Virus record (IMG/VR): IMGVR_UViG_3300042455_001086
Span: 1-64,000 of that record
DNA length: 64,000 nucleotides
Strand: one strand, 5' to 3'
Part shown: one piece after another, positions 1 to 64,000 of the stretch
Numbering within the stretch: position 1 is the stretch's first letter
Layout: each line of letters begins with the position of its first letter
Notes under the pieces: model-generated
The model's input: the letters and a program-made list of their open reading frames with translations, nothing else
What the model was told of the DNA's origin: nothing
Database searches by the model: none
Program-made: the position numbers and the translations under genes

Positions 1-2012
1 GTGCAAACTCTGGTGATAATTTATGGGTTAATAGTAAAACATTACCAGGATCATATACTATTACTGGTGATACAAGTATTGGTGGAAATTTAACTGTTAG
101 TGGTAATACATCATTACAAGGTTTAACTGCTACTACAACAAATATTAATGGAAACTTAACAGTTACTGGTAATACTTCTTTACAATCATTTACCGGAACT
201 TCTGGAATAATTAATGGAAATCTTACCGTTACTGGTAATACTTCTTTACAATCATTTACCGGAACTTCTGGAATAATTAATGGAAATCTTACCGTTACTG
301 GTAATACTTCATTACAAGGTTTAACTGCTACTACAACAAATATTAATGGAAACTTAACTGTAACTGGTAATACTAGAACACAAACATTAAGAGTAACATC
401 AGGTTCAACTGCTGGATATGTTTTAACAGCAATTGATACTAGTGGTAATACTGAATGGAGGGCTTTAGGGTCTACAACAAGTAGTGAATTAGATCCTGTA
501 ATCTCAATAACAGGAACAAGTGCTACTACCGTAAATATTGGTGATAGATATCTAATAAGTGGTGGTACGGGTAGTTGGTCAACAAGAAACAATCAAATCG
601 CAGAATATACGGGAACATCATCACCTAACTGGTCATACACAACAGCGGTAACAGATAATATTGTATTTGTAACAAATACTTTAACAACATATAGGTTTGA
701 TGGTAATAATTGGATACCTTGGCAAGGAACATCAATACTTCAAAACGGTAACTCTTTAGGTACCGCAATTAATATTGGAACTAACGATAATCAAAACCTA
801 ACCTTTAAAACTTCTGGACAGACAAGGATGTTAATTTCCGGAAGTACTGGGAGAGTTTATATAGGAACCGGAACAACAATGCCAATAGATGAAACATTGG
901 TTATTGATGGTGGCGGATCAACAAATCCTGGTGGTAGTAATGGTGGTGGTAGTATAAAATTTGCAGATTCAAGATATTTTGGTTATAGAAATGGTAATCC
1001 CATTTCAGGAATAACTGGAACAACACTTACTATCGCACAAACAGCAGCTTCCACATTTAGAATTAACCATGATTTTAGAAGTAACGAAAATATTACATTT
1101 GGACCTTCAAATAGGATTTTTATTACAGCACCTGAAATTGTTGCCAATGGAGATTTTTTTATCAACCAACATCCATCCAACACTAGTAACCCTTCTAGAC
1201 TAATCGGTAGAAATTTAAATGGGTTTAATATTGATAATAGTTTAGGAATACAGAATAACACTACAATAAATGGAATTATACTTCAAGGTCGTACATCTTG
1301 GAATGGCGGCACAGGAACTACGGCAACATCTACAATAAATTCAGTAAAAATTAGTCCAGAGGCTAATATGATTGTTGGTACAACAAATGGTAATCTATTA
1401 GTATTAGACCCAACCATAAACTACACAGGCGGATCTTTAAGTTTAAGAGGAATTTATTATAATCCAATAATTTCTGCAACAACAAGTGCATTTACTGAAA
1501 CAGCTATTGAAACAGTAAGAGGTAATGTGTTATTTAACACTCTAACAGGAAACACCGGTATTGGTACGTCAAACCCAACGAGAAAGTTAGATGTGGCTGG
1601 TGATTACAAATTTGTTCACAACCCAGTAACTGGATTAACATCATCTGTTAGTGGTTATGGTGATATTGTTACCTTTGGTTCAGGTAGTTTAACTGCAGGT
1701 AATTTATACTATTTAAATAGTTCTTCAGTATGGACTATTGCCGATGCCGACTCAGTATCAGGATCAACAGGACTTTTAGCAATAGCTTTAGGTACAACTG
1801 CAAGTGCTGGTATGTTAATTAGAGGTTATGTTAGATCTGCAACATATACAGAGGCAACTGGTGCGATTTTATATGTATCAACAACCGATGGAGCAATTAC
1901 TGCAACCGCACCAATAGGTGCTGGTGACGTAGTTAGAATTGTTGGTTATCAAATTGATTCGGGAAATAATGTTATTTATTTTAATCCATCAAATGATTGG
2001 AGGACTATATAA
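1..2012 (+). CDS. Tail fibre / virion structural protein, 5'-truncated at the window edge
   Basis: The frame of ORF 828..2012 is open back to nt 3 (ANSGDNLWVN...). G/T/N-rich, with 22-aa GNTSLQ...INGNLTVT repeats, a GNTGIGTSNPTRKLDVAG fibre motif and a C-terminal VRIVGY domain. Confidence 0.7.
   Translation, partial: ANSGDNLWVNSKTLPGSYTITGDTSIGGNLTVSGNTSLQGLTATTTNINGNLTVTGNTSLQSFTGTSGIINGNLTVTGNTSLQSFTGTSGIINGNLTVTGNTSLQGLTATTTNINGNLTVTGNTRTQTLRVTSGSTAGYVLTAIDTSGNTEWRALGSTTSSELDPVISITGTSATTVNIGDRYLISGGTGSWSTRNNQIAEYTGTSSPNWSYTTAVTDNIVFVTNTLTTYRFDGNNWIPWQGTSILQNGNSLGTAINIGTNDNQNLTFKTSGQTRMLISGSTGRVYIGTGTTMPIDETLVIDGGGSTNPGGSNGGGSIKFADSRYFGYRNGNPISGITGTTLTIAQTAASTFRINHDFRSNENITFGPSNRIFITAPEIVANGDFFINQHPSNTSNPSRLIGRNLNGFNIDNSLGIQNNTTINGIILQGRTSWNGGTGTTATSTINSVKISPEANMIVGTTNGNLLVLDPTINYTGGSLSLRGIYYNPIISATTSAFTETAIETVRGNVLFNTLTGNTGIGTSNPTRKLDVAGDYKFVHNPVTGLTSSVSGYGDIVTFGSGSLTAGNLYYLNSSSVWTIADADSVSGSTGLLAIALGTTASAGMLIRGYVRSATYTEATGAILYVSTTDGAITATAPIGAGDVVRIVGYQIDSGNNVIYFNPSNDWRTI
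84..374 (+). repeat. 66-bp coding tandem repeat in A-B-B-A arrangement
   Basis: Units start at 96, 162, 228, 294 and 360. The two central units are identical; the outer units encode GLTATTTNIN. Confidence 0.9.
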
Positions 2013-2103
2013 TAATTTTAAAAATGATTTCTTTTGGATTAGCAAATACTTATAAGAAACAGATAAAAATTTAAATAGTGAATAAAAAATAAAAAAATAT
2101 AAA

Positions 2104-2721
2104 ATGGCAAATTTTTTAATAAAAAGTTGTGATGATTTAATTAATATTGTTGTTAATCCAGGAGAAAATACAATAACAATAGGTGATATATATTATGTCA
2201 ATTTTACTGGTGAAACAAACTCTGGTTGTTTTACGGTTATTTCAGAATCCACAGATTCAATAGAAGAAGGTATATCTTCTGTTGTAATGTATGATAGTTG
2301 TTTAGAATGTTATCAAGATAATAACTGGTCATATATTGTAAGTGCATGTACCGATAGTGAATTATTGGGACCCGTAAATGCTAATTTCTTTTATGAAAAT
2401 CCAATTGGTAAATATTATACGATTGAAGGTCCATTTTGGGAAGGACAATTGTGTTTTAATGTGATTGCGGTTGAGGATAATGATTTTGAAGCACCGTTTT
2501 TAGTGAGTGGATCTTTCACCGACTGTACTTGTACTGGTAATATACCAAGAAGTGCAAATACTGAAGTTTTAGTTTGTGAGATTTGTAATGATTTCACAAC
2601 TGGTGATATAACTCTAAATCAAATTACACCCCCACATCCGGTATGGACAGATGGATATGGAACATCAGTTACACAATTAAATATGATTACCCTTGGTGGT
2701 GTAGATGGGCTTAATAGTTAA
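2104..2721 (+). CDS. Cys-rich acidic hypothetical protein, probably virion-associated
   Basis: ORF track; repeated SC..GC..YDSCLEC modules. Confidence 0.6.
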   Translation: MANFLIKSCDDLINIVVNPGENTITIGDIYYVNFTGETNSGCFTVISESTDSIEEGISSVVMYDSCLECYQDNNWSYIVSACTDSELLGPVNANFFYENPIGKYYTIEGPFWEGQLCFNVIAVEDNDFEAPFLVSGSFTDCTCTGNIPRSANTEVLVCEICNDFTTGDITLNQITPPHPVWTDGYGTSVTQLNMITLGGVDGLNS

Positions 2722-2726
2722 TAGTT

Positions 2727-3161
2727 ATGAATTTAAATAGAATAATAAAAAAAGTTTTAAAAGAACAAGAAGAAAGGTCAACAAGATATATGTTCTTTTC
2801 TAACCTTGAGCAAATGAAAAGACAATGTGAGTTACTTCTTGACCTTGACGAGAATGAGGTAGAATCTATTTTAGAAGACGGACACGATTGGGCTCAAGAT
2901 CATATTGCTGAAGCCAAAAATAATATGGATCAAGTATTTGATTTTTTAATGAATGAAACCGAAGGTGGTGAAGATGGTGATTATGATGAGGATATGATGA
3001 TGGAAGGTAAAAAGAAAAAGAATGTTGCAACTAATAAAAAATTATGGCAACAATCTTTAGCTTGGGCTAGGGCTAGATATGATGTTTGTCCAAGTGCGTA
3101 TTGTAATGGTGCTGCAGTAAAGAGGTACAATTCTAAAGGTGGTAAGTGGACAAAAAAATAA
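2727..3161 (+). CDS. Hypothetical protein with a shared N-terminal IIKKVLKE leader
   Basis: ORF track; acidic middle and basic C-terminal domain. Confidence 0.7.
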   Translation: MNLNRIIKKVLKEQEERSTRYMFFSNLEQMKRQCELLLDLDENEVESILEDGHDWAQDHIAEAKNNMDQVFDFLMNETEGGEDGDYDEDMMMEGKKKKNVATNKKLWQQSLAWARARYDVCPSAYCNGAAVKRYNSKGGKWTKK

Positions 3162-3233
3162 TTTTTAAAATTTAATTTTTAGATTCAATTCTTTTGTTTA
3201 TATTTGTAGAATAAATCAATAAAAATATAAACT

Positions 3234-3689
3234 ATGATGTCTAAAGTTGAGAGGTTTTTCAAAAGATTAAAATTAAAATTTTACATTTGGTCAAAAAAAG
3301 GTGGTGTAAATTTTGCAAACCAAGAAGAAGAAATATCTTCTTATGAAAAGACTTGTTTTCTTATATGTCTTAAAGCAATCAAACACAAAAATACAAAATT
3401 TATGATTGCCCCAATGTCGAATAAAAGATATTTGGAGAACAAAGAAATGGATATATTCATCACAATGAATGATGGTCGAGTTGATTTAACAAATCACATA
3501 TATCACTACGATGTAAAATTATCAAAAAGAGATTGGGAACGAATTACTTATGTCTTTGATACGGAAACAGAAAAAAGAAGATTAAATTATGAGGACACAA
3601 TAAATTCTCAAATTAAAAATTCTCTACACAATATTCTAGAAAGAGTTTCTAATCTCACTGATAATTCTACCAACCAAGGAATCAATTGA
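3234..3689 (+). CDS. Hypothetical protein
   Basis: ORF track; TATATTTG promoter at 3199-3206. Confidence 0.65.
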   Translation: MMSKVERFFKRLKLKFYIWSKKGGVNFANQEEEISSYEKTCFLICLKAIKHKNTKFMIAPMSNKRYLENKEMDIFITMNDGRVDLTNHIYHYDVKLSKRDWERITYVFDTETEKRRLNYEDTINSQIKNSLHNILERVSNLTDNSTNQGIN

Positions 3690-4556
3690 TTCCTTTTTGG
3701 ATTTATATGATGTCATAACTGGTTTTTGTCCCTTACCACTTTGCGGATCTTTTTTCTCAGCTCTTCTTTTTTGTTGGCAAGCTGCTTTCTTTTGTGAATC
3801 GGACATTTTACCGGCAACACCAGCTGCTCTACATTTGGGATAAGATCCGGTGTCGGCATCTTTTCTACCACAAGGTGGATGTTTTCCATCAACTTTCCGA
3901 CAAATATCAACCCAAGGTCCCTTTGGTTGTGATGAACCCTTTGGTTTTTTCTTTTTTCCAAACCAAACCGCCAAATCTTCATTTATTGTGTGTGTGGGAT
4001 GTGTATCATCTTTTAATTTTTTAAAAAATTCTGAACCTTTATAATATGTTTTACTTTTTTTATTATTTTTTAGATTTGATTTTTTTGCATGGTGATTTGT
4101 GTGATGATCAACCACATAATCAAAAGGAGTTAGTGTTGATTTTGGCCATTTTTTTAAACCTAATGAAAATGGTCCATTAAATTCACCAGCAGTAACAGAT
4201 GAATTTGCTTCATTTATTGGGACAATTTTTTTATTTTTTCCTGGTGTTGCATTTATATTATTCCCATCGTCATCACTTGTAAAAACATCTGGGTGTTTTT
4301 TCATATAGTTTGTAACTTTTTTTGCTATCCCCTCAATTTTTTTTATTTTATTTTTAGGTGTATCCATTTTTCCATCATAACTGTCGTATTCTAACTCTGG
4401 TGAGTCATAGTTTGAAACTGGATTTATATAAGGACCATTTTGTGTGTCTTTAAATTTTCTAACTCCGGGAACCAAAGGTCCGATATAAGAACCTCTACTC
4501 CCACCAGATGATGTTGCCTCCCTTATTATTTCTTTTATCCTTATATCACTTATCAT
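3636..4556 (-). CDS. Hypothetical basic protein, putative head protein
   Basis: IKEIIRE leader, ATATTTAT motif upstream, Cys/Lys-rich C-terminal domain (GPWVDIC..PCGR..YPKCR). Confidence 0.7.
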   Translation of the reverse strand: MISDIRIKEIIREATSSGGSRGSYIGPLVPGVRKFKDTQNGPYINPVSNYDSPELEYDSYDGKMDTPKNKIKKIEGIAKKVTNYMKKHPDVFTSDDDGNNINATPGKNKKIVPINEANSSVTAGEFNGPFSLGLKKWPKSTLTPFDYVVDHHTNHHAKKSNLKNNKKSKTYYKGSEFFKKLKDDTHPTHTINEDLAVWFGKKKKPKGSSQPKGPWVDICRKVDGKHPPCGRKDADTGSYPKCRAAGVAGKMSDSQKKAACQQKRRAEKKDPQSGKGQKPVMTSYKSKKESIDSLVGRIISEIRNSF

Positions 4557-4578
4557 TATTTTATAAATATCTTAAAAT

Positions 4579-4788
4579 ATGGAAAACACAAAAACAAACT
4601 TTGGTAATTTATTTGGGACGATTGAACTTCTAAATGAGGAACATTTGGATGCAATCCTTACAACAATGGAAAAAGAAGCTGCAACATATTATTTAATAGA
4701 GTCCATTAAAGCAGCATATAGTAGAGGAGCATACACAATAGGTGAAACTGAAGTAATTTCAAAAGCAATTAGAGTGGTTTCAAAATAG
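4579..4788 (+). CDS. Hypothetical protein
   Basis: 69-aa ORF filling the gap between neighbours. Confidence 0.6.
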   Translation: MENTKTNFGNLFGTIELLNEEHLDAILTTMEKEAATYYLIESIKAAYSRGAYTIGETEVISKAIRVVSK

Positions 4789-4790
4789 AA

Positions 4791-6092
4791 TTATCTAATA
4801 ATTTTTTTAGAAGTTCCATCTTCGTATATCTCAAATAGAACGCCTTTATATTCAAATCCTACTTCTTGTCCTAATGAATTAACATATTTAATCACTGTTT
4901 TAGTTTTGGTTTCATTATTCAAAACAATTGGTCCATATATTTTAAAATATCCATCAATATCATATTGGACTAACCTATAATAATGAATTGTAAATTGATC
5001 AATTTTATCCGAATGAGAATAATCCAAATGAGTATTTGAATTTCCAGCGGCCGGACTTATACCAATTGTTTTCCAGTCAATTCCATTTGTTGATCGTTCT
5101 ATGTCAAAATAAAATGAGTTATGTTCCGAAGCTGTTGCCCATTTTAAAACATTATGTGTAGGGTATGCAATACCTTCAAAATACAATAACTCAACTGGAA
5201 GACCAATTGGCACACTTAATGTTGCAATAAATCCACCCCAAGAACCGGTGTTTGAAACATCCGTTGTCCATCTTAATGTTAGTTCTCCGTTTGCGTTGGT
5301 TGCCGTAATATCTGCTGGTGTTGTCGTACCAGTAAGAGTCCCCACAAGTGTTGCTGAAGTGTTGGGACCATCATAAACATATAAATAATCATAATTTGTT
5401 TCCAAATCTAAACTAGTAAAAGAAAGCTTTAATTTTTTTGTCGCATCAGATGGTGTGAATGTCAATGTTCTATTTAAACCGTTTCCACCCGTACCACCAT
5501 AATTACCAGATGCTGGTCCTAGATTATCTGTTATTGTATATGTGTAATTCACATTTAGTGTTTGATTACAAGCGGCTAAAAAAGGAATTAGTGTATTTTC
5601 ACTAGCATCCGTTGATGTCAAACCCAAATCATCAACATATCTTTCAGCACTACCTGACGCTCGTTTATCAACAATTCGTATAAAAATATTTGTTAAACCC
5701 AATGCACCCAAATCAACCGAAGCAAGAGTATATGTTGTTGAAAATGATGTGACAGCTAACCGTTCAGTCCAGACTAAACCATCGGTTGAGGTTTCAACTG
5801 AAAATTTCGGAGTACCGGTTGATGTGGAACTTCTTCGGTAATAAAAACTAAAAACACCAGGATTTGCTATTTGTGGTAATCGCATAGCGTCATTTACGGC
5901 GTTAAATGTTAAATAACTCACACCAGTACGAGCCGTCGATGCTGTAGTACCATATAAAACAGATGTATTAACCCAAGTGCCTTGTTGGGTTGGTAGAGAC
6001 GATGAAAAACTTTCGTAGATAAGATATTGGTTACACTGATTAAAACCAAAAAAGGATAATGAAATTAAAAATAAAAATAATATTGTTTTCAT
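4791..6092 (-). CDS. Secreted CUB-domain protein with a Bacteroidota T9SS-like C-terminal domain
   Basis: Signal peptide; CUB motif LSFTSLDLETNYDYLYVYDG...LTLRWTTD..GF; LPVELLYFEG...YYRLVQYDIDG module; CTD-like YVNSLGQEV...KKIIR. Confidence 0.75.
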   Translation of the reverse strand: MKTILFLFLISLSFFGFNQCNQYLIYESFSSSLPTQQGTWVNTSVLYGTTASTARTGVSYLTFNAVNDAMRLPQIANPGVFSFYYRRSSTSTGTPKFSVETSTDGLVWTERLAVTSFSTTYTLASVDLGALGLTNIFIRIVDKRASGSAERYVDDLGLTSTDASENTLIPFLAACNQTLNVNYTYTITDNLGPASGNYGGTGGNGLNRTLTFTPSDATKKLKLSFTSLDLETNYDYLYVYDGPNTSATLVGTLTGTTTPADITATNANGELTLRWTTDVSNTGSWGGFIATLSVPIGLPVELLYFEGIAYPTHNVLKWATASEHNSFYFDIERSTNGIDWKTIGISPAAGNSNTHLDYSHSDKIDQFTIHYYRLVQYDIDGYFKIYGPIVLNNETKTKTVIKYVNSLGQEVGFEYKGVLFEIYEDGTSKKIIR

Positions 6093-6185
6093 AGTGATTT
6101 AGTTATATATATAAATATAAATAAGATTATTCATTATCAAAATTTTTTACTAAATAAATGAACAATATTTGGATTTGAATTAATA

Positions 6186-7886
6186 TTATATATTTAAATC
6201 CAAAACATATTTAAATAACCCACAATTCCATATTTTATCAAATCCAAGTTCTTCAGTTAATTGTGATTCAGATTTGGTGAAATCAAGGTTGGGATATTTT
6301 TTTTTCAAATTATTTTTACCCATAGAAAACTTATGAAATCTTTTGTATTTATTAATTTTTGAACTATAGTAATAGTAAGATGGTTTAACAACTGATGTAA
6401 GTTTAAATCCCAATTTTGTATATAAATTATTTTCTGAACTAATTGTCCATCTTCTATCAGCAAAACTAATAATTTGTTTTGGGTTATGTTCTTTTATAAA
6501 TTTTTTAAGGATTTTTGAAGCCAAACCATTGACAATAAATCCAGAATTTGTTGAATATCTGGACAATTCAAACTCACCGGTTTGTGTTTTGGTCATATTT
6601 CTTTTTCTATTAAAGGTCATGACACCAACCATTGTATCCCCATAAAATGCACCATAAAATATATCAGATTTATCATTTCCTTGTATATGGAAATCATTCA
6701 AAAAATTGGTTTTTTGTTCCTTAGTTATATTTTTTATTTTTACTTGTCTCGCCCCAATTTTTATCCCATCATTTTTATTTAGAATATGTTTGATTTTATT
6801 TTTGACAAGTTCTTTATTTTTAACCCATTCATCTTCATAAATGTGATATAGTTTATAACCCATAAGAAAACAATCAATTGTTTTATTTAAATGATATTTT
6901 GAGTCTTTACCCATCTTTTCGGTATTGTAATATAAACCATCATATTCAAAACAAATTTTTAAACTAGGAATTACCAAATCAATTTCTTTACCTTCCAATA
7001 TTTTTCTATTTTTACCCTTAACAACATCAAACCCCAAGGTCTCCAAAAATTCTTTAATTTCGGATTCACCTTTTGATGTCCAAGTTGGTTCCAATGTTTG
7101 ATTTAATATTTTTGTGGACTCACTTAATTTTTTTGAGGTTGTTTCAGATACGATTTTTGAATTTGGAAATTTCATTTTATACTCCTCAATATCCATATTG
7201 TGTTTGTTTTTCAAATGTGTGTTTGTTATTGATTTCATTTTTTCATTACAAATTTGACAAACAACAATATTTTCACTTTTATTTAACTCACTCTTCTTAA
7301 CAAGAGTTGGATGAAACTTATATTCCAATGGAAATTCATCAAGATATTCTTTAATTGTAATATTATGTGTTTTAATGATATGTTGCTCAAAACAACCGGT
7401 TTTGTTGTTTATATCAGTTGTTTCCCATTTACATAACGAACATTTTCTTATTTCTTTTTTTTCCTTCTTTATTATATCAAAATATTCTTCATACCATTTT
7501 TTACCATATTGTATTTCATATTTTTTTCTTTGGTAATTATTAATGGGTATATTAACATCACCATAGTTCTCAATTATATGTTTTGTTAATTTACCAGATA
7601 AATTGTTTGGATCATTTATAGTTATTTTTGTTTTTTTACAGACAGCAACAAATTCATATTCATCTGTTTCATATTTTTTTGTCTTTACAGATTCGATTTC
7701 TAAAGTTTGGAAATCTTTTACTTGACCTCTTTTTTTGTTAATTTTAATATTGTTATTTTTTAAAATTTGTGAAATTTTTTTATGTCCTACTTTAAATTTT
7801 TCTGCTAATTTATGAGTACTGGGAATTTGATTTTGATATAAAGAAATGATTTCCAAAATATCATCATTAGATAGGATTGTTTTCAT
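6186..7886 (-). CDS. Free-standing putative homing endonuclease (zinc fingers plus PD-(D/E)XK-like domain)
   Basis: C2H2-like CxxC..H motifs; SKGESEI...EIDL...FEYDGLYY; C-terminal ELSRY..SFADRRW..IWNCG domain. Lies behind the capsid-gene terminator. Start taken at MKTILS. Confidence 0.65.
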   Translation of the reverse strand: MKTILSNDDILEIISLYQNQIPSTHKLAEKFKVGHKKISQILKNNNIKINKKRGQVKDFQTLEIESVKTKKYETDEYEFVAVCKKTKITINDPNNLSGKLTKHIIENYGDVNIPINNYQRKKYEIQYGKKWYEEYFDIIKKEKKEIRKCSLCKWETTDINNKTGCFEQHIIKTHNITIKEYLDEFPLEYKFHPTLVKKSELNKSENIVVCQICNEKMKSITNTHLKNKHNMDIEEYKMKFPNSKIVSETTSKKLSESTKILNQTLEPTWTSKGESEIKEFLETLGFDVVKGKNRKILEGKEIDLVIPSLKICFEYDGLYYNTEKMGKDSKYHLNKTIDCFLMGYKLYHIYEDEWVKNKELVKNKIKHILNKNDGIKIGARQVKIKNITKEQKTNFLNDFHIQGNDKSDIFYGAFYGDTMVGVMTFNRKRNMTKTQTGEFELSRYSTNSGFIVNGLASKILKKFIKEHNPKQIISFADRRWTISSENNLYTKLGFKLTSVVKPSYYYYSSKINKYKRFHKFSMGKNNLKKKYPNLDFTKSESQLTEELGFDKIWNCGLFKYVLDLNI

Positions 7887-7940
7887 ATGTATAATTATAT
7901 AAAAAATAAATTTATAATCCATTCAATTTTACACCAAATA

Positions 7941-7968
7941 AAAAAGGTCAGATTTCTCTGACCTTTTC
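7941..7968 (-). terminator. Intrinsic terminator after the major capsid gene
   Basis: AAAAGGTCAG/CTGACCTTTT inverted repeat with a U-tract on the minus strand. Confidence 0.75.
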
Positions 7969-7989
7969 CTTATATTTTTAAGATTTTGA

Positions 7990-9828
7990 TTATCTCAATT
8001 CTCTTAAATCAAATGTACGAACACCATCAACAGTGATACGAGCGTAGAAACGGTTATTAACCATTTTCTTCGCGTATCTTGTCATAATCCCTTTAATTGG
8101 TGTGAAATTAAATGGGTTATACATTGTAGGTGTTAATTGAAGAGGCACATACGGTGCGTAGATGTAACCTGTGTCAAGTAAAGATGTACCTTTGTGACCC
8201 AACAAGATTGTGTTTGGTGGGAAGTAAGGATCTCTATACACTTGGTAACGACCAGCTAATGTTCCAACTCTTTCAATACCCATATTGTATTGATCTTGCT
8301 CTGGAGATGCGTTAGATACGTGGAAGTATTCTAAATCATCAAAGATTGCAGAAACCTCAGAAGATACAACAATCCAGTTTGCACCACCTCTTAAAGTAGA
8401 TTTGTGGATTTGTGCAGACAATTGGTTGATTGCAGTAATCAATGTTTGGTTCCAATCTTTTTGAGTGTAAGAAGTTGTTAAGTTCAATCTTCTCCATCCG
8501 TTGTAATCCCATCTCAAAGTCCAAGCAGCACCTTTTCTAAGGTCTCTTAGGATTTCTCTGTCGATTTCAGCAGCAACTTGCTCAGAAAGTAAAGCAGTAA
8601 GTTCAGCTTCAGCGTCGATGTTATGGAATGCAGCAACATCTTGTGCAAGTTCTGGAGACCATTGAGCTCTTAATTTTCTTTCGGTTACAGAAACTGTTAC
8701 TGACTCAAGATCAAAAGATACTTCACCGATTTCATCTTGGAATTCCAAGTTTTCGTAAGTTCTATATACAGCAGTGAACGCATTTGCACCAAAACCTTCT
8801 TCATTTAATGTTGTTCCAGTATATCCATCAAGTGTGTCAGCACCACAAGTAGCACATGCTGGACAAGAAAGATCTACTTCTAAGTAGATACAACCTTCAG
8901 CATCACAGATGTCATAGTAAGAACCACCATTTCCACTATCAGGGAATGAAGTTGTTTTTTTAGAACCGTAATTTACGATTCCTTTACCATATTGTTGAGT
9001 AACAACTCTAAATAAAAGTGGTTGACCAACAACGATTTGACAAGCTTCGTCCTCAACACTAATTTCTGCGTTAGCGAAGATTTTAAGGTCAGAAAGGAAA
9101 GTTTCAGTATCAACTTCGTTTCCGTCAGGTCCGATTAATTTACCAGCACCTTCACCTAAAGTTCTAAAATTACAAAGTTGTAAAAGAACTTTTCTTACAT
9201 TAACTTTATCAAGGTAAGATTGAACAGCACCTGAAGTAGTTAAACCACCATCAGCACTCCACTTAATAACATCAGTAGCTACAGTAACTGCAGACCATTT
9301 TCCTTTTGAATAGTCAAATAAACCAGCAGGATCTAAACTAGCTTCAGCACCTTCATAAAATAAGTCATAAAGATTCTTTTTGTATGAACCAGCAGCAGGT
9401 GGATAACCAGCACCAAGAGCTTCTGGAATTTCATAATTGTTTGGTGAACCAATTGGTGGATAATGTGCGTTCCCAGCTTCAAGAGGATTATATCCTTGGA
9501 TACGAGGTACGAAGTAGAACAATTTACCGATAGGTAAGTTCATTGCTTGTACTGATACGATGTCGTTAGCTAACAATTTAGAGAAAACTCTTCTTACGAT
9601 AGGGAAAACAACTGTTTCAAAAGCTCCGTTTGAACCTTCTGAAGTTGCTTCGTTAATCAAGTGAGAAGCTTGGTTTTCATATAACTGTGCTACGTTCTCT
9701 TTTAGGTGGCCTTTAAGACCTTCTAGGAACCCTAATTTGTCCCATTTGTTAATTGTATCTTCTTTAATAACTTTAAGGTGTTTCAACCCAATGTTACCAA
9801 CAAGACCTGATTCTAATAATGCTCCCAT
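7990..9828 (-). CDS. Major capsid protein (T4 gp23-like)
   Basis: LYENQ, IVSVQAMNLP, RKLRAQWSPELAQD, EIDREI, YAPYVPL, GIMTRY motifs. Confidence 0.97.
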   Translation of the reverse strand: MGALLESGLVGNIGLKHLKVIKEDTINKWDKLGFLEGLKGHLKENVAQLYENQASHLINEATSEGSNGAFETVVFPIVRRVFSKLLANDIVSVQAMNLPIGKLFYFVPRIQGYNPLEAGNAHYPPIGSPNNYEIPEALGAGYPPAAGSYKKNLYDLFYEGAEASLDPAGLFDYSKGKWSAVTVATDVIKWSADGGLTTSGAVQSYLDKVNVRKVLLQLCNFRTLGEGAGKLIGPDGNEVDTETFLSDLKIFANAEISVEDEACQIVVGQPLLFRVVTQQYGKGIVNYGSKKTTSFPDSGNGGSYYDICDAEGCIYLEVDLSCPACATCGADTLDGYTGTTLNEEGFGANAFTAVYRTYENLEFQDEIGEVSFDLESVTVSVTERKLRAQWSPELAQDVAAFHNIDAEAELTALLSEQVAAEIDREILRDLRKGAAWTLRWDYNGWRRLNLTTSYTQKDWNQTLITAINQLSAQIHKSTLRGGANWIVVSSEVSAIFDDLEYFHVSNASPEQDQYNMGIERVGTLAGRYQVYRDPYFPPNTILLGHKGTSLLDTGYIYAPYVPLQLTPTMYNPFNFTPIKGIMTRYAKKMVNNRFYARITVDGVRTFDLRELR

Positions 9829-9865
9829 TTTTTTTATTTTTTTAGCTTTATTTTTATTGTTATGT

Positions 9866-9878
9866 ATAAATAAATATA
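9866..9878 (-). promoter_or_regulatory. Putative late promoter ATATTTAT (coding strand); over 20 copies
   Basis: Found 5-40 nt upstream of the capsid, scaffold, terminase and many other genes on both strands. Confidence 0.7.
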
Positions 9879-9910
9879 CGGTTATTTAAAAAAGTTTATT
9901 TTTTTTTTAT

Positions 9911-11410
9911 TTATTTTATTTTTGTCATCAAATCTTTCATTCTCAAGAACTGAGGATTTTCATATGTTTTTGATTCAATCAAATTAACAGCAGATCCAGA
10001 AGCAGGTGCTTTAGATACTTTTCTTTCAATTGACTCATTTAATGAAACACCTTCAGTTAATGAAGTGTTAGAAATTTCATTTTTGATGATTCTATAAAGA
10101 TTTTTAGATTCTTTTAAACTTTCAACATCATCAAATCTTCTTAAAATATTGATTTTTTCTTGTTTAGTTGTTGAATGTTCTGTGAATAATCTTGTAGCGT
10201 AAGCCAAGTTAGAGTTAAATACTGCAACCTCATTTAATTTAGTTCTGAACAAATCAAGAGCTTTTTTGTATTCATCATTTTTACTTCTTAATTCTTCAAC
10301 TTCTTCTTTTAAATGTTTTGGAGCAGCCATTAAACCTCTTTTAACTTTTCTGTCAATTGATTTAACGAATCTTGAAGCTTCTTTAGCTTCAACCTTTTTT
10401 GGTTTTACTTTAAAATCACCATCAAGATTTTCACCATCTTTGTACTCAAACTTTGCTTTACCGGTGCCAACAGCTTTAGTACCTTTACCGAATGCCTCTT
10501 TTTTCTTTTCGTCAAATCCACCTTTAGTGTTTGAAGTGTAATCTACTTTTTTAACTTTACCAATTCTACCTTTTGGTTTGAAAGATTTAGATTCGTACAT
10601 TACTTCTTCTTCCATTTCTTCCTCTTCCAATTCGTCCATTTCAATTTCGTAAATTGTTTCTTCTTCAGCTTCAAAGTCGAAATCGTCCATATCATCTTCT
10701 TCTGAGTCAAGGTCGTCCATATCATCTTCTTCTGAGTCAAGGTCGTCCATATCATCTTCTTCTGAGTCAAAATCGAAATCATCCATTTCAAAAAGTTCTT
10801 CATCTTCGTCTTCTTCCGAATCAAAAATATCAGACATATCTTCTTCTTCTTCTTCTTCTTCAGCTTCAAAGTCGAAATCATCCATATCTTCCCACTCTTC
10901 ACTAAACATTTCTTCTAATTCTTTTTCCATGTTCTCTTTTTCTAATTGTTCATTTATTTTAATTATGTATTCTTCATCACCATCGTTAAGTGTTATAATG
11001 TTGTCATCTTTTGTAACAACAATACCATCACTATCTCCCATAGCTTTGAATACTTTTAATACCTCAGCATCAGATGCTCCGGTTAAATCCACTGTCTCAT
11101 CATCATCAGCAGGTATTTCTTCAACATCGTCCATACCTAATTCATCACCTTCAATGTCAGCCGAATCACCATCAATCATTTCCGGTTCTTCACCTTCCAT
11201 ATCTGGCTCTGCTACCATTTCTGGTTCCGTAGGTTCAACTACTGTTTCAGGGTTTTCAATCTCCTCTTGTTCCATAAGAGATTCTTTTACTAGAGAACTG
11301 ATTTCTTTCTTCATTGTAGATGAAAGTATTCCTTCTGCATTTTTGTTAATAGCTTGTTCAACATTTTTAATCTGTAACAAAGCTTCTTCAACCATTGATT
11401 TTTTACTCAT
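9911..11410 (-). CDS. Prohead core/scaffold protein (gp22-like)
   Basis: Lies between protease and capsid genes; extremely acidic; coiled-coil C-terminus; many L/I-x-E sites. Confidence 0.8.
   Translation of the reverse strand: MSKKSMVEEALLQIKNVEQAINKNAEGILSSTMKKEISSLVKESLMEQEEIENPETVVEPTEPEMVAEPDMEGEEPEMIDGDSADIEGDELGMDDVEEIPADDDETVDLTGASDAEVLKVFKAMGDSDGIVVTKDDNIITLNDGDEEYIIKINEQLEKENMEKELEEMFSEEWEDMDDFDFEAEEEEEEEDMSDIFDSEEDEDEELFEMDDFDFDSEEDDMDDLDSEEDDMDDLDSEEDDMDDFDFEAEEETIYEIEMDELEEEEMEEEVMYESKSFKPKGRIGKVKKVDYTSNTKGGFDEKKKEAFGKGTKAVGTGKAKFEYKDGENLDGDFKVKPKKVEAKEASRFVKSIDRKVKRGLMAAPKHLKEEVEELRSKNDEYKKALDLFRTKLNEVAVFNSNLAYATRLFTEHSTTKQEKINILRRFDDVESLKESKNLYRIIKNEISNTSLTEGVSLNESIERKVSKAPASGSAVNLIESKTYENPQFLRMKDLMTKIK
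10683..10770 (-). repeat. 3 x 30-bp coding repeat (DSEEDDMDDL) in the scaffold gene
   Basis: tcgtccatatcatcttcttctgagtcaa repeated with a 30-nt period. Confidence 0.9.
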
Positions 11411-11526
11411 TTGTTAAGTTGTTTTCATAATAAATATATTGACTTTGTAAAAAATCATTTTTTTGACAATAAAAAAAGGGAATAATGTAAATTATCCCCT
11501 TTTCTAAAAAATTATAAAAGATTATT

Positions 11527-11742
11527 TTAATCTATAACTTCATCAATTTTACTTTCAGTTATTGATGTTATTCTCCAATCCATTGTGTAGTTTTCATACA
11601 CTTTTGTTACTTTGGCCTCAACATCTGTTGGTGTATAACCCAATACCAATTTTTCTTCTTTTACTTTTTTTACACGACCAGATTCACTATCCAAAAGATC
11701 TGATGCGATTTTTGCTACAAAATACTTTTCTCCTTGCTCCAT
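11527..11742 (-). CDS. Small conserved protein (DUF4494-like)
   Basis: KKVKEEKLV..YTPTDVEAKV...ITSITESKIDEV resembles the Bacteroidota DUF4494 family (from memory). Confidence 0.5.
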   Translation of the reverse strand: MEQGEKYFVAKIASDLLDSESGRVKKVKEEKLVLGYTPTDVEAKVTKVYENYTMDWRITSITESKIDEVID

Positions 11743-11777
11743 AATTATTTTTTTTTCAAATGATAGGAACACTTATT

Positions 11778-12563
11778 TTATTTATCAAGAAAAGATGAAA
11801 GTTTATCCATTAATTTTTTTGTCTTATCAAGACTTTCTTCTTCCATTCCGGAAATTCTCTGATTTCTAATTTTATTTTCTTCATCCAGATTCTCTTCAAA
11901 TTTGTGTCGATCACCCTTATCCAAAAATAAATAAGCACCAGGTGTTGATGGTGATGATACAAGGTCAAAACATATTAATTCAAAATCGTCTTGGACTTCA
12001 TTTTGTTCTCCAACTTTTTTTAAAGATCCCACACCACGAGAAGAAATACCCAAAGTAACCCCTTGTCTTAAATAATTGGCGGCCATATCCCCCTTTGTTG
12101 ATACAATTCCTCTTTCGTGAAAACCAGGTGAGGTAAGTAATTTTAATTTACCCAACAATACTGGTCCATCCCACCAAATATCAGTAATTATATGCGATAC
12201 TCTATCAAGGTCAATTAAAGAAGATTCTGGGTGATTAAGTTCGGAAAGTGATGTTCCCTTCTCAATCATTTTTTTATAATTGTCGGCTTCCCTTTTTAAT
12301 ATTTTTTCCGGATATACCCTTCCATTTCTATTTGGTGTGTTATATTTTTGTAAAACAGCGTAGAATTCAAATGGTTTTGAGTGGTCCAAAAATGATTTTG
12401 ACTCCATTATGAAATGGTTATTTTCACTCTTTGGGTTAATATAACCGGCGTCGTATTCGATAAGAATTAATTTTTTATTTAATTCGTTCTTTGTGTTTAT
12501 ATACATTTTTTTATTTAAATTTCCATTTATATCCACCAGCACTCTTTCGTTGATTATTTGCAC
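11778..12563 (-). CDS. Prohead protease (T4 gp21-like)
   Basis: NRNGRVYP, ELNHP, RVSH, LGISSRGVGS, FDLVSSPSTPGA. True start uncertain (possibly MYINTK). Confidence 0.93.
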   Translation of the reverse strand: MQIINERVLVDINGNLNKKMYINTKNELNKKLILIEYDAGYINPKSENNHFIMESKSFLDHSKPFEFYAVLQKYNTPNRNGRVYPEKILKREADNYKKMIEKGTSLSELNHPESSLIDLDRVSHIITDIWWDGPVLLGKLKLLTSPGFHERGIVSTKGDMAANYLRQGVTLGISSRGVGSLKKVGEQNEVQDDFELICFDLVSSPSTPGAYLFLDKGDRHKFEENLDEENKIRNQRISGMEEESLDKTKKLMDKLSSFLDK

Positions 12564-12927
12564 ACATCCTAATTGAGTTTCGGTTTATAGATAAATATTC
12601 TGATACTTCTTTTAGTGATTTCCAACTTTTTATAAAATCAACATTTAAATCATATTGATTTACTTGTTTATATTTACCTTCAATACAATTTTTTGATTGT
12701 TTTTTACCAAACATAGGGTTTTTTACACCTTTTCTTTTTTCAGATAATGATTTTCTACCTTCTTTAATTAGTTTTTGAATCCAAATATTTTTATATGTTT
12801 TTTTATACTTACTTTTTCTTATGTGTTCAATAATCCTTTCTTTTGGTTTATCAGATTTACCAACATATCTAACATCATTATTAACCGGATCTTTCAATAC
12901 ATAAATATATGTTACGGATTCTGACAT
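12511..12927 (-). CDS. GIY-YIG/NUMOD homing endonuclease, probably internally deleted
   Basis: YIYVLKDP..VRYVGKS..R..EH; NUMOD3-like KNPMFGKKQS; NUMOD1-like QYDL..SAGGYKWK. The catalytic Glu/Asn region appears to be missing. Confidence 0.7.
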   Translation of the reverse strand: MSESVTYIYVLKDPVNNDVRYVGKSDKPKERIIEHIRKSKYKKTYKNIWIQKLIKEGRKSLSEKRKGVKNPMFGKKQSKNCIEGKYKQVNQYDLNVDFIKSWKSLKEVSEYLSINRNSIRMCANNQRKSAGGYKWKFK

Positions 12928-12953
12928 TACTTAATATTACTTTCATATAAATA

Positions 12954-13421
12954 TCAAGTTTTTTCAGTTTTTAATACAGCAACCTTTGAATTTCCGTTTT
13001 TTGTTAAATAAAATTTAAAATATTCGTTATTTGAAAAGACATCAGAATATATATCTTTTGTTAATTTTTTTAGAGTTCGTTTTAATTTTAAAGATTTAAA
13101 ATCAATTTCTTGTGTTAAAAACAAATTTATCTCCAAGTTCATAAATGATTTCTTTTTTAATTGTAATCCAGATGTTCTTAAATCCAAATCAACAATAAAT
13201 TTGTCGTCAAACATTTTTTTATCAATGTGCTCATACACGGAATGTTTAACTGCTCGTGTTAAATTTAAAACAACACGAGTCCAATTTTCGGGGTCTTGTT
13301 TTGGTTCAACCCAAGTTTGAATGTTTAAATAGAGGGATTTAAATTCTTTCGAATCTACAGTTCCATAATGAACCTTGGATGTTCTAAAACCAGTTAGTTT
13401 TAATGTTTTTCCTTTTTTCAT
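12954..13421 (-). CDS. Conserved hypothetical protein of the head module
   Basis: ORF track. Confidence 0.7.
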   Translation of the reverse strand: MKKGKTLKLTGFRTSKVHYGTVDSKEFKSLYLNIQTWVEPKQDPENWTRVVLNLTRAVKHSVYEHIDKKMFDDKFIVDLDLRTSGLQLKKKSFMNLEINLFLTQEIDFKSLKLKRTLKKLTKDIYSDVFSNNEYFKFYLTKNGNSKVAVLKTEKT

Positions 13422-13487
13422 AAAAATTTTTCATAATTTTCGGTTTATTTTATTAAAATATATGTAATTTTGTGATATATATCAAAT

Positions 13488-13670
13488 ATGTTAATAGTAA
13501 ATGTTAAAAAGGGTGGGATTGAAAGGGCTCTAAAGGAATTAAAAGGTAAGGTAATTAAAACCAGACAAAGCTCACATCTAAACGAAAGAAAAGAATACAA
13601 AAAAAAATCTGTCATAAAAAGACAGATTTTAAATAAAGCAAAATTTAAACAAAAGTTTTTAAATTTATAA
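13488..13670 (+). CDS. rpsU: Ribosomal protein bS21
   Basis: MLIVNVKKGGIERALKELKGKVIKT...ERKEYKKKSVIKR matches bS21. Placement among head genes is as described for bS21 phages. Confidence 0.9.
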   Translation: MLIVNVKKGGIERALKELKGKVIKTRQSSHLNERKEYKKKSVIKRQILNKAKFKQKFLNL

Positions 13671-14378
13671 TTCTTTTTCCAGTTCTTTTAATTTTAAATA
13701 ATTTAACTTATCAAAATTTTCAGTTTGAACTTTATTGATTGTTTGATCTATTTTACTCAACACCTCATTATCATTTTCCTTTTCTTTGAGTTCTGTTAAT
13801 TTCTCAACAATCGTTTCTTTTAATAAATCAAATTTTACTTGTAGTTTGTCGTCAGATTCTTTTAAAACATTTTTTACTTTTAGTTTTTCAGATTCACTTA
13901 ATGTTGATAAATAATCATTTATTGTTTTATTCCCAACCTCAACTAATTCTGATAATGATGTATTAATTTCCACCTCATCCTCTGATTTTTTTTGTAAATT
14001 TTCCAAAATTAAATTTTTACTTTTTAATTTGTTTTCTAACAGAGAAACATTAGATGAGAATAAATTATCTATATCTTCATAATTATTTTTACCTTTTATT
14101 TCATTAGTCCAAAGTTCAAGTTCTTTAATTTCGTTTATTGTAATTTTATTTACAGTATTTTCAAATACAATAATACATTCGTTAATAAAACTTTCTGCCA
14201 AATTTTTGTCTAGACCTTTATTTGATGAAAGTTCATCATAAAGAAAATATAATTTTTTGATGTTTTTATTTTTCAAAACAAGTTCTTCAAAAACAAACAT
14301 TTGGTCTTTAAATGTGTTATTTGTGAAACCTTCTGTTAGTATATTTTCTATTCTACTTTTTATTAAACCAAATTTCAT
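13665..14378 (-). CDS. Hypothetical coiled-coil protein
   Basis: ORF track; ATATTTAT upstream. Confidence 0.7.
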   Translation of the reverse strand: MKFGLIKSRIENILTEGFTNNTFKDQMFVFEELVLKNKNIKKLYFLYDELSSNKGLDKNLAESFINECIIVFENTVNKITINEIKELELWTNEIKGKNNYEDIDNLFSSNVSLLENKLKSKNLILENLQKKSEDEVEINTSLSELVEVGNKTINDYLSTLSESEKLKVKNVLKESDDKLQVKFDLLKETIVEKLTELKEKENDNEVLSKIDQTINKVQTENFDKLNYLKLKELEKEL

Positions 14379-14399
14379 AACAATTTTTTTTTATAAATA

Positions 14400-17300
14400 T
14401 TACCCATTTAGTAATTTGTCCAATTCTTTTTCAATATCACCCAATGAATTACGACCTTTTGATAGATCAATATATTCATCTTCGACCAAATCATTACTCT
14501 CAAGTAAGATGTTAAAGTTTCTTTTTTCTACACTATCCATCATTGGTTCTCCTCCTCCTGGTGGTGGGGGTGGTGCTCCTTCTCCTCCTGGTGGTGGGGG
14601 TGGTGCTCCTCCTGCTGTTACAGTTTCACCCGATACTGTTTTATATAATTTATCAATATTATCAAACATACCAGTTTTAGTAATTACGGTTGCGGTATTT
14701 GCTAGCTCAGCGGCAACAGCTCTTTCTAATCTTATTTGTTGTATTTCAAGTTTAATTTCTTCGTCGGAGAACCCAAATATGTGTTTTTTAGCCCAAGTTG
14801 CAGAAGTTGGTTGTAATGTGTTTGCAATTTCTGTAACCATATCTTTATACAATAAAACTTTTTCTTTCCAAACTGAAACCATAAGTAAATCAGCTTGTTT
14901 TGAGGGATTAGTAAGTCCTAGAGTAAAGTTGTGTAGTTCGTCTTCAAAACCTAATAAAAATAAATGAATGATTGCAATTTTATTCAGTTCGGCAATCATA
15001 CTTTTTTGTATTTTATTTATGGTTCTAGCAAAACGAATATCAAGTAATGATAGATTATCACCATTTCCAACCGGTTCTTCAAAACCTAAAAATGCTTTTG
15101 GTATTCTTAACGCTGTTACAAGTTTCTTTTGGATATATTCAATATCGGCAATCTCCGATAAGTTTTGAGCACCAGGTAATGTTTCAATTGGCATAGTTGC
15201 CGCTGGATCTCTAACAGGAATAAAATAATCTTGATCTACGGCCATTTGATTAAATCTTAAATCAACATTACCAGTTTTAGAATCAACAACCTGATCCCTT
15301 TTAAATTTGTTTGCAACTCTTTGTACATAAGCCTCAACATCCTTATCATCCATATTTCCAACAAACACTTTAAACACCCTTCTTTCTGGTGCTCTTGATG
15401 TTCTATATATTAACATCGCATCTTCAGCCAAAACAAGTTGTTTCCAAATTCTACGAGCTTTTTCAAGCATTGATGTTCCGTATGGAAGTTTTCTATCATC
15501 ACCTAATAATCTGAAATGAGCCATTTCCCAAGTGTTAAACTCCATGTCTTTGTTTTTCCAAACAAACTTTAAATTTTTATTTTTGAATTGAACTTCAGGA
15601 CCCAAAACCGAATTCATAGTTCTGGCTTCCATTCCTCTTTCTAGTCTTTCAATTTCTATGTTTGGTAGTTGAAGACAGCCGACAACACCTTTTTCTGGGT
15701 CTAATTTTAAATAAACGAAATTATCGCCATATTTACAGTTGGACAAAAACACACCGGTTTCTCTTGAATGATTACCATTTACATCAAAACCACAGACTGG
15801 GAAATTATGTCTATCATGTTCTCCGTTCGGACCAACAGCTTCTAAACAATAAACATCAGATGTTTCATCTAACTTAATTACTGAAACAACTTTATGGTTA
15901 ATAACTTTTACTTTAGTTTTTCCTTCAAAAATTGACTTAGCTTTAATATATTTTTCATCTAAAATAATTTCTGGTTTAATATCAGATATAAAATCAAAAT
16001 AATTTTTATTTGTTTTTCTTAAAATAACTTTTTTTAATGTTGTTGGATTAATTGATTTTGTGATATTTTTATTTAATTTATAATTTTCTTTGAATAGTTT
16101 GATAAACTCATTATCTGATTTGAGAATTTTTGACAACTCATTTACTCCCACATATGTCTCACAATTTTTAATTAAATTAGAAATATACGATAAACAAGTA
16201 TCATTAATTTCAATTGTCATCCCCTTTTTTGTTTTTTCTATAAAATTATTATCTCTCCAATGATTTAACATTTTATTTGAACGAATTATATTGTGTTTGA
16301 CATGTAATTCACTATTATTATAATTTTCAAAATATCTATTATAGACACCAGTCATTTCTTTGGATAGTCTTTGTCTTCGTTTTTCTGAACGCAAATACCT
16401 ATCAATTCCATCCATTCTTTTTTTAACAACTTCTGGCGAACCTAATATTTTATTAAAATGTTCCACATGTAATTTAAAATGATCCGAATGTCTCATTCTA
16501 CTCAAATTTTTTGGGTGATTATTTAGTTTGTTAAAATCAATGTGATGTGTGTCAAATTGCTCACCAATTATTTTTTCATTTTCCAAATCTCTAACACATT
16601 CATGTGAAACCATTGTGTGGGTAAATTTATATTTTCCTGTACTTGGGTTAAATACCTTTTCATAACCGACAATTCGGTCTTTTTTCTTTTCACTTTTTTT
16701 AGTGTAAAACGGCATTAATGATTCACCTTTAGTTAATTTATCAGCTCGTTTAAATGACCCATCCCTAAGCATATATTCGTGATCTGGTGTCGTGTCAATA
16801 TATGTACCATCATCTAGTGTGACCCTATACAACTCACTATTTTTTCTAGTTAGGTCACACCATATAATTTTACTAGGAACAATTGCTTTAGTTCCATCTT
16901 GTATTGAGTAAGACCAAATCTCCTCACCATTCTTAATCCTATCACTCAATTCTTTTATTGATACTTCTGTACCATCTAATAATGGTATCATAGTATTCTC
17001 TCTAATTGGAGTGTTTCTTACCCACATTGGTAAATTGATTGATATGTCCAAAACATTATTAAACAAATCAGTTAAAATTGATTTGATTCTCTTTGATTCT
17101 GAATATATCTGTAGAACATAACCATCTTGATTTGGTGTTGTAGATTCCTCAGAATAAATGTCTAAAGCCGTTGATATTTCAGGAGTATTATGTGAAAATA
17201 TAGTATCAGTTGCAAAGTTTTTATATCCTGGAACTGTTAAATCATAAACAGGTATGACACCATTTTCTTCTATTGATACTATTTTATGATTAAATACTAA

Positions 17301-18422
17301 TGTGTTTCCCTTACTTTTTACTGTTGCGTATATTGATTTTTTAATCCCGTATGCTTCTAAAAATGTGGACCAATCTTTATACCCACTATTTACGATTTCT
17401 CTTTGTATTTTTCTATATGATACATTTAATTTTTTTGCAGTACCCTTTAATGTTTTTATTTCTCTGGCGGTTTCTATGATACTATCAAAAGGTATTTTAA
17501 AGTAAGCTGGGTTATTAATACCACTTCTCTTACCATCCCAACTATGTTCACCTGTTCTTTTTGCAACTTCAGACATTTTTTGTCTATACTCTGGGTTTGT
17601 CCACAATTTTTCGTTGTTTAATCTTGCGTGATAAGCTCTATGTTCGGAAATATTCATTATTTGTAAATTTTCCGGTTTGTTATTTTTACCGTTAAAATCT
17701 ATATGATGAACTTCTTCATCTTTGTTAATTTTTTTACCATAAAACCATTCTGCAATTAAATTATGTTCCGAAACCCATCCATTATGACCTTCTTCTGAAT
17801 TACAAGTATATACCCAATTATATTTTTCATTATTGTAAAATGATTTTCTATAAAAAGGCATCATTGAGTCCCCTTCTTTTAAGTTCATTACACGTTCAAA
17901 TGAACCATCTCTTTTCATTAGTTGATGTTCCCATGTTGTTACAATATATGAACCGTCGTCAAATGTAATTTTATATGTCATTTCATCTCTCGTATAATGA
18001 GCATTTCTAGCTAAAGCCGGAACAACTTTTTTTAAATTGTGGTCATATGCGTACGTAATAAATTCATAATCTCTACCTTTTTCGGCTAATTCTTTAATTG
18101 TTATAAAACCATCTGTGGTTGCGATTTTAGTATCTCCCGCAATACAATATTCCATTGATTCATAATCATAAAAAGCCGCAATTCTATTAGGTTCATAATA
18201 CACCGCTTGAGCATATAAATTATTCTCAATTTTTTGCCATTGATTACTTAAAAATAAACTTTGTTGGTATTCTAATTTTTCTTTTTCGTATTCTTGTTTA
18301 TCTGTTGTTTTTAATAAAACCGTTTTATCCAATTTAACTGTTGGTTGGTCTAGATTCAAAAGTGAGTTGGGGCCAAATGTTTTGGATAATTTCTGCCATA
18401 TTGTCAAGTTATTTTTTTCCAT
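14400..18422 (-). CDS. Portal protein (T4 gp20-like) with two inteins
   Basis: LAEDAMLIYRTSRAPERRVF, DYFIPVR, IETLPG, DIEYIQKKL, DIRFAR. Confidence 0.95.
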   Translation of the reverse strand: MEKNNLTIWQKLSKTFGPNSLLNLDQPTVKLDKTVLLKTTDKQEYEKEKLEYQQSLFLSNQWQKIENNLYAQAVYYEPNRIAAFYDYESMEYCIAGDTKIATTDGFITIKELAEKGRDYEFITYAYDHNLKKVVPALARNAHYTRDEMTYKITFDDGSYIVTTWEHQLMKRDGSFERVMNLKEGDSMMPFYRKSFYNNEKYNWVYTCNSEEGHNGWVSEHNLIAEWFYGKKINKDEEVHHIDFNGKNNKPENLQIMNISEHRAYHARLNNEKLWTNPEYRQKMSEVAKRTGEHSWDGKRSGINNPAYFKIPFDSIIETAREIKTLKGTAKKLNVSYRKIQREIVNSGYKDWSTFLEAYGIKKSIYATVKSKGNTLVFNHKIVSIEENGVIPVYDLTVPGYKNFATDTIFSHNTPEISTALDIYSEESTTPNQDGYVLQIYSESKRIKSILTDLFNNVLDISINLPMWVRNTPIRENTMIPLLDGTEVSIKELSDRIKNGEEIWSYSIQDGTKAIVPSKIIWCDLTRKNSELYRVTLDDGTYIDTTPDHEYMLRDGSFKRADKLTKGESLMPFYTKKSEKKKDRIVGYEKVFNPSTGKYKFTHTMVSHECVRDLENEKIIGEQFDTHHIDFNKLNNHPKNLSRMRHSDHFKLHVEHFNKILGSPEVVKKRMDGIDRYLRSEKRRQRLSKEMTGVYNRYFENYNNSELHVKHNIIRSNKMLNHWRDNNFIEKTKKGMTIEINDTCLSYISNLIKNCETYVGVNELSKILKSDNEFIKLFKENYKLNKNITKSINPTTLKKVILRKTNKNYFDFISDIKPEIILDEKYIKAKSIFEGKTKVKVINHKVVSVIKLDETSDVYCLEAVGPNGEHDRHNFPVCGFDVNGNHSRETGVFLSNCKYGDNFVYLKLDPEKGVVGCLQLPNIEIERLERGMEARTMNSVLGPEVQFKNKNLKFVWKNKDMEFNTWEMAHFRLLGDDRKLPYGTSMLEKARRIWKQLVLAEDAMLIYRTSRAPERRVFKVFVGNMDDKDVEAYVQRVANKFKRDQVVDSKTGNVDLRFNQMAVDQDYFIPVRDPAATMPIETLPGAQNLSEIADIEYIQKKLVTALRIPKAFLGFEEPVGNGDNLSLLDIRFARTINKIQKSMIAELNKIAIIHLFLLGFEDELHNFTLGLTNPSKQADLLMVSVWKEKVLLYKDMVTEIANTLQPTSATWAKKHIFGFSDEEIKLEIQQIRLERAVAAELANTATVITKTGMFDNIDKLYKTVSGETVTAGGAPPPPPGGEGAPPPPPGGGEPMMDSVEKRNFNILLESNDLVEDEYIDLSKGRNSLGDIEKELDKLLNG
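15738..17009 (-). mobile_element. Intein 2 in portal (424 aa, Pro1, class-3-like, HNH endonuclease)
   Basis: WVRNT|PIRENTMIP ... TTPDH ... DVYCLE ... FLSN|CKYGD; THHIDFNKLNN. Confidence 0.85.
17187..18146 (-). mobile_element. Intein 1 in portal (320 aa, HNH endonuclease)
   Basis: Y|CIAGDTKI ... VYDLTV..NF...SHN|T; EVHHIDFNGKNN. Confidence 0.92.
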
Positions 18423-18524
18423 AATTAAAATTTATTTATATTTTTTCAATTCTAAATGTTTAACACCAAATTAATTTATTATATAAATAGTTTAAAATTA
18501 TTTATGTGATATTATTGATTAAGC

Positions 18525-19475
18525 TTAAATTGTTGGGTAACATAAAGTTGTTACAAGGTTTTCTACTTCATAACCACCATCAAAAACCCAATTATCAAAC
18601 GTAGGACATAAAACATCAGCACTATTTGTATAAACAATATTATCTAAAGCTACTCCTTGTATTATTATTAGCCAATAAGTTTCATTCCAAAATATTTCAA
18701 TAAATACTGGAGCATCTGGATCGAAAGCATATTTATTTCTTCCATTAACTATTTCATCTGATTTTGGTACATCATATTCATAATCAACACCATTATAAGT
18801 AAAAGATACACGAATACATTCATCACAACTTATAGGTATTGGTGTTGGTGTAGGAGTAGGTGTTAGACCACATTCAGAAACTACAAATGATTCAAAAATA
18901 CTACCTTCTTGTATTGTGTATATCCCAAAAGGACAAAATGTATCGGATTCTAAATTTGCTTGGTAGAAGGGTCCTTCCCCATCTACATTTTCAACAACCC
19001 AATTTATATCGCCTTCAAAATCATTTCTCCAATATATTATATTGGTTTCTTCATTTACCTCGAATGAATAAACATTTTTACCATTATATGATTCAGGTTC
19101 TTTTATTACATTAACCGTAACAGGTTCTTCACCTATTAATTGATATGTAACTTGTATGCAGTCACAACTTATAGGTATTGGTGTCGGTGTAGGGGTAGGT
19201 GTTGGCGTTATATTACAAATATCCCAAACTAGTTTGAAGTTATCTTGTGTTATAATATCTTCATAAAATTGTGTTTCAATTCTACAAGTTTCTAAAGTTG
19301 GTATTGGTGTTGGTGTTGGGGTTGGAATTTCTTCACCATCAATAAATTCATCTAATTTTCTTTCTTTTTTAATATCTGGGATAAATTTTAATACGGAATA
19401 AATTGGTTCTCCATCAACAACCAATCTTGATCCACCAATCAATCTGCCAGATTTTTTTCGTCTTTCTAACCCCAT
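18525..19475 (-). CDS. Protein with Pro-Thr linker repeats, probably a virion surface protein
   Basis: Three TPTPTP linkers; two similar ISCD.CI.V...NG.N.Y modules. Confidence 0.6.
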   Translation of the reverse strand: MGLERRKKSGRLIGGSRLVVDGEPIYSVLKFIPDIKKERKLDEFIDGEEIPTPTPTPIPTLETCRIETQFYEDIITQDNFKLVWDICNITPTPTPTPTPIPISCDCIQVTYQLIGEEPVTVNVIKEPESYNGKNVYSFEVNEETNIIYWRNDFEGDINWVVENVDGEGPFYQANLESDTFCPFGIYTIQEGSIFESFVVSECGLTPTPTPTPIPISCDECIRVSFTYNGVDYEYDVPKSDEIVNGRNKYAFDPDAPVFIEIFWNETYWLIIIQGVALDNIVYTNSADVLCPTFDNWVFDGGYEVENLVTTLCYPTI

Positions 19476-19486
19476 ATAGATAAATA

Positions 19487-22400
19487 CTATCTTTTACCAA
19501 ATAACCAACCATATTCCATATAATCTCTTCTTGACGGTCCGGAATTATTTCTATTAAATCTATCGTTATTAACTCCCATATTTGGTATTACAGGATCAAA
19601 ATGAATTTGTTTTCCAATATTATCATTATTTGCAACAGTCCAAGATTCAATCATTATTTTTGTTTTTTCTGTAACTTTTTCAAGTTTTGAGAATGATGAC
19701 TCACCAACATATATTGCCATTGATATACCCATTATAAGATCATCGTGTTGTCCTTTTTGGTGATCTGGCCTTCCGTTTATATAGACAAACGTATTCATCT
19801 CATTATACAAACGAACACTTCTGATTTTAAATTTATGTCTTACATATTCCTCAAATGCCGCAATAATTTGAACTCTTTTGTTATTAAAATTTATTCCTGG
19901 TATTTTATCTGCCGATGTTTTATTAACAGCCCAAATATTCATAGAATCAACACCATCAATATAAAGGTTTTTATATCCAAGTTCTTGCATTTTTCTTACA
20001 GTTGTGATTCCCATACCACCGGTGATATCCACAACACAAAATGCGTTATACATTATCCCCCATTTATACGCAATTTCAGCTAAAGCATCAGGAGGGATCT
20101 TTCCAACATATTCTAATACTTGTTCTCTTTCATCAAAATCAATAATCTGGAGTGAGGAAAAGTCCTCACTATCACCACGAGAAACATCACAGTTGTGTGT
20201 GGTAATGTGGTGACACATAAAAGTATGTGTTTCACACTCAAAGTTATACACATTTCCAGTAAATTGATTCTTATCAATATCTTTAATCCTAAAGTAAATA
20301 TATTTATTATCCTTACTAAAATGACACCCACTTATAATCCTTTTATTATTAATACTAAAATCACTTAACTCAAATCTATTTAATTTGGGGTCAAGTTTAT
20401 CATTATTCAAAATTTTAATTAAATCCAAACTATCTTGATTTGATAATGATAAACTGTATGTTTCTTTATGTTTTATAGTTTTACCCTTTATTTGTGATTG
20501 TTTTTCATTTCGTAACTTACTTAACGATGAAACAACACCAAATGAAAACAATATGTCTTGGATTGACTCCAATAGTTCCAAATTTATACTAACAAATGTT
20601 ATTTTAGAATTTACTTTACCTTTTTTTTTGGTTTTCAACCAACAACCGTCACTAGCTAAATAACCTTTTATCAATTCAATTTTATATTCTTTAGGTATAA
20701 ATTTAACCCATTCTGATATTTTTTTACCATATGAATATTTACCAAAATTTTCTAATATAAAATGATATAGAAATTTTGAATTAAACACTAATTCATAACT
20801 ATTCTGATCTTTATCAAAAAATGACGGACTTCTGTCAAATAATCTTTTTATTATATTTTTTGTTTTATCCAAATAATACAAATCTTTAGAATCAAAACAG
20901 ATATTTATTGTAAAACTATGACCAACATCATACATACAACCATCACCTAACCACATACCTATAAACCACCAAAAATCTTTATCCTTTAATGGTGATTTAA
21001 TATTAAAATCGGTTCTAATATTTTCAGAAATAACCCATTTATCCTCTAATATATTTTCAATTTCTTTATTATAAATATTCGGAGTTTTAACCCAATCACC
21101 AACCTCAACTTCCTCAACCCTTGTGTATTTAAAATTAAAATCCCAATATCTTTCATTAAAATCTAATGAATTATGTTTTTTACTATAATTACGTTTTAAA
21201 ACTGGATTACTTATTAACAACGGATGTTCTTTTGTGAATGTCGTTTTTCTAAAAGTGTTGTCGACCTTAATTGTAAAAATATCCTCATCAACGACTGGGT
21301 ATATTTGTTTATTATAAATCTTAACATATTCACCATTTTCACTAACTAACTTATCATCTAATGTAACATCTTCAATATTTTTTAACCCACAATCAGTTAA
21401 TACTTTTTCACTAGGTGGCAAACAACCTAAAATGTATTTATGTCCCGGTACTGGTTCTTTCCAAATCCAAAGAGCATTACCCATCATTTTTGTTGGAGCT
21501 TCTTGTATTGTGTTTTGTTTTATGTAATCAAGTTGTTTTCCGTCAAATACATTATCTCCAGACCCTAAAAATTCACAATTTAACTCTTGGTTAATTTTTC
21601 TTTTATCGTATTTTAATTTTTTAACCATCTTCTCATACCAAGTAGAACATGGTTTATATCCTTGTGAAAAATATTCTCTTATTTTCTCATAATCCCTATT
21701 ATATGGATCCGAGTCCTCAAATGATATATTCCCAGAATGATCTCTTTCATCTTTATTAAGTAGATAATCAACCATATCATCAGTTGGAACTAAATATAAA
21801 TCTTTTGAATATCTTGGGTCTTTCCACCAAAACATTTCAGAAATTTTAAAATTGTTAATTCCTTTATTTGCCTGATTATATATTTCATAATAAATTGGAT
21901 CATAACCGTTTGGTGTTGAAACAACAATAACTTTACCACCGGTAGATAGGGACGCCATACAAGCTGCCCAGAAATCACCATCAGCTTCGATAAACGCCGC
22001 CTCATCAAATACAAGTATTGTTGGTGTATAACCCCTCAACGCATCTCGTGATGTTGCAACAGCTTTAACTTCACAACCATTTGTTAGTTTATAGTGTCTT
22101 TGTGAGTTTTTATCAGCTGAAAATCCGGTTCCAACCCAAGAAGGCCATTGTTCTACAAAGGCTCTAATTTTATTTGCCATCTCCATTGATGTATCAAGTT
22201 TGTTGGCAATAATCAATATTTTTTCTGGTCGTTCTTTTTTTGCAAAAACCAGTCTTTTTGATATCCAAGCAGCGGTTACTGTTGATACACCAGCCTGACG
22301 ATATTTTAAAGCTATATTTTCTTCAAAATCTTCATAATCTTTAAGTAGTGATATTTGATCTGGAAATAACTCTAATGGTACATATTTGGAAACGGTATTA

Positions 22401-22492
22401 TCATATGTTTGTAAATATGTTCTTAAAGCATATGGAGTGTCTTTCATACATCTCACATACTCCAACATCACCTGTTCTTTTGTTAAACCCAT
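19487..22492 (-). CDS. Terminase large subunit (gp17-like) with an intein
   Basis: KYRQAGVST Walker A, LVFDEAAF Walker B, STPNG, QELNCEF, G|CDVSRG..DFS, HDDLIM. Confidence 0.96.
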   Translation of the reverse strand: MGLTKEQVMLEYVRCMKDTPYALRTYLQTYDNTVSKYVPLELFPDQISLLKDYEDFEENIALKYRQAGVSTVTAAWISKRLVFAKKERPEKILIIANKLDTSMEMANKIRAFVEQWPSWVGTGFSADKNSQRHYKLTNGCEVKAVATSRDALRGYTPTILVFDEAAFIEADGDFWAACMASLSTGGKVIVVSTPNGYDPIYYEIYNQANKGINNFKISEMFWWKDPRYSKDLYLVPTDDMVDYLLNKDERDHSGNISFEDSDPYNRDYEKIREYFSQGYKPCSTWYEKMVKKLKYDKRKINQELNCEFLGSGDNVFDGKQLDYIKQNTIQEAPTKMMGNALWIWKEPVPGHKYILGCLPPSEKVLTDCGLKNIEDVTLDDKLVSENGEYVKIYNKQIYPVVDEDIFTIKVDNTFRKTTFTKEHPLLISNPVLKRNYSKKHNSLDFNERYWDFNFKYTRVEEVEVGDWVKTPNIYNKEIENILEDKWVISENIRTDFNIKSPLKDKDFWWFIGMWLGDGCMYDVGHSFTINICFDSKDLYYLDKTKNIIKRLFDRSPSFFDKDQNSYELVFNSKFLYHFILENFGKYSYGKKISEWVKFIPKEYKIELIKGYLASDGCWLKTKKKGKVNSKITFVSINLELLESIQDILFSFGVVSSLSKLRNEKQSQIKGKTIKHKETYSLSLSNQDSLDLIKILNNDKLDPKLNRFELSDFSINNKRIISGCHFSKDNKYIYFRIKDIDKNQFTGNVYNFECETHTFMCHHITTHNCDVSRGDSEDFSSLQIIDFDEREQVLEYVGKIPPDALAEIAYKWGIMYNAFCVVDITGGMGITTVRKMQELGYKNLYIDGVDSMNIWAVNKTSADKIPGINFNNKRVQIIAAFEEYVRHKFKIRSVRLYNEMNTFVYINGRPDHQKGQHDDLIMGISMAIYVGESSFSKLEKVTEKTKIMIESWTVANNDNIGKQIHFDPVIPNMGVNNDRFNRNNSGPSRRDYMEYGWLFGKR
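20192..21424 (-). mobile_element. LAGLIDADG intein in the terminase nuclease domain (411 aa)
   Basis: G|CLPPSEKV..TKEHP..IGMWLGDG..IKGYLASDG..VYNFE..THN|C. Confidence 0.93.
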
Positions 22493-22570
22493 AAAGATAT
22501 TTTAATATAAATATCAAAACCCCCAAATATAATAGATGGGGGTTTAAAAATATTCTAAAATAAATAATTA

Positions 22571-22678
22571 CTAAGCCGGTACCGCTGGTTGTCGTAAAGG
22601 TATTGTAACTGTAATTATTTTATTATTAGGTAATTTAACATCAAATTTAATGTAACTATTTTCAGGTGTTGTCTTCAT
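22571..22678 (-). CDS. 35-aa small ORF ending PAVPA
   Basis: Hand-translated: MKTTPENSYIKFDVKLPNNKIITVTIPLRQPAVPA. Confidence 0.45.
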   Translation of the reverse strand: MKTTPENSYIKFDVKLPNNKIITVTIPLRQPAVPA

Positions 22679-22711
22679 TTTTTTAATTTTCTTTTATTGT
22701 TTATTTTCTAG

Positions 22712-22999
22712 TTATGCTGGTATTTGTAGTTTAAAAGCACATCCACCAGTTGGTTTTTGATCAATCACAACTTCAATATCTGAATATTCTAAAAGTCCAA
22801 GACTTCCAACTAATTCTTCATCCCTATTTGATGCTGTAATTATCACACCATATTGGTTTAATAACTGTTGTGCTGTTAATTTTTGTGAAATCTCACCATT
22901 ACCATCTATCCAATATGTTCCTACTTGAACTTGGAAACTTCCTTCAACAATTGTTGATCCTTTTGGAAGTAATATTTTTTCTGTAAAACTTTGTCCCAT
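22712..22999 (-). CDS. Hypothetical protein
   Basis: ORF track. Confidence 0.6.
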   Translation of the reverse strand: MGQSFTEKILLPKGSTIVEGSFQVQVGTYWIDGNGEISQKLTAQQLLNQYGVIITASNRDEELVGSLGLLEYSDIEVVIDQKPTGGCAFKLQIPA

Positions 23000-23033
23000 A
23001 TTTTTATTTTTTTAATTTTTATTTATTTATTTA

Positions 23034-23318
23034 CTAAGCCGGTCCTCCTACATCAGTGCGAACACCAATATGGATTAAACCATTATTATCTTCGTAGAAT
23101 GAAAAAGGTTGGTTTGATAAGTTCCCAGAATTTAAAACTGATCCATCACCATAAAATAAATTGTTTTCAATTCCATAAAGATTAATAACACCACCGCTTT
23201 GATCCCCATTCAGTTGTAATGGAATCCAAATGTTTGTAAGAGATCCTTCTTTACCAGTAACCTCATTTCCGTCAACAAAAACTTCGGTTGCTATTAGTTT
23301 ATCAATTTTTAAAGGCAT
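23034..23318 (-). CDS. Hypothetical protein
   Basis: ORF track; ATATTTAT upstream. Confidence 0.6.
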   Translation of the reverse strand: MPLKIDKLIATEVFVDGNEVTGKEGSLTNIWIPLQLNGDQSGGVINLYGIENNLFYGDGSVLNSGNLSNQPFSFYEDNNGLIHIGVRTDVGGPA

Positions 23319-23451
23319 ATTTTTTTGTTTTTTAAATTGTTTATTTACTAATAAATATTTACAATTTTATAAAATTTAATATTTTTTATTTTTTTATTAA
23401 AAATAAAAAACCCCACCGGTTGGTAGGGTTTTAATTATTCTTATATATTAC

Positions 23452-24726
23452 TTATAATCCCAATTGAGAAAGAATATCATCATCTTCTTCGTCCTCTTCT
23501 TCGTCTTCGTCATTTTCTTCTAACTCTCTTACAAGTTCATCAACCATTCTTTGTATTTTTTGTTTTCCAGATGGTTTTTCTTCTAAAATTTCCTTAAATA
23601 AGTCAAAAAATTCTTTAGCCGGCATAGCACTTATTTTACTAAAAAGATATAGTTGAATGTGTTTTTTATCTTCATCACTTAAAATGTCAATTGGATATGA
23701 TCTTTGTAATAATTCCCAAAATACTGGACCTAACTTTAAATCCCAAGCTTCAGCTGGAACTGTATCTTCAGCTGCCATAACCATTTCAGCTTGTCTTGGG
23801 TCATCTGGTAATCCTTGTGTCCCAAGTATTTCGTGAACACCTTTAATAAGTTCATGAACTAATGTCGGAAAATTAACTCCTCTTGCGATTACTGTTGGTG
23901 GATCTGTTGTATCGTCAATTTCTGATGTTCCAGCTTCACTACCTCCTTGTGCTGACATTGCGGCTAAAGTTTGTTCTGGATACAACCAGTATAAGTGGTC
24001 TATAATAGCAGTTGATAAACTATAATATTCAATTAAATCTGGGTGAATGTCATTTAATTTTTCTGAAACCAAATGATACATATATTGTCCCTTTTTTGCT
24101 GCACCACCAATAAGAGCGTTAATCATTCTTCTTTTTGCTCTCTCCATATCAAAATTATCCATAGCATCCAAAAAAGCCTCAACATCATTTTCGTGTTTTT
24201 GCGCATTTTTAAATGCTTGTGTCATGTCTTCTCGTGAAGGTTCTTCAGCTTGTCTTCTCATTCTTTCATTTGACTCACTTTGACCCATACCAACAAGTTT
24301 TGCGTCAAATTGTAATTGTCCCGAAGGAATACCCAATTCTTTTTTAACCAATTCAACGGCCATATTTTCAAGATCTTCTTTATGTTGAGATTCAATTCTT
24401 GAAGTTTGGTTGATTGCTTGTGAAACCAACATCAATAAACTCACCATAGGATTACGACTCGTAAGTTGAGAAGTTGTTCCGGTTGTTCTTTGTAGAATAG
24501 TTCTTAATTTACTAACAGTATCTTTAAACCTTTTTGAAGAAATAAGTTCAACAAAATCTCTATCCATTTTTGGCATTGCCGGATGTTTTGAATATGGAGT
24601 TTCCTTACCCAATATTTTTCTTTCAATACTTGGATCCATTCTTTCTGGACCGTCATAATCAATCGGAGCTTCTTTTAAAACTCTTTTTACAATGTTGTCA
24701 ATTTCTCTATTTGTAATATTTCTCAT
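23452..24726 (-). CDS. Conserved virion-module protein with an HExxK metalloprotease-like motif
   Basis: IVKRVLKE leader; FPTLVHELIKG..E. Confidence 0.65.
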   Translation of the reverse strand: MRNITNREIDNIVKRVLKEAPIDYDGPERMDPSIERKILGKETPYSKHPAMPKMDRDFVELISSKRFKDTVSKLRTILQRTTGTTSQLTSRNPMVSLLMLVSQAINQTSRIESQHKEDLENMAVELVKKELGIPSGQLQFDAKLVGMGQSESNERMRRQAEEPSREDMTQAFKNAQKHENDVEAFLDAMDNFDMERAKRRMINALIGGAAKKGQYMYHLVSEKLNDIHPDLIEYYSLSTAIIDHLYWLYPEQTLAAMSAQGGSEAGTSEIDDTTDPPTVIARGVNFPTLVHELIKGVHEILGTQGLPDDPRQAEMVMAAEDTVPAEAWDLKLGPVFWELLQRSYPIDILSDEDKKHIQLYLFSKISAMPAKEFFDLFKEILEEKPSGKQKIQRMVDELVRELEENDEDEEEDEEDDDILSQLGL

Positions 24727-24732
24727 TTTAAA

Positions 24733-25806
24733 TTATTTTAAATTAACTCCAAGTTTATCCCAAGTTAAGAAGTTCGGTAAAGATGATTTTCCTGCTTTTG
24801 GTGCCGGTTTATGTTTTGGTTCAAAAGGATTTTTCTTCCCTGGATTTTTTTCTTTTGTTCTTTCCTTTGTTCCCGGTTTCGTTGGTGCTATAGTTTGTTC
24901 ATTATATTCGCCTTTTCCTGCTTTTGGTGCCGGTTTATGTTTTGGTTCAAAAGGATTTTTCTTCCCTGGATTTTTTTCTTTTTTGTCTGTATCTGTATCC
25001 GGTTTTGTTCTTGTTTTTTCTTTTGTTTCTTCTGACATTTCTCCACCCATAGAGAACATTCTTCCAATTGGTTTTTTCATTTCTTTTCCTTCGTCTTGTG
25101 AAAACATACTATTTTTTTTAGGTTGTTTCAACATAAAAGACTCAGAATTTTTTCTCTCATTAACAGATTGAATTAATTTTCCTTTTGTCATCGCAGGATT
25201 GATATAATCACCTAACATCTCAACAATTCTGTTTTCCAAAAACTTCTCATAATTTTCTTTTGTTGTTTTCTTTTTAACAGTTTTTTCTGGATGTTTTTTC
25301 TCCGGCATATCTTTGTATTGTTTTTTTGATGTACTATCAGAAAATTCTTTAGCCATCTTACACCATTTTTCTTTTGTTTTTCCGGTTGAGTTATTACACT
25401 TAGCCCAGAATAACCCTTGTTGTGCTTTAGATTCAAATTTTTCATTCATTTCACCTTCAGTTGTTGGCATACCATCAGCAGTAGCATCCGGATCATTAAC
25501 AATGTCCATTGTTTCGTCTTCTGTCATTTCACCTTCAGCTTGAGTAACCACAAGTTTTCCACCTTCAAGACCAACCATTGTTTTTTTGGAAGGATCTGTT
25601 GGTGGTGGAATAGCTGCTGGTTTTCCACCTTGTAAATTAGTAATCGGTGTTGAATATTTAATCTCGGTACTTTGTTGTTTTGTCCATTGTTCGGAAACAA
25701 TGAATCTTTTAGCCAAAACTTCAATTTGTGATAAGTTCAAATTTTCAATCGTGTTTGCTTTAATACCGTTTTCCAATAACACTTTTATGTATTCTTTAGT
25801 TTTCAT
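24733..25806 (-). CDS. Hypothetical Lys/Glu-rich protein with a duplicated basic tail
   Basis: ORF track; start taken at MKTKEY. Confidence 0.7.
   Translation of the reverse strand: MKTKEYIKVLLENGIKANTIENLNLSQIEVLAKRFIVSEQWTKQQSTEIKYSTPITNLQGGKPAAIPPPTDPSKKTMVGLEGGKLVVTQAEGEMTEDETMDIVNDPDATADGMPTTEGEMNEKFESKAQQGLFWAKCNNSTGKTKEKWCKMAKEFSDSTSKKQYKDMPEKKHPEKTVKKKTTKENYEKFLENRIVEMLGDYINPAMTKGKLIQSVNERKNSESFMLKQPKKNSMFSQDEGKEMKKPIGRMFSMGGEMSEETKEKTRTKPDTDTDKKEKNPGKKNPFEPKHKPAPKAGKGEYNEQTIAPTKPGTKERTKEKNPGKKNPFEPKHKPAPKAGKSSLPNFLTWDKLGVNLK
24787..24982 (-). repeat. 70-bp direct repeat (KEKNPGKKNPFEPKHKPAPKAGK x2)
   Basis: 24787-24856 equals 24913-24982. Confidence 0.9.
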
Positions 25807-26203
25807 AAACCATTTTTTTTTCAAATTCTAAAATTATGTCTCTTTCGTACAATTTGTCTTTTACTTCCTGTTCTGTTTCACCAAATTTAAAAACCAATCT
25901 TTTAACAACAGAAAAATCAACATCATTACTTTCTTTTTCCCATCCCAAACATAAAACACCATCCATTGAATCCAAAACAGAAAAAACATCAGACTCTTGA
26001 ACCAAATCTAATGTTATATTCCCTTTATGTAATATCCCAACCTTTTTGATGTATTCAATGTCCGGTGGTGATGGGTAACCATTTGCTGGTCTTGTTTCCC
26101 AATTTTCACCCCAAACTTCAGTTGTGTCGGAAAAAATAAATTCATAAATATTCTCACCCTTATAATTAGGACCCAAACCATTTATGTAAATTAAATAATT
26201 CAT
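25796..26203 (-). CDS. Conserved hypothetical protein
   Basis: ORF track; translationally coupled to its neighbours. Confidence 0.7.
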   Translation of the reverse strand: MNYLIYINGLGPNYKGENIYEFIFSDTTEVWGENWETRPANGYPSPPDIEYIKKVGILHKGNITLDLVQESDVFSVLDSMDGVLCLGWEKESNDVDFSVVKRLVFKFGETEQEVKDKLYERDIILEFEKKMVYEN

Positions 26204-27648
26204 AGTAATTTTCCAGTAGGTGAAACTCTATAATTTTTATTTTTATTTTGGAAAATCAAATTTCCAGTTTTTGATTTTCCTAATAAATTTGATGTTGGGT
26301 ATTGCTCAATAAACTTTAAAGAAGCTCTTTCTTGTGAAATACTCTCTGAAAGATTTTTGATTCTTTTTGAAGTAAGATTTATATTTTTTTCAATTTTTTT
26401 TCTATTTTCTTCTTCTTTTACTAAAATTTCGTTTTCGTCTATTTTGAAGTAGCTTGAAATTATTTTATCAACCTTTGACTCACCGAATGTTCCGTGTGCT
26501 AAATGTCTATGTCTTTTACCGGCAGCTCCGTGTTTTGGATAATCATCACCTTCTTCCATCATTTGGTCGGCAACATTTGCTGTATAAGCACCTTTAAACT
26601 TATTTGTAAAAGCATCTGAAAGATTTTCATAACCTTCTTCTAATTCTGGTTCTATTGCTGCCTCAGCATTACCTTCTGGTGGTACTGGTGCTCCTTCTAA
26701 TCCTGGTTCTGGCATTCCACCTTCTTCACCACCCATTTCTTCACCGGCCATTTCTTCTGGATCCATCCCTTCTTCTTCACCTTCAATTTCCTCACCTTCT
26801 AATCTGTCAATAATTTCATCAACATCTTCATCATCTAAAACATCCAATTCAAGGGACGATAAAATTGAGTTGATAATATATTTTGTATCATCAGAAGTCA
26901 TTTCTTCCTCTTCTGTGTATTTTCTAATTTTTTGTGTTAATCTACCTGTAAGTTTTTGAATTGACTTAAAAGAAACCTCTTCTTTTTTATCACCTTCAGT
27001 TTCACCTTCTGGTTCTTCCATATCCATATCTGGCTCTTCCATTGGAACTTCATCACCCGCAACCATATCTGGTTCTGCTGGTGCTGCCGTAGGGTCAACT
27101 GGAGCAGGAGCCGTAGTTGCAGTCGGATCAACTGGAGCAGGAGCTGGAACGGCAGTTGGGTCAACAGCTTGTTCACCCAATTCAGCTGTAGGAGCTGTCG
27201 CACCACTTACTGGTGTTGATACTTGAGCTGGCGTTGCCTCCTTTTTATCGGAACTTGGTGTTTTTAAAAAGTATTGTTTATCCTTTTTTTTTTCGTCTTG
27301 CTCAAACAAAGAAATACCTTTTTTATTACCGTGAAGAGTGTTTAACTCTTTGGTTATAATATTCAATCTTTTTAAAGCTTCAGAATATGATCTATAATAT
27401 TTTCTTTCCTGTATTGGTTCAATATAGTCAGTTTCATTTTCATTTATCGCAGATTTGATAATATACCCCAACTTCTCTCTTACAATAGCATAAACATTTC
27501 CATCAGCAAGTTTAACGGTGTATTCTGTGTTTCTATTCTCATTTACCGGATTTGGTATGTTTTCGTTATATGTGGCAATTTCCATAATTCTACGAATTTT
27601 GTCCATCCCTTGTAACTTTTCACTTCCGATAGGTCTTAATCCTCCCAT
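26200..27648 (-). CDS. Acidic Pro/Ala-rich hypothetical protein, putative prohead core
   Basis: ORF track; VDPTA repeats. Confidence 0.7.
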   Translation of the reverse strand: MGGLRPIGSEKLQGMDKIRRIMEIATYNENIPNPVNENRNTEYTVKLADGNVYAIVREKLGYIIKSAINENETDYIEPIQERKYYRSYSEALKRLNIITKELNTLHGNKKGISLFEQDEKKKDKQYFLKTPSSDKKEATPAQVSTPVSGATAPTAELGEQAVDPTAVPAPAPVDPTATTAPAPVDPTAAPAEPDMVAGDEVPMEEPDMDMEEPEGETEGDKKEEVSFKSIQKLTGRLTQKIRKYTEEEEMTSDDTKYIINSILSSLELDVLDDEDVDEIIDRLEGEEIEGEEEGMDPEEMAGEEMGGEEGGMPEPGLEGAPVPPEGNAEAAIEPELEEGYENLSDAFTNKFKGAYTANVADQMMEEGDDYPKHGAAGKRHRHLAHGTFGESKVDKIISSYFKIDENEILVKEEENRKKIEKNINLTSKRIKNLSESISQERASLKFIEQYPTSNLLGKSKTGNLIFQNKNKNYRVSPTGKLL

Positions 27649-27724
27649 AATATAATTTTTTTAGTTAAATTATTTTTTCTTAATAAATATATCAATATTT
27701 AAGATTATTTTATTTTTTAATAAA

Positions 27725-28456
27725 TTATTGGTTCATAGATAATTTTTTATCTATAATATCACTTGTCAAATTATGTAATTTTTCAATATATCCGTTTCTC
27801 CTTAATATTTTGAATACCAAATTTTCAGTTGAGTATTCACCGTCTTTTTCTAGTCCGCAAGTTCTATACTTTTTTAATTTTTCTTTATATTTTTTTACTA
27901 GATTTTTAGCCGAATCAATATCTTCGTCTTTTAAGCTATCAATTAGTTCATCAATCATTTTCATCCATTGTTTAGATTTTTCTTTCAATAGACTTTTGTC
28001 AATTTCAACGGTCTCCTTTTTTGGTTTATTTGACCATTCGTCAAATAAGATAGAATAGACACCACTAGAAAAATGTGTCTCGGCTTCACTTTGAACATAT
28101 AGTTCAACTTCATAACCTTTAATTTTAATATCGTGTTTTTGATTAAATAACATTTTTTTCAAGTTGAATAATTTTTCATATAGTTCAACTTGGTTTTCTG
28201 GGTATTGTTGAAAGTTTGCAACAATGTGAAGATCAAAATCCGAATATTTTGACCAGTTGTAGTTTGATAGTGATCCGGTTAGAATAATATCTGTTATAAC
28301 AATATCAACATCTAAAAAATCGATAAATTCATATGCGATTTCTAATAATTTTTTTCTAATATCATTTTTAATTTTTGGTTCCTCCCCACTAATATCCCAG
28401 ACATTTGGATTTAGTTCTTTTTTTGGTTCAAAACTTTTAATTAAATCTTTTTCCAT
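27725..28456 (-). CDS. Pol-beta superfamily nucleotidyltransferase
   Basis: IILTGSLSNYNW..SDFDLHI and a downstream VELY (hGS..DhD motif). Confidence 0.75.
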   Translation of the reverse strand: MEKDLIKSFEPKKELNPNVWDISGEEPKIKNDIRKKLLEIAYEFIDFLDVDIVITDIILTGSLSNYNWSKYSDFDLHIVANFQQYPENQVELYEKLFNLKKMLFNQKHDIKIKGYEVELYVQSEAETHFSSGVYSILFDEWSNKPKKETVEIDKSLLKEKSKQWMKMIDELIDSLKDEDIDSAKNLVKKYKEKLKKYRTCGLEKDGEYSTENLVFKILRRNGYIEKLHNLTSDIIDKKLSMNQ

Positions 28457-28481
28457 TATATATAAATATACCAGAAATGAT

Positions 28482-28727
28482 TTAACTTAATTTCTTATAT
28501 TTAAAAGTTTTTGAAATATTGGTGTTAAAAAAAGAACCTTGCGATTTTGCAACTCTAAATGCTGTATATGTTTGTAGTGGAACTTCATCGTATTCGTATT
28601 TCATACCATTTTTAAATTCGGTAATCAATTTTTTTGTTTCCACATCATATTCAGTTCTAACAATATTAGATGACTCAATTTCGTTTATAATTTTTGTTCC
28701 TTTAATTTCTTCTCTTGTGATTGCCAT
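28482..28727 (-). CDS. KTSC-domain protein
   Basis: ESSNI...YD...L..EFKNG..YEY..VP...Y..F..A.S.GSFFN..I. Confidence 0.85.
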   Translation of the reverse strand: MAITREEIKGTKIINEIESSNIVRTEYDVETKKLITEFKNGMKYEYDEVPLQTYTAFRVAKSQGSFFNTNISKTFKYKKLS

Positions 28728-28745
28728 ATTTTTTTTATTTTAATT

Positions 28746-30668
28746 TTACCAAATGGGACAATTAGTTTTTCTTTTTGGTATTACCGCTTTATTTCTAGTA
28801 ACAGCTCTTTTTAATCTTACAAAAGCAATATGTCTTGCGCTTTTTCTTTTGTTTGGTCCGTCACCGATATTTATATTTATATCCCAATTTATACTTGTCC
28901 AAGTAATCATAACACCCAATCCACCAGAAGTAGATACCACAAATTCTAATTCTTTCTCTTCTTTTGAAACCCCTTTTGGTGCTTCTATTGACATATTAAA
29001 TCCACAAGTTGCGTATCTAAATTCACTATATAAATTTTCATACTCTTCTGTCAATGCTACACCACCAATTTGTACGCCAGCCAATTTACTTGCATTTCTA
29101 ACAGCATTTCCGTCTCTTACACCATAAAATTGTCTTGGTGTTAAATTTGGGTTACGAGTACGAGCCTTCAAATATAATGGTGCGTTTGCATAAGCTGTTT
29201 TAAAATCCATTGGTGTACCATCTAAAAAAGTACTTTCTGTGTTATTCCAACCAGGACCTCTATTAGGATCTGATAAATCTAAAACCGTTATTTTTTCAAA
29301 AACATTTAATTCAGAATTATCGATAATTTCATTTAAATACTCTTTCATAGTCGCAATCCTATCAAGAGATAATGGTACATTATTGGTTTCCGAATATTCT
29401 CCTTTTTTATCTGAATATGCGGTTCTAACTTTACTTGTTGATGAATAAAAATTTAAATACAAACCTTTAGGTACTGCTTTATTTCCAGAATCGGCCATAA
29501 TTTTTTTGTATTCAGCAACAGCTTCATTTACTTTTTTCTGAAGTTCAGTTTTAGTCTCATCAGTTAATGTTACATCATCATCTTCAAAAAAGTTTCTGGA
29601 AATTTCATCTCTTTGTTCAACATTCATATTTTCTGGCGGCCAACTATATGTTGTTGTAATTAACTCAACACCAGTTTCATCATCCTTTTTCTTTTCTTCT
29701 TTATATTTTGATAAAACAGAAACATCAGCTGATTCAATAACAATATCTTTGGCTTTGATAATCATATCACTTAAAGTTGGGTTAATACCTCTAAAAAACC
29801 CATCCAAAAATGCTTTGTTTTGTAATTGTTTTCCAGCTTCAGTAGTCAATGTTGCAATAATACTTTCTTTATATGGTTCAACTTGTTTTTTTGAAAGTAC
29901 AACACGAGAATCACTTTCAGCCGAACTTCTTAAATCAACACCTTTTAAATATCCATTTATTTCATTTCCAGTCAATGACCCATAAGTTGGACTTTCGTAA
30001 TCTACTGAATATTGTACATCAGACCCAAAAGCACCCAATATGTGGTTCATTAGATTTATAATTTCATCACTTGTTTGTGTTGACATTATAACATTTTTAG
30101 AATTAAATGCCGTTAATTCTGTTAATAATCTATCCACTTGTTTTTTCATTTCAACATATAAACCCTGATTTACAATTGTAGATAGTTTAGTTTTTACTTT
30201 TGTAAGTAAATCTAATGCTTGTTTTTGTTTTATATTAGTTTGCTCTGTTGAAGAAGTTGTTTGGTTGTTTGAAAGTTTTTTTGTTTTATCAAAACCAGAA
30301 AGTGTTGATGCGTCTACAACTTTATTTAATGTTGTTTCAGGACTTTGTCCAATTCCAGATGTTAATTCATTACCAAGCCAATTTTTAAGAGATTGTCTGG
30401 TTTCTGATGAATCATTTTGTTCAAACCATTTTAACATCGCAAGATAAACTGGTGATTTTGAAAAATTATTTCCAGCATCTACTTCTTTTATATATTGAAT
30501 TATTTTTATAATATCGGCATTCTCAAATGTTTTAGAACCACCGTCAGTCCAATCTGTTACTTGTTCTTTTATTAACCAAGTATTTTTTTGTTCTGAAATA
30601 ACCTTACCCGGTTTATAGTCAAAATAGAATTTCATTCTATTTATTTCTTCTAAAATATTTTTTTTCAT
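28746..30668 (-). CDS. Large hypothetical protein, putative internal/ejection protein
   Basis: ILEEINRMK..ISEQ leader; possible OmpA-like segment (NVPLSLDRIATMKEYL). Confidence 0.6.
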   Translation of the reverse strand: MKKNILEEINRMKFYFDYKPGKVISEQKNTWLIKEQVTDWTDGGSKTFENADIIKIIQYIKEVDAGNNFSKSPVYLAMLKWFEQNDSSETRQSLKNWLGNELTSGIGQSPETTLNKVVDASTLSGFDKTKKLSNNQTTSSTEQTNIKQKQALDLLTKVKTKLSTIVNQGLYVEMKKQVDRLLTELTAFNSKNVIMSTQTSDEIINLMNHILGAFGSDVQYSVDYESPTYGSLTGNEINGYLKGVDLRSSAESDSRVVLSKKQVEPYKESIIATLTTEAGKQLQNKAFLDGFFRGINPTLSDMIIKAKDIVIESADVSVLSKYKEEKKKDDETGVELITTTYSWPPENMNVEQRDEISRNFFEDDDVTLTDETKTELQKKVNEAVAEYKKIMADSGNKAVPKGLYLNFYSSTSKVRTAYSDKKGEYSETNNVPLSLDRIATMKEYLNEIIDNSELNVFEKITVLDLSDPNRGPGWNNTESTFLDGTPMDFKTAYANAPLYLKARTRNPNLTPRQFYGVRDGNAVRNASKLAGVQIGGVALTEEYENLYSEFRYATCGFNMSIEAPKGVSKEEKELEFVVSTSGGLGVMITWTSINWDININIGDGPNKRKSARHIAFVRLKRAVTRNKAVIPKRKTNCPIW

Positions 30669-30752
30669 TTTTTTTAAATAAAATTTCTATTTGATAAATA
30701 TCATAATAAAAAAAAAGTGTTATATTTGTATTATAATTCTAAAATATATAAT

Positions 30753-31265
30753 ATGAAATCATTGACAAGTCTTTTTGTAATTTTTATTTCTGTCATTTGT
30801 TTTACCCAAACAAAAAATAGTAAATCAGATGAAATGTTTATCGCCAGAAATAAAAAAGAATACAACAAAACTAATTTTGATAGTTTGAATAATTGTTTAG
30901 TTGGTTTAATTAACGATTATAGAGTTAAAAATAAATTAAACAAATTGTCTGTTGATACTAATTTGATTCACTATTCCAAAAATTGGGCAAAAGTTTTGTG
31001 TGATAGAAATACACTTGTTCATTCAGATTTTAATGGAACAAACATAATTGGTGAAAACATTTATGGACTTTTTACTTACGGTACATTTATTTGTAGTGTT
31101 GAATATTTCAATAAACAGCCCCAAATAATTTTTGATTCTTGGAGGACATCAATTGTTGGTCACAATGAAAATATGTTAAATGTTAAAGCAACTAAAATTG
31201 GTTTGGTTATTTACACAGAATATAACACCAAATTTAAATTAAGAGCTGTGATGGTTGTTGAATAA
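30753..31265 (+). CDS. Secreted CAP/SCP-domain protein
   Basis: Signal peptide; INDYR...L..L..D, HS, GENI, W..S.GHNENML. Confidence 0.8.
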   Translation: MKSLTSLFVIFISVICFTQTKNSKSDEMFIARNKKEYNKTNFDSLNNCLVGLINDYRVKNKLNKLSVDTNLIHYSKNWAKVLCDRNTLVHSDFNGTNIIGENIYGLFTYGTFICSVEYFNKQPQIIFDSWRTSIVGHNENMLNVKATKIGLVIYTEYNTKFKLRAVMVVE

Positions 31266-31292
31266 AAAGACCCCCAAAAAATGGGGGTTTTT

Positions 31293-31661
31293 TTATTTTA
31301 GGGAGTTAATTTTATCTCTCACTTCTATAGCCCTCTCAAAGTTTTGTGTTTTAATACAATCTTCAAGTTCTTTATTGAGCTCACTTATTTTTTCTTTGTT
31401 TTCTTCTAGATTTTTTATTCTATCTCTTAACTCCACAGCTTCCTCAAAATTTTGTTCCTCAACCGCCATATCCAATTTTTGTTTTAATAGTGTTATTTCA
31501 TCGGATTTGGTTAAATTACCTCTTTTATTTGTAATGTAGGTAAATGAAATTGACCCATCTGGTGAATGATAAGTTTTTTTATCCCAATCATTAGTATTCC
31601 CAAATAATGGATCCGAATTAAAAAATTCATTAAATAATCTTTCTAAATTTCTGTTAAACAT
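31293..31661 (-). CDS. UVR (UvrB/C motif) coiled-coil protein, McsA-like Clp partner
   Basis: Two repeats of AVEEQNFEEAVELRDRI; divergent from the clp gene. Confidence 0.8.
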   Translation of the reverse strand: MFNRNLERLFNEFFNSDPLFGNTNDWDKKTYHSPDGSISFTYITNKRGNLTKSDEITLLKQKLDMAVEEQNFEEAVELRDRIKNLEENKEKISELNKELEDCIKTQNFERAIEVRDKINSLK

Positions 31662-31822
31662 TTTTTTATATTTTAAAGGTTTATTTTGTAATTTTTTTTA
31701 ACCAATTTTGTTCCAAACAAAAAAGTATGACAAAATGTCAGTATAAAATTTTAGTATATGACAAAAAGACAAATATTGACAACAAATCTATTTATATCTA
31801 AAATTAGATAAAACTTTTAGAT

Positions 31823-32110
31823 ATGGCAATAGAATTTGTAGATGATGGAGACAAAAACAAAAGAAAAGGTGATGGTAGCACACCTATTTTAGACAATTTC
31901 AGCAAAGATTTAATTAAAGCTGCTGAACAAGGAAAATTGGATCCTGTTATTGGGAGGCAAAAAGAAGTGTTAAGAATTGCACAGATATTATCAAGGAGAA
32001 AAAAAAATAATCCAATTATAATTGGTGAACCCGGATGTGTATTAGGAGACACTTGGATTGAGGTTGAGAAAGTATCTAATGTTGATACTCACAATTTTAA
32101 AAAGTTGTGA
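31823..32110 (+). CDS. ClpC-like ATPase N-fragment fused to a 24-aa N-intein
   Basis: [28 protein letters not shown]|CVLGDTWI...stop. Confidence 0.9.
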
Positions 32111-32126
32111 TATTTATTATTAGGTA

Positions 32127-33335
32127 TTGGTATATCCCAACACCTGGATTATTATGTTTATCAAGAAAAACGGTAAGAATTTAATTGAAATTAATACAGT
32201 CATTGAGTTTCAAAATTTTATATTAGATAAAAAATTTTATAAATATTTTATAAAATTTAGGGATTCAGACATCCAAAAAGTTAATGACTTAATTAATCAG
32301 ACTGAGTTTTTAAATTATAAAAAAATAAAACCAGTGTTAAGGTCGGTATTAAACTATCCTGAAAGTATCTATAATAAAGATTTTTTATTAAGTATGGGTT
32401 GGGAATTGGATATGATTGATATTTTTATATCCGAAAAACAAAGTAAAAATTCTAATATTTTAAAACAAAAGAAACAATCAAACCCAGAAAAATATAAAAG
32501 TAGTGAAACTACAAATATTGAATATTGGTTAAATAAGGGATATAACCTAAATGATGCTAAAATTAAATTGAGTGAGCGTCAATCAACTTTTAGTTTAAAA
32601 AAATGTATAGATAAATATGGTGAAGTTGTTGGGACTGAAAAATTCTTAAATAGACAAAAAAAATGGATAAACACATTAAAAAATAAAGAAAATTTTCAAG
32701 AAGTGCAGTTGAAAAAAAATGTATTTAAATATGATGTGAAAGAAACAAAATTGTTATTACAACACGCAAACTATAAAGAAAAAACAAAAGGAATTATTAT
32801 GGGTTGTTCTACCTATAATACAATTAATGAATTTATTGATTGTATCATTAAAAATGATGACATAAAAAAATATTCGGATTTGACACAGTATGTTAATAGT
32901 AAAGTCATTTGTAATATATTTAAAACAACACCAACAATCATAAAAAATTTATTTTATGAGAAAATAAATCTAAATCAAAATAGACAATATTATGGTATAT
33001 CTGTATATCATAATGGTATTAGATATAAAAGTGTTGGTGAATATAGAGTTGCGTTATTTTTGGAAGAAAATAAAATTAATTTCGACTACGAAAAAAATTA
33101 TCCAAACTCAAATTTAAAGTGTGATTTTTATCTAAAAGAGAAAGATACATACATTGAATTATATGGACTATTAAATAAGAAAAATTTAAACAAATTAGAT
33201 GATAATCAACAGATATATAAACAAAAAGTTGATTTTAAAAATCAATTTTGTATAGACAATAATATAAAATTGATTTATGATTTTGACTATAACTTATTAA
33301 TTAATAAAATACAAAATTATTATTATGAAAATTAA
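32127..33335 (+). CDS. Free-standing endonuclease between the split-intein halves
   Basis: EYWLNKGY / CIDKYGE repeats; KSVGEY..CDFYL....IELYG PD-(D/E)XK motif. Start may be ATG 32154. Confidence 0.7.
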   Translation: MVYPNTWIIMFIKKNGKNLIEINTVIEFQNFILDKKFYKYFIKFRDSDIQKVNDLINQTEFLNYKKIKPVLRSVLNYPESIYNKDFLLSMGWELDMIDIFISEKQSKNSNILKQKKQSNPEKYKSSETTNIEYWLNKGYNLNDAKIKLSERQSTFSLKKCIDKYGEVVGTEKFLNRQKKWINTLKNKENFQEVQLKKNVFKYDVKETKLLLQHANYKEKTKGIIMGCSTYNTINEFIDCIIKNDDIKKYSDLTQYVNSKVICNIFKTTPTIIKNLFYEKINLNQNRQYYGISVYHNGIRYKSVGEYRVALFLEENKINFDYEKNYPNSNLKCDFYLKEKDTYIELYGLLNKKNLNKLDDNQQIYKQKVDFKNQFCIDNNIKLIYDFDYNLLINKIQNYYYEN

Positions 33336-35574
33336 AATTAAAGATTTTTTCGAGTTAATTGAAAAAGAAGGGGGGACATATAAAATTAAAACTCCATCAG
33401 GATATAAATTAATTGGTAATTTATATGAAAAACAAAATAAACTTTGTTATGAAATAAAATTATCTAACGGTAATACTTTATCGGGTTCTGAAGATCATTT
33501 AGTTGAGGTTGATTCAACAACAACTAATGAAAATTCAGAATTGATAAATGAATCATTTTGGGTTAAATTAAAAAATATCAATTTGGGCGACTTTATTTTT
33601 TGTGAAGATAATAATTTATACGATGTTATTGAAAAAAATGAAATTGGTATTCATAATACATATGATCTTGAAGTTCTTGATAATGAGCGTAAATATATTT
33701 CAAACGGTATTGTGTCACACAATTGTGGTAAAACGGCCATTGTTGAAGGGTTAGCAATGATGATACATTCTGGTGAATGCCCAAAAAATTTAGCTGATAA
33801 AAGAATTGTATCATTAGATATTAACTCACTTGTTGCTGGAACAAAATATAGAGGACAATTTGAAGAAAGAATGAAGGTTATAATTGAAGAATTACAATCA
33901 AACCCAAATATTATAATCTTTATTGATGAAATTCATACAATGGTTGGTGCTGGTAATAGTTCTGGATCATTAGACGCTTCAAATATTCTTAAACCTTCAC
34001 TATCAAGGGGTGAAATTCAATGTATTGGTGCTACAACACTTGACGAATACAGAAAACATTTTGAAAAGGATGGTGCGTTAGAAAGAAGATTCCAAAAGAT
34101 AATTGTTGACCCTTCATCAAAAGAAGAGACATTTCAAATTTTAAAACAGAGTAAGGAAAAATATGAGGAACACCACAAAGTAAATTACACAGATGAATCA
34201 CTTTGGTTATGTGTTGAGTTAGCGGATAGATATATTACGGATCGTGAATTTCCAGATAAGGCTTTTGATATTTTAGATGAGATTGGTTCTCGTATGCAAA
34301 TTGATATTAAACTTCCGGAACATATAGAAAAATTAAAACAAGAAGCCGCAGATATTAAACTAGAAAAAGTTGATGTTATTAAAAAACAAAAATATGAATT
34401 AGCTGCCGAACTTCGTGATAGAGAAAAAAATATTTTATCTAAACTTGAGGAAGAAAAGAAAAAATTTGAGGACGAACTCAAAAATAGTAAAAGAGGTATT
34501 CCGGAGGACTTAATTTACGAAGTCGTTTCAAATATGACAAAAATTCCAGTTAGTAAGATTAATATAGACGAAAAAAATTCACTTGTTAATTTGGAAGACT
34601 CACTTAATGGTTCTGTTATTGGTCAAGAAGAAGCGGTTAAAAAGATTTCAAAAGCAATTAGACGAAATAGAGTAGGTATTAAGGATCCAAATAGACCAAT
34701 TGGTTCATTTATCTTCCTAGGATCTACTGGTGTGGGAAAAACATTTTTGGCGAAAAAGTTGGCAAAAGAAATTTTTGGGAGTAAAGATAGTTTAATTAGA
34801 GTAGATATGTCTGAATATCAAGAAAAACACACAATTTCACGACTAATCGGCTCACCTCCTGGTTATGTTAATTCAGACGAAGGTGGTCAATTAACAGAGC
34901 AAGTTAAAAATAAACCATATTCCGTGATATTATTTGATGAAATAGAAAAAGCACACAAAGACATTTTTTCAACACTTTTGCAAGTATTAGATGACGGACA
35001 TATTACTGATAGTCTTGGTAGAAAAATTAATTTTAAAAATTGTTTAATTATAATGACATCAAATATTGGTGTTAAAAAATTGCAAGATTTTGGTAGTGGT
35101 GTTGGTTTTAAAACATCAAATAATAGTGAAGCTGTTCAAGAAGAATATAAACGAGATGTTCTAAAGAAAGAACTAAGTAAGTTTTTTGCACCAGAATTTT
35201 TAAATAGAATTGATGATGTTGTTGTCTTTAATTCATTAAAAAAAGAACAAATCAATAAAATTGTTAAACTTGAAATTGATAAACTAATAAAACGGTTAGA
35301 TTCAATGAAGTATAAAATTTCGTATGAAAATTCAGTAATTGATTTAATTGCCAAAGTTGGGTTTGATGAACAATATGGTGCAAGACCAATAAAGAGAGCA
35401 ATCCAGGATAAAATTGAAGATTTAATTTCAGAAAAAATATTATTGAATGAAGTTATTGAAGAAAAGGAATATGTGTTATTTGTCAAAGGAGAAGGTGATG
35501 GCCAGACAATAGAAATTGAAGATAGATCAAAACCAGAACCGAAAAAAAGAGGTAGAAAGAAAAAGGAGGATTAA
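33325..35574 (+). CDS. 133-aa C-intein fused to the ClpC-like AAA+ ATPase C-fragment
   Basis: SEDH..TYDLEV..YISNGIVSHN|CGKTAIVEG; AGTKYRGQFEE, FIDEIH, UVR motif, GSTGVGKT, LFDEIEKAH, GARP. Confidence 0.92.
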   Translation: MKIKIKDFFELIEKEGGTYKIKTPSGYKLIGNLYEKQNKLCYEIKLSNGNTLSGSEDHLVEVDSTTTNENSELINESFWVKLKNINLGDFIFCEDNNLYDVIEKNEIGIHNTYDLEVLDNERKYISNGIVSHNCGKTAIVEGLAMMIHSGECPKNLADKRIVSLDINSLVAGTKYRGQFEERMKVIIEELQSNPNIIIFIDEIHTMVGAGNSSGSLDASNILKPSLSRGEIQCIGATTLDEYRKHFEKDGALERRFQKIIVDPSSKEETFQILKQSKEKYEEHHKVNYTDESLWLCVELADRYITDREFPDKAFDILDEIGSRMQIDIKLPEHIEKLKQEAADIKLEKVDVIKKQKYELAAELRDREKNILSKLEEEKKKFEDELKNSKRGIPEDLIYEVVSNMTKIPVSKINIDEKNSLVNLEDSLNGSVIGQEEAVKKISKAIRRNRVGIKDPNRPIGSFIFLGSTGVGKTFLAKKLAKEIFGSKDSLIRVDMSEYQEKHTISRLIGSPPGYVNSDEGGQLTEQVKNKPYSVILFDEIEKAHKDIFSTLLQVLDDGHITDSLGRKINFKNCLIIMTSNIGVKKLQDFGSGVGFKTSNNSEAVQEEYKRDVLKKELSKFFAPEFLNRIDDVVVFNSLKKEQINKIVKLEIDKLIKRLDSMKYKISYENSVIDLIAKVGFDEQYGARPIKRAIQDKIEDLISEKILLNEVIEEKEYVLFVKGEGDGQTIEIEDRSKPEPKKRGRKKKED

Positions 35575-36616
35575 AAACCCTCCTTTTTTTTATTAAAAAC
35601 CAACATAATCTAAATTATCAAATATTTATATAATATAAATTATATTATAGGATATGTTGGTTAATAAAGAACAATATTATAGTTATACTGAATTAAAAGA
35701 TTTAATTAAAAATCAAAACATAACAACAAAAGAATCATATATTTCTAATTATAAAAATCTTAAGATTTATGGTAAAAAGGCACCAATAAATCCAATAACA
35801 TTTTACGGTAAAAATATTTGTAAAAATTGGTCTGAATTTTTAGGAAAACCAATATATAAAAAAAATAAATATGGTGTGTACTACACATACGAAAAATGTA
35901 AAAAACAAATTAGACTTCTAAATATTAAAAGTAAAAATGATTATTATAATCAAATAAATAAAATTATGTCTGAAGAAACTGGGATACCATATAATCCGGT
36001 CTCAATATATAAATCAGAATGGGAAGGTTGGGGTATTTTTTTAGGAACTAACCGAATACAAGATAATCTTAAAAAATACAAACCATTTGATGAGGCTCGT
36101 GATTGGGCTCGTAGTTTAAATCTAAAAATGGGTAAAGAATGGACAAAATTAGAACTAACAAAATTACCAACCAACATACCAAAAAAACCAGAAAAAACAT
36201 ATAAAGATAAAGGATGGATTGATTATTACGATTGGCTGGGGATTGACAAAAGAACTAAAATTAGTTATGGTGAAAAGGTAATTTTTGATTTTCTAACTAA
36301 AAACAAAATAAAATTCCAGTACGACAAGTCTCTTTTAAATTGTAGAGATAAAAATAAACTTCGTTTTGATTTCTATCTCCCAGAAAAAAATATATGTATT
36401 GAATTTGATGGGATACAACATTTTAAACCTATTTCAATATTTGGTGGTGAAAGTGAGTTTGAAAAAGTTAAAATAAGAGATAGAATAAAAAATGATTTTT
36501 GTGAATTAAACAGTATAAAATTAATTAGAGTTAATTATTCACAATCAAATGACGAAATAATTAAAATATTGGGCTGTTTATAAAAAGGAGGATTAAAAAC
36601 CCTCCTTTTTTATTAA
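35560..36616. repeat. Duplicated ~30-bp bidirectional terminator flanking an endonuclease gene
   Basis: aaaaaggaggattaaaaaccctcctttttt starts at 35560 and at 36582. Confidence 0.85.
35654..36583 (+). CDS. Putative homing endonuclease (repeat domain plus Vsr/DUF559-like nuclease)
   Basis: IP.NP..Y..W.GW..FLG repeats; SYGE..FDFYL..IEFDGIQH..D..KN.FC. Confidence 0.75.
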   Translation: MLVNKEQYYSYTELKDLIKNQNITTKESYISNYKNLKIYGKKAPINPITFYGKNICKNWSEFLGKPIYKKNKYGVYYTYEKCKKQIRLLNIKSKNDYYNQINKIMSEETGIPYNPVSIYKSEWEGWGIFLGTNRIQDNLKKYKPFDEARDWARSLNLKMGKEWTKLELTKLPTNIPKKPEKTYKDKGWIDYYDWLGIDKRTKISYGEKVIFDFLTKNKIKFQYDKSLLNCRDKNKLRFDFYLPEKNICIEFDGIQHFKPISIFGGESEFEKVKIRDRIKNDFCELNSIKLIRVNYSQSNDEIIKILGCL

Positions 36617-37398
36617 TGTTTGGTATAACCTAGTTCTTCAATCATCAGCTTACCCACCTTAATTCCGTTGTATGTATCCTCAACAACAACATATTCATTT
36701 TTTGTGTGGTAGTTGTAATAACCAATTGATATGTTAAAACAAGATAAATCAAAATTTTTATTTAATGGATAAATGTCCGTATATGGATGACTATGATATT
36801 TTGTGTCACTTGGGAAATGTTCTGTAATCAAACGACCACCAACCTTAAAAAATTCAGAATTTCTATTAAACATAGGTTTGCTCATCAGATATTCGGAAAT
36901 CATATTATTCTCCGGGGCATCAAATTGAATCACATAACCAACATTCTTGAAAAATTCTGGGTCGGCGTTAAATGAACCTTTACAACCGGTTTCTTCAGCC
37001 ACAAAAAATGCTACCTTCAAGTTTGGCAATTCTTTTAGAAGTTCAAGACAAGCATAGACACCACACTTATCATCACCACCAATTCCGGTTGGGTTTCCTT
37101 TATCATTATACGCTTTAAGTGCCAGTTTTATTTCTTTCTGTGCGTTTGGTAATTGTTCCTCAACAACATTTATTGTGTCAATATTATGAACCGTATCCGT
37201 ATGTGCAACAACACAAGGAAAATAAGAAATATCTTCATCAGTTTGTTTTGTTGCATAAACATTATTAAACTGATCCACATAAAATGGTATATTGTTTTCG
37301 CTCAACCAATTACAAATGAATTCAACCATTAAACCTTCTTGATAAGTTTTTGTGGGAATTGATAATACTTCTTTTAATAATTCAAAATTTCTTTCCAT
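36613..37398 (-). CDS. Zn peptidase (M20/M28 family)
   Basis: AHTDTV, GGDDKCG, EETGC.GS, D, YH. Confidence 0.85.
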   Translation of the reverse strand: MERNFELLKEVLSIPTKTYQEGLMVEFICNWLSENNIPFYVDQFNNVYATKQTDEDISYFPCVVAHTDTVHNIDTINVVEEQLPNAQKEIKLALKAYNDKGNPTGIGGDDKCGVYACLELLKELPNLKVAFFVAEETGCKGSFNADPEFFKNVGYVIQFDAPENNMISEYLMSKPMFNRNSEFFKVGGRLITEHFPSDTKYHSHPYTDIYPLNKNFDLSCFNISIGYYNYHTKNEYVVVEDTYNGIKVGKLMIEELGYTKH

Positions 37399-37425
37399 AC
37401 CACAAATATAGAAACATTATTTGAT

Positions 37426-38472
37426 TTATAAAAGTTTTCTTAATATTTTTCTAACACTTTCAAATAATTCCGGATGATAGAGGATTAAGTTCAAATCATC
37501 AAGATTATTAACAGACCTTTTTTCTTGTTGGTTATTTTTCCAAAGTTTAATAATTAGTCTATTTGTTTTTAAATCCAAGGTTTCAAAAATAACCTCAATA
37601 TTTTTTTCCGGAATTTTAATTAATTTGTTAAAACCACCAAGGCTAATTACTTTTTTATATAATTTATTATATTCGTCAAAATTAGTATTTTCACCCATCA
37701 AATCATCTTCAATTGTTTCTAATATATCATCTAAAGCCTTACCTATATTTTTTTGTGTTTCCTCATTATCGTAATCATCACACCAAGAATTATATTCAAG
37801 TTCAGACCAATCCCCAACATTATTATTACCATATTTTTCATATAATAACTTTAATAAACCTTTTAAATCTTCATCTTCAGCGTTTAACATTTTATACAAT
37901 CTTAAAAGAATTCTAACATCAGTTATAAATTTATAGGCAGGTATCAACTCAAAAATACCAAATTTATAAAATGGATTTTTAACATCATTCAATATTTCTT
38001 CTTTAACTGCCCTTCCGATACATTCAGAATGTGTCGTACCATAGTCATATATTAAATTATCAATATGGTTTGAAAACATCTTATCAAGAAATTTGGCAAC
38101 ATTCGATTCATTTTCCTCAATTTCTAAAGTTGGATTTACAAGTTTTACTATTCTTTTAAGTTTTTCAAGATTTATTGGATTGAAGTCTTTAATAATATAC
38201 CCTTCTTTCCAATCATCTTCGTATTTATATCTATCATAATCATCATTATAATACTGACCACCAACAAATCTAGCCCAGGTATATCTATCTGGATTATCAC
38301 GATCAATATCAAAAATCGCTAGAAAGTCATCGTCATCGTCAAATGTTATTGTAATTTTTGGCGTTTTACTACTATAATCAACATACGAAATTAGATCATC
38401 AGGATAATGCCATCTACTAATTTCTTCACCTTTAGCAATTTTTTTTAAAAATTCATAAGTTTCACTTGCCAT
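37426..38472 (-). CDS. Hypothetical acidic protein
   Basis: ORF track. Confidence 0.7.
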   Translation of the reverse strand: MASETYEFLKKIAKGEEISRWHYPDDLISYVDYSSKTPKITITFDDDDDFLAIFDIDRDNPDRYTWARFVGGQYYNDDYDRYKYEDDWKEGYIIKDFNPINLEKLKRIVKLVNPTLEIEENESNVAKFLDKMFSNHIDNLIYDYGTTHSECIGRAVKEEILNDVKNPFYKFGIFELIPAYKFITDVRILLRLYKMLNAEDEDLKGLLKLLYEKYGNNNVGDWSELEYNSWCDDYDNEETQKNIGKALDDILETIEDDLMGENTNFDEYNKLYKKVISLGGFNKLIKIPEKNIEVIFETLDLKTNRLIIKLWKNNQQEKRSVNNLDDLNLILYHPELFESVRKILRKLL

Positions 38473-38523
38473 ATTAGATAAATATAATTATATTTGTATT
38501 TATATATAGTTCTTTGAAAATAT

Positions 38524-38914
38524 GGGGGTGTTTTTGGATTTGACAGGTATTGGCTGAGGAATAAGGGCATGTAGGGACTAAGTTAATCTCTTTAAAAACT
38601 GACTTGGAAAACAACTGGCAATGTGCTAAACAAAATGGAAACTCTTGGATTAGTAAGAGGTTCTGAAGTTACTGTAGCTTAAGATAAGTTCGGAAACGGG
38701 GGGTCGGCAGACATATAACCTAGCAACAGAAGTCGTAGTTTGATAGAGCACACCGGATGGCTCTCTAAATCCGATTCGGGACCATTGGTTGTTGATTTAC
38801 GATGGTGAAGAACAAATCAACTATTTTGGGATATTAGAAAATATCAACCTAAACATGTAGTCCTTATCTGACAGGATATTATGGACCGGAGTTCGACTCT
38901 CCGCACCTCCACCA
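38524..38914 (+). ncRNA. ssrA: tmRNA
   Basis: 5' GGGGGTG..GGATTTGAC; 3' T-arm CGGAGTTCGACTCTCCG and CACCTCCACCA with G3.U70; tag ORF 38617-38682; promoter and boxA upstream. Confidence 0.95.
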
Positions 38915-38977
38915 ATTGTAAAACCTCATCATAAGATGGGGTTTTTTTTATTTAAAATAAAATTGTATATTTGTAGA

Positions 38978-39703
38978 ATGAAAACAATAAAAACATATTT
39001 GACAAATTTACCAAGTGGTGTAAAAACTATTTTTGGAATCAATATTATTGTTTATATTATAAGTTGTATATCGTTATTTTTGTTTTCATTTGATATTAAC
39101 CAACATCTTGGATTTTACCCAACCGATTCTGGAAATTTTGTTATTTATCAGATTCTAACATTTATGTTCACACATTCATATGAACCGACACATATATTTA
39201 TCAATTTAATTTTATTTTTATTTTTTTCTGTTTCATTCGAAAAAAAATTCGGTACAGAAAACTACTACTGGATGTATGTTTTATCAAGTTTAACTTGTGT
39301 GTTGTTTTATAACACTTTGAAAAACCAAGAACTTGATTATTGTAAAAGACAATTAATAAGTAAAGATGTTAATATTTTTTCTGTAAAGTATAGTGATAGA
39401 TTTAAACATCCAAAAGAAGAAAGGGTTTTGATTGAACGGTATTACGATTCTAAATCGTATGGTATTGGTGCTTCGGGGGCTTTATTCGGATTTGTTGGTT
39501 CTTTTTTAGTTTTTAATCTAAGATTTACAAGAAAAATAAGAACAATACTACTATTATGTCTGGCATCATATATGGTCTATAGTAATTTAATTGTTCTCTA
39601 CCCATATGATTATACCTCATCTGGATCCTCAATTGGACATATAGGAGGGCTTATAACTGGATTGATATTTTCAATGTTTCTTAAAATAAAAAAGGAGGTT
39701 TAG
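38978..39703 (+). CDS. Rhomboid intramembrane serine protease
   Basis: YQILTFMFTH..HIFIN, GASG, GHIGG; several TM segments. Confidence 0.9.
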   Translation: MKTIKTYLTNLPSGVKTIFGINIIVYIISCISLFLFSFDINQHLGFYPTDSGNFVIYQILTFMFTHSYEPTHIFINLILFLFFSVSFEKKFGTENYYWMYVLSSLTCVLFYNTLKNQELDYCKRQLISKDVNIFSVKYSDRFKHPKEERVLIERYYDSKSYGIGASGALFGFVGSFLVFNLRFTRKIRTILLLCLASYMVYSNLIVLYPYDYTSSGSSIGHIGGLITGLIFSMFLKIKKEV

Positions 39704-39733
39704 ACCTCCTTTTTTAATATTTTAATTTTTTAA

Positions 39734-40192
39734 TTATCTAAGACCCTGGAATGGTTTTTTTTGTGAAGATTGTTGTGTTCTTCCATGTGCCGAACCTTGA
39801 GCTGAGAGTGTTTTAACTCTTTCTTCTGGGTTAAACTGTTGTAAATGTCTATTTATTTCACTTATAATTTTATTTTGTTTATCAGCAAAACCAAAAACAT
39901 TCATACCATAACTTACTTCTTCCATATCCGTTGAGATGTAAGATCCTATTGTGCTATATCCAAGTTTTTTTACGGCAGCCAAAGCTTCCATATAATCAGC
40001 TTTATTTTTGATCATATATACGGCGTTTAAAACACCTCTCTCATCAGTACCCAAACCAGCTATTCCTTTTTTAATCGCATTAACAGCATTTTGTCCGTTT
40101 CCTTCATTTAGAAGACTTGTATTATTTTCATTAATCACTCTTTTTACAATTCTCACCAAATCTGACTCAGTTAATTTTACTATTTTTTTCAT
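39734..40192 (-). CDS. Protein with LTESDL leader and an annexin-like repeat
   Basis: MKKIVKLTESDLVRIVKRVINE; IKKGIAGLGTDE. Confidence 0.7.
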   Translation of the reverse strand: MKKIVKLTESDLVRIVKRVINENNTSLLNEGNGQNAVNAIKKGIAGLGTDERGVLNAVYMIKNKADYMEALAAVKKLGYSTIGSYISTDMEEVSYGMNVFGFADKQNKIISEINRHLQQFNPEERVKTLSAQGSAHGRTQQSSQKKPFQGLR

Positions 40193-40252
40193 ATTTTAAT
40201 TTTAATTTGATTATTTACAATATAAATATATCGTGAATTGAAAAAGGAATAA

Positions 40253-41812
40253 TTATCCGTAAGTTTCCTCACTTCCTTCCTTATCAGTTGTTCCAACACC
40301 TTTAGTTATTGTTTTAGTCCCGGCTTTAGTTGCCCCTATAATTTTTTCAGCTTTCTCAATCCCAGTTTCAGCTTTTTTAATACCTTTTGCTAACTTTACA
40401 GTTTCTTTTCCGGTTTTTTTAGTTCCTTTTACAGAATGTGTAGCAACAACACCATTCATAATAACATCAAAAGTGTCACAATATGTTTTACCAGCTTGAC
40501 AAATCAAGGGTCTTACATTTTCTGTTGTTGCATTAGAACCAAGTTCAAATATTTTATCTTTAATCCAACTAACAGTTTTTTCATTTAACTTACTCATTAT
40601 ATCTTTACCCAGAACATTTTCAATGGATTGGAATATTGGTCCTAAATTTGTTTTTGCGTATGTTGTAAAATATGCTGTTCCCTTTTGTAGTAATGTTGTT
40701 GTTTTTGGTATTGTTTTGGTTACTACTTTTCCTGCTGTTCCTTTTATTGCATTTACAATCTCATCCAAAAAAGCTGTAATCTTATTTAAAGATCCCAATA
40801 ACATATTACCAAAATTCTTTAGAAAGGATAATTTTGTAATTAACCAATTTACACCTTTTTTAATACCATCAATAACCCACTTTGCACCACCGGCGATTTT
40901 ACCAATAATACTATTAAAAAATTGACTTAATTTTGGGAATTTTTGTGCCATTTTTCCAAAAAAACCAACTGCGGTTTTTTCAGCACCAAGAACTGCTTTA
41001 GTCCCTTGTAGTGGTTTTAAAGAGGTCTGTAATCCAATTCCAGACAATAATAATGAAAATGTGTCTAAAATTGCATCAAAAAAACTACCTTTACCTTTAT
41101 CCATTTGAACAAAATCCCAAGCTGTTAAAGCACCATAAATTAACATATTTGCCGCTTGCCCACCTGGTATAGCGGTTAAAATTAATGTTGCAACAGTTCC
41201 ACCAATACCATTTACAATATCCCTAAATCCTTCCATTATTTGTTCTAAAGATAAACTTCTTAAAGAATCAATTGCTTTATCAGCACCTTTTACTACCATA
41301 CCAACTGGTGTATATCCCACAACCTTTAGTAATACATTTCTATTGGCGCCGGCATAACCCATTTTCTCAAGATTGTTCCAGATATTACCGTATTCACTAT
41401 CAAAATCACTCATTTCCGCATTCAACCAAGACTTTAAATTTGGATATTGTTTCCAACTTGCGATATACTTGTTTAAAGCATCAAGAGTTTCTTTATTCTG
41501 AATTTTTTTGATTGCAGCTAAAGCTACACCCTCATTCGTTCCATCATTATCTTTTAGATCCTTATCACCATCCATATCGAAGGCTTTCATTAATTCACCA
41601 AAAACGGCATAAGCTGTTTTATTAGCACTTGCTTGGATTTTTTGTTTTGCTGCTTGGATTTGTTCTGGTGTTAATTGTTGAGGTTGTGTTTGTTCAAATA
41701 TAGTTTGCTCGGATATTTGAACTTCTTTTTGGTCTTCGATACTTTTATTAATATCAAAATTCATTAAGTAGTTAATTCTATTGACCTCTTCTATTAATAG
41801 GGATTTTTCCAT
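40253..41812 (-). CDS. Putative internal/ejection protein with an annexin-like repeat and hydrophobic helices
   Basis: LIEEVNRI leader; GTNEGVALAAIKKI; Gly/Ala-rich helices. Confidence 0.6.
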   Translation of the reverse strand: MEKSLLIEEVNRINYLMNFDINKSIEDQKEVQISEQTIFEQTQPQQLTPEQIQAAKQKIQASANKTAYAVFGELMKAFDMDGDKDLKDNDGTNEGVALAAIKKIQNKETLDALNKYIASWKQYPNLKSWLNAEMSDFDSEYGNIWNNLEKMGYAGANRNVLLKVVGYTPVGMVVKGADKAIDSLRSLSLEQIMEGFRDIVNGIGGTVATLILTAIPGGQAANMLIYGALTAWDFVQMDKGKGSFFDAILDTFSLLLSGIGLQTSLKPLQGTKAVLGAEKTAVGFFGKMAQKFPKLSQFFNSIIGKIAGGAKWVIDGIKKGVNWLITKLSFLKNFGNMLLGSLNKITAFLDEIVNAIKGTAGKVVTKTIPKTTTLLQKGTAYFTTYAKTNLGPIFQSIENVLGKDIMSKLNEKTVSWIKDKIFELGSNATTENVRPLICQAGKTYCDTFDVIMNGVVATHSVKGTKKTGKETVKLAKGIKKAETGIEKAEKIIGATKAGTKTITKGVGTTDKEGSEETYG

Positions 41813-41910
41813 ATATTATAATATATAAACTATAAATATATGATATATATAAAAAAAGGATAACCAACCGTTATCCCCAATTTTTTTTTAATAAGATCTT
41901 ATATTTTTAA

Positions 41911-42765
41911 AAAAAGCCTGAGATTACAGCTTGGTTTGAGAACCTTTTGAAGGATTATTTTTTCCCTTCGTATCCACCATCTTTTGAATGGTATTTCTCA
42001 GTGACGGTTTTTTAGGTATACCACTCCTTTAGGTTTGAATTACTCTCATCTTACTTGACTCTTTCCGAGGATGCCTCCCCAGTTCGTCCTTGCGGGATTA
42101 AAGGTTTTTCGGATAATTACACATCGACTTGGGATCTTTGTGTGCAATGAACGGCTCATTACTATGTAGTCACCTTTCATCCAAACCTGACGGACACTTT
42201 TCCTTTCTGTAGTTAATAATAGAATCATTACTTTCCATAAAGTATTTGTGTTGTGGATTGTGAAAGTAGTGGTCCGTCAACCAAGCCAACCCATCTTTTG
42301 AACGGATCGATACTTAACTACTCTCTGAAATGTCCCCATTTCCATATTTTTAGACTACTTCAAAACAATTCCCTTGGTAAGGAATAATTAGGGTTGGTAA
42401 CAGCACCATCTGTACACGAACATACCTTTCGGTTTTAAGTATCCTATTATATTGGAACACGCAATAATAAAATTGGATAATTCTATTTTTTGCAATATTC
42501 CTACGAGTTATTCCTATTGGTGTTCCCACCTCAAACTGACAACCCACATTGCCAGTTCATCTAACCACTTTCCCTACAGCGTTGCCCTCGGTACTAAAGG
42601 TTAAACGGTATCCCGCTTGTGTACTCAAGTTCAGTTACCCAAACCGCAAACCATTTACACGAATGATTCACTTTATCCCACTTTCGTGGTTTATTTTATG
42701 GACTATACACGGCCCAATATCTTTATCAGTTTCATTTCTTACTCCTGAAAGGATAATCTAATTTT
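41911..42765 (-). ncRNA. Large (~850 nt) structured ncRNA, probably GOLLD-class
   Basis: No credible ORF; GC richer than its surroundings; TAACTTTG promoter at 42803-42810 and boxA at 42766-42775; many hairpins; 3' hairpin plus U-run. Size and tRNA-proximal phage context fit GOLLD. Family assignment not verified. Confidence 0.65.
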
Positions 42766-42851
42766 TCAAAGAACTTTTTCGGACTTTTCCGAATTTGTTT
42801 TACAAAGTTACGACATTTATTCTAATTTGTCAAGTGCTTTGTGATTATTTT

Positions 42852-43001
42852 TTAATATTTTTCGATATAAAGCTTACCGTTACCATATTTATTTACCATA
42901 ATTTTGGCAAACTCTAAATTAGGTGTATAAACTTTTTGACCTTTATCGTTGATATATCCGTAGATTTCAACTTCAACTAATTCATTTTGTGTTTCACTCA
43001 T
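42852..43001 (-). CDS. 49-aa hypothetical protein
   Basis: Hand-translated MSETQNELVEVEIYGY...YIEKY. Confidence 0.55.
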   Translation of the reverse strand: MSETQNELVEVEIYGYINDKGQKVYTPNLEFAKIMVNKYGNGKLYIEKY

Positions 43002-43061
43002 TTTGTTTGTTTTTTAAATACATTACAAACATATAATAAATATTTGGGTGAGTCAAGAAAA

Positions 43062-43796
43062 TTAAAACATTTTTCTAATTCTTTCTATTTCCTCATTCAG
43101 TTTTGACGATCTTTTTTGCAAACCATTATTTTCATTTAAAGAAAACACCTTACTTATCAATTCTCTATATTTTTCTTTTCTTTGTTCTTCAGGCATATTA
43201 AAAATATCCGAAAGTGAATTGATAATACTATTTTGTTTTGAGGTTCTGTCTATATGTTGTATTTCTTCTTCGTCATCTTTTGTTGGGAAACCGGGTATGT
43301 CGGAAATTGTTAAGTTTGATTCGTCAGGAATGGTTAAATCCTCAATACTTTTTGGTTCTGAACTTGCTCCACTTTTTCTTGATATATGTATGTGATTTTC
43401 GTGATTTGGAAACCCAAAAGTTAAAACGGCTTTATCATTACCTTTTTCGCTATTTTTTTTATAACCCATAGAAACTAAAGTGTCGACAAACTTTTGAATA
43501 GCATCATATATTCCTTTTTGTTTTGCATCTGAAACACCACCAGAAAATCCTTTACCATTAACAATAGCAATATCTACAGCATTTCCAGTTTCGTGTCTTG
43601 TACCCTTTTTGTGTCCAGTGATTGCAGTAGTAATTGTAACCTCCACACCAGCTTTTTTTGCTGCATCACTAACATCTTTTAAAAGTTCTGGATTTATTTT
43701 GTCTTTGGATGGTGTTGCACTACCAACAATATTATCACCAAACATAACATTTGACAATCCAGAAGACTTTACTGATTCACGAATTTTAAATTTCAT
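43062..43796 (-). CDS. Peptidase M15-like peptidoglycan hydrolase
   Basis: ITTAITGH...RHETGNAVDI...HENHIHIS. Start taken at MKFKIRES behind ATATTTAT. Confidence 0.7.
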   Translation of the reverse strand: MKFKIRESVKSSGLSNVMFGDNIVGSATPSKDKINPELLKDVSDAAKKAGVEVTITTAITGHKKGTRHETGNAVDIAIVNGKGFSGGVSDAKQKGIYDAIQKFVDTLVSMGYKKNSEKGNDKAVLTFGFPNHENHIHISRKSGASSEPKSIEDLTIPDESNLTISDIPGFPTKDDEEEIQHIDRTSKQNSIINSLSDIFNMPEEQRKEKYRELISKVFSLNENNGLQKRSSKLNEEIERIRKMF

Positions 43797-43797
43797 A

Positions 43798-44268
43798 TTA
43801 TATAAATATGAACCAATCTGGAATTTGTCTATTTTTCCATCTTGCAAAATCTTTTTTTGCTCTCATATAATAATTTCTATAAGATTTAATAACATCATTA
43901 CCAATTTTAAATTCATCACCCATTGCTAGTGGTGGTGTTGTAAAATTAATATCGTTAATATTTGGTTTATTGGTTAAACACCATTCAATTACATCCTGTG
44001 ATTTATGTCTTTTACCATATCGGTAGGTATATTCTTTACAGAGTTCCAAACCTAAATCACACAAATAAAGATAATTTGATAATGATTCTCTAACCCAAAT
44101 AGAACAAGGGTGATTTTTGTGGGATAATTTATATGGGGCTTCAGAACCTAAAACCCAATGAGAACCACATAATAATTGTGCTGATTCAACTATTAGCTTA
44201 CAAACATGCTTATCACAATGGTATTGAGCACATTTTTTTGTGTCAAAATCAAGGAAAAATATATTCAT
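43798..44268 (-). CDS. Pyrimidine-dimer DNA glycosylase (DenV-like) family protein
   Basis: MNIFFLD..AQYHCDKHV.K...E.AQLL, HKNHPC..W, EYTYRYGK.H. Confidence 0.8.
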   Translation of the reverse strand: MNIFFLDFDTKKCAQYHCDKHVCKLIVESAQLLCGSHWVLGSEAPYKLSHKNHPCSIWVRESLSNYLYLCDLGLELCKEYTYRYGKRHKSQDVIEWCLTNKPNINDINFTTPPLAMGDEFKIGNDVIKSYRNYYMRAKKDFARWKNRQIPDWFIFI

Positions 44269-44308
44269 ACCACAAAGATATAAAATAATATATTAACTAG
44301 AAAAAAAA

Positions 44309-44920
44309 TTATTGTGATAAATGATTCATTAAAACACCACCCAAAGATGTTGCATGCACTTGTAGATGATTTATCGATTCCATATCAAGTTTTGTTTTTC
44401 TTTTTGTAAAATCAATACCCAAAGTTCCGATAAATTTATCATCAATAGTTTTAATTGCAAATAAATAACCGGATTTACAACCAGTATCTTCGGCAATATA
44501 TTTTAATCCATAAGTTGCAATTGATTCATCTTTATAATCAGGAATTTCAATTACATCATTCCGATATAGTTGATTAATTGATTTTGAAAATAGATTTACC
44601 GGAATGTTATAAAAATTTGATTGCACTGAAGATATACCAAGACCTACAGTTTCATAAATAATTGAAAACTTTGCCATAGATTTTCCTGTTGGATAAAAAT
44701 TACCACCATTATGAAATTGTGTTACCCAAACTCTATCAGCATTAAATTCATCTTTTATATGTTCTATTCTTGAATTTATTAACTCGCTCACACGAAGTGT
44801 GTCTGTAACCATATCTGGTTTTTGTTTTCTTTTGTCCAAAAAATTTTTTAAAAAAATAACCGATAAAGGACCCAAAATACCGGTTATAAATGCAATTGTT
44901 ATTTCTACCCAATTCTCCAT
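44309..44920 (-). CDS. N-terminal TM plus GAF-like domain protein (T4 gp t-like holin candidate)
   Basis: Single TM; ADRVWVTQFHNGG...IGTLGIDF. Confidence 0.55.
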   Translation of the reverse strand: MENWVEITIAFITGILGPLSVIFLKNFLDKRKQKPDMVTDTLRVSELINSRIEHIKDEFNADRVWVTQFHNGGNFYPTGKSMAKFSIIYETVGLGISSVQSNFYNIPVNLFSKSINQLYRNDVIEIPDYKDESIATYGLKYIAEDTGCKSGYLFAIKTIDDKFIGTLGIDFTKRKTKLDMESINHLQVHATSLGGVLMNHLSQ

Positions 44921-45002
44921 TCACATAAATTTACTTAATAAATATATTGTAATATTAAAAAACCCCACCTAAAAAGATGGGGTTTATAAAATTTTGTTAA
45001 AA

Positions 45003-45170
45003 TTACTTCTTAACAACCACTGACCAAACAGCCCCAATTAGTGTTAAAATACCACCAATAGTTTGAGTTACGACCGCTTCACTAGCATAACCTTTCATTA
45101 TGACAATACCACCAACAAAGGTTAATATGTGTCTTGCAATCCCAAGGACTTGTTCTTGTGTAAGTTTCAT
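45003..45170 (-). CDS. 55-aa two-TM holin-like protein
   Basis: MKLTQEQVLGIARHILTFVGGIVIMKG...IGAVWSVVVKK; ATATTTAT upstream and a terminator downstream. Confidence 0.65.
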   Translation of the reverse strand: MKLTQEQVLGIARHILTFVGGIVIMKGYASEAVVTQTIGGILTLIGAVWSVVVKK

Positions 45171-45231
45171 AAAATTTTGTTTTTTATGGTTTATTTGTTA
45201 TAGATAAATATCTAAAAAACCATAAAAAGTT

Positions 45232-45438
45232 TTAATCTTTAATTTTGAACAAACGTCTGAACACTTCTTCCCACTGATTAATTGCTGGATTTATTGCAAT
45301 AAAAAAACCAATTAATCCGATCAAAAATGGAAAAACTCCACCGTCACCTTTAATAAAATACATAGCCATTTGAAGCCCAATCCCAACAACAATTACTGAT
45401 AATACAGTAGATAAAATAGTAAAAAAAACATCTCTCAT
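45232..45438 (-). CDS. Small membrane protein
   Basis: Two hydrophobic segments. Confidence 0.6.
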   Translation of the reverse strand: MRDVFFTILSTVLSVIVVGIGLQMAMYFIKGDGGVFPFLIGLIGFFIAINPAINQWEEVFRRLFKIKD

Positions 45439-45454
45439 AATATATAAATTTTAG

Positions 45455-45570
45455 ATGCCAGGGTGGGATTCGAACCCACATTTAGCAACCTTATAACTTC
45501 TCGCGTCCAAATTGCTCTTGGACCATGGTGTCTTTAGGACTTGGCACCGTGCCGCATTACGCTCCTGACA
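45455..45570 (-). ncRNA. tRNA-like RNA (acceptor and T-arm, non-canonical interior)
   Basis: TGTCAGG/CCTGGCA and GTGGGTTCGAATCCCAC; no standard anticodon arm. Confidence 0.6.
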
Positions 45571-45573
45571 AAC

Positions 45574-45652
45574 CAGGGTTGAGAAGACCTCAGTGTTGTA
45601 GTGGTTACTTGGTCCACTATTTCCGGCATTCCTTTCTCAAGGGAACAACACG
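45574..45652 (-). ncRNA. Structured RNA motif, copy 1
   Basis: 24-nt identity with 47967-47990; kissing loop UUGAG/CUCAA. Confidence 0.6.
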
Positions 45653-45789
45653 ACTCTTCAGCTTTCTACTCCCAGCACCGAGGAATTGTATCTAACTTAG
45701 CCCGTCTCACCGCTGTATGGGAACTGAAGTTCATCGTCTTTTTCTTACCGTAAAGATAAACAAAATAAATAATATAAACAATAATGGTG

Positions 45790-46200
45790 TCATAATTTAT
45801 CTGTATTTTCCAAAAGTTCTTTTGCAATCATAGATACTGTTTTATTATCAACAAGTCCTTTATAGTTTTTATTAAACTCACCCATAATCTGTCCGAGATT
45901 GGTCAATCCACTCATTATATATGTGGTAACCTTTTCACGGATTAGATTTTCACTCATCATTTGTGGTAAATATGGTTTAATATATTCCAATTCTTTTAAA
46001 GATTCCGGTGTATTAGTTTGTGTTAAAGATTTTTCCATTTTCTTTAATATACCTAATACCACATCATCAGATGCAATACCTGATCTTCCTTCTTCGTTTT
46101 GGATTTCACCCTTAACAACTCCAAGGAAGTTTTTCTTTTCCATTTCTTTGTTCTTAAATGCTGACATAAAATCGGCATTTATTTGTTCTTTTAATGTCAT
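45790..46200 (-). CDS. GatB/YqeY-domain protein
   Basis: MTLKEQINADFMSAFKNKE...YLPQMMSE...GQIMG. Confidence 0.85.
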   Translation of the reverse strand: MTLKEQINADFMSAFKNKEMEKKNFLGVVKGEIQNEEGRSGIASDDVVLGILKKMEKSLTQTNTPESLKELEYIKPYLPQMMSENLIREKVTTYIMSGLTNLGQIMGEFNKNYKGLVDNKTVSMIAKELLENTDKL

Positions 46201-46379
46201 AATTTTTTTAATTTAAAAAAAAGGTGGAGATTTGTAACCAACATATGATCACCCATATGTCTCGTTTCTTTTGTCTTAGGCACTCCACCATTGCAAGTTC
46301 TTCTTTGCTTGCGCCCCCATTCACGGATTTCCGATTTCCCAATGGGTTTTACCGTCCTATCGGAGTCAGGTAACCGCTG

Positions 46380-46480
46380 AAGTCAGGACCGGATTTGAAC
46401 CGGTATGTCATATATCTGGGCACCCATACGTTGCCCCATTTTGACACTTGTCGTTGCGTCTACCATTCCGCCACCTGACT
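46380..46480 (-). ncRNA. Leu-type tRNA shell with replaced anticodon arm
   Basis: AGTCAGGTGGCGGAATGGTAGACGC ... ACCGGTTCAAATCCGGTCCTGACT. Confidence 0.65.
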
Positions 46481-46589
46481 ATTTTATGATAGTATCATAA
46501 TTGTTATAGCTACACCCAGTACGATTACTGTAAGTAAAGCTACTGCCGCTCTAATAAATGTTTTGTCGTGTTCTTTCATAGTATATGTT

Positions 46590-46988
46590 TTATTCTGGTT
46601 TGTATGTTAAGATCAATGGTGTTCCATTCTCATCTAAAACATTGAAGAATCGTTTTTCTCTAGTGCCATCAAATTCACCAAACATTATTTTGTATACTTC
46701 ATCTTCGTATAGGAGAATGCTTATGTACATTGTTCGGGCTTCAGCTGGTTTCTTAAAGAATCCGAAATCAATGGGATTCACCATTATGTCGTAAACAAAT
46801 CCACTTGTATCAGCACCCAATTTATCAATTACCGTGTTGTATTTAATTATTGCCGCTCGCGGATTGGTGAATCTCATCTCATAGAGATCATATTCATTTT
46901 TCTTGAATCCGCTCATATTACGTAACTGAAACTGACCGATTACCGTACTGGTAACGAGCAAACTAAATGCTAAAATTAATTTTTTCAT
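46590..46988 (-). CDS. Secreted hypothetical protein
   Basis: Signal peptide. Confidence 0.65.
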   Translation of the reverse strand: MKKLILAFSLLVTSTVIGQFQLRNMSGFKKNEYDLYEMRFTNPRAAIIKYNTVIDKLGADTSGFVYDIMVNPIDFGFFKKPAEARTMYISILLYEDEVYKIMFGEFDGTREKRFFNVLDENGTPLILTYKPE

Positions 46989-47004
46989 ATAACTTTTATT
47001 TTTG

Positions 47005-47079
47005 CCGTCAGGAGTGGATTCGAACCACTTACCGATTCAGATTTGAGTACTGTCCGCTCTGCCATTGAGCTACCTGACT
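47005..47079 (-). ncRNA. Aberrant tRNA, anticodon unresolved
   Basis: Normal D and T arms; 3-bp anticodon stem with a 9-nt loop UACUCAAAU. Confidence 0.55.
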
Positions 47080-47088
47080 ATTGTTTTA

Positions 47089-47121
47089 CAAAGATATGTA
47101 TTTTATTTCAATCTACCAAAT
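47089..47121 (-). promoter_or_regulatory. Bacteroidota sigma70 promoter cassette (TTTG-N20-TATCTTTG); copies at 48455 and 48960, variants at 52485 and 54730
   Basis: caaagatatgtattttatttcaatctaccaaat is repeated. Other TAnnTTTG sites: 3199, 30721, 37403, 38489, 38966, 42803, 44273, 52858, 58447, 58861, 60671. Confidence 0.85.
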
Positions 47122-47331
47122 GTTTTTTTTAAAAATAAAAGGGGGAATTAAGGTGTTACCCCCTTTTTGTTTCTGTCGTTTGAAGTTTCGATTTTAGGTC
47201 TTGGAAACCCCATTCGGTAAAAAAAGAGACCGCAGTTTCTGGAAACTTACCTAACCCCAACATTTCTACCTTGTTACTTTAACGTCTCAACAATGGGACT
47301 CACTTGGGCGAGCATCAAAAAAGACGACCTG

Positions 47332-47417
47332 TAGTCAGGACCGGATTTGAACCGGTATTGTTGAATTACCCAGCTTCAACTGCTTAAGTATAGCGTCTAC
47401 CATTCCGCCACCTGACT
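47332..47417 (-). ncRNA. Leu-type tRNA shell with truncated anticodon arm
   Basis: Acceptor, D and T arms identical to 46380-46480; different interior. Confidence 0.65.
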
Positions 47418-47424
47418 ATTTTTT

Positions 47425-47664
47425 TTACTTAGATAATTCAAATTGATAAACACAACTTTGAATTCCCAATTCATTCTTCACCAAATAATCGTGTCTTCCA
47501 GTTTCAATTATTGTGACAGATTCACCTGGTGTAAATCCGGTGTTTTCGGTGTAACAAAAATGAATCTTACACTTTTCACCGATCTTAAATCGTTGTTGGA
47601 TTGGTGTTGAATAACCCCAATTATCGTCAACCAATTTTAATAATTTCCAAAGTAACTTTTTCAT
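47425..47664 (-). CDS. Hypothetical protein
   Basis: ORF track; start taken at MKKLLW, downstream of the tRNA-like element. Confidence 0.5.
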   Translation of the reverse strand: MKKLLWKLLKLVDDNWGYSTPIQQRFKIGEKCKIHFCYTENTGFTPGESVTIIETGRHDYLVKNELGIQSCVYQFELSK

Positions 47665-47680
47665 AATTTTAATTTTTTCG

Positions 47681-47799
47681 TAGTCAGTCAAGGAATCGAA
47701 CCTGTATTCAACCCAATCTCGATGTTGGCATTGTTATTCCCAGCGTCTACCAATCACAGTCAATCCAATTGACATATATGGCTATTCCGCCACCTGACT
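47681..47799 (-). ncRNA. Leu-type tRNA shell with ~30-nt D-loop insertion
   Basis: GGCGGAAT[insert hairpin]TGGTAGACGC; T-loop GGTTCGATTCC. Confidence 0.55.
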
Positions 47800-47899
47800 A
47801 AAAATAAGATTGATTTAGTGGACATATATAATCCCGCCTTGAGCAATTCGTTTCCACTAAGCTTTGACTTTACGGGCTTAGCTTTAAATCAATCTATAC

Positions 47900-47990
47900 G
47901 AGGTTGAGGTCCTCTATGTTGTAAGTTGCCTACCATAAATGGTATCCTTTATCGTCTACTCAAGCAATTCCTTTCTCAAGGGAACAACAC
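47900..47990 (-). ncRNA. Structured RNA motif, copy 2
   Basis: See copy 1 at 45574. Confidence 0.6.
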
Positions 47991-48153
47991 AATAATGTTG
48001 ATAGTGTTGGTGTACCCGCCTATTTCCAATCTTAACTGCCTTTTTAAGTTTTATGGTGCACCGGCAGTGGGCCATATCTATCCTTAACCTACGTAGTTTG
48101 TCGACAACTTCCGTAGAGGCGATCACTATCAATTTTTTCAAAGAACTTTCTTT

Positions 48154-48227
48154 TGGCGGGCTATGACGGTTACAATCCGTCGACTTACGGTAGACAGCCG
48201 TATATGATATCATTTCACCAATAGCCC
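48154..48227 (-). tRNA. tRNA-Asp(GUC), atypical T-loop AUUGUAA, encoded CCA
   Basis: TACGG-CTGTCTA-CCGTA anticodon arm. Confidence 0.85.
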
Positions 48228-48288
48228 AAAATTAACACTTTAAAACCATAGAGGTACAACTTGTGTGTATGTGTTGTTCATTTCATTG

Positions 48289-48362
48289 TAGTCCGTATGA
48301 GAATCGAACTCATGTTGCCGGGATGAAAACCCGGATTCCTGTAACCACTAGAAGAACGGACC
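48289..48362 (-). tRNA. tRNA-Glu(UUC)
   Basis: CCGGG-TTTTCAT-CCCGG. Confidence 0.92.
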
Positions 48363-48648
48363 GTTTAAGATGAGTCGTGGACTTGTGTACCACTTGTCCC
48401 CCTTTAAGTTTCTCACTAACCCCGGATGTAGGGAAACTCACCTTATTTGTCTTACAAAGATATGTATTTTATTTCAATCTACCAAATCTTTTTTTAATTT
48501 TTGTTGAGGATTAATCCTAAATTTTTTCTTTAAGGCCCTTAATAAATCAGTTTTTATGTTAGTTTTAACAAATTTAACCCTTCCTGATTCACAAGTCCCT
48601 GATAAAACTTCCTTCATCATTCATTGTTTTTAATTGTTTATTTTTTGA

Positions 48649-48725
48649 ACTACCCATAGGACTCGAACCTACAACCTTCGGGCCGAAGTAGACCCGTGTG
48701 CAAACCAAATTTACACCATAAGTAG
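48649..48725 (-). ncRNA. tRNA-like RNA with an 8-nt anticodon loop
   Basis: CGGGT-CTACTTCG-GCCCG; intact D and T arms. Confidence 0.6.
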
Positions 48726-48819
48726 TTACGCAAGAAGACAGACAGGAATTAGTGTCGACAAATTTCCTTAGGCTATATGACCCATCTTCTTGTTAGGTTC
48801 GGTTAATTACTCCGAACTT

Positions 48820-48951
48820 TGCTGATTAAAAAGGATTCGAACCAGCGGTTTCAGATTGACATTGAGTACCACAATACTTGTTACTCCGATTTCACGTTCT
48901 TGACTCAATACGCTTCTTATTCAATCTTCCATACTCCCGTCCACCTGACTA
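48820..48951 (-). pseudogene. Degenerate tRNA-like element
   Basis: 5' AGTCAGGTGG and GGTTCGAATCC are retained; the acceptor is unpaired. Confidence 0.4.
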
Positions 48952-48978
48952 TTGTTTAACAAAGATATGTATTTTATT

Positions 48979-49776
48979 TCAATCTACCAAATATTTCTTA
49001 TCCCAATCTTCAATTTTTTTCAAAAGTTCATCAATTGTGATGTCTGATTTTTTATTTTTAGATATATTATCATTATGAATCATCAATCTACAATTTGCGG
49101 GATGAGATATGATTTTTGGATCAATATTATTTTTAAATCCTTCATTTACAGAATAAATATGATCCCTACTTATTCCACCTAAATTGTTACCCCTATTTTT
49201 AGGTTTATACCAACCATATTTCTCAATAAGAGAAAATTCAAATTCACTTGGGAAGTCGGACAAATTAAAATTAAATTTAGAGTCTTGTTTGTATTTGCAA
49301 TATTCCGTCATCAAATGTCTCTCATGTATCCTTCTACATTCAACGCAACAGAATTTATTGTTTCGTTTTTTAAAATTTAATGGTATATCACAATTACTAC
49401 ATTTACTTGGGTTTAATTTATAGTCGTTATACTCATCCAAAATACCTAATCTTTTAAAATTAGATTGGATTATATTTTGTTTACCTTCTTCGGACATATT
49501 ATATTTAAGTCCTTTTTTGTTTACCTGATTTATTACAGATTTACTACATTCTTTGGAACAATATAAATTAAGTCTATTTTCATAATCTATAAAATTTTCG
49601 CATTTTTTACATTTTTTAGGATTTTGTAAATATTTTTCCCTTGAGTTTTTTTTTAAACTTTCTCCTACTTTAGTGTAGTCTCTTAAATTTTTATTTACAT
49701 ATATATTTCTACAAGTTAAAGAACAATATGTATTTTTTTCTTTAATATCTTTACCACAATTTTTACAATTTTTCAT
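48979..49776 (-). CDS. Zn-finger HNH homing endonuclease in the tRNA cluster
   Basis: CxxC..YCS..C repeats; SRDHIYSV..HPANC..N..K. Confidence 0.8.
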   Translation of the reverse strand: MKNCKNCGKDIKEKNTYCSLTCRNIYVNKNLRDYTKVGESLKKNSREKYLQNPKKCKKCENFIDYENRLNLYCSKECSKSVINQVNKKGLKYNMSEEGKQNIIQSNFKRLGILDEYNDYKLNPSKCSNCDIPLNFKKRNNKFCCVECRRIHERHLMTEYCKYKQDSKFNFNLSDFPSEFEFSLIEKYGWYKPKNRGNNLGGISRDHIYSVNEGFKNNIDPKIISHPANCRLMIHNDNISKNKKSDITIDELLKKIEDWDKKYLVD

Positions 49777-49828
49777 ATAAGTATTTATATATAAATATCT
49801 GAATTTGTGGAAAAAGTGAATAACGAAG

Positions 49829-49905
49829 TGGAGGAGGTGGGACTCGAACCCACATAAAACCCTCTCGTTGCAAACGAGCCGCTCAGCCAATTGAGCTACA
49901 CCCCC
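49829..49905 (-). tRNA. tRNA-Ala(UGC)
   Basis: G3.U70; CTCG-TTTGCAA-CGAG. Confidence 0.88.
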
Positions 49906-49911
49906 AAATTT

Positions 49912-50120
49912 CCCCCTCCTGAGATTACAGAGGAGTAGTTAATTCGGTTTTTTCTGTTTCAAAAACCTGCGGGGCATCCCCCATAAAAAAGTCAGTTCTT
50001 ACTTGGGGGTGGGAGAACTTTCCGACCTTATTCCCAATGAGTACTCCGTCACGTAGTAGTACCAGCTCCGTTAAGTTTTTATGAAGAAAACTTAAAAACT
50101 TCGGGCATCTCTTTCCCATT
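49912..50120 (-). ncRNA. ~200-nt structured RNA sharing its 3' motif with the large ncRNA
   Basis: 13-nt identity with 41917-41929; bounded by tRNA-Gly and tRNA-Ala. Confidence 0.5.
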
Positions 50121-50123
50121 TTG

Positions 50124-50194
50124 AGCGGGTAGAGAGAATCGAACTCTCGTCTTCAGATTGGAAGTCTGAAGTAATACCATTATACGATACCCGC
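50124..50194 (-). tRNA. tRNA-Gly(UCC)
   Basis: TCAGA-CTTCCAA-TCTGA. Confidence 0.93.
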
Positions 50195-50409
50195 AAGTTG
50201 TGACAACTTTGGGTTGGTTGTCACATTTACGTGAATGAGGGGATCAATCCTACTAACATCACGGGTATAAGTTCGTCACATCAAACTATTACCAAAAACA
50301 ACGTCAGTTTTTATCCGACAAAACTGATTAAACGACCTGATCTCTTGTTACCCCCCTTTTAAGTGCGTGAACTCCTTCTCAAGTTGAACTCTACTGTATA
50401 CACTCCCAG

Positions 50410-50483
50410 TACCGAAGACGGGACTCGAACCCATAACCTTGACGATATAAGCGTCCTGCTCTCACCAATTGAGCTACGTCGGC
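50410..50483 (-). tRNA. tRNA-Ile(UAU)
   Basis: GACG-CTTATAT-CGTC. Confidence 0.85.
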
Positions 50484-50488
50484 ATAGT

Positions 50489-51115
50489 TTATTTTTTTCT
50501 TCTGTAAACCTCACCTTTATAGTGTTTATCAACAAATCTTTTTACTTGTGAATGTGTTAAACCTAAAATATCAGATACTTTTTTTACCCACCCATACGTT
50601 GTCATATCAACACCTTTAATTAAATCTAACCTTTCACTAACAATATCTTCAGTCAATTTATTAAAACCACCGAATTTATCACCCATTTTTTTTGCATTAT
50701 TAATTCTAAATTCTAAAGGTACCGATTCCCAAGTTTTTTTTCTTTTTTCTTTGTTATCCCACGAGCCGGCAATACTTCCATATTTTAATCCGTGTAACCG
50801 TCTTTTTTCTTCTGTCCAATAATTTTTATTTACATGATCAAAAGAACCTAAACCACCCAAAGAAATGTTATATGTGTTTTTATTAGTTACAAAACTTTCA
50901 TTAACTATTTCACTTTCCATCTGAAACATTTGTGTTGGGTTGTCGAATATTGCTAAATATTTTTTATCAAAGTTATTAATCCCGTATTTTTTAATAGCAT
51001 CTTTTATGTTTTTTCCAGAACCCATATACCCATCGTTAATATTATCAGTTTTATGTACACCAACATAAATCTTACCATTAACTTTATTTCTTATTTCATA
51101 AACTATGTATTTCAT
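50489..51115 (-). CDS. GIY-YIG homing endonuclease (Seg-like)
   Basis: YIVYEIRNKVNGKIYVGVH...YMGSG...E...YNISLGG. Confidence 0.88.
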   Translation of the reverse strand: MKYIVYEIRNKVNGKIYVGVHKTDNINDGYMGSGKNIKDAIKKYGINNFDKKYLAIFDNPTQMFQMESEIVNESFVTNKNTYNISLGGLGSFDHVNKNYWTEEKRRLHGLKYGSIAGSWDNKEKRKKTWESVPLEFRINNAKKMGDKFGGFNKLTEDIVSERLDLIKGVDMTTYGWVKKVSDILGLTHSQVKRFVDKHYKGEVYRRKK

Positions 51116-51378
51116 TTTGAACCTCCGTTTATATATAAATATAACGATAGTTCAAAAAATGTCAGTCTTTCCTGACCGTCACCCCTAACCCACAGGTATG
51201 AACCCGTATTGTAGTAAAGCTTGGTTAGCTATAAAGTAAGGATGAACACGGGCCTAGCAAGCCATCTTTCAGGAAAGGCCCTTCCACCTATTCATCCTAT
51301 TATTAAAAGTTTCGTTAAAAAGGTTTAGAAAACATACTTTTTTACAAAACCAAGATATTTATATATACACTTTTTAAT

Positions 51379-52062
51379 ATGAAAACACTATTCACAGAAG
51401 AAGAATATAAAAATTCAAAATCAACATCTAAATTACCTTGTGAATGTTTACTATGTAAAAAATCATTTCTTGTTGAAAAAAAACTAATAACTTATGAATT
51501 AAAAAATAATCGTAATCGTCATATCTATTGTTCTACCGAATGTTATTATAATGCTCAAAAAGTATTACCAATAATTTTTAAATGTAAAAATTGTAATTGT
51601 GAGTTTGACAGAAAAGAATCCTCAAATAAAAAAGATTCTTCTGGTAACTATTTTTGTTCTCAATCGTGTTCGACCACATTTAATAATAAAAACAAAACAC
51701 ACGGAAATCGACGCTCTAAACTTGAAATTTGGTTGGAGGACCAATTAAAAGTTATTTATCCCAACCTTCCAATCGACTTTAATAAAAAAGAAGTTATCGG
51801 TTCTGAATTAGACATTTATTTCCCAACACTTAATTTTGCAGTAGAATTAAATGGTATTTTTCATTATGAACCTATCTATGGTATAGATAAGTTAAATAAA
51901 ATCCAAGAAAACGACCAATCTAAAACTAAACTTTGTCACGATTTAAAAATAGACCTCTGTATTATTGATGTTTCGGAACAAAAATATGTCAAACCCTCAA
52001 CATCAAAAAAATACCTTGATATTATCACCAATATTGTCAATGAACGTTTGTTAATCTCTTAG
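51379..52062 (+). CDS. Zn-finger PD-(D/E)XK endonuclease, antisense to the tRNA operon
   Basis: CxxC/FCS..C; RSKLE..ELDIY..AVELNGIFH. Confidence 0.75.
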   Translation: MKTLFTEEEYKNSKSTSKLPCECLLCKKSFLVEKKLITYELKNNRNRHIYCSTECYYNAQKVLPIIFKCKNCNCEFDRKESSNKKDSSGNYFCSQSCSTTFNNKNKTHGNRRSKLEIWLEDQLKVIYPNLPIDFNKKEVIGSELDIYFPTLNFAVELNGIFHYEPIYGIDKLNKIQENDQSKTKLCHDLKIDLCIIDVSEQKYVKPSTSKKYLDIITNIVNERLLIS

Positions 52063-52118
52063 CCGGCTTTACCCGTTTCCAACAATCACCTCGTGGCGGT
52101 GGATTAACTCCGATTGTT

Positions 52119-52190
52119 TAGCGTGTTGTGGACTCGAACCACCCCGTAGACGTTATGAGCGTCCCATGCAACCAATTACACCTTCACGCG
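52119..52190 (-). tRNA. tRNA-Met(CAU), initiator-like
   Basis: C1xU72 mismatch; GGACG-CTCATAA-CGTCT; lacks the three consecutive G-C pairs. Confidence 0.75.
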
Positions 52191-52195
52191 ATATG

Positions 52196-52302
52196 TAGTC
52201 AAAGAAGGATTCGAACCTATCACGAGATAAGTGTGAAATTCACCTTATCCCAAGGACTTTTGAGTATTGTGTCCCAGCGTCTACCAATTCCGCCACTTGA
52301 CT
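52196..52302 (-). ncRNA. Leu(CAA)-like tRNA with a 13-nt anticodon loop and extended V-arm
   Basis: GGGAC-ACAATACTCAAAA-GTCCT. Confidence 0.6.
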
Positions 52303-52525
52303 GTTTTTTGTAGTTTAGTAGTTAGATTAAACTCTCGTTTCACTATCTTAATCTAACAGGTTGATACACTTAACGAGTTTCCCGTTTCTTACAACCACAA
52401 TATTTCTAATTTCAATGAACTTCCTTCCTTTTTCTGGAGGTGGGGTTACCATCCCTAACTTCCCCACCTCCGTTGTTTGTTTTACAAAGATATGAAGAAT
52501 TTTTTAATCTACCAAATCTTTTTTG

Positions 52526-52817
52526 TACTTGGAGCGGGAATCGAACCCGCACGGGCAAATGCCCACAGGATTTTCTTACCACTATAGTTTTCACTACCAA
52601 CCAAATTGTTGTTTGTGGTCTGGACTATACCTTAACCTTATCTTTTTAGACTTAGGTTCTCCGTGTCTAGTCTCTACACCTTACTCATTTCTGAGTCTTG
52701 GCTCGGTATTCCCATTTTAAAAGGTTCACCGAATTTACGGAGTTCTACTCAGAGGGTTTCCACTCTGGCACTCAAATTATATAAGTCCGGCGTGTCTACC
52801 TATTCCACCACCCAAGC
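52526..52817 (-). tRNA. tRNA-Leu(UAA) interrupted by a group I intron
   Basis: Exon 1 ends GGACTT and exon 2 begins AAAATCC; long V-arm. Confidence 0.92.
52575..52782 (-). mobile_element. Group I intron (IC3-like, 208 nt) at U^AA
   Basis: AAATTCGGTGAA (P), AATACCGAGC (Q), GTAGAGACTAGAC (R), GTATAGTCC (S), terminal G. Confidence 0.92.
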
Positions 52818-52900
52818 ATTTTACCAATATGTCAAAGAACCTTTGTCTTTTGTTTTACAAATATAAAAACTTTTTTTCAATTACACAATACCCTTAAACG

Positions 52901-52929
52901 AAAAAACCCCTCTTTTTTGGAGAGGGGTT
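52901..52929 (-). terminator. Attenuator terminator A
   Basis: AACCCCTCT/AGAGGGGTT stem plus U-tract. Confidence 0.85.
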
Positions 52930-52955
52930 CATTTTAATTTTGTATGTATAAAATA

Positions 52956-53024
52956 TTACACCCTCTTCTTAAAAGTTGCCTCAGCTAAATCGCCCCCTAT
53001 CAATAATATGTGTAAATTTTTCAT
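52956..53024 (-). CDS. Leader peptide A (22 aa) of tRNA operon A
   Basis: MKNLHILLIGGDLAEATFKKRV; follows ATATTTAT and precedes a terminator. Confidence 0.75.
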   Translation of the reverse strand: MKNLHILLIGGDLAEATFKKRV

Positions 53025-53091
53025 TTGCGGTTTTATTTGTTTTGTTATAAATATATGATACTTTTTAAAAGTGTCAAGTTATTTAATTATT

Positions 53092-53598
53092 TTAATCTTC
53101 AATACTATCAAGTAATTCCACAACAGCATCTACTGATTTTTCTAACGCCTTTAAATTTCTTATTGTTACATCATCTTCTACCAAATCTTCTAAATCCCTA
53201 ACTTTATCATAAGCAGATTCCAAGTCATTTAATATTTCATTAAGATCTATATCGTAATCTTCAAAATCACTTTTATGAAGTTTAACATCTTTTTCTTTAT
53301 AAGATTTAACTAATTGTTTAATAGTGCTTAATGTTTTTTTCATTTTAATAAAATCATCCATCAACCCTTCAGCAACTTTATATTGACTATGTTCAAAAGA
53401 ATCGCCTTTTATCATTGTTTTTAATTTACCAAATGCGATCATCATTCTACCAATACCATTGAATAATCCCATAGTAATGTTGTTTGCGGTTTTTCTGACT
53501 TTCAAATCTTTTTTTACACTTTCATAACCACCTTCGTTGATTACTCTTTTAACAATTCTTGTTAAATCTGATTCTGTTAATCTTATTACTTTTTTCAT
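53092..53598 (-). CDS. LTESDL-leader protein
   Basis: MKKVIRLTESDLTRIVKRVINE. Confidence 0.7.
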   Translation of the reverse strand: MKKVIRLTESDLTRIVKRVINEGGYESVKKDLKVRKTANNITMGLFNGIGRMMIAFGKLKTMIKGDSFEHSQYKVAEGLMDDFIKMKKTLSTIKQLVKSYKEKDVKLHKSDFEDYDIDLNEILNDLESAYDKVRDLEDLVEDDVTIRNLKALEKSVDAVVELLDSIED

Positions 53599-53767
53599 AA
53601 TGTTATTTAATTATTTTATTATTAAGTTTCCCCAAATGTTAATCATTTTTTTAATTTCATCTTCAGTATAAATATCAAATACTGGTAAATTTTTCATTTC
53701 TTTTTATTTATAATAAATATTCAACTTTTCAATTATTAATGTATTTATTGGTTAAATACATAATATT

Positions 53768-54277
53768 GTGAAACGAACAATAAGACTAACCGAATCTGAA
53801 TTAATTAATGTAATTCAACGAGTAATTGAAGAATCAAAAGGTGGAAATTTGATGGAAGATGTCAGACTTTTATTTGTCACAATGAATCTTTTTATTCCTT
53901 TAATTGAAAAAGATGGAAAAAAATCATTAGATTACAATGGTGAGATTAAATTTTCTATACCAAAAACTAAAATGGAACAAGACCCTAAAAAAACTGGTTC
54001 GTGGTGGGACGGAAAAAAAGTTAAAAACCTAAGTATTGACATCGCTGGTGATGAGAAATATATGATATTAAAAGAACTTACAAACGACACTAATCAAATT
54101 TCTGGTGTTGGTCCTAGGGTTAGTGAAATTGTTAGACCAAACTCAAATGGTTCATCTGCTCTTTTTGGTTTAATAGGTAAACAAATTGATGGTACAAAAA
54201 ACAAACGTACACAAGTTAATTTTAATGATGGTCTAGTATATGGTGTCGTTAATTTTATAGCAAAACCAACCCAGTAA
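53768..54277 (+). CDS. LTESEL-leader protein
   Basis: MKRTIRLTESELINVIQRVIEE (GTG start). Confidence 0.7.
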   Translation: MKRTIRLTESELINVIQRVIEESKGGNLMEDVRLLFVTMNLFIPLIEKDGKKSLDYNGEIKFSIPKTKMEQDPKKTGSWWDGKKVKNLSIDIAGDEKYMILKELTNDTNQISGVGPRVSEIVRPNSNGSSALFGLIGKQIDGTKNKRTQVNFNDGLVYGVVNFIAKPTQ

Positions 54278-54700
54278 CTAGGATGGTTTTATTATTTCAA
54301 AATTTGTCATAACATTTATTTCCGTTAATGAAGAATAAAAAACATAACGTGTAACGGATTCGTTTTTAATATCGGTGTTTACAATCAACCCATAATCAAA
54401 TCCCTCCTCCAAGATTTCAATTTGAAATTGTGTTTGGTTTAATTTAATTATATTGATAGGTAAAACTGAAACAAGTTTGCCGTTTCTGTAAAATGAGGAT
54501 GTTTTTTCATCAAAATCAATAAGATATTGAGTGTTTACAACATCATTTGACACCAAAGAAGAATTCTCTAATAAAACTTTAAGATTTTTTGACTCAGAAT
54601 ATGAGTAAAAGGTGTTTGATTCCTGAATTTTTATTATCAATTTTTGTGAGAATGAAAATGTCGAAATAAGTAAACCAACTAAAAGAATTAAATTTTTCAT
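54278..54700 (-). CDS. Secreted hypothetical protein
   Basis: Signal peptide ending SFSQ; host-type promoter at 54730. Confidence 0.65.
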   Translation of the reverse strand: MKNLILLVGLLISTFSFSQKLIIKIQESNTFYSYSESKNLKVLLENSSLVSNDVVNTQYLIDFDEKTSSFYRNGKLVSVLPINIIKLNQTQFQIEILEEGFDYGLIVNTDIKNESVTRYVFYSSLTEINVMTNFEIIKPS

Positions 54701-54782
54701 AAATTTTGTTTTTATATTAGTTATATCAACAAAGATATGTACTTTATTTTAATCTGCCAAATTTTTTTCAAACTTTTTTTTG

Positions 54783-54856
54783 TACCCCCAGCAGGACTCG
54801 AACCTGCAAAAATATGAGCCTAAATCATACTCGTATGCCAATTCCGACATAGGGGC
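54783..54856 (-). tRNA. tRNA-Leu(UAG), short variable loop
   Basis: TATGA-TTTAGGC-TCATA. Confidence 0.85.
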
Positions 54857-54868
54857 GTTTTTTTTTTG

Positions 54869-54953
54869 AGTAAGTGGCCAGATTCGAACTGACGTAAGAC
54901 TTTCGTCTATCGGTTTTGCAGACCGACGGTTTCAACCGCTCACCCACACTTAC
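54869..54953 (-). tRNA. tRNA-Cys(GCA) with a long variable arm
   Basis: TCGGT-CTGCAAA-ACCGA; U73; AGAC-GAAA-GTCT V-arm. Confidence 0.8.
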
Positions 54954-54956
54954 ATA

Positions 54957-55412
54957 TTAACGGCAGTGGTGATCTGCCGCTCTTGTTGCAATTTGATTAT
55001 GGGGTTTTATATTTGTTTTATACCCCAATGACATTGCCCATCCTGTTGCCGGTTGAACCAACTTTGAACTAAAATGTTTATCATCACTATTATAATCCAA
55101 ATCTATTTCAACTTTAACACTAACTTTTTGTGTTAGCCATTCAGCAACTTCAATTGAATAATCGGCCTCATTCCATAATCGTGTCCATTTGTCTTTTACT
55201 TTTTTCACTTTTTGTTTGTGGTAAATATAGTGGACACCTCTATTACCATACCTATATGCTATTGCAGTTACATAAACAGTACTTCTTCTATGATTTTGAG
55301 AATCAGTTCCTATGTGAACCTCAGCCCAGGGACAATCTTTAAGAATGTCTATTGTATGTTTTACAATGTCTGACACAGGTTCACCAGTGACTTTTCTGAA
55401 TACTCTGTTCAT
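54957..55412 (-). CDS. RNase H-like YkuK (DUF458) family protein
   Basis: IGTDSQ..YVTAI..RL..E...S...IDLD.N...A..AAD. Confidence 0.8.
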   Translation of the reverse strand: MNRVFRKVTGEPVSDIVKHTIDILKDCPWAEVHIGTDSQNHRRSTVYVTAIAYRYGNRGVHYIYHKQKVKKVKDKWTRLWNEADYSIEVAEWLTQKVSVKVEIDLDYNSDDKHFSSKLVQPATGWAMSLGYKTNIKPHNQIATRAADHHCR

Positions 55413-55434
55413 TTTAGTTAATTTTAATTGTTTG

Positions 55435-55509
55435 TGGAACCCAACCGATTCGAACGGTTACCTTCTGATCTTCAGTCAGACGTGACACACCTGCTTACAC
55501 CAGGGTTCC
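55435..55509 (-). tRNA. tRNA-Phe(GAA)
   Basis: TCTGA-CTGAAGA-TCAGA. Confidence 0.88.
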
Positions 55510-55515
55510 TTTTAG

Positions 55516-55587
55516 CGCAAAACTTCCGAGTCGAACAGAAATTTGATGGTTTGGAATCATCCGTGTTAGCCATTACACTAGTCTTGC
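55516..55587 (-). tRNA. tRNA-Trp(CCA)
   Basis: GATGA-TTCCAAA-CCATC. Confidence 0.85.
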
Positions 55588-55625
55588 AGTAGTGCCCGAC
55601 CTAGCTCGGGACCGACATCGGATTG

Positions 55626-55699
55626 TACCCCCACCAAGATTCAAACTTGGATAAAACATCTTAGAAGGATGTTGCATTATTCAATTATGCTATGGAGGC
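55626..55699 (-). tRNA. tRNA-Arg(UCU)
   Basis: ACATC-CTTCTAA-GATGT. Confidence 0.88.
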
Positions 55700-55881
55700 A
55701 AATAAAAGATGATAAATGACTTTATCAGGAATCTGGGATTCGTATTTCTACGACGCTTCACACACCATTAGAGAGTTGGGTTATTACATCAATACAATTA
55801 AGATTGAATACCTATCCTTAGTGTGTACCCTTGCGACACGTCTCTCCACGTCTGTCATTCTACGCTTTGTATCATCTTTTG

Positions 55882-55954
55882 TATCCTCGGAGAGATTCGA
55901 ACTCCCATCTTATGGTCCGTAGCCATAGGTTCTTCTCCGTTGAACTACGAGGAT
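55882..55954 (-). tRNA. tRNA-Arg(ACG)
   Basis: TATGG-CTACGGA-CCATA. Confidence 0.9.
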
Positions 55955-55960
55955 ATGTTG

Positions 55961-56034
55961 TGTGTATGATGGGTCACGATCCCATGGCCTCCACTTTCAC
56001 AGAGTGGTACTCTACCAACTGAGCTACATACACC
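55961..56034 (-). tRNA. tRNA-His(GUG)
   Basis: CCACT-CTGTGAA-AGTGG; T-loop AUCGUGA. Confidence 0.87.
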
Positions 56035-56040
56035 ATGTTG

Positions 56041-56108
56041 TCCCGTATGTTGGACTTGAACCAACCTCAAGTCGGATATGAGCCAACTTTGATCCCTGAT
56101 CATACGGG
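56041..56108 (-). tRNA. tRNA(CAU) Met with a minimal D-arm
   Basis: AGTTGG-CTCATAT-CCGACT; D-arm GATC-AGG-GATC. Confidence 0.7.
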
Positions 56109-56114
56109 TTGTTG

Positions 56115-56198
56115 CGGAAGACATTGGAATCGAACCAAATACCCGAAGGTACATCTCGCTTAGCAGGCGGACCCTATCGCCATCAAGGTTTATCTTCC
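56115..56198 (-). tRNA. tRNA-Ser(GCU), 8/4 fold
   Basis: GGAAGATA/TGTCTTCC acceptor; 4-bp T-stem. Confidence 0.82.
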
Positions 56199-56202
56199 GT
56201 AG

Positions 56203-56279
56203 TCGGCACAGTAGGAATCGAACCTACATGGGACCTATTAACCTTTCAACCGCGTATCAGGCGGAGGGTATATGTACCG
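56203..56279 (-). tRNA. D-armless tRNA-Ile(GAU)-like RNA
   Basis: CGGTACA/TGTGCCG acceptor; CCGC-CTGATAC-GCGG only 8 nt after the acceptor; canonical T-arm. Confidence 0.65.
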
Positions 56280-56447
56280 TGGTACGTATTTAGGGGTATT
56301 TCTTAACCACCCCCCTCAGCTCGTCAGCATCTCGGTGGTCGATACTTTAGTCGTGACGAACCCATCTGTCACTTCTTACTAGATTCTTGTGGCTTACTTA
56401 CCTAGGTTTAATCCGTTACCACTACAGGGAGCCCAACATTGTATCTT

Positions 56448-56523
56448 TGGCGGACAAGGTAGGGTACGATCCTACACCTTTCATATTAACAGTATGACGC
56501 TCTCCCAATTGAGCTACTTGTCC
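56448..56523 (-). tRNA. tRNA-Asn(GUU), encoded CCA
   Basis: TCATA-CTGTTAA-TATGA. Confidence 0.9.
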
Positions 56524-56527
56524 AGTG

Positions 56528-56608
56528 TGGAAGTGGTAGGGTTCGAACCTACACGCCTTTCGGACTTGATTTACAGTCAAGCGAGCCAGCCAATTGCTCA
56601 ACACTTCC
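56528..56608 (-). tRNA. tRNA-Tyr(GUA)
   Basis: CTTGA-CTGTAAA-TCAAG. Confidence 0.9.
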
Positions 56609-56614
56609 TTATTG

Positions 56615-56688
56615 TACACCCTACAGGGATCGAACCTGTGACCTGTTGTATGTAAAACAACCGCTACTACCATCTGAGCTAAGAGTGT
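56615..56688 (-). tRNA. tRNA-Val(UAC)
   Basis: GTTGT-TTTACAT-ACAAC. Confidence 0.9.
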
Positions 56689-56842
56689 GTAAAGATAATA
56701 CTTTTTTTTAATTATTCAGACATTTTCTGAATTTTTTTAAGAATCCCTTCGTTGGTACTCGTCGTTTCTATAGTCGTCACTTTCCCCGTTTTTGTTTTTT
56801 AAGTGTACTTCCCTACTGGGACTTGAAGTCAACACTTGTTTG

Positions 56843-56916
56843 TGTCCCCGGTGAGACTCGAACTCACACTCTTTCCATTAAAAGTGGAAAGCTTTAACCA
56901 GTTAAGCTACGAGGAC
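56843..56916 (-). tRNA. tRNA-Lys(UUU)
   Basis: TTCCA-CTTTTAA-TGGAA. Confidence 0.92.
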
Positions 56917-56956
56917 TTCTGTTTGTCATACTTGTCACTTTCCATAACACTTATTT

Positions 56957-57733
56957 TTATTTGTTTATTATTTCATTTAATTGGTTAATTAAGTAATTAA
57001 CATCACCAAAAATTATTTTATATTTTTTTGATACAACTTCCATTTTTTCTTTATCTAACACCAAACAATGTGGGTTTTTAGGATCCAAAAATAAATCATA
57101 TTTAGGGAGATAAAAGTCTGGATAATATAATTTATTTTTACCATTACTATTCACCCACTTTAATGGTTTAGGTCTAACCCAATCTACATTTTTTTCATCA
57201 AGGTACATCGCAACCTCTAACTCCCAAGTAGATTCTAAAGTCACATTTTTGTATTTTATAGTTTTTCTACTACCATTTCTGTATTTTCTACTTGTTGACG
57301 CTTCAATTCTACAATGTTCGGAACAAGTAACTTTATTACTATAATTTCTTTGTGTGAATAATTTATTACAAATTTTACAGTTAGTGTATTTTATTTTACA
57401 AGTTCCAAATTTTATAGTTTTAGATAATGATAATAAAATTTTATCTCTTGTTTCTTGTGATAAAGTCCTACCTACCAATGTTTTTGATATTTTATCTTTT
57501 GTTTCTTCATTACGCCTCCCTCTTTTTATGTTATTATATGTTGCCGCACAAGAATTACCACAAAATTTGTTTCTTTTTTTGTAGAAATCTAAATCACAAT
57601 CACATTGTAAACATTTATTTGGGTTTTTATAATATTCATCTCTTATAAGTTTTTTATTATTCTTAATAACTTCTACCGCAATTTTTTGTGCTTTTAATGC
57701 GTTTTCATAATGTCCAACATATAGTTCTTTCAT
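56957..57733 (-). CDS. Zn-finger/NUMOD3 PD-(D/E)XK homing endonuclease in the tRNA cluster
   Basis: CxxC, ETKDKIS repeats, ESTWE..YYPDFYL..LDPK. Confidence 0.78.
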   Translation of the reverse strand: MKELYVGHYENALKAQKIAVEVIKNNKKLIRDEYYKNPNKCLQCDCDLDFYKKRNKFCGNSCAATYNNIKRGRRNEETKDKISKTLVGRTLSQETRDKILLSLSKTIKFGTCKIKYTNCKICNKLFTQRNYSNKVTCSEHCRIEASTSRKYRNGSRKTIKYKNVTLESTWELEVAMYLDEKNVDWVRPKPLKWVNSNGKNKLYYPDFYLPKYDLFLDPKNPHCLVLDKEKMEVVSKKYKIIFGDVNYLINQLNEIINK

Positions 57734-57801
57734 AATCTACTTTCTATATAAATATCTCAAAAGTCAAAAAAAGTTAGTCGAACCTATAAATTATTTATCG
57801 T

Positions 57802-57874
57802 TGCAAGTGCCGGATTCGAACCGTTCTTGAATGTCCCAAACATCCCGTGCTCACCTGTTTACACCACACTCGCA
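57802..57874 (-). tRNA. tRNA-Pro(UGG)
   Basis: GGATG-TTTGGGA-CATTC. Confidence 0.8.
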
Positions 57875-57943
57875 ATAAAAATCAATACCCTGACTCCTTT
57901 CGAGTTTTGGAGGACTCGTATCATTCATTCTGTATTGATTTAG

Positions 57944-58029
57944 AGGAAGCCTGAGGTGTCGATCCCCATACCGGTCAAGGTACCGCCCGTTTTCAAGACG
58001 GGGTTGCAGACCGCTGCAATTAGACTTCC
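57944..58029 (-). tRNA. tRNA-Ser(UGA), SelC-like 8/4 fold
   Basis: 8-bp acceptor; 6-bp D-stem with CGGT loop; CCCGT-CTTGAAA-ACGGG. Confidence 0.82.
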
Positions 58030-58038
58030 AATTTATTG

Positions 58039-58109
58039 TTGTTCCCCAAGGACTCGAACCTCGATTCCACGGACCAAAACCGCGTGTCCTGCCATTAGAC
58101 GAGGGAACA
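58039..58109 (-). tRNA. tRNA-Gln(UUG)
   Basis: CGCGG-TTTTGGT-CCGTG. Confidence 0.92.
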
Positions 58110-58119
58110 TTATGAAGCC

Positions 58120-58135
58120 AATATGTCAAAGAACT
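58120..58135 (-). promoter_or_regulatory. rrn-type boxA (AGTTCTTTGACATATT); also at 38508(+), 42766, 48138, 52037, 52412, 52832
   Basis: GTTC(T/A)TTGA occurs ahead of RNA genes. Confidence 0.75.
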
Positions 58136-58147
58136 TTTTCTTTTTTG

Positions 58148-58220
58148 AGGTTTCTATCGGGTTCGAACCGATGACTCCGGGTTACAAAGCCGGGATATTA
58201 CCAAACTATACTAAGAAACC
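58148..58220 (-). tRNA. tRNA-Thr(UGU)
   Basis: CCGGC-TTTGTAA-CCCGG. Confidence 0.88.
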
Positions 58221-58230
58221 AATATAAAAC

Positions 58231-58260
58231 AAAAAACCCAAGGTTTGTCGCCTTGGGTCT
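58231..58260 (-). terminator. Attenuator terminator B
   Basis: AGACCCAAGG/CCTTGGGTTT stem plus U-tract, directly before tRNA-Thr. Confidence 0.85.
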
Positions 58261-58291
58261 TATATTTCTTTATTATGTTTGTTAATCGTTA

Positions 58292-58399
58292 TTAACTCAT
58301 AAATGAAAATGCCCTCGACGGTTTAAGCGTGTTATAACAGAACGACCACTGATTGCGCGGTTGCTTGCTAATGACCATATGTCTAAGATTTGTTTTCAT
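58292..58399 (-). CDS. Leader peptide B (35 aa) of tRNA operon B
   Basis: MKTNLRHMVISKQPRNQWSFCYNTLKPSRAFSFMS; rich in rare G/C-ending codons. Confidence 0.78.
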   Translation of the reverse strand: MKTNLRHMVISKQPRNQWSFCYNTLKPSRAFSFMS

Positions 58400-58493
58400 T
58401 TTTGTTATAAATATATCGTTATTTCTAAAAGTTTTAATTTACTCTACAAAGATAGGTATTTTTTTCTAATAAACAAGTGTTTTTGGAAAAAAA

Positions 58494-58784
58494 TTAGTGC
58501 AATCTCAATATATGTTTAATTATTTTATTTATATCTTCTTCTGTTTGGTAACCTAATACGTCATTTGTTAGTTCCGTATCGTAACAAATTTCCCACTGAT
58601 CTTTTGTTCCTTTTAAAATTGCAACTTCCCAAGTATCATCATCTGCGTAAGACGAATATCTGTTACTATAAGGAATTTTACATCTAACAACAGAAAGTCC
58701 GTATCCACCAGGAAAGAAAATTAATCCGTGTAACCCATTACCAGATTTGTTTGGTATAAACTCTATATCATTAAATGTAATCAT
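58494..58784 (-). CDS. Hypothetical phage protein
   Basis: F..GYG.SVV...WEVAIL...DVLGY. Confidence 0.7.
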   Translation of the reverse strand: MITFNDIEFIPNKSGNGLHGLIFFPGGYGLSVVRCKIPYSNRYSSYADDDTWEVAILKGTKDQWEICYDTELTNDVLGYQTEEDINKIIKHILRLH

Positions 58785-58872
58785 AGAACAAATGTAAGTT
58801 TTTTTTTAAATAAAAAATCAATAATATTAAATTTTATTTTTTTAATTCAAACTAATATTATATATTTGTATA

Positions 58873-59292
58873 ATGAAGACAATAAAAGTATATAAAATTA
58901 AAATTGACAACCAAGAGTTGGCAAATGATATTATGGACGATTTTACTAATATTGTTATTGGTGACGATATTTTAAATGTGATTTTTAATTCAATTAGTGA
59001 AACTGAAGATTTTGTTTTTTGTTTTTTAACTGATGATAAACAAGAGATGATTTTTAATTTGTTTATTGATTATGGTGTTTTAAGATCACACTTTGATATA
59101 ACAAAAGATGTTTTATATCAAAAAGATACGGGCATTGTTGTTGAATGTCTAAGTGATATTAAATTGATTAAAAATTTTATTAGTGAGTTTTTGGATTCCG
59201 ATACGGTTTTGGATAAAATTATTGAACTTGGTATTGATTCGTTAAATGATATTGATTACCAAGTATTACAAAATGAGAATCCCCAAGTATAA
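58873..59292 (+). CDS. Hypothetical protein
   Basis: D.VLDKI.E.GIDSL motif; host-type promoter at 58861. Confidence 0.7.
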   Translation: MKTIKVYKIKIDNQELANDIMDDFTNIVIGDDILNVIFNSISETEDFVFCFLTDDKQEMIFNLFIDYGVLRSHFDITKDVLYQKDTGIVVECLSDIKLIKNFISEFLDSDTVLDKIIELGIDSLNDIDYQVLQNENPQV

Positions 59293-59306
59293 CCTGGGGA
59301 TTTTTT

Positions 59307-59729
59307 TTATTTATTTCTTTTTCTACTTTCTGACATTGTTCCAGGACTAAATGGTGATCCAGCACCTAATCTTCTTTTTGGGTCAGAATGACGAGGAACC
59401 CATTTAACATATTTGTCTTTGTTACCAACAATTTCCCATCTTCCTCTATAATTATCTTCTTCAGCTTGACGCATAAGGGATTCTTTTTTTCTATCCCAAT
59501 TATCATAAAACACATCTTCTTCTGGTATAGAGTCTAATTCAGATTTTAAATCATCACGCTTAGCATCTTTTTCTGATTCATCACCGTAACCAGTAAAACC
59601 TCTTTTAATTCCTTTTCCTAAATCACCAAAGAAACCTTCCTCTACTTCAACATCTTGTTGTTCTTTGATTATTCTCTCAACCAAATGAATTAGTTCTGAT
59701 TCGGTTAATCTAACTATTTTCTTTCCCAT
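59307..59729 (-). CDS. LTESEL-leader protein
   Basis: MGKKIVRLTESELIHLVERIIKE. Confidence 0.7.
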   Translation of the reverse strand: MGKKIVRLTESELIHLVERIIKEQQDVEVEEGFFGDLGKGIKRGFTGYGDESEKDAKRDDLKSELDSIPEEDVFYDNWDRKKESLMRQAEEDNYRGRWEIVGNKDKYVKWVPRHSDPKRRLGAGSPFSPGTMSESRKRNK

Positions 59730-59903
59730 ATTTTTATTTTTTATTTCTTATTTTAATAATAAATATATGGGAGACTAAAAAAAAACAAAAAAAGGAGATA
59801 AAAATCTCCTTTTAATTTTTTTGTTCTTCTAAGATTTTAAGATAGACTATATAATCTTCAGATGTTATAAACTCGTAATGTATCTGTTCAAAAATATCTT
59901 CCA

Positions 59904-60641
59904 TTATTCGTTGTATAACATTTTAATAATTTCAACATCGATAGGTGCGTATTCAGTTGTAGTAGTCCAACCTTGGTAAAACATACTATTTGGATAATCG
60001 TAAGAATCTTGTTTGAAACCTAAAGCTTGAGTAAATTCTTCACGAAGTAAGTGTTTTTGACCGTCAATATCTGTACATCTAAAAATATCAACAAACATAT
60101 TTGCATCATAAATAACAGAACCAGAATTTGTAGTAAATAAACCCCAATTGTCCTCAACATAATTAGCAGCATATGGTTCTACATTTACATAATCTTGAGC
60201 TGAACCGAAAACAACAACAAAATTAGCCTCACTTCTTGAATTAACAAATTTGATGTTAATCGGATCAATATAAGAATTTAATTCATTTACAATACTTTTA
60301 AATTCGTCCATAAGGTAATCACGCTTTTGACCCATAACATATACCTTAACATCACTATTCCACTTTGAGATTTGGTCACCTGAACCATACTCTGAACCTC
60401 TACAAATAGTATTAAAGTAGTTGATTGCTTCTTTTGAATGTTCAACAGGCTCACTAGGTTCAGTAGGTTGATTATCACTTTCAGTTTGAGTTTGTGTTTT
60501 ATTACCACTACCATATTGAGTTGATAATGTATCAACCAAATCTGAAATATTGTTTAAATCAGATAATGACTTATTTTTTGAGTTTTCATACATAAAAAAT
60601 GCTACACCCAAAACTACGACTAAAGAGAAAACTGTTTTCAT
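59904..60641 (-). CDS. Membrane-anchored DUF2927-like zincin-fold protein
   Basis: KW..D..V, LLREEFTQALG..D....SMF...D.EII.MLY. Confidence 0.7.
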   Translation of the reverse strand: MKTVFSLVVVLGVAFFMYENSKNKSLSDLNNISDLVDTLSTQYGSGNKTQTQTESDNQPTEPSEPVEHSKEAINYFNTICRGSEYGSGDQISKWNSDVKVYVMGQKRDYLMDEFKSIVNELNSYIDPINIKFVNSRSEANFVVVFGSAQDYVNVEPYAANYVEDNWGLFTTNSGSVIYDANMFVDIFRCTDIDGQKHLLREEFTQALGFKQDSYDYPNSMFYQGWTTTTEYAPIDVEIIKMLYNE

Positions 60642-60996
60642 ATTTTTTATTGTTTTAATTGATTACAATACAAAGATATATGTTTTATTTGGATTTACAA
60701 AACATTTTTTGAAAAAAATATTAAATTCTTTTAAGATTTGATATGGTCATCACTAATATGAACTCATTGTATAAATTCTTTATTACAGTTAATACAGTTT
60801 GATTTTTTTATTTTACCATAGTTATGTAGTTTAAAATCAATAGGTAAATTCTTCATTTTTTTTAAAGTTATACCTAATTTATTTGCAATTTTTTTTATAT
60901 ATGTATCACTTACAGAATAAATTCTTCCTATTTCTCGATAAGATTTACCATCAACAAAAATTAATCTTTCTAAATCTTCTTTATTATATTTTTTTG

Positions 60997-61069
60997 TATC
61001 CCTATCAGGGTTCGAACCTGAATAATTTCTTTAGAAGAGAAATATGTTATCCAGTTACATCATAGAGAC
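60997..61069 (-). tRNA. tRNA-Arg(UCU), second solitary copy
   Basis: TTTCT-CTTCTAA-AGAAA. Confidence 0.87.
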
Positions 61070-61074
61070 ATATA

Positions 61075-61251
61075 TTAAATCTTTTTAACTTCGTATTTAT
61101 GTCCAGAATCCGAGTTGAGTTGAAATGTATCTTTCATTTTTTCCGCTTCTTTTTCTGTATCAAATTCCCATATTTCACCTTGACTATCTAATAAAATAAC
61201 CGGGACTCTTTTTTTATTTTCAGTTTTTACATGTTTAACAATTACATACAT
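61075..61251 (-). CDS. 58-aa hypothetical protein
   Basis: MYVIVKHVK...SGHKYEVKKI. Confidence 0.6.
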   Translation of the reverse strand: MYVIVKHVKTENKKRVPVILLDSQGEIWEFDTEKEAEKMKDTFQLNSDSGHKYEVKKI

Positions 61252-61461
61252 AGCTTATCTTTTTTATTCAATTATGAGTAATTGATTTTGTTTTGTCAAA
61301 TTAAATATTAAATTTTTAATCTTTTTTCCCTTAACCAAATCTAATATAAAACAAAATAGGAACCGAAGTTCCTACTTTGCTAGATAATTAACACCTCCTT
61401 CTTTTGTTGGTTTATCCTTACCGGACAACTACATCCAGTAAGTGTTTTTGAGACATTATCC

Positions 61462-62868
61462 TTATCTCATTGTTTTTCTTTTTATTTCTTTCAAACTCAA
61501 TCTAATGTTTCTTGAAAGAGATTCCTCAAGTTGTGTTCCTGCTTGTTGTGATGCTTTATTTTCTTCGGCATTAGGGCTAAATCTATTTGTTGATGTATTT
61601 AATTCTCTTAACATTGTTTCATAATCTTTTCCACCAACACCAAGGAAACCTTTTAGATTTACTCTACCACATTTTCTAACCAATTTTTTTAATGTTGTTA
61701 AAGTATCAAAATATTCATTCTCACCACCTTTATAATTACTACTATAAGTTTGGTTCATTGAATCAGCACATTCAGCGTCATCATTAGATGCCATACAAGC
61801 ATGTAATACTGTTATTGCAGCTCTACACGAATCTTTATCAGCATATTGACTTTGGACATCTTTTATTGCTCTTTTAGCTTGTCTTCCAGATGCTGAGGTT
61901 TTTACAAATTCTTTATAATCTGAAACATTTATACCTTGTTTTCTAGCATCTTCTTTTTGTTTTGCATTCATCGGCCATATTTGTCTATCACCCTCAATCT
62001 CATTTGCATATTTTAATAAGACTTCATCACAATCACCACCTTGACAAAGTTTTTTAACTGAAGTTGGGTTTTTCGCCTCCTGTGTTCCCGGTAATGCAGC
62101 GTCTCTTGTATAACCCATTCTTTTTAACATACTCTCAACTTCATCTGGAATATCAAAACCTCTTTCTTCCCCACCTAAACTCACCCAAATAAAATATTTT
62201 CCTGGTTCTGTAAATTCTTGTTTTAAACCATCCAATGATGTTTTTTTAATATATTGTTTTTTATCATTTACACCCATACCAGTATTCAAATCAACAGGTT
62301 CATATAGTGTTCCGATTCCAGATTTTGGTCTAACTTTTGTATAACTAAAACCGGTTTCTTTAGCACCACTCGGACCAACAAGTTCATCAACTCTAATTGA
62401 TTGCTCAGCAGAAAGATTTTTAACATCAGACACAAAACTTTCACCTCTTTTTAATTCTGGACATACTAACTGATTTTCAGAATATGGTTTTTCTTTATTT
62501 CCAGTATCTTGTTTTACAAGTAAAAAAGCTCCTTTTGAATTTCTTTTGGCAAATACAAAAAATCTAAGATCATTTAACATAAATGATACATATTGGTCAC
62601 CGGCGTTGACATTATTAACACCAGAATTTCTTAATTTTTGAATATTCTCTGGTTTAATATTTCCGATTTTACTTATATTTTTAGCCCCTTTATTCGTTAA
62701 ACAACCAGCAGGTCCTGAAATCCAGGTTAGCCATTCTTCTGGTGTTTTAAAAGAAATAGCACTATCTTGTTCATTTAATATTTGTTCAGAAATAAGTGGT
62801 TTTACATCACCCATTTTTGTTTCAAGAAGTCCAAGCATTCTTTTAATTTCTAAATTAACATTTTTCAT
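61462..62868 (-). CDS. Putative internal virion protein
   Basis: LLETKMGDVKPLISEQILNEQ leader. Confidence 0.6.
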   Translation of the reverse strand: MKNVNLEIKRMLGLLETKMGDVKPLISEQILNEQDSAISFKTPEEWLTWISGPAGCLTNKGAKNISKIGNIKPENIQKLRNSGVNNVNAGDQYVSFMLNDLRFFVFAKRNSKGAFLLVKQDTGNKEKPYSENQLVCPELKRGESFVSDVKNLSAEQSIRVDELVGPSGAKETGFSYTKVRPKSGIGTLYEPVDLNTGMGVNDKKQYIKKTSLDGLKQEFTEPGKYFIWVSLGGEERGFDIPDEVESMLKRMGYTRDAALPGTQEAKNPTSVKKLCQGGDCDEVLLKYANEIEGDRQIWPMNAKQKEDARKQGINVSDYKEFVKTSASGRQAKRAIKDVQSQYADKDSCRAAITVLHACMASNDDAECADSMNQTYSSNYKGGENEYFDTLTTLKKLVRKCGRVNLKGFLGVGGKDYETMLRELNTSTNRFSPNAEENKASQQAGTQLEESLSRNIRLSLKEIKRKTMR

Positions 62869-62887
62869 TTTCTTATATATTTAAATT

Positions 62888-63754
62888 TTATAATTCACCA
62901 CAAATATCAGAAATATCGGATGTGGTTATTTTACTTTTTTTAATTTCACTTTGAACCAATTTATCAAGTTCATCATCATATTTACCTGTTTGTTCAAGAC
63001 CTAAACATCCTTGAAGTTTTTTAATCTGGCCACCAGAAATTCCATCTTTACATCCTTTATAAAACTCACCAGAACAAACAACATAAGATAGATCATCATC
63101 TTTTTCCGTTTCTGAACCCTTATTACCCCCACCTGGATCACGAAGACCTTCGTCCTCTTTGGTTTTATTTTCAATTTTTTTATAACCTGGAACATCTCCA
63201 TCAACTTCCATTGTTTTCTTTACAGCACCTGATAAACCATTCATTACAATTGTGTCAAAATTTTGATAAACCTCATCCATCAAAACTTCACCCAAGTCTT
63301 GAGTATAAAGTTTTTCATATTCTTTTTTAACTTTACAATAATCACCAATTGATCTTATTTTCTTTAATAATTTTGTTACAGTTTCATTATATGTTCCCCA
63401 ATCCATCCCCAATGTGTACCAATCACTCCAATTAAAAGACTTATTTAATTTTTTTGCAATATATTGATAATCATTTGGGTTGTTAAATGTTTTTAATTTA
63501 CTAGAAGTTGGTATATCACACCCTTTATTGATTTGACTAAAAGCATCTTTACTTTTTTGTCCGGTTAATGAATCCCAATTTTTATAAAGTGCCGCAGCAC
63601 CACCAGCCGCAAGACCAATACCAAGTAATGTCAAAAAAAACTCGTTTAGTGGTTCTTTATCCTCCTTTAGATACAATTGGTTTGTTGCTTTTTTGTGCAT
63701 TTCAAGGATTCTCTGTTTCTCATATTGATCCAAAAAATATAAAGGTTTTTTCAT
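62888..63754 (-). CDS. Putative internal protein: TM, annexin-like repeat and PG-binding-like tail
   Basis: EKQRILEMH leader; WGTYNE..YEKLYTQDL; IKKLQGCLGL..TGKYD. Confidence 0.55.
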   Translation of the reverse strand: MKKPLYFLDQYEKQRILEMHKKATNQLYLKEDKEPLNEFFLTLLGIGLAAGGAAALYKNWDSLTGQKSKDAFSQINKGCDIPTSSKLKTFNNPNDYQYIAKKLNKSFNWSDWYTLGMDWGTYNETVTKLLKKIRSIGDYCKVKKEYEKLYTQDLGEVLMDEVYQNFDTIVMNGLSGAVKKTMEVDGDVPGYKKIENKTKEDEGLRDPGGGNKGSETEKDDDLSYVVCSGEFYKGCKDGISGGQIKKLQGCLGLEQTGKYDDELDKLVQSEIKKSKITTSDISDICGEL

Positions 63755-63999
63755 AATAATGTATTTGCTTTTCCTCTTGTTAATTTATTTAAAGATTTCC
63801 AGGTTACTTTATAGTCAATTTGATTTGCAACACTCCTTGTAAGTCCGGTTTCCCACTTTGTTACAGTCGGATAACCATTGCCACCACCAGAAGTCGCCGT
63901 TGATCCACCACCTTCTTCTTGTTCATCAATTTCACCTTCGCTTTTATCACTAAAAGTAAATTTTTGCATAATTGAAATTAAATCTTCAAGATTATCCAT
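63751..63999 (-). CDS. Small hypothetical protein
   Basis: KWETGLTRSVANQI / LTRGKAN repeat. Confidence 0.6.
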   Translation of the reverse strand: MDNLEDLISIMQKFTFSDKSEGEIDEQEEGGGSTATSGGGNGYPTVTKWETGLTRSVANQIDYKVTWKSLNKLTRGKANTLL

Positions 64000-64000
64000 A

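Follow-up and report, generated by a model that had tools for sequence, protein, structure and literature searches.

An interchangeable N-terminal leader ending in L/I-x-E on unrelated proteins of a lake jumbo phage, a candidate T4-like capsid-targeting propeptide

Why do unrelated phage proteins open with the same short peptide? The question is raised by a 64,000-nucleotide stretch of viral DNA (hereafter the window), which covers the first 64 kb of a jumbo phage genome of 257 kb, from a phage of lake origin with Bacteroidota hosts that is present in at least 14 lake metagenome runs. A sequence-only reading of the window had noted recurrent leaders at the N-termini of otherwise unlike proteins and proposed that they serve as a modular, protease-cleaved address tag for loading diverse cargo into the phage head. 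The positions named there are all start codons of open reading frames (ORFs) whose N-termini bear the motifs described, and the accompanying claim that every leader ends in L/I-x-E is true of 11 of 11 window ORFs, at a background frequency of [LI]xE of 1.5% per residue. In the following, the protein body behind a leader is referred to as cargo.

The type A leader, with the 22-residue consensus MKK..RLTESDL.RIVKRVI.E, opens four window ORFs. At 40127..40192 (minus strand, 22 aa; ORF 39734-40192) an annexin-like repeat domain forms the cargo; an alignment of its orthologues shows the leader, then a variable linker, then the domain, and the AF2 model predicts a helix at residues 9-26 with a low-confidence linker after it. 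The remaining copies lie at 53533..53598 (minus strand; ORF 53092-53598; E 3e-16), at 53768..53833 (plus strand; ORF 53768-54277; E 7e-13), where the GTG start is favoured because the leader begins there, and at 59661..59729 (minus strand; ORF 59307-59729; E 2.5e-14), the last being 23 aa long owing to an extra Gly2. A leader profile (HMM) built from type A copies, the check suggested by the sequence-only reading, recovered the copies among the 2,027 six-frame ORFs of the whole genome; all four type A leaders claimed for the window scored highly significantly (E ~7e-13 to 3e-16), and every strong match was located at an ORF start. E-values of this order against 2,027 ORFs rule out a chance origin.

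Two of the three shorter forms that had been proposed were significant, namely 2727..2765 (plus strand; ORF 2727-3161; E 4e-6), which corresponds to the second half of type A, ends in L-K-E and has an orthologue in another phage bearing the full type A leader, and 24670..24726 (minus strand; ORF 23452-24726; E 2e-7), which likewise ends in L-K-E and belongs to an ORF adjoining the terminase gene. The third, a weak short leader ending in I-R-E at 4518..4556 (minus strand; ORF 3636-4556, immediately downstream of the block of capsid genes), was not significant alone, and in a relative the orthologous protein bears a more distinct version of it. The (E)EIxR(M/I)…ISEQ type, here termed type D (…ISE|Q), proved to be a real family with 51 N-terminal matches in this genome and related loci; on the minus strand of the window it is found at 30591..30668 (ORF 28746-30668), 41708..41812 (ORF 40253-41812) and 62785..62868 (ORF 61462-62868), and a type D-like leader at 63662..63754 (ORF 62888-63754), not listed before, belongs to it too.

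While the copies listed earlier are thus real, their total was too low. Across the whole genome, four related leader classes sit on unrelated bodies in ~33-45 of ~340 genes (~10-12%), sharing an (I/L)-T-E core and/or a terminal (I/L/V)-x-E; type A measures 22 aa and the other classes 13-35 aa. Type A also recurs in viral metagenomes, with at least 135 distinct proteins, which fall into 109 cargo clusters, at 80 IMG/VR loci, and begins at Met in 186 of 195 IMG/VR matches. A diverged rumen-type variant of it marks a second phage clade, and in a distantly related 412-kb rumen phage four leader genes lie amid the genes for the protease, a gp68-like protein, the portal and the terminase. Pfam and PHROGs returned no family for any leader or for most cargo, and the literature searched does not mention the motif. 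No cultured relative was found among 50,697 phage records by megablast with the portal-terminase region, by tblastn with the whole protein or by tblastn with the leader alone, and Flavobacterium phage immuto, whose capsid protein is 41% identical, lacks the type A leader. The cargo proteins are mostly small (median 129 aa) and without known families, with a few enzymes among them; one resembles the GH19/peptidoglycan-binding lysin of the phage, and some bind peptidoglycan.

Between orthologues, the leader is ~90% identical and the body ~50% identical, with a linker of 0 to 20 aa in between, and homologous cargo occurs with different leader classes (A/C, C/B, C/D, A/short) or without any leader. 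Identical leader residues use the same codon in only 55% of cases, and the DNA upstream of the leader genes is unrelated, so that selection evidently acts on the peptide and not on the DNA; the same two observations speak against recent duplication or gene conversion as the source of the copies. With unrelated cargo, swaps among homologous cargo, a variable linker and protein-level selection, the proposal of a modular tag on diverse proteins is borne out: the leader is an interchangeable N-terminal module on unrelated proteins.

The end of this module is sharply defined. In 135 non-identical type A leaders the terminal Glu is invariant and P3 is I, V or L in 99% (I 88%, V 8%, L 3%), and information amounts to ~3-4.3 bits per position over the 22 positions and falls below 0.8 bits past the Glu. 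Comparable breaks were found in the T4-type head module of this genome (of the gp20/gp21/gp22/gp23 kind), all on the minus strand. The major capsid protein of the Gp23 family (7990..9828) has 60 near-invariant first residues ending in L-I-N-E, with a variable stretch after them, and the acidic scaffold candidate in the gp22 position (9911..11410), assigned by position and composition only and without a family match in Pfam or PHROGs, has a conserved N-terminal segment ending in …LVKESL(N/M)E|Q, similar to the end of the leader. The conservation breaks are alike (V-I-N-E-Q in the leader, L-I-N-E in the capsid protein, L-N-E-Q in the scaffold candidate), with the same I-N-E tripeptide at the leader end and at the break after the N-terminal domain of the capsid protein. 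An attempt to place the capsid maturation site by alignment with T4 gp23 failed since the N-arm does not align; L-K-E44, L-Y-E51 and I-N-E60 are all possible candidates, and I-N-E60 is preferred for the sole reason that conservation breaks there.

The presumed processing enzyme is the prohead protease of the T4 gp21 family (Peptidase_S77, E 2e-22; 11778..12506), which is 68-80% identical in seven relatives and has a conserved L-I-E close to its own N-terminus. When a complex was predicted between this protease and the first 60 residues of the protein from ORF 39734-40192, the ipSAE was 0.00, which counts neither for nor against an interaction. The module further contains a coiled-coil core protein candidate in the gp67 position (13665..14378) and the portal of the gp20 family with HNH and intein inserts (14400..18422).

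Cargo bodies specifically avoid L/I-x-E, and this avoidance is Glu-specific. In non-redundant cargo bodies the observed/expected ratio of [LI]xE was 0.83 (CI 0.73-0.93) compared with 1.15 (1.10-1.20) in other proteins (permutation p < 0.0005), and I.E and L.E were the two most depleted among 260 residue pairs, while no difference between cargo and other proteins was seen for [LI]xD/K/Q/N, [VM]xE, [LI]E or [LI]xxE. The second clade replicated the result (0.77 in cargo vs 1.18 in other proteins), and there L.E ranked as the most depleted among 135 pairs. Among head components, L/I-x-E is low in the portal (0.70) and the gp68-position protein (0.58), and 2-fold enriched in the gp67-position core protein.

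All 12 complete leader-bearing genomes tested, from two diverged clades, encode an S77 protease. Among long contigs it was present in 19 of the 20 that bear type A (6/6 complete) and in 13 of the 22 that bear the rumen-type variant (6/6 complete), although this co-occurrence could merely reflect the shared ancestry of two related phage clades. Among 185,579 species genomes of bacteria and archaea the type A leader is nearly absent, with 11 confirmed cases. A few variant copies occur in Bacteroidales genome bins beside IS1595 transposases; these could be captured phage cargo genes, and no S77 protease was found in these five bins.

Most leaders had also been said to follow ATATTTAT, which in exact form holds for six of the 11 window ORFs. 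Genome-wide, ATATTTAT lies upstream of 78 of 343 genes (10-fold enriched) and is 5-fold commoner before leader genes than before others (22/43 vs 51/300, p = 3e-6), often appearing as a promoter-like element 12-14 nt before the ATG of leader genes. We considered it as a late-promoter marker and rejected this, as it also precedes an operon for replication, in which homologues of SSB, RecA and DnaB occur together with several homing endonuclease genes, and hence does not mark late genes. For the RNA-run contigs, which had small shares, coverage of 39500-45400 was confined to a GOLLD RNA, with no leader gene covered, so that they carry no information on expression timing.

Taken together, the leaders are probably capsid-targeting propeptides of the T4 kind in greatly expanded number, as judged from sequence. 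We infer that leader proteins bind the core, are cleaved, reside in the virion and are ejected. In such a scheme, the short N-terminal amphipathic helix would attach each freshly synthesized protein to the scaffold core or the shell while the prohead assembles, and after closure of the shell the S77 protease would cut past the invariant Glu, freeing the cargo within the head. The cargo would then presumably be ejected together with the DNA and might plausibly include host-takeover or anti-defence proteins. The further generalization, that Bacteroidota jumbo phages from lake and from rumen or gut use a few interchangeable N-terminal codes to mark at least a tenth of their genes, in hundreds of families, for capsid loading and delivery to the host, is put forward tentatively, as we rate its chances at slightly less than even. 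Several observations count against capsid tags: ~12% of genes would encode head cargo, far above T4, one cargo protein is lysin-like, cargo is not basic (median pI 5.6, equal to the proteome), and copies occur in bins without S77.

The lysin-like cargo fits a different role, in which a propeptide cut by the prohead protease is no packaging signal and instead masks or tethers late cytoplasmic proteins, such as a GH19 lysin, until late release. Both the (I/L/V)-x-E end and the L/I-x-E depletion need exposure to the protease only, and late in infection, host proteins of the cytoplasm can be cleaved by prohead proteases of the T4 type (PMC12991175). We nevertheless regard such masking as unlikely, because conservation of the 22 residues before the site goes far beyond what cleavage would require and so implies a binding partner, because leader genes lie within a head module, and because targeting and cleavage are coupled in T4. 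A conserved partner would equally be expected if the leader were an uncleaved docking or oligomerisation helix tying accessory proteins to one hub, be it a ClpB-like AAA+ ATPase, a membrane or a host machine, with no role in the capsid. The predicted amphipathic, net-positive helix ahead of a flexible linker, its extreme conservation, a ClpB-like AAA+ ATPase gene nearby that is conserved in relatives, and the copies in bacterial bins without the protease all speak for such a helix; it would, however, leave unexplained why conservation stops exactly at an invariant Glu, why this break matches those of the capsid and scaffold proteins and why the depletion is Glu-specific, and we consider it improbable.

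Recognition of the helix by a transporter, as for double-glycine bacteriocin leaders, would make the leader an export or secretion signal. Its first 16 residues appear to resemble the double-glycine pattern L-[ST]-x-x-[ED]-L-x-x-I, and the peptidoglycan-binding cargo would suit export. Yet a Gly-Gly (or GA/GS) site after the helix is absent, with K-R-V-I-x-E in its place, and so is the hydrophobic core of about 10-15 residues of a Sec or lipoprotein signal peptide, the maximum 12-residue hydropathy being 0.2-0.9 compared with 2.7-2.8 in the genome's own signal peptides. Together with the near absence from cellular genomes and the lack of any reason for an exported protein to avoid L/I-x-E, this makes export very unlikely. 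Finally, the shared 5' coding sequence might act as mRNA, providing an initiation context tied to the phage's ribosomal protein bS21, or might stem from recent duplication or gene conversion. A bS21-like gene does lie in the head module, and the promoter-like motif stands close to the ATG of many leader genes; with codons that differ freely at identical residues, unrelated upstream DNA and a peptide far better conserved across phages than the orthologous bodies, we regard such an origin as extremely unlikely.

Should the leaders prove to be packaging tags, the head-borne, and probably injected, proteins of uncultured jumbo phages could be listed by a simple profile search, and this predicted cargo set would be among the first places in which to search for anti-defence and host-takeover functions. 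Were the broader generalization true, what an uncultured phage injects would become readable straight from sequence. Depletion of the protease's own site would moreover offer a general, sequence-only test for residence in a protease-containing prohead, which could be extended to other phage groups.

Among known systems, the cargo-loading peptides of encapsulins are likewise short and terminal, sit on a flexible linker and route unrelated cargo into an HK97-fold shell; unlike the leaders described here, they are usually C-terminal and uncleaved, and no protease is involved. Double-glycine (peptidase C39) bacteriocin leaders form an N-terminal amphipathic helix with similar hydrophobic and acidic spacing, from which the present leaders differ in their viral context, the missing Gly-Gly and the avoidance of L/I-x-E by the cargo, which has no place in that system. 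In the giant phages phiKZ, 201phi2-1 and SPN3US, a diverged gp21 homologue cuts ~19 or more of the head proteins behind the Glu of S/A-x-E sites, and the propeptides of head, inner-body and ejection proteins can hold several sites, with no conserved transferable leader described (PMC9026906). The phage studied here is a jumbo phage like these, with the differences that P3 is I, L or V and that the leader, as a module, is itself highly conserved. In T4, a 10-aa capsid-targeting sequence (CTS) cleaved at L/I-x-E is all that diverse internal proteins share (PMC9026906, PMC3012670, PMC8442874). By eye, against the CTS quoted in PMC8442874, the leader has no significant similarity to it, an M-K start and an I-x-E end alone being shared. 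The likeness, known here from sequence alone, lies in an N-terminal tag shared by proteins that are mostly small and otherwise unrelated (in T4 IPI, IPII, IPIII and Alt, from which gp21 removes it), in the L/I-x-E end, the S77 protease of the gp21 family and the gp20/gp21/gp22/gp23-type head module, and in diverse, fast-evolving cargo. The leaders differ from the CTS in length (22 aa, or 13-35 aa in the other classes, vs 10 aa), in having four interchangeable classes with tens of cargo proteins per genome and hundreds of families across metagenomes, in cargo that is not basic as T4 internal proteins are, and in their Bacteroidota hosts. As packaging tags, they would provide a ready means of directing foreign proteins into the capsids of Bacteroidota phages, comparable to the use of the T4 CTS in E. 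coli.

Searching a profile of the long leader, a short N-terminal tag on unrelated proteins, against all six-frame ORFs recovered four copies in the window (E 1e-13 to 3e-16) and four further strong copies outside it, every one at an ORF start. The sequence-only reading had proposed such leaders, capsid-targeting, protease-cleaved and ending in L/I-x-E, and at each position it listed an ORF begins that has the described N-terminus. Iteration of the profile brought in weaker members including the short forms at 2727 and 24726, whereas the short form at 4556, taken by itself, is no more than suggestive. When the first 32 residues of 343 predicted genes were compared all against all, two large clusters emerged, one of 24 genes and one of 15, with unrelated bodies in each. 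The original observation was thereby confirmed and extended to more copies in the genome and to four classes: A (22 aa, LTESDL), B (14 aa, ending ILREE), C (MKIIITESQ...L) and D (the second type described earlier, usually ending ISEQ). Classes A, C and D have in common an (I/L)-T-E core close to their start, and A, B and D an (I/L/V)-x-E end.

An N-terminus of the form MPLK.DKLIA[ST]E on three unrelated bodies (window 23034-23318, minus strand; whole-record positions 77383-77817 and 77843-78400, minus strand) may represent a fifth shared module, whose P3-P1 residues do not fit L/I-x-E. The N-terminus of a 138-aa ORF (whole-record 106891-107307, minus strand; L003) resembles the N-terminal (delta-like) domain of the capsid protein, like a free-standing copy. 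Some proteins contain two leader copies, as in P0067, where both end in I-N-E; in ORF 681-1106 of L021 the second, internal copy is diverged and without the I-N-E end. Such double copies recall the redundant cleavage sites of phiKZ-type propeptides.

Among the eight copies of leader A in this genome, identical residues share the same codon in just 55% of cases and the upstream DNA is unrelated; the leader recurs as protein, not as repeated DNA. Orthologues of the protein encoded at 39734-40192 join a near-invariant leader, via a linker of 0-20 residues, to a domain of approximately 50% identity, and AlphaFold2 placed a leader helix at residues 9-26 with a low-confidence stretch between helix and folded domain. 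Homologous cargo bodies, i.e. the protein parts behind the leader, were found in different phages with leader classes A and C, C and B-like or C and D, or with no leader, and a homologue of the 2727 protein carries a full A leader in place of the window's short form. As homologous cargo bear different classes, we regard these as equivalent, exchangeable tags.

In the first type A protein, the cargo (39734-40126, minus strand) resembles one repeat domain of the annexin type (G-x-G-T-D-E motif); its top Foldseek matches are annexins, only at E > 0.4. Pfam Annexin matches one leader-bearing IMG/VR protein (8e-5), which may be a homologue of this ORF. A lysin-like protein with PG_binding_1 and GH19 domains (whole-record 94481-95479, minus strand; L002 10481-11479) has a type C leader, and its homologues have a type D leader in another phage and none in others.

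The motif ATATTTAT, noted earlier before many leader genes, is real and enriched there, and was found also before the genes for capsid protein, scaffold, terminase and sheath, before homing endonuclease genes and before a replication operon; its presence therefore does not fix timing. Further features of the window include a GOLLD RNA (Rfam RF02032, 321.6 bits, full model; 41915-42325, minus strand) that probably extends to approximately 42850; contigs of four freshwater metatranscriptomes cover 41864-42848 and nowhere else in 39500-45400, and none of the leader genes there. The 24 tRNA genes at 45454-61069 (minus strand) include a call with a four-base anticodon 'actt' (48647-48726) and one tRNA-Ser whose anticodon is ACT. 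A double AAA+ ATPase of the ClpA/ClpB kind (749 aa; 33325-35574, plus strand) is conserved, along with its neighbours, in L011, a relative of 259 kb.

More than 100 proteins that match in the leader alone (77-96% identity) came from a word-indexed protein search, and a leader-pattern search of IMG/VR matched more than 587 stretches, at least 430 of them confirmed; 185,579 bacterial and archaeal species genomes gave just 11 confirmed leader matches, all in metagenome bins. In the best 80 viral loci, 186 of 195 profile matches start at Met, and 135 distinct leader A proteins form 109 cargo clusters (median 129 aa). Pfam families are nearly absent among these proteins, with single cases of thioredoxin, PG-binding, annexin and DUFs. 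The logo of the 135 proteins, in which positions 2-10 are set by the search pattern and 11-22 are free of it, stays flat-topped for 22 positions and then breaks down behind an invariant Glu, with I (88%), V (8%) or L (3%) at P3 and a tendency to Q/N at P1'. Complete relatives hold 8-17 A copies each, and a diverged variant with three extra residues, first met in Bacteroidales bins, is present in rumen/gut-type jumbo phages reaching 413 kb.

The window is the opening 64 kb of a single virus record of 257,166 bp (30% G+C). Its minus strand encodes a T4-type head module that comprises a large terminase with a LAGLIDADG intein (19487-22492), a portal of the gp20 family interrupted by HNH and intein inserts (14400-18422), the gp21-family prohead protease S77 (Peptidase_S77, 11778-12506), an acidic scaffold candidate (9911-11410) and a Gp23-family capsid protein (7990-9828). 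The order portal, ORF237, ORF155, protease, scaffold, capsid protein is kept in seven complete or near-complete relatives and parallels T4 genes 20-67-68-21-22-23. Both portal inserts (HNH endonuclease, approximately residues 94-412; intein, approximately 472-895) are absent from seven relatives, a 578-aa homing endonuclease (6186-7922) directly follows the capsid gene, and next to the protease lies a GIY-YIG-like ORF (12511-12927). Inside the module, on the opposite strand, lies a bS21-like ribosomal protein gene (13497-13643, plus strand; 26.1 bits, slightly below the Pfam cut-off of 27), which fits the 'bS21 phages' that Chen et al. 2022 describe for freshwater Bacteroidetes (PMC9723584). 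Lake and freshwater metagenomes of many studies contain DNA of the phage; no cultured relative was found among 50,697 phage records. Classical signal peptides ending ...FSQ or NSQ on several proteins (window 4791-6092 and 54278-54700; whole-record 74813-76773) are typical of Bacteroidota and fit the predicted host.

S77 is encoded in 19 of 20 long contigs with leader A, including 6/6 of those at least 90% complete, and in 13 of 22 contigs with the diverged variant, including 6/6 complete ones, although part of this co-occurrence may be due to common descent. One rumen-type phage has four leader genes between protease, gp68-position gene, portal and terminase. Residues 1-60 of the capsid protein are near-invariant across eight phages and end in L-I-N-E before a variable Ser/Thr/Gly stretch, the conserved N-terminal block of the scaffold ends in ...L-N-E-Q before a hypervariable acidic region, and leader A ends in V-I-N-E-Q. 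A shared L/I-x-E processing site would yield just such a pattern, the same tripeptide at a conservation break in three protein classes. In T4, gp21 cleaves after L/I-x-E (PMC9026906, PMC3012670, PMC8442874).

Given an active L/I-x-E protease in the prohead, cargo should avoid this motif if they reside there. Genes were called in this genome and 82 related loci, leaders were removed, bodies clustered, and observed counts in one member per cluster compared with per-protein shuffles. The observed/expected ratio of [LI]xE was 0.83 (CI 0.73-0.93) for cargo (195 clusters) versus 1.15 (CI 1.10-1.20) for other proteins (583 clusters; permutation p < 0.0005), and the two groups did not differ for [LI]xD, [LI]xK, [LI]xQ, [LI]xN, [VM]xE, [FYW]xE, [LI]E or [LI]xxE. 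When all 260 testable i/i+2 pairs were scanned without bias, the strongest depletions in cargo were those of I.E (z = -4.0) and L.E (z = -3.3). The depletion holds within this genome by itself (0.79) and with length-matched controls, and is replicated in the rumen-type clade (0.77 for cargo versus 1.18), where L.E is the most depleted of 135 pairs. Within the head module, counted over orthologues that are not independent of one another, the motif is enriched 2-fold in the gp67-position coiled-coil protein, whereas its values are low for portal (0.70) and gp68-position protein (0.58).

These sequence patterns make it fairly probable that uncultured Bacteroidota jumbo phages possess a T4-like system of capsid-targeting, protease-removed leaders with several interchangeable classes and hundreds of cargo families. 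Several findings count against this reading: head cargo would amount to approximately 12% of genes, which is many, the cargo proteins are not basic, the GH19/PG-binding cargo matches a relative's annotated endolysin, and variant copies occur in bacterial bins without S77. The latter stand in chromosomal context in Bacteroidales/Prevotellaceae bins (L098, L100, L101, L104 and L105, in none of which S77 was found), directly beside an IS1595-family transposase gene in L101, L104 and L105. As at least one of them, the L100 leader protein, is homologous to a head-module gene of a 412-kb rumen phage (L193 7425-7919), the bacterial copies may be captured phage genes.

For the leader sequences, their conservation, number and host range we found no description in the literature searched. 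The principle of the proposed leader system is that of T4, whose CTS, a 10-aa tag, directs a range of different internal proteins to the scaffold core before its removal (PMC9026906, PMC3012670, PMC8442874).

Follow-up and report, generated by a model that had tools for sequence, protein, structure and literature searches.

How might an ATPase be made from a gene that is broken within its first ATP-binding loop? The question is raised by a locus in IMG/VR virus record IMGVR_UViG_3300042455_001086, a metagenome-assembled contig from a freshwater T4-like jumbo phage, of which positions 1-64,000 were analyzed (the window). Two reading frames, ORF1 and ORF3, each hold part of a ClpC-like protein and are separated by a third (ORF2, the middle ORF). 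Judged from the sequence, the most likely answer is that the two ClpC-like proteins join themselves via a split intein in the ATP-binding loop. The features of the locus are as follows.

31776..31804, + strand: TTGACA-17-TAAAAT, resembling a promoter, 19 nt ahead of the ORF1 start; 11/12 consensus match, the best in the region.
31823-32110, + strand: ORF1, 95 aa; N-extein of 71 aa ending ...IIIGEPG and N-intein of 24 aa; stop codon TGA.
31823..32035, + strand: N-extein of the ClpC-like ATPase, 71 aa; its last residues (GEPG) open the D1 Walker A motif.
32036..32110, + strand: N-intein and TGA stop codon; 24 aa coded at 32036-32107, Cys1 codon at 32036-32038.
32111..32144, + strand: TATTTAT box (32111-32117) and hairpin (32123-32144), between the stop codon of the N-half and the endonuclease start codon.
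32154..33335, + strand: middle ORF (ORF2), free-standing putative homing endonuclease, 393 aa; the ATG at 32154 is the start picked by gene callers.
33325-35574, + strand: ORF3, 749 aa; C-intein of 133 aa, then CGKT and the rest of the ATPase (C-extein of 616 aa).
33325..33723, + strand: C-intein, 133 aa (MKIKIKDFF...NGIVSHN); blocks B, F and G.
33724..35574, + strand: C-extein, 616 aa from Cys+1 (codon 33724-33726; CGKT); remainder of D1, UVR-like middle region, D2 (intact GSTGVGKT) and D2-small domain.
35565..35591, + strand: hairpin resembling a terminator (GGAGG / CCTCC, loop of 9 nt), then a T run; overlaps the ORF3 stop codon.

A sequence-only reading of this locus had described a ClpC-like gene split at Walker A with a 24-residue N-intein after GEPG, then a free-standing middle gene and a 133-residue C-intein ending SHN before CGKT. 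ORF1 (31823-32110) is exactly so built, and the frames at 32154-33335 and 33325-35574 follow as described, the middle gene being nuclease-like. A mechanical list of open reading frames gives the middle ORF as 32127-33335 with a TTG start, but the ATG at 32154 is probably where translation begins; at its 3' end the frame runs, with its stop codon, 11 nt into ORF3.

Since the sequence is a metagenome-assembled contig, the break could in principle be an error of assembly or a chimera. However, contigs from four independent runs, belonging to different studies of lake or pond metagenomes, cover 31200-33867 without a single difference, the stretch is present in 20 DNA runs, and four IMG/VR contigs from different samples (L006-L009) are identical here. 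An assembly artefact is already refuted by these observations, and we give it next to no weight. Read joints at 32028>33830 and 32035>33963 were considered as an intein-less allele and rejected, as they do not match the expected 32035>33724, their sides are only 24-30 nt long and the likeness threshold was 90%. They most likely come from the Clp genes of other organisms, reads from which also explain the depth spikes over conserved AAA motifs.

The two exteins are colinear with homologues that lack an intein. N-extein residues 20-71 align with residues 40-91 of an uninterrupted 701-aa homologue (71% identity), C-extein residue 1 aligns with residue 92 (59% identity over 574 aa), and the exteins abut between homologue residues 91 and 92 without the loss of any residue. 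The insert (32036-33723) measures 1688 bp, just the amount by which the locus exceeds the uninterrupted ClpC-like genes in the huge phages LR745206 and LR756502 (query 877-4289 vs record 423337-425061). The match to phrog_4871 (ATP-dependent protease; E = 2e-211) runs across both halves, with profile positions 163-224 and 224-742 contiguous. In the C-extein, Pfam identifies AAA, AAA_lid_9, AAA_2 (E = 4e-66) and ClpB_D2-small, and there are two AAA+ modules as in class I Hsp100/Clp proteins. ORF1, with its 71-residue N-extein, has no Pfam match; the N-terminal Clp_N (Clp repeat) domain is absent, so the host protein is ClpC-like and not a canonical ClpC. The uninterrupted homologues from huge phages are likewise short, at 701-707 aa. 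The Cys at +1 stands where GEPGVGKT usually has Val, and the spliced GEPGCGKT P-loop is assumed to be active.

The catalytic blocks of the intein are intact and invariant, which, with the colinear exteins, bears out the earlier proposal that the gene is fractured and its intein atypically split. Cys1 directly follows GEPG and is invariant in 20 aligned N-halves, in which block A is invariant or nearly so and the tail of the N-intein keeps three residues (Ser14, His19 and Asn20). Among 18 aligned relatives of the C-intein, the invariant residues are S55 and H58 of block B (S55-E-D-H58), D114 of block F, H132 and N133 of block G, and the +1 residue C134, even though these relatives are diverged (64-80% identity). 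With dN/dS ratios of ~0.18 (N-intein) and ~0.21 (C-intein), approximate values since dS is near saturation, the two intein pieces both show purifying selection. A profile built from the family returned inteins alone from the PDB, and because it matches VidaL at E = 6.8e-21 the likeness is not due to chance. In a phmmer search of the PDB with the C-intein, VidaL came first and CatC second, the alignment with VidaL starting at C-intein residue 2. An HMM scan of the six-frame translation found no further members of the family elsewhere in the window.

The position of the break was read from an AF2 model of the contiguous relative P0108 (P0108:63-236; pLDDT 88), which is 64% identical in the C-intein part and does not represent the phage's own two-piece complex. 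The top 50 Foldseek matches of the model all belong to inteins or to related intein-like (BIL) HINT domains, VidaL (6vgv) leading at a TM of 0.90 normalized by target. In the model, strand 17-22 (LIEIEK) lies before the break, whereas strand 27-32 and helix 33-43 (KIKIKDFFDLVEK) are on the C-intein side. As modeled, the break is situated after the first β-strands and before helix-α1, where the S1 site of VidaL and PolB16 has been placed (PMC13014065). We hold with high confidence that the element is a class 1 intein, naturally split, atypically at the S1 site, and that it lies within Walker A of the first AAA+ module.

Relatives show how stable the split is. The survey comprised 31 IMG/VR loci, some of them one phage sampled more than once. 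Their N-inteins measure 23-26 aa (24 nearly everywhere, 23 and 26 once each) and their C-inteins 133 aa. In 16 loci ~1210 bp separate the halves and in 11 loci 9-32 bp, three hold a remnant of 74-363 bp, and one has the contiguous form. The endonuclease is frameshifted in L013, reduced to remnants in L025, L030 and L031, and present or absent at the identical site among closely related alleles. In the extein tree, alleles with and without it are interleaved, and the extein of this phage is 90% identical to that of the endonuclease-free L005. The gene remains split whether the endonuclease is intact, frameshifted, a remnant or absent, which argues for genuine protein trans-splicing. Many relatives keep two ORFs although no more than 9-32 bp separate the halves, so the split state does not require the endonuclease.

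The halves might instead be joined before or during translation, by an endonuclease-bearing intron, frameshifting or bypassing, stop readthrough or an alternative code, yielding a contiguous intein that splices in cis. Although group I introns often house endonuclease genes, an Rfam search of 31000-36800 (E<=1) detected no introns, only weak and irrelevant leader and sRNA matches, and the three ORFs lie in three different frames. In two endonuclease-free loci (L026, L005) the spacer of 9 or 12 nt is in frame, but the spacers of endonuclease-free loci (9, 10, 12, 14, 27 and 32 nt) do not keep a common frame, and in some of them there are several stop codons. The C-halves each open with their own conserved ATG, whereas the N-halves end in TGA, TAA and TAG alike, so a single reassigned codon cannot explain the split. 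Readthrough, frameshifting and recoding were thus rejected as candidates on spacer lengths and stop-codon usage, and joining at the RNA level would be excluded by sequence logic only. We judge joining at or before translation to be very improbable. In all, the search for an intron, frameshifting or an assembly error, which the sequence-only reading had pointed to as possible flaws, and for readthrough, found no such route and a reproducible assembly.

Alternatively, the gene may be in decay. Homing endonuclease insertions are able to inactivate genes, and the degenerating endonuclease of the relatives could be one that broke an intein-containing clpC-like gene, leaving parts that are no longer joined and a C-half that works alone or not at all. 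However, purifying selection acts on both intein pieces and both exteins (dN/dS 0.06-0.21, approximate with dS near saturation), and the catalytic residues are all invariant across many diverged relatives. The two-ORF organization outlasts loss of the endonuclease with fragment lengths kept exact, the N-halves form hundreds of clusters, and a C-half without GEPG would have no D1 P-loop. Decay is therefore improbable, and trans-splicing remains the preferred reading.

In the mechanism that we propose, separate translation would yield a 95-aa N-precursor (71-aa extein and 24-aa N-intein) and a 749-aa C-precursor (133-aa C-intein and 616-aa extein). On association, the short N-intein would contribute the first β-strands and so complete the HINT fold of the C-intein. 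Cys1, the block B Ser/His, the block F Asp, the block G His-Asn and Cys+1 would then perform standard protein trans-splicing to give a 687-aa ATPase with a restored GEPG-CGKT P-loop, whereas unspliced halves would be unable to form the D1 ATP site. The middle gene would be a selfish element that is gained and lost, with the split state independent of it.

It is also conceivable that the pieces associate but mainly cleave, or act as a conditional switch (redox via Cys1/Cys+1, or infection stage), so that the ATPase is regulated post-translationally and not simply restored. An intein within the P-loop necessarily leaves the unspliced protein inactive, there are thiols at both Cys1 and Cys+1, and the conserved tail residues Ser14, His19 and Asn20 have no known splicing role and are missing from the contiguous P0108. 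Yet nothing in the sequence demands regulation, and conserved sites such as the P-loop are where selfish inteins usually insert. Moreover, many unrelated ATPases carry related inteins at this motif, a pattern more in keeping with the logic of homing sites than with regulation specific to one host. A switch is decidedly improbable, and simple restoration of the ATPase by trans-splicing is the reading carried forward.

The middle ORF consists of helical N-terminal modules and a putative C-terminal PD-(D/E)xK-like nuclease domain. It has >100 homologues, the distant ones with Pfam DUF559/MTES_1575 or named very-short-patch-repair endonuclease. For an AF2 model of the protein (pLDDT 88), the top Foldseek matches, which fall in the C-terminal domain, are I-Bth0305I (TM 0.64 normalized by target) and Vsr (3r3p, 1vsr, 1cw0), with weak E-values of 0.16-1.5; these Vsr-like (EDxHD) enzymes are also free-standing or intron-encoded phage endonucleases. 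By sequence profile, the family is closer to T7 endonuclease I (E = 1.5e-3) than to the EDxHD enzymes. Pfam and phmmer against the PDB gave no matches for the middle ORF, and Pfam on all members of its alignment gave nothing meaningful. D324 and E335-x-x-G338 are kept in the family, and the EDxHD signature is incomplete in the middle ORF (E-L-Y-G vs E-F-D-G-x-x-H); because the His and the second Asp are missing, nuclease activity is uncertain. The dN/dS of the gene is ~0.36, again approximate with dS near saturation. The neighboring ORF at 35654-36583 does carry E-F-D-G-x-x-H.

Upstream of the middle gene, the TATTTAT box is invariant in 10/10 aligned loci (nine with the endonuclease gene and the remnant locus L025), and the consensus hairpin has seven pairs, three of them with compensatory changes. 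This hairpin resembles those 5' of endonuclease genes in fractured genes (PMC2677866), and we infer that box and hairpin are control elements of the endonuclease gene.

Fractured phage genes with intervening endonucleases, invoked as a precedent in the sequence-only reading, indeed have the same layout: gp41-1, NrdJ-1, IMPDH-1 and others follow the order N-extein/N-intein, free-standing endonuclease, C-intein/C-extein (Dassa et al. 2009; PMC2677866). They also share the hairpin 5' of the endonuclease and a phage origin, and their endonuclease is Vsr-related (PMC2677866), as that of the ClpC-like gene may be. However, all but one of them are split where inteins canonically receive their endonuclease, and their hosts are DNA synthesis/repair enzymes, as opposed to a Clp/Hsp100-type unfoldase. 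In contrast to those genes, the ClpC-like intein family displays all stages of endonuclease gain and loss.

Among known inteins, the naturally atypically split VidaL (PDB 6vgv/6vgw) is the best match in both sequence and structure. The two are alike in being class 1 HINT inteins with a GIVSH(N) block G, an S1 split, and a very short N-intein paired with a long C-intein. The PDB chain of VidaL ends ...SHA-SGK, which, from the alignment, suggests a P-loop-like insertion site there too. Nevertheless, identity is only ~21-30%, the host proteins differ, the +1 residue is Cys here and apparently Ser in VidaL, and splicing has been measured for VidaL whereas the ClpC-like intein is known from sequence. 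The N-intein has 24 aa vs 16 aa in VidaL (PMC13014065), the ~8 extra residues being the conserved Ser/His/Asn tail. PolB16 OarG is likewise naturally split at S1, its N-intein having 15 aa and its C-intein 168 aa (PMC10189870), but this intein of a PolB DNA polymerase, which stems from the metagenome of a sheep gut, has Ser1/Ser+1 and no catalytic cysteine; its structure (8cpn) is a weaker match to the P0108 model, at rank 32. AceL-TerL, GOS-TerL and the engineered Cat intein are of the same naturally atypically split phage type, with N-inteins of 25-37 aa, but their host is the terminase large subunit and their break comes one element further on, at S2, behind helix-α1 (PMC13014065).

Very short N-inteins had been called rare, and rare they are, but natural ones of 15-37 aa are already known (PolB16, VidaL, AceL-TerL and GOS-TerL; PMC13014065); the 24-aa N-intein falls within that range, and its homologue VidaL is split at the same site. 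The view that a Clp ATPase is an unusual host stands, since such a host appears unreported in the literature searched. Nothing relevant linking split inteins to ClpC, ClpB, Hsp100 or jumbo phages was found in that literature, which covered few subscription-journal papers, so an earlier description is possible. The kind of intein is known, and the ClpC-like host gene and the large family appear to be undescribed in the literature searched.

Some relatives (L030 and L035, in three pieces) hold a second atypically split intein, in the D2 Walker A motif, that looks more like the AceL-TerL/GOS-TerL/Cat type. Among the 185,579 bacterial and archaeal species genomes scanned there is no member of the intein family, and one extein-only match; the family seems confined to contigs of viral or metagenomic origin. 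We see an even chance that these inteins constitute a large clade of VidaL-type S1-split inteins, undescribed in the literature searched, that targets the Walker A motif of many AAA+/P-loop proteins of freshwater jumbo phages (ClpC-like D1, other AAA and clamp-loader-like). The same proposition takes in hundreds of variants, all endonuclease stages within one gene family, two differently split inteins per gene in some members as a natural orthogonal pair, and an N-intein tail (Ser14/His19/Asn20) that may act in fragment capture.

Short N-inteins are wanted for protein semisynthesis and live-cell protein editing, as the short piece can be made chemically. To our knowledge, very few inteins that are naturally atypically split have such a short N-fragment (VidaL, PolB16, AceL-TerL and GOS-TerL). 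The locus would add a Cys1/Cys+1 member with a 24-aa N-intein, whose hundreds of natural variants could be useful for consensus design, and the second, differently split intein in the same gene of relatives is a candidate orthogonal pair. With a contiguous form and split forms whose endonuclease is intact, decaying or lost, the model of how a 'fractured gene' arises and persists becomes testable on real alleles. For the phage, a Clp-type unfoldase would need post-translational assembly.

Two putative signals flank the gene. The hairpin at 35565..35591, which may be a terminator, was read by eye, as its 9-nt loop exceeds the 8-nt limit of the hairpin scan, which did not report it. The total of promoter-like matches in the region is no higher than in shuffled sequence; TTGACA is also found upstream in the relative L005, and the site at 31776..31804 may be a promoter.

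The ClpC-like gene is interrupted exactly by an intein-coding insert and, as the sequence-only reading had described, is divided into two halves separated by a free-standing gene, with the three ORFs lying in three different frames:

31823-32110, + strand: ORF1, the N-extein, then a 24-aa N-intein and a stop codon
32154-33335, + strand: middle ORF, 393 aa; most likely start the ATG at 32154, as in the related protein P0345
33325-35574, + strand: ORF3, MKIKIKDFF...YISNGIVSHN then CGKTAIVEGLA...; the 133-aa C-intein comes first

The end of the middle ORF (33335) overlaps the start of ORF3 by 11 nt, and the predicted spliced product has 687 residues (71 + 616). Uninterrupted homologues of 701 and 707 aa with the motif GEPGVGKS are found in the huge phages LR745206 and LR756502, and alignment to such a homologue places the end of the N-extein at residue 91 and the start of the C-extein at residue 92. 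By blastn, 3413 nt of the query correspond to 1725 nt of the huge-phage record, and the difference of 1688 nt is the exact distance from 32036 to 33723. ORF1 covers positions 163-224 of the phrog_4871 profile and ORF3 positions 224-742. Pfam identifies AAA, AAA_lid_9, AAA_2 and ClpB_D2-small domains in the ClpC-like protein but no Clp_N domain, and the Walker A motif of the second AAA+ module (D2) is intact (GSTGVGKT).

The ClpC-like gene is divergently transcribed from the gene of a 122-aa protein (31293-31661, - strand) that has two UvrB/UvrC (UVR) motifs, is also present in a relative's contig and may serve the ATPase as partner or adaptor. Further on, before the promoter-like site of ORF1, comes a perfect inverted repeat, TGACAAAATGTCA (31728-31740), which may be an operator; the same 13-mer recurs upstream of the N-half at the related locus L005.

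Every class 1 splicing element is present in the intein. Among 20 aligned N-halves and 18 C-halves (64-80% identity), Cys1 is invariant in the former and Ser55-x-x-His58 (block B), Asp114 (block F), His132-Asn133 (block G) and Cys+1 in the latter; in the window the C-intein ends in SHN followed by CGKT, as claimed earlier. The intein-family profile retrieved only inteins from the PDB, with VidaL far ahead (E=6.8e-21) and again the best match in a single-sequence search. The same intein occurs as one continuous chain in P0108, an 829-aa protein of relatives (loci L003, L004 and L028), and its AlphaFold model (pLDDT 88, pTM 0.82) is a HINT domain that best matches VidaL (6vgv; TM 0.90 normalised by target, rmsd 2.2 Å). 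In this model, the first strand (LIEIEK) precedes the point at which the split forms are broken, and the next strand and helix α1 (KIKIKDFFDLVEK) fall in the C-intein, which puts the break between the 24-aa and 133-aa pieces at the S1 position and bears out the proposal of an atypical split. The S1 split is shared with VidaL and PolB16, whereas AceL-TerL and GOS-TerL are split at the S2 position instead (PMC13014065). The N-intein does have the 24 residues assigned to it, but its shortness is not exceptional, as natural atypical N-inteins of 15-37 aa have already been described (PMC13014065, PMC10189870).

The split is widely conserved. The N-half is matched by hundreds of protein clusters (90-113 aa) and the C-intein region by 139, and 31 IMG/VR loci, some of them the same phage in different samples, have N-inteins of 23-26 aa (24 in nearly all) and C-inteins of 133 aa. 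The halves are separated by about 1205-1217 bp in 16 of the 31 loci and by only 9-32 bp in 11; in three others the gap of 74-363 bp retains the 3' end of the endonuclease gene, its 5' hairpin or both. At L013 the endonuclease gene (3769-4985) is a decaying copy, since a frameshift divides it into 97 aa and 313 aa in different frames. On the C-extein tree, endonuclease-bearing and endonuclease-free alleles are intermixed, and the window's C-extein shares 90% identity with that of endonuclease-free L005. The only contiguous, one-ORF version of this intein found is that of P0108 (L003 3783-6272; also L004 and L028), and its nesting among split forms on the extein tree (SH-aLRT 90) suggests, with moderate support, a secondary re-fusion, possibly after endonuclease loss. 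Median dN/dS (Nei-Gojobori) is 0.18 for the N-intein, 0.21 for the C-intein, 0.06 and 0.09 for the exteins and 0.36 for the endonuclease, rough values as dS is near saturation.

An assembly error is ruled out as the cause of the split by the agreement of contigs from four independent runs, with zero differences over 31200-33867. The sequence-only reading had also allowed for joining of the halves by an intron or frameshifting. Such RNA-level or translational joining appears unlikely: an Rfam scan finds no intron, and the spacers of endonuclease-free loci (9, 10, 12, 14, 27 and 32 nt) do not conserve frame, some of them holding extra stop codons. N-halves end in TGA, TAA or TAG across loci, and each C-half has its own ATG. 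Taken together, the conserved split, the presence or absence of the endonuclease, the dN/dS values and the reproducible contigs point to a gene product that relies on protein trans-splicing, with the endonuclease a dispensable passenger. The window's intein is very probably functional in trans, and the earlier interpretation of an atypically split intein in a fractured ClpC-like gene is supported.

More than 100 proteins of about 390 aa are homologous to the product of the middle gene, and the distant homologues are DUF559/MTES_1575 proteins or are named very-short-patch-repair endonucleases. Its family profile matches T7 endonuclease I (E=1.5e-3) with the PD-(D/E)xK Glu, Asp and Glu aligned, and the best folds for its AF2 model (pLDDT 88) are I-Bth0305I and Vsr, with weak E-values. 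E296, D324, E335, G338 and K362 are conserved in the family, but the His and second Asp of the EDxHD signature are absent, and we therefore call it a putative homing endonuclease of PD-(D/E)xK type, related to Vsr; its mobility is seen in the presence/absence polymorphism. The gene is free-standing and nuclease-like, as proposed for this position. The stretch from the N-half stop to the endonuclease ATG contains an invariant TATTTAT box and a hairpin that shows compensatory changes; fractured genes are reported to have similar control elements (PMC2677866).

The C-terminal 100 aa of the middle gene are 39% identical to a free-standing 309-aa nuclease gene directly downstream of the ClpC-like gene (35654-36583, + strand), which keeps the missing His and Asp and has matches among PHROG families of homing or intron-encoded nucleases. 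Its product carries E-F-D-G-x-x-H, a Vsr-like homing endonuclease signature; the gene is absent from this place in the relative with P0027, where a peptidase gene is directly adjacent.

The C-intein alone matches 104 protein-cluster representatives at E<=1e-3. Most of those that score better (E below roughly 1e-10) align from within their first 30 residues or so and are C-halves of other split genes. Eight of 10 family hits scanned against Pfam have AAA+ or clamp-loader-like domains, and in those whose sequence was read the intein runs to SHN, with [CTS]GK[TS] or SCKT following. P0253 and P0263 are further contiguous relatives, and the latter keeps a KVSEANLHNV segment like the tail of the window's N-intein, which makes this tail ancestral intein sequence, not junk. 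A search of 185,579 species-representative genomes of bacteria and archaea yielded no member of the family. Some relatives carry a three-piece gene in which the D2 Walker A holds another atypically split intein:

L030, 5001-9003
L035, 5001-9031
L005, 462-1976

At these loci, and in proteins P0003, P0027 and P0040, the middle piece ends in GSTGVGK|C... (about 30 aa). L030 and L035 continue with another endonuclease gene and then a third piece, whose leading C-intein measures about 148 aa and ends in SHN|T. This C-intein shares 31% identity with the first and starts downstream of helix α1, and so looks S2-like.

In its arrangement the locus agrees with the fractured genes described by Dassa et al. 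2009, the type to which it had been assigned. No split intein of a Clp/Hsp100 gene turned up in the searchable literature (most subscription-journal papers lie outside it), in line with the host having been called unusual. The locus is thus a new host protein for a known split-intein type, representative of a large natural family. The existence of such an intein is no surprise to a specialist; its worth is as an addition to the protein-engineering toolbox and as a natural series in which the gain and loss of an endonuclease can be followed with unusual completeness.

The window, identical to its own IMG/VR locus L006 (100%, same coordinates), makes up positions 1-64000 of a 257-kb contig (IMGVR_UViG_3300042455_001086). 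It has about 30% GC, and among its genes are those for a T4-type major capsid protein, a portal and a large terminase. Given these genes and the presence of the stretch in at least 20 DNA runs from lake, pond and freshwater samples of many studies, the source is a widespread freshwater jumbo phage. The nearest capsid proteins (about 41-45% identity) are from uncultured huge phages, Flavobacterium phages and a Microcystis phage. The Gp23-type capsid protein (7990-9828, - strand) is long, at 612 aa; about 56% is alignable to known phages' capsid proteins, in two pieces, and an extra, partly Cys-rich segment (~residues 100-340) has no visible intein motifs. The T4-type portal gene (14400-18422, - strand; 1340 aa) appears to hold two inteins. 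The first (~residues 93 to 412, CIAGDTK...TIFSHN|T) contains an HNH domain by Pfam and sequence; the second (~residues 478 to 860, ending ...VFLSN|C) resembles class 3 inteins in lacking a starting Cys/Ser and reading VYCLE in block F. Residues 602-668 of the large terminase (19487-22492, - strand; 1001 aa) contain a LAGLIDADG domain, which presumably reflects an intein that carries a homing endonuclease. Adjoining the capsid gene, a 577-aa ORF (6186-7922, - strand) with a ROS/MucR zinc-finger region and a weak, restriction-endonuclease-like MTES_1575 match may be another mobile nuclease.

What the first reader, a model, noticed from the sequence alone, without database searches (positions are those of the whole stretch)
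41911..42810. Giant ncRNA with its own promoter and boxA
An ~850-nt ORF-free, structured region transcribed like an rRNA operon (TAACTTTG promoter, boxA). The 5' AGAUUAU and an internal CUGAGA are each complementary to the 3' hairpin loop GUAAUCUCAG. It is probably GOLLD-related, a family of unknown function, or a new large RNA.
Basis: partly seen in the sequence, partly recalled or inferred. Interest (0 to 1): 0.7.

Follow-up and report, generated by a model that had tools for sequence, protein, structure and literature searches.

The report
Phage GOLLD RNA with boxA leader
The region is a full-length, highly expressed copy of the known giant phage RNA "GOLLD" in a 257-kb freshwater jumbo phage; what is new is that it starts with the same promoter-hairpin-boxA leader that its presumed Bacteroidota hosts use for ribosomal RNA.

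Summary
The ~900-nt ORF-poor region is a full-length GOLLD RNA gene on the minus strand of a complete 257-kb freshwater jumbo phage. Rfam's GOLLD model, which covers only the 3' domain, matches 42325-41915 at 321.6 bits (cut-off 150). The other ~400 nt are the 5' domain of the env-38 type (env-38 is the GOLLD solved by cryo-EM). This domain is conserved in 45 non-redundant viral loci, and 77 of 104 predicted pairs show compensatory changes. Five lake metatranscriptomes hold the RNA at contig depths of hundreds to tens of thousands, with essentially none on the flanking genes.

TTG-N20-TAACTTTG is conserved in homologues. GTTCTTTGA is invariant in 33/33 leaders, also precedes this phage's tmRNA and lies in its tRNA arrays, and is the exact 9-mer in 11 of 20 Bacteroidota 16S leaders sampled. 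The leader is missing from the abundant RNA and from the cryo-EM construct, so it is probably trimmed.

The two proposed pairings with the 3' loop L27 are not supported. AGAUUAU belongs to an accessory hairpin that some homologues lack. CUGAGA is one strand of a covarying local helix; only YUG:CAG is constant.

Verdict: known family, new member. The rRNA-type leader is a modest new observation.

The parts
42831..42833 (-). -33 element TTG of a Bacteroidota-type promoter
   Evidence: Read. TT invariant and TTG in most of 33 aligned homologous leaders. It lies 20 nt upstream of the -7 box.
42803..42810 (-). -7 element TAACTTTG (TAnnTTTG consensus). The transcription start is inferred at about 42797-42795.
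   Evidence: TA and TTTG are conserved in the 33-sequence leader alignment. The same TAnnTTTG box stands upstream of Bacteroidota 16S genes. The start site itself was not mapped.
42778..42793 (-). Leader hairpin UUCGGAAAAGUCCGAA (boxB-like position, purine-rich tetraloop)
   Evidence: The stem varies with compensating changes or insertions in homologues (UCAGG...CCUGA, AUCG...CGAU, GAGAAA...UUUCUC). It is absent in a few. Host rRNA leaders likewise have hairpins 2-10 nt before boxA.
42766..42774 (-). boxA-like element GTTCTTTGA (continues as AAAA to 42762)
   Evidence: Invariant in 33/33 GOLLD leaders. It occurs 138 times in 1.36 Mb of related viral DNA, against about 21 for permuted 9-mers. 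Of those, 80 are upstream of GOLLD cores and 19 upstream of tRNA/tmRNA on the same strand, with none in antisense. The exact 9-mer stands 85-217 nt upstream of 16S in 11 of 20 Bacteroidota genomes.
42716..42757 (-). Accessory hairpin: AUUAUC (42757-42752) pairs with GAUAUU (42721-42716) around a hypervariable insert.
   Evidence: The 3' partner is GAUAAU in 11, GAUAUU in 6 and GAUAGU in 3 homologues. The boxA-to-core distance is 44-104 nt when the hairpin is present and 11-13 nt in 8 homologues that lack it.
42326..42715 (-). GOLLD 5' domain (env-38 type, the 'cap' of the cage), not covered by the Rfam model
   Evidence: Shares 70-90% identity with more than 100 viral loci. RNAalifold on 45 sequences gives 104 pairs, 77 with compensatory changes. 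97% of cells pair, against 36-40% when partners are slid and 82% when shuffled. It begins at the same GGCCG...UAUrGUC...GGAUAAAGUG sequence as the env-38 cryo-EM construct.
41915..42325 (-). GOLLD conserved 3' domain (the 'ring' of the cage), full Rfam model 1-416
   Evidence: RF02032, 321.6 bits, gathering score 150, E 2.6e-91. It is the only copy in the 257-kb genome.
42191..42260 (-). A/U-rich variable linker inside the 3' domain (the disordered interior loop in the env-38 cage). No tRNA is inserted here.
   Evidence: Aligned to the unpaired model positions ~64-136. It is poorly conserved in alignment A1. RNA contig depth from relatives dips at 42207-42243. The linker is described in PMC12286853.
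41937..42000 (-). Local helix UGAGAA (42000-41995): UUCUCA (41942-41937) enclosing two hairpins.
   Evidence: Paired in the Rfam consensus structure. It covaries across lineages (GAUUGG:UCAAUC, GUUAGA:UCUAAC, GACAAG:CUUGUC) while L27 is constant.
41916..41930 (-). Terminal hairpin P27/L27 (stem GCU:GGC, loop GUAAUCUCA), followed by U7 (41915-41909)
   Evidence: alignment. L27 is a hub of tertiary contacts in the env-38 structure. The U-run is common but not universal in homologues.
41856..41878 (-). Intrinsic-terminator-like hairpin (9-bp stem) plus T-run, between GOLLD and the next gene
   Evidence: No RNA contig depth at or beyond it.
38509..38517 (+). Second copy of GTTCTTTGA with its own TTG/TAtaTTTG promoter, 6 nt before the phage tmRNA (38524-38914)
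48138..48146 (-). GTTCTTTGA within the tRNA array, directly 3' of tRNA-Asp
52832..52840 (-). GTTCTTTGA behind a TAtaTTTG promoter, in front of a tRNA-like sequence
58126..58134 (-). GTTCTTTGA between tRNA-Thr and tRNA-Gln

Best explanation
This is the GOLLD RNA gene of a lytic-type jumbo phage of a freshwater Bacteroidota host.

Shown:
- The 3' 411 nt match the GOLLD covariance model.
- The 5' ~390 nt are the env-38-type 5' domain, with strong covariation.
- The RNA is very abundant in lake metatranscriptomes, while the neighbouring genes are not detected.
- A Bacteroidota-type promoter, a small hairpin and the 9-mer GTTCTTTGA precede the RNA. The 9-mer is invariant in homologues, is shared with the phage's tmRNA and tRNA units, and is identical to the boxA of Bacteroidota rRNA leaders.

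Inferred:
- Host RNA polymerase starts at about 42797.
- The nascent boxA recruits host NusB-S10 and the other Nus factors, as on rRNA operons. The polymerase can then cross ~0.9 kb of untranslated, highly structured RNA without Rho-dependent termination, and co-transcriptional folding is assisted.
- Transcription ends at the U-run after L27 or at the hairpin terminator at 41878-41856.
- The leader is trimmed off, leaving a roughly 800-840-nt RNA.

By homology with env-38: the 5' 'cap' domain and 3' 'ring' domain, joined around a ~70-nt floppy linker, self-assemble into an RNA-only 14-mer cage.

Most likely role (speculative): a container or scaffold acting on the translation apparatus during infection (tRNAs or ribosomes). 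This fits its place in a module with a tmRNA and 24 tRNAs.
For: - Identity: (RF02032, 321.6 bits); same 5' start as, and collinear with, the env-38 construct.
- Structure: (77 of 104 pairs compensatory; 97% paired against about 38% when slid). (z = -4.3).
- Transcription: (depth of hundreds to about 29,000 within 41930-42724 in five RNA runs, essentially 0 in flanks; several contigs with 0 differences).
- Promoter and leader: (conserved boxes, GTTCTTTGA 33/33). (same motif at the tmRNA and in the tRNA arrays). (138 occurrences against about 21 expected; 99 directly upstream of stable-RNA genes, none antisense). (more cases: tRNA-boxA-GOLLD, tmRNAs). (the same 9-mer after TAnnTTTG promoters and hairpins in 16S leaders).
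- Leader trimmed or dispensable: (no contig over 42725-42797 in any run). (the cryo-EM construct that forms the 14-mer starts at the core).
- Phage and host: (257 kb, inverted terminal repeats, 100% complete). (nearest database relatives are huge phages predicted to infect Bacteroidetes).
- Cage and context: PMC12286853 and PMC12990946.
Against: - No experiment or read-level data show the transcription start, the strand, or Nus-factor binding. The contigs are unstranded and lose transcript ends, so the 5' end is only bracketed, at about 42724-42765.
- The missing leader coverage could partly reflect sequence variability among the mixed GOLLD population.
- GOLLD genes of phiCbK, PegLeg and PG07 (other host phyla) show no boxA-like motif by my pattern, so the leader is lineage-specific.
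- The host was not identified directly.
- Cage formation and any cargo are extrapolated from env-38, not tested for this sequence.
- The biological function of GOLLD remains unknown in the literature.
Confidence: 0.85

Rival explanations
1. GTTCTTTGA is not a Nus-factor boxA here. Instead it could be a phage-specific signal shared by the phage's stable RNAs, for example a processing site for leader removal, a binding site for a phage protein, or a promoter-proximal element. On this view its identity with the host rRNA motif reflects shared processing, not antitermination.
For: The leader is absent from the abundant RNA, so a cleavage must occur near it. At the tmRNA the motif ends only 6 nt before the mature 5' end. 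Inside tRNA arrays it sits between tRNAs, where processing sites are expected. No binding data exist.
Against: The exact 9-mer is the dominant motif in Bacteroidota 16S leaders, at the position where boxA lies in other bacteria, and is preceded by hairpins. From my own knowledge, it also matches the general bacterial boxA consensus (GYUCUUUrA). Processing sites of tRNA and tmRNA (RNase P) need no such motif.
Confidence: 0.25
2. GOLLD here has no promoter of its own and is made by read-through or processing of a long stable-RNA transcript coming from the upstream tRNA array, as in phages where GOLLD directly follows a tRNA.
For: In several homologous loci (L004, L046, L102, L109; Vibrio phage PG07) GOLLD follows a tRNA with no intervening promoter. 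All genes from 61 kb down to GOLLD are on the minus strand.
Against: About 2.6 kb of protein-coding ORFs separate the last tRNA (45454) from GOLLD, and they have essentially no RNA contig depth. A well-spaced TTG/TAACTTTG promoter, conserved in most of the 33 aligned leaders, stands 6-8 nt before the leader.
Confidence: 0.07
3. The region is a new large RNA unrelated to GOLLD, or it encodes small proteins (ORFs 42046-42228(-) 60 aa, 42350-42547(-) 65 aa, 42549-42761(+) 70 aa).
For: Only that the Rfam model covers half of the region and that short ORFs exist.
Against: The full GOLLD model matches at twice the gathering score. The uncovered half is the known env-38 5' domain. Substitutions preserve base pairs, not reading frames.
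Confidence: 0.01
4. In the cell the RNA does not act as a closed cage. It might instead act as a monomeric or partly assembled factor, for example a decoy or sponge for a host defence nuclease or for ribosomes, or a storage form for tRNA-like cargo.
For: The function is unknown. The literature mentions ribosome pull-down and tRNAs embedded in some GOLLD linkers. phiCbK has a tRNA-Gly inside its GOLLD.
Against: env-38 and Sag GOLLD assemble at nanomolar concentrations without protein. The window's RNA keeps both domains and L27. This linker carries no tRNA.
Confidence: 0.2

Closest known systems
GOLLD RNA env-38 (marine/lake metagenome; cryo-EM 14-mer, PDB 9MEE; Kretsch et al. 2025, PMC12286853)
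   Same: Same two-domain architecture and same order of conserved blocks from the GGCCG core to L27. Similar length: about 802 nt of core, against 831 nt. A/U-rich internal linker. Encoded by a phage next to tRNAs.
   Different: The window's gene is seen in its genomic context, with its own promoter, hairpin and boxA leader and an accessory hairpin. None of these is in the env-38 construct. L27 is GUAAUCUCA, against GUAUUCUCA in env-38. The local helix strand is CUGAGAA, against UUGGUUGU. One 5'-domain hairpin is shorter (AACCGAAAGGU, against an extended GGGGAAACCCC hairpin). Oligomeric state was not tested.
GOLLD RNAs of Lactobacillales and other phages (Sag GOLLD 12-mer; phiCbK, PegLeg, PG07)
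   Same: Conserved 3' domain (RF02032). The neighbourhood holds tRNAs, and in PegLeg also a tmRNA.
   Different: Their 5' domains are of other types. No env-38-type core start and no GTTCTTTGA-like motif was found upstream. Some carry a tRNA in the linker (phiCbK).
rRNA operon leader (boxB-boxA) and the NusB-S10 antitermination complex
   Same: Promoter, then hairpin, then boxA within the first ~35 nt of the transcript. The 9-mer is identical to that of 11 of 20 sampled Bacteroidota 16S leaders. The product is a long untranslated structured RNA from which the leader is removed.
   Different: The transcript is a phage RNA of unknown function, not rRNA. No second boxA or leader-trailer helix was identified. 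Binding of Nus factors was not tested.
ROOL RNA (the other phage-associated RNA nanocage)
   Same: Large phage or prophage RNA near tRNA arrays that forms RNA-only cages. Four gut ROOL sequences in the published alignment begin with UGUUCUUUGA.
   Different: Unrelated sequence and fold. There is no ROOL match in the window at Rfam gathering thresholds.

Membership tests
GOLLD RNA (Rfam RF02032) | Conserved 3' domain matching the family covariance model above its gathering score | tested here: met
   321.6 bits against 150, E 2.6e-91, model positions 1-416 of 416, no truncation.
GOLLD RNA (Rfam RF02032) | Separate, less conserved multi-hairpin 5' domain upstream of the 3' domain | tested here: met
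   About 390 nt with 104 predicted pairs, 77 compensatory, in 45 sequences. Same start as, and collinear with, the env-38 5' domain (compared by eye, not by a tool alignment).
GOLLD RNA (Rfam RF02032) | Variable unstructured linker within the 3' region | tested here: met
   42260-42191 aligns to the unpaired, low-confidence model columns and is poorly conserved.
GOLLD RNA (Rfam RF02032) | Conserved 3'-terminal loop L27 (GUAaUCUCA) | tested here: met
   GUAAUCUCA at 41927-41919.
GOLLD RNA (Rfam RF02032) | Encoded by a phage or prophage, usually beside tRNA genes | tested here: met
   Complete 257-kb virus record. 24 tRNAs and a tmRNA lie within 20 kb.
GOLLD RNA (Rfam RF02032) | Self-assembly into an RNA-only homo-oligomeric cage (14-mer for the env-38 type) | not testable with these tools
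   Known for env-38 and Sag GOLLD. Inferred here by homology only.
GOLLD RNA (Rfam RF02032) | Expressed, with rising levels during phage lytic growth | tested here: inconclusive
   Abundant in five lake metatranscriptomes with silent flanks. The timing relative to infection cannot be read from metagenomes.
rRNA-type (Nus factor, boxA) antitermination leader | boxA sequence matching that of the host's rRNA leaders | tested here: met
   GTTCTTTGA is the exact 9-mer in 11 of 20 Bacteroidota 16S leaders; the others carry variants with 1-2 mismatches. It is invariant in 33/33 GOLLD leaders. The host phylum is inferred from the promoter type and from related phages.
rRNA-type (Nus factor, boxA) antitermination leader | Located in the transcribed leader shortly after the promoter, with a preceding hairpin | tested here: met
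   The promoter -7 box ends at 42803, the hairpin spans 42793-42778 and boxA spans 42774-42766. Host leaders have the same layout.
rRNA-type (Nus factor, boxA) antitermination leader | Bound by NusB-S10 and conferring resistance to Rho-dependent termination | not testable with these tools
The complex-prediction tool gives no verdict for RNA partners, so it was not used.
ROOL and OLE RNAs | Match to the family covariance model | tested here: not met
   No ROOL or OLE match anywhere in the window at gathering thresholds.

The most novel reading that the evidence does not exclude
In Bacteroidota jumbo phages the GOLLD cage RNA, the phage tmRNA and the tRNA arrays may form one 'stable-RNA regulon'. 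Its transcripts all carry an exact copy of the host rRNA boxA, so the phage would borrow the host's rRNA antitermination/chaperone complex (NusB-S10 and partners). That complex would be needed to transcribe the RNA and to fold it co-transcriptionally so that it can assemble into the 14-mer cage. No such link between GOLLD and Nus-factor antitermination was found in the searchable literature.
Probability: 0.4. Interest if true: 0.55.

Novelty: new member of a known kind. Interest (0 to 1): 0.4.

Why it matters
GOLLD is one of the largest bacterial or phage non-coding RNAs. It is now known to build RNA-only cages larger than a ribosome, and its function is still unknown. This copy adds little to what the RNA is, but it adds to how and where it is made:

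- It sits in a complete jumbo-phage genome.
- It is among the most abundant phage transcripts in several lake metatranscriptomes.
- It carries a conserved promoter-hairpin-boxA leader, shared with the phage's tmRNA and tRNA units and identical to the host phylum's rRNA leader.

If the leader works as on rRNA operons, it would explain how a 0.9-kb untranslated RNA escapes Rho. It would also suggest that correct cage assembly in vivo depends on the Nus machinery. This is a concrete handle for expressing and studying GOLLD in a Bacteroidota host. It also gives a simple sequence tag (TAnnTTTG ... GTTCTTTGA) for finding further stable RNAs in such phages. One unannotated candidate turned up this way in related loci.

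Tried and rejected
- The original GOLLD paper (Weinberg 2009; DOI and PMC4140389) is not held. I therefore could not check whether a promoter or boxA was noted there. Searches for GOLLD with boxA or antitermination returned only unrelated plant papers.
- Relatives cannot be drawn for a virus record. I reached Bacteroidota genomes through loci from a pattern scan instead.
- The genome contigs pattern TTTG-N(5-35)-GTTCTTTGAAA was too loose. Most of its 120 hits are chance matches in all phyla, and only 2 lay within 1.5 kb of a 16S start. The 16S-centred sampling replaced it.
- I looked for a boxA-like motif upstream of GOLLD in phages of Caulobacter, Mycobacterium and Vibrio and found none. The leader is therefore not a general GOLLD feature.
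- The 5' AGAUUAU: L27 pairing is rejected. The CUGAGA: L27 pairing is reduced to a possible 3-bp YUG:CAG contact.
- Labels such as L27 and L21a do not occur in the paper's supplementary tables. The published GOLLD alignment covers only the 3' domain. I therefore did not map the individual inter-subunit bridges, and I did not align env-38 with a tool because it has no reference and cannot be pasted. The collinearity was judged by eye.
- A single-sequence fold of the leader alone is not better than shuffles (z = -0.7). The leader's support is comparative, not thermodynamic.
- Complex prediction was not used, because it gives no verdict for RNA.
Full report
WHAT IS THERE. The window is the first 64 kb of a 257,166-bp IMG/VR virus record with inverted terminal repeats, rated 100% complete. 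Its G+C content is about 30%. Between ORFs 40253-41812(-) and 42852-43001(-) lies about 1 kb with only chance ORFs of 70 aa or fewer. An Rfam scan of the whole window gives one outstanding hit: GOLLD (RF02032) at 42325-41915 on the minus strand, 321.6 bits against a gathering score of 150, E 2.6e-91, covering all 416 model positions. It is the only copy in the genome. The same scan finds a tmRNA (38524-38914, +) and about 20 tRNAs. ARAGORN finds 24 tRNAs between 45.4 and 61 kb, all on the minus strand. This is the usual setting of GOLLD, a phage genome beside tRNA genes (PMC12286853; PMC12990946).

THE HALF THAT RFAM DOES NOT COVER. The Rfam model describes only the universally conserved 3' domain. 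A pattern from the 3' end retrieved about 120 viral contigs. Nearly all of them also share the upstream ~475 nt with the window at 70-90% identity. For 45 non-redundant sequences, RNAalifold predicts 104 pairs in 42732-42326, and 77 of them have at least one sequence changed on both sides with the pair kept. In my own control, 97% of cells form standard pairs, against 36-40% when the 3' partners are slid by 1-3 columns and 82% when they are shuffled within columns. Covarying pairs number 77, against 21-34 when slid and at most 59 when shuffled. The whole 883-nt RNA folds with z = -4.3. The construct used for the cryo-EM structure of GOLLD env-38 begins AUGGCCGCUAUGGUCGUCAAAUAAAUACGAAAGUAGGAUAAAGUGG (supplement of PMC12286853). 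The window reads UUGGGCCGUGUAUAGUCCAUAAAAUAAACCACGAAAGUGGGAUAAAGUG from about 42717. The later conserved blocks follow in the same order. The region is therefore a full-length GOLLD of the env-38 type: a 5' 'cap' domain (42715-42326), a 3' 'ring' domain (42325-41915), and a ~70-nt A/U-rich linker (42260-42191) that carries no tRNA here.

TRANSCRIPTION. Six freshwater metatranscriptome runs hold about a third of the sampled words of the region. I laid four of them on 40000-45000. Their contigs cover only 41837-42838, at summed word depths of up to about 283 in one run and hundreds to about 11,500 in the other three. The flanking genes show zero or depths below 1.5. That flank serves as the silent control against DNA carry-over. 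At finer resolution, in a set of four runs that includes a fifth run, depth starts in the bin 41911-41947 and ends in the bin 42688-42724, reaching about 29,000. Nothing lies over 42725-42900 or over 41800-41910 in any run. Many contigs are 88-99% identical, reflecting a population of related GOLLDs. Several are identical to the window, for example 42152-42274, which spans the variable linker. Contigs carry no strand and lose transcript ends, so the ends are only bracketed.

PROMOTER AND LEADER. On the minus strand the sequence reads TTG (42833-42831), 20 nt, TAACTTTG (42810-42803), about 6 nt, the hairpin UUCGGAAAAGUCCGAA (42793-42778), AAA, GTTCTTTGA (42774-42766). In an alignment of 33 homologous leaders:
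- The TTG and TAnnTTTG boxes are conserved.
- The hairpin keeps its loop while its stem changes by compensating substitutions or extra pairs, and it is sometimes missing.
- GTTCTTTGA is invariant in all 33, although the sequence on both sides varies. This invariance is not built in by my retrieval pattern, which lay at the other end of the RNA.

In the phage's own genome the 9-mer occurs on the sense strand at five places next to stable RNAs:
- 6 nt before the tmRNA, behind its own TTG/TAtaTTTG promoter.
- Before GOLLD.
- At three places in the tRNA arrays (48146, 52840, 58134).
Only two other occurrences exist in 257 kb. Across 1.36 Mb of related viral loci it occurs 138 times, against a mean of 21 for 40 permuted 9-mers. 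Of these, 80 lie within 200 nt upstream of a GOLLD core and 19 lie within 150 nt upstream of a tRNA or tmRNA on the same strand. None lies there in antisense, and only 1.3% of permuted-motif matches do. Many of the remaining 39 are further stable-RNA leaders: tRNA-boxA-GOLLD, uncalled tmRNAs, and an unannotated element.

IS IT boxA? I sampled 16S leaders from 20 Bacteroidota genomes drawn across the phylum. Eleven have exactly GTTCTTTGA 85-217 nt upstream of the 27F site, and most others have variants with one or two mismatches such as GTTCATTAA, GTTCATAGA or GTTCTTTGG. In these leaders the motif follows TAnnTTTG promoters, and hairpins stand 2-10 nt before it. This is the layout seen before GOLLD. 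The nearest database relatives of the region are two uncultured phages of 635 and 642 kb. That it binds NusB-S10 and confers antitermination here is an inference from the established role of boxA on rRNA operons (for example PMC3177189 and PMC4807359, listed). I found no paper that links GOLLD with boxA or antitermination, and the original 2009 paper could not be read. The leader is not general to GOLLD. Phages of Caulobacter, Mycobacterium and Vibrio show no such motif, and their 5' domains are of other types.

LEADER FATE. The env-38 construct that forms the 14-mer starts at the core and lacks any leader. No RNA contig covers 42725-42797, even though close relatives have nearly the same leader sequence. 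The simplest reading is that the hairpin-boxA leader acts during transcription and is then removed, as in rRNA. Allowing for the loss of about 30-40 nt at contig ends, which is also seen at the 3' end, the mature 5' end lies somewhere between 42765 and 42716.

THE TWO PROPOSED PAIRINGS WITH THE 3' LOOP. L27 is GUAAUCUCA (41927-41919), closed by GCU:GGC.
(a) 5' AGAUUAU (42759-42753). The conserved part is AUUAUC. It pairs with GAUAAU (11 sequences), GAUAUU (6) or GAUAGU (3) immediately before the core, closing a hypervariable insert. The three bases before it vary. Eight homologues lack the whole hairpin (11-13 nt from boxA to core) yet keep L27. A conserved 5'-L27 pairing is therefore rejected.
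(b) Internal CUGAGA (42001-41996). Rfam pairs UGAGAA with UUCUCA (41942-41937). Across 53 sequences this helix covaries (GAUUGG:UCAAUC, GUUAGA:UCUAAC, GACAAG:CUUGUC, UAAGAA:UUCUUA) while L27 does not change. [quoted passage not shown] The six-base complementarity in the window arises because the 3' strand of the local helix happens to resemble L27. env-38 has UUGGUUGU at that place. One caveat: L27 was fixed by my retrieval pattern, so its invariance in my set is by construction. It is, however, also upper-case (highly conserved) in the Rfam consensus.

HOW IT MOST LIKELY WORKS.
- Shown: identity, structure conservation, high steady-state level, conserved promoter and leader, and identity of the 9-mer with host rRNA boxA.
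- Inferred: host RNA polymerase with the primary sigma factor starts at about 42797. The nascent boxA, with the preceding hairpin, loads NusB-S10 and partners. The modified polymerase transcribes about 0.9 kb of untranslated RNA without Rho-dependent termination and aids its folding. Transcription stops at the U-run after L27 (41915-41909) or at the strong hairpin terminator 41878-41856, and the downstream gene shows no RNA. The leader is trimmed.
- By homology: the RNA assembles into a 14-mer cage like env-38.
- Speculative: the cage acts on the translation apparatus (tRNAs or ribosomes). This is suggested by its membership in a module with a tmRNA, 24 tRNAs and YqeY-like proteins, and by the literature's cargo hypotheses.

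VERDICT. Novelty is low for the RNA itself: it is a new member of a known family, of the structurally solved type. The conserved rRNA-type leader shared by GOLLD, tmRNA and tRNA units of these Bacteroidota phages, and the evidence that it is removed, are modest but apparently unreported additions that suggest direct experiments.

Noticed in passing
window 52050-52190 (-): A sub-threshold HDV-like ribozyme hit (RF02682, 29.4 bits, gathering score 44, E 0.013) at 52050-52118 lies directly 3' of a weak tRNA hit at 52119-52190 (25.1 bits, gathering score 29). From memory, this recalls the HDV-like 'theta' ribozymes found just after phage tRNAs.
   Followed up: no
window 52700-52870 (-): A TAtaTTTG promoter plus GTTCTTTGA (52840-52832) precedes a tRNA-like D-arm (GGTGGAATAGGTAGACAC) that neither ARAGORN nor Rfam called. 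The 4.3-kb gap in the tRNA array (50483-54782) has a G+C peak of 0.39 at 52-53 kb and a 17-nt tmRNA-like fragment at 52534-52550.
   Followed up: partly
L014:3380-3630(-), L015:2426-2865(-), L027:3159-3598(+), L086:3335-3774(+) and about 8 further loci: An unannotated element of about 120-150 nt (…CAGUCUAGGUCCGUAGGGCUACUG…GGAAAGUGACUACGGGAC, with or without a 31-nt insert, …UCCUUCGCAUUUAAAGUG…) has its own TTG/TAnnTTTG promoter, hairpin and boxA. It sits immediately upstream of the GOLLD promoter in related phages. It has no Rfam match at E<=0.01 and is absent from the window's genome. It is a candidate undescribed phage small RNA.
   Followed up: partly
window 38460-38914 (+): The phage tmRNA (110 bits) has its own Bacteroidota-type promoter and a GTTCTTTGA ending 6 nt before its mature 5' end. 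The same arrangement occurs in L060 and L108. A rhomboid-domain protein gene follows at 38936-39703.
   Followed up: partly
window 47004-47079, 48647-48726, 50409-50483 (-): ARAGORN reports unusual tRNAs: 'Ser' with anticodon ACT, one with a four-base anticodon call (ACTT), and Ile with anticodon TAT. Rfam scores the first only 38.6 bits. They may be suppressor, frameshift or degenerate tRNAs.
   Followed up: no
Supplementary file 5 of PMC12286853 (ROOL alignment): Four human-gut ROOL sequences begin with UGUUCUUUGAUAUG. The other phage cage RNA may therefore also carry a boxA-type leader in some lineages.
   Followed up: no
L249 (Caulobacter phage phiCbK 102638-102709) and L250 (Mycobacterium phage PegLeg): phiCbK has an annotated tRNA-Gly inside the span of its GOLLD 3' domain. 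PegLeg has tmRNA, two tRNA-Asn, GOLLD and tRNA-Gln in a row, the same tmRNA + tRNA + GOLLD module as in the window.
   Followed up: no
window 42852-43001 (-) and 45790-46200 (-), 40253-41812 (-): The 49-aa ORF just upstream of the GOLLD promoter is conserved in the closest relatives (L114, L060, L009; alignment). A YqeY-like (GatB/Yqey domain) protein is encoded at 45790-46200, and the N-terminus of the 519-aa protein downstream of GOLLD has a weak YqeY hit.
   Followed up: no
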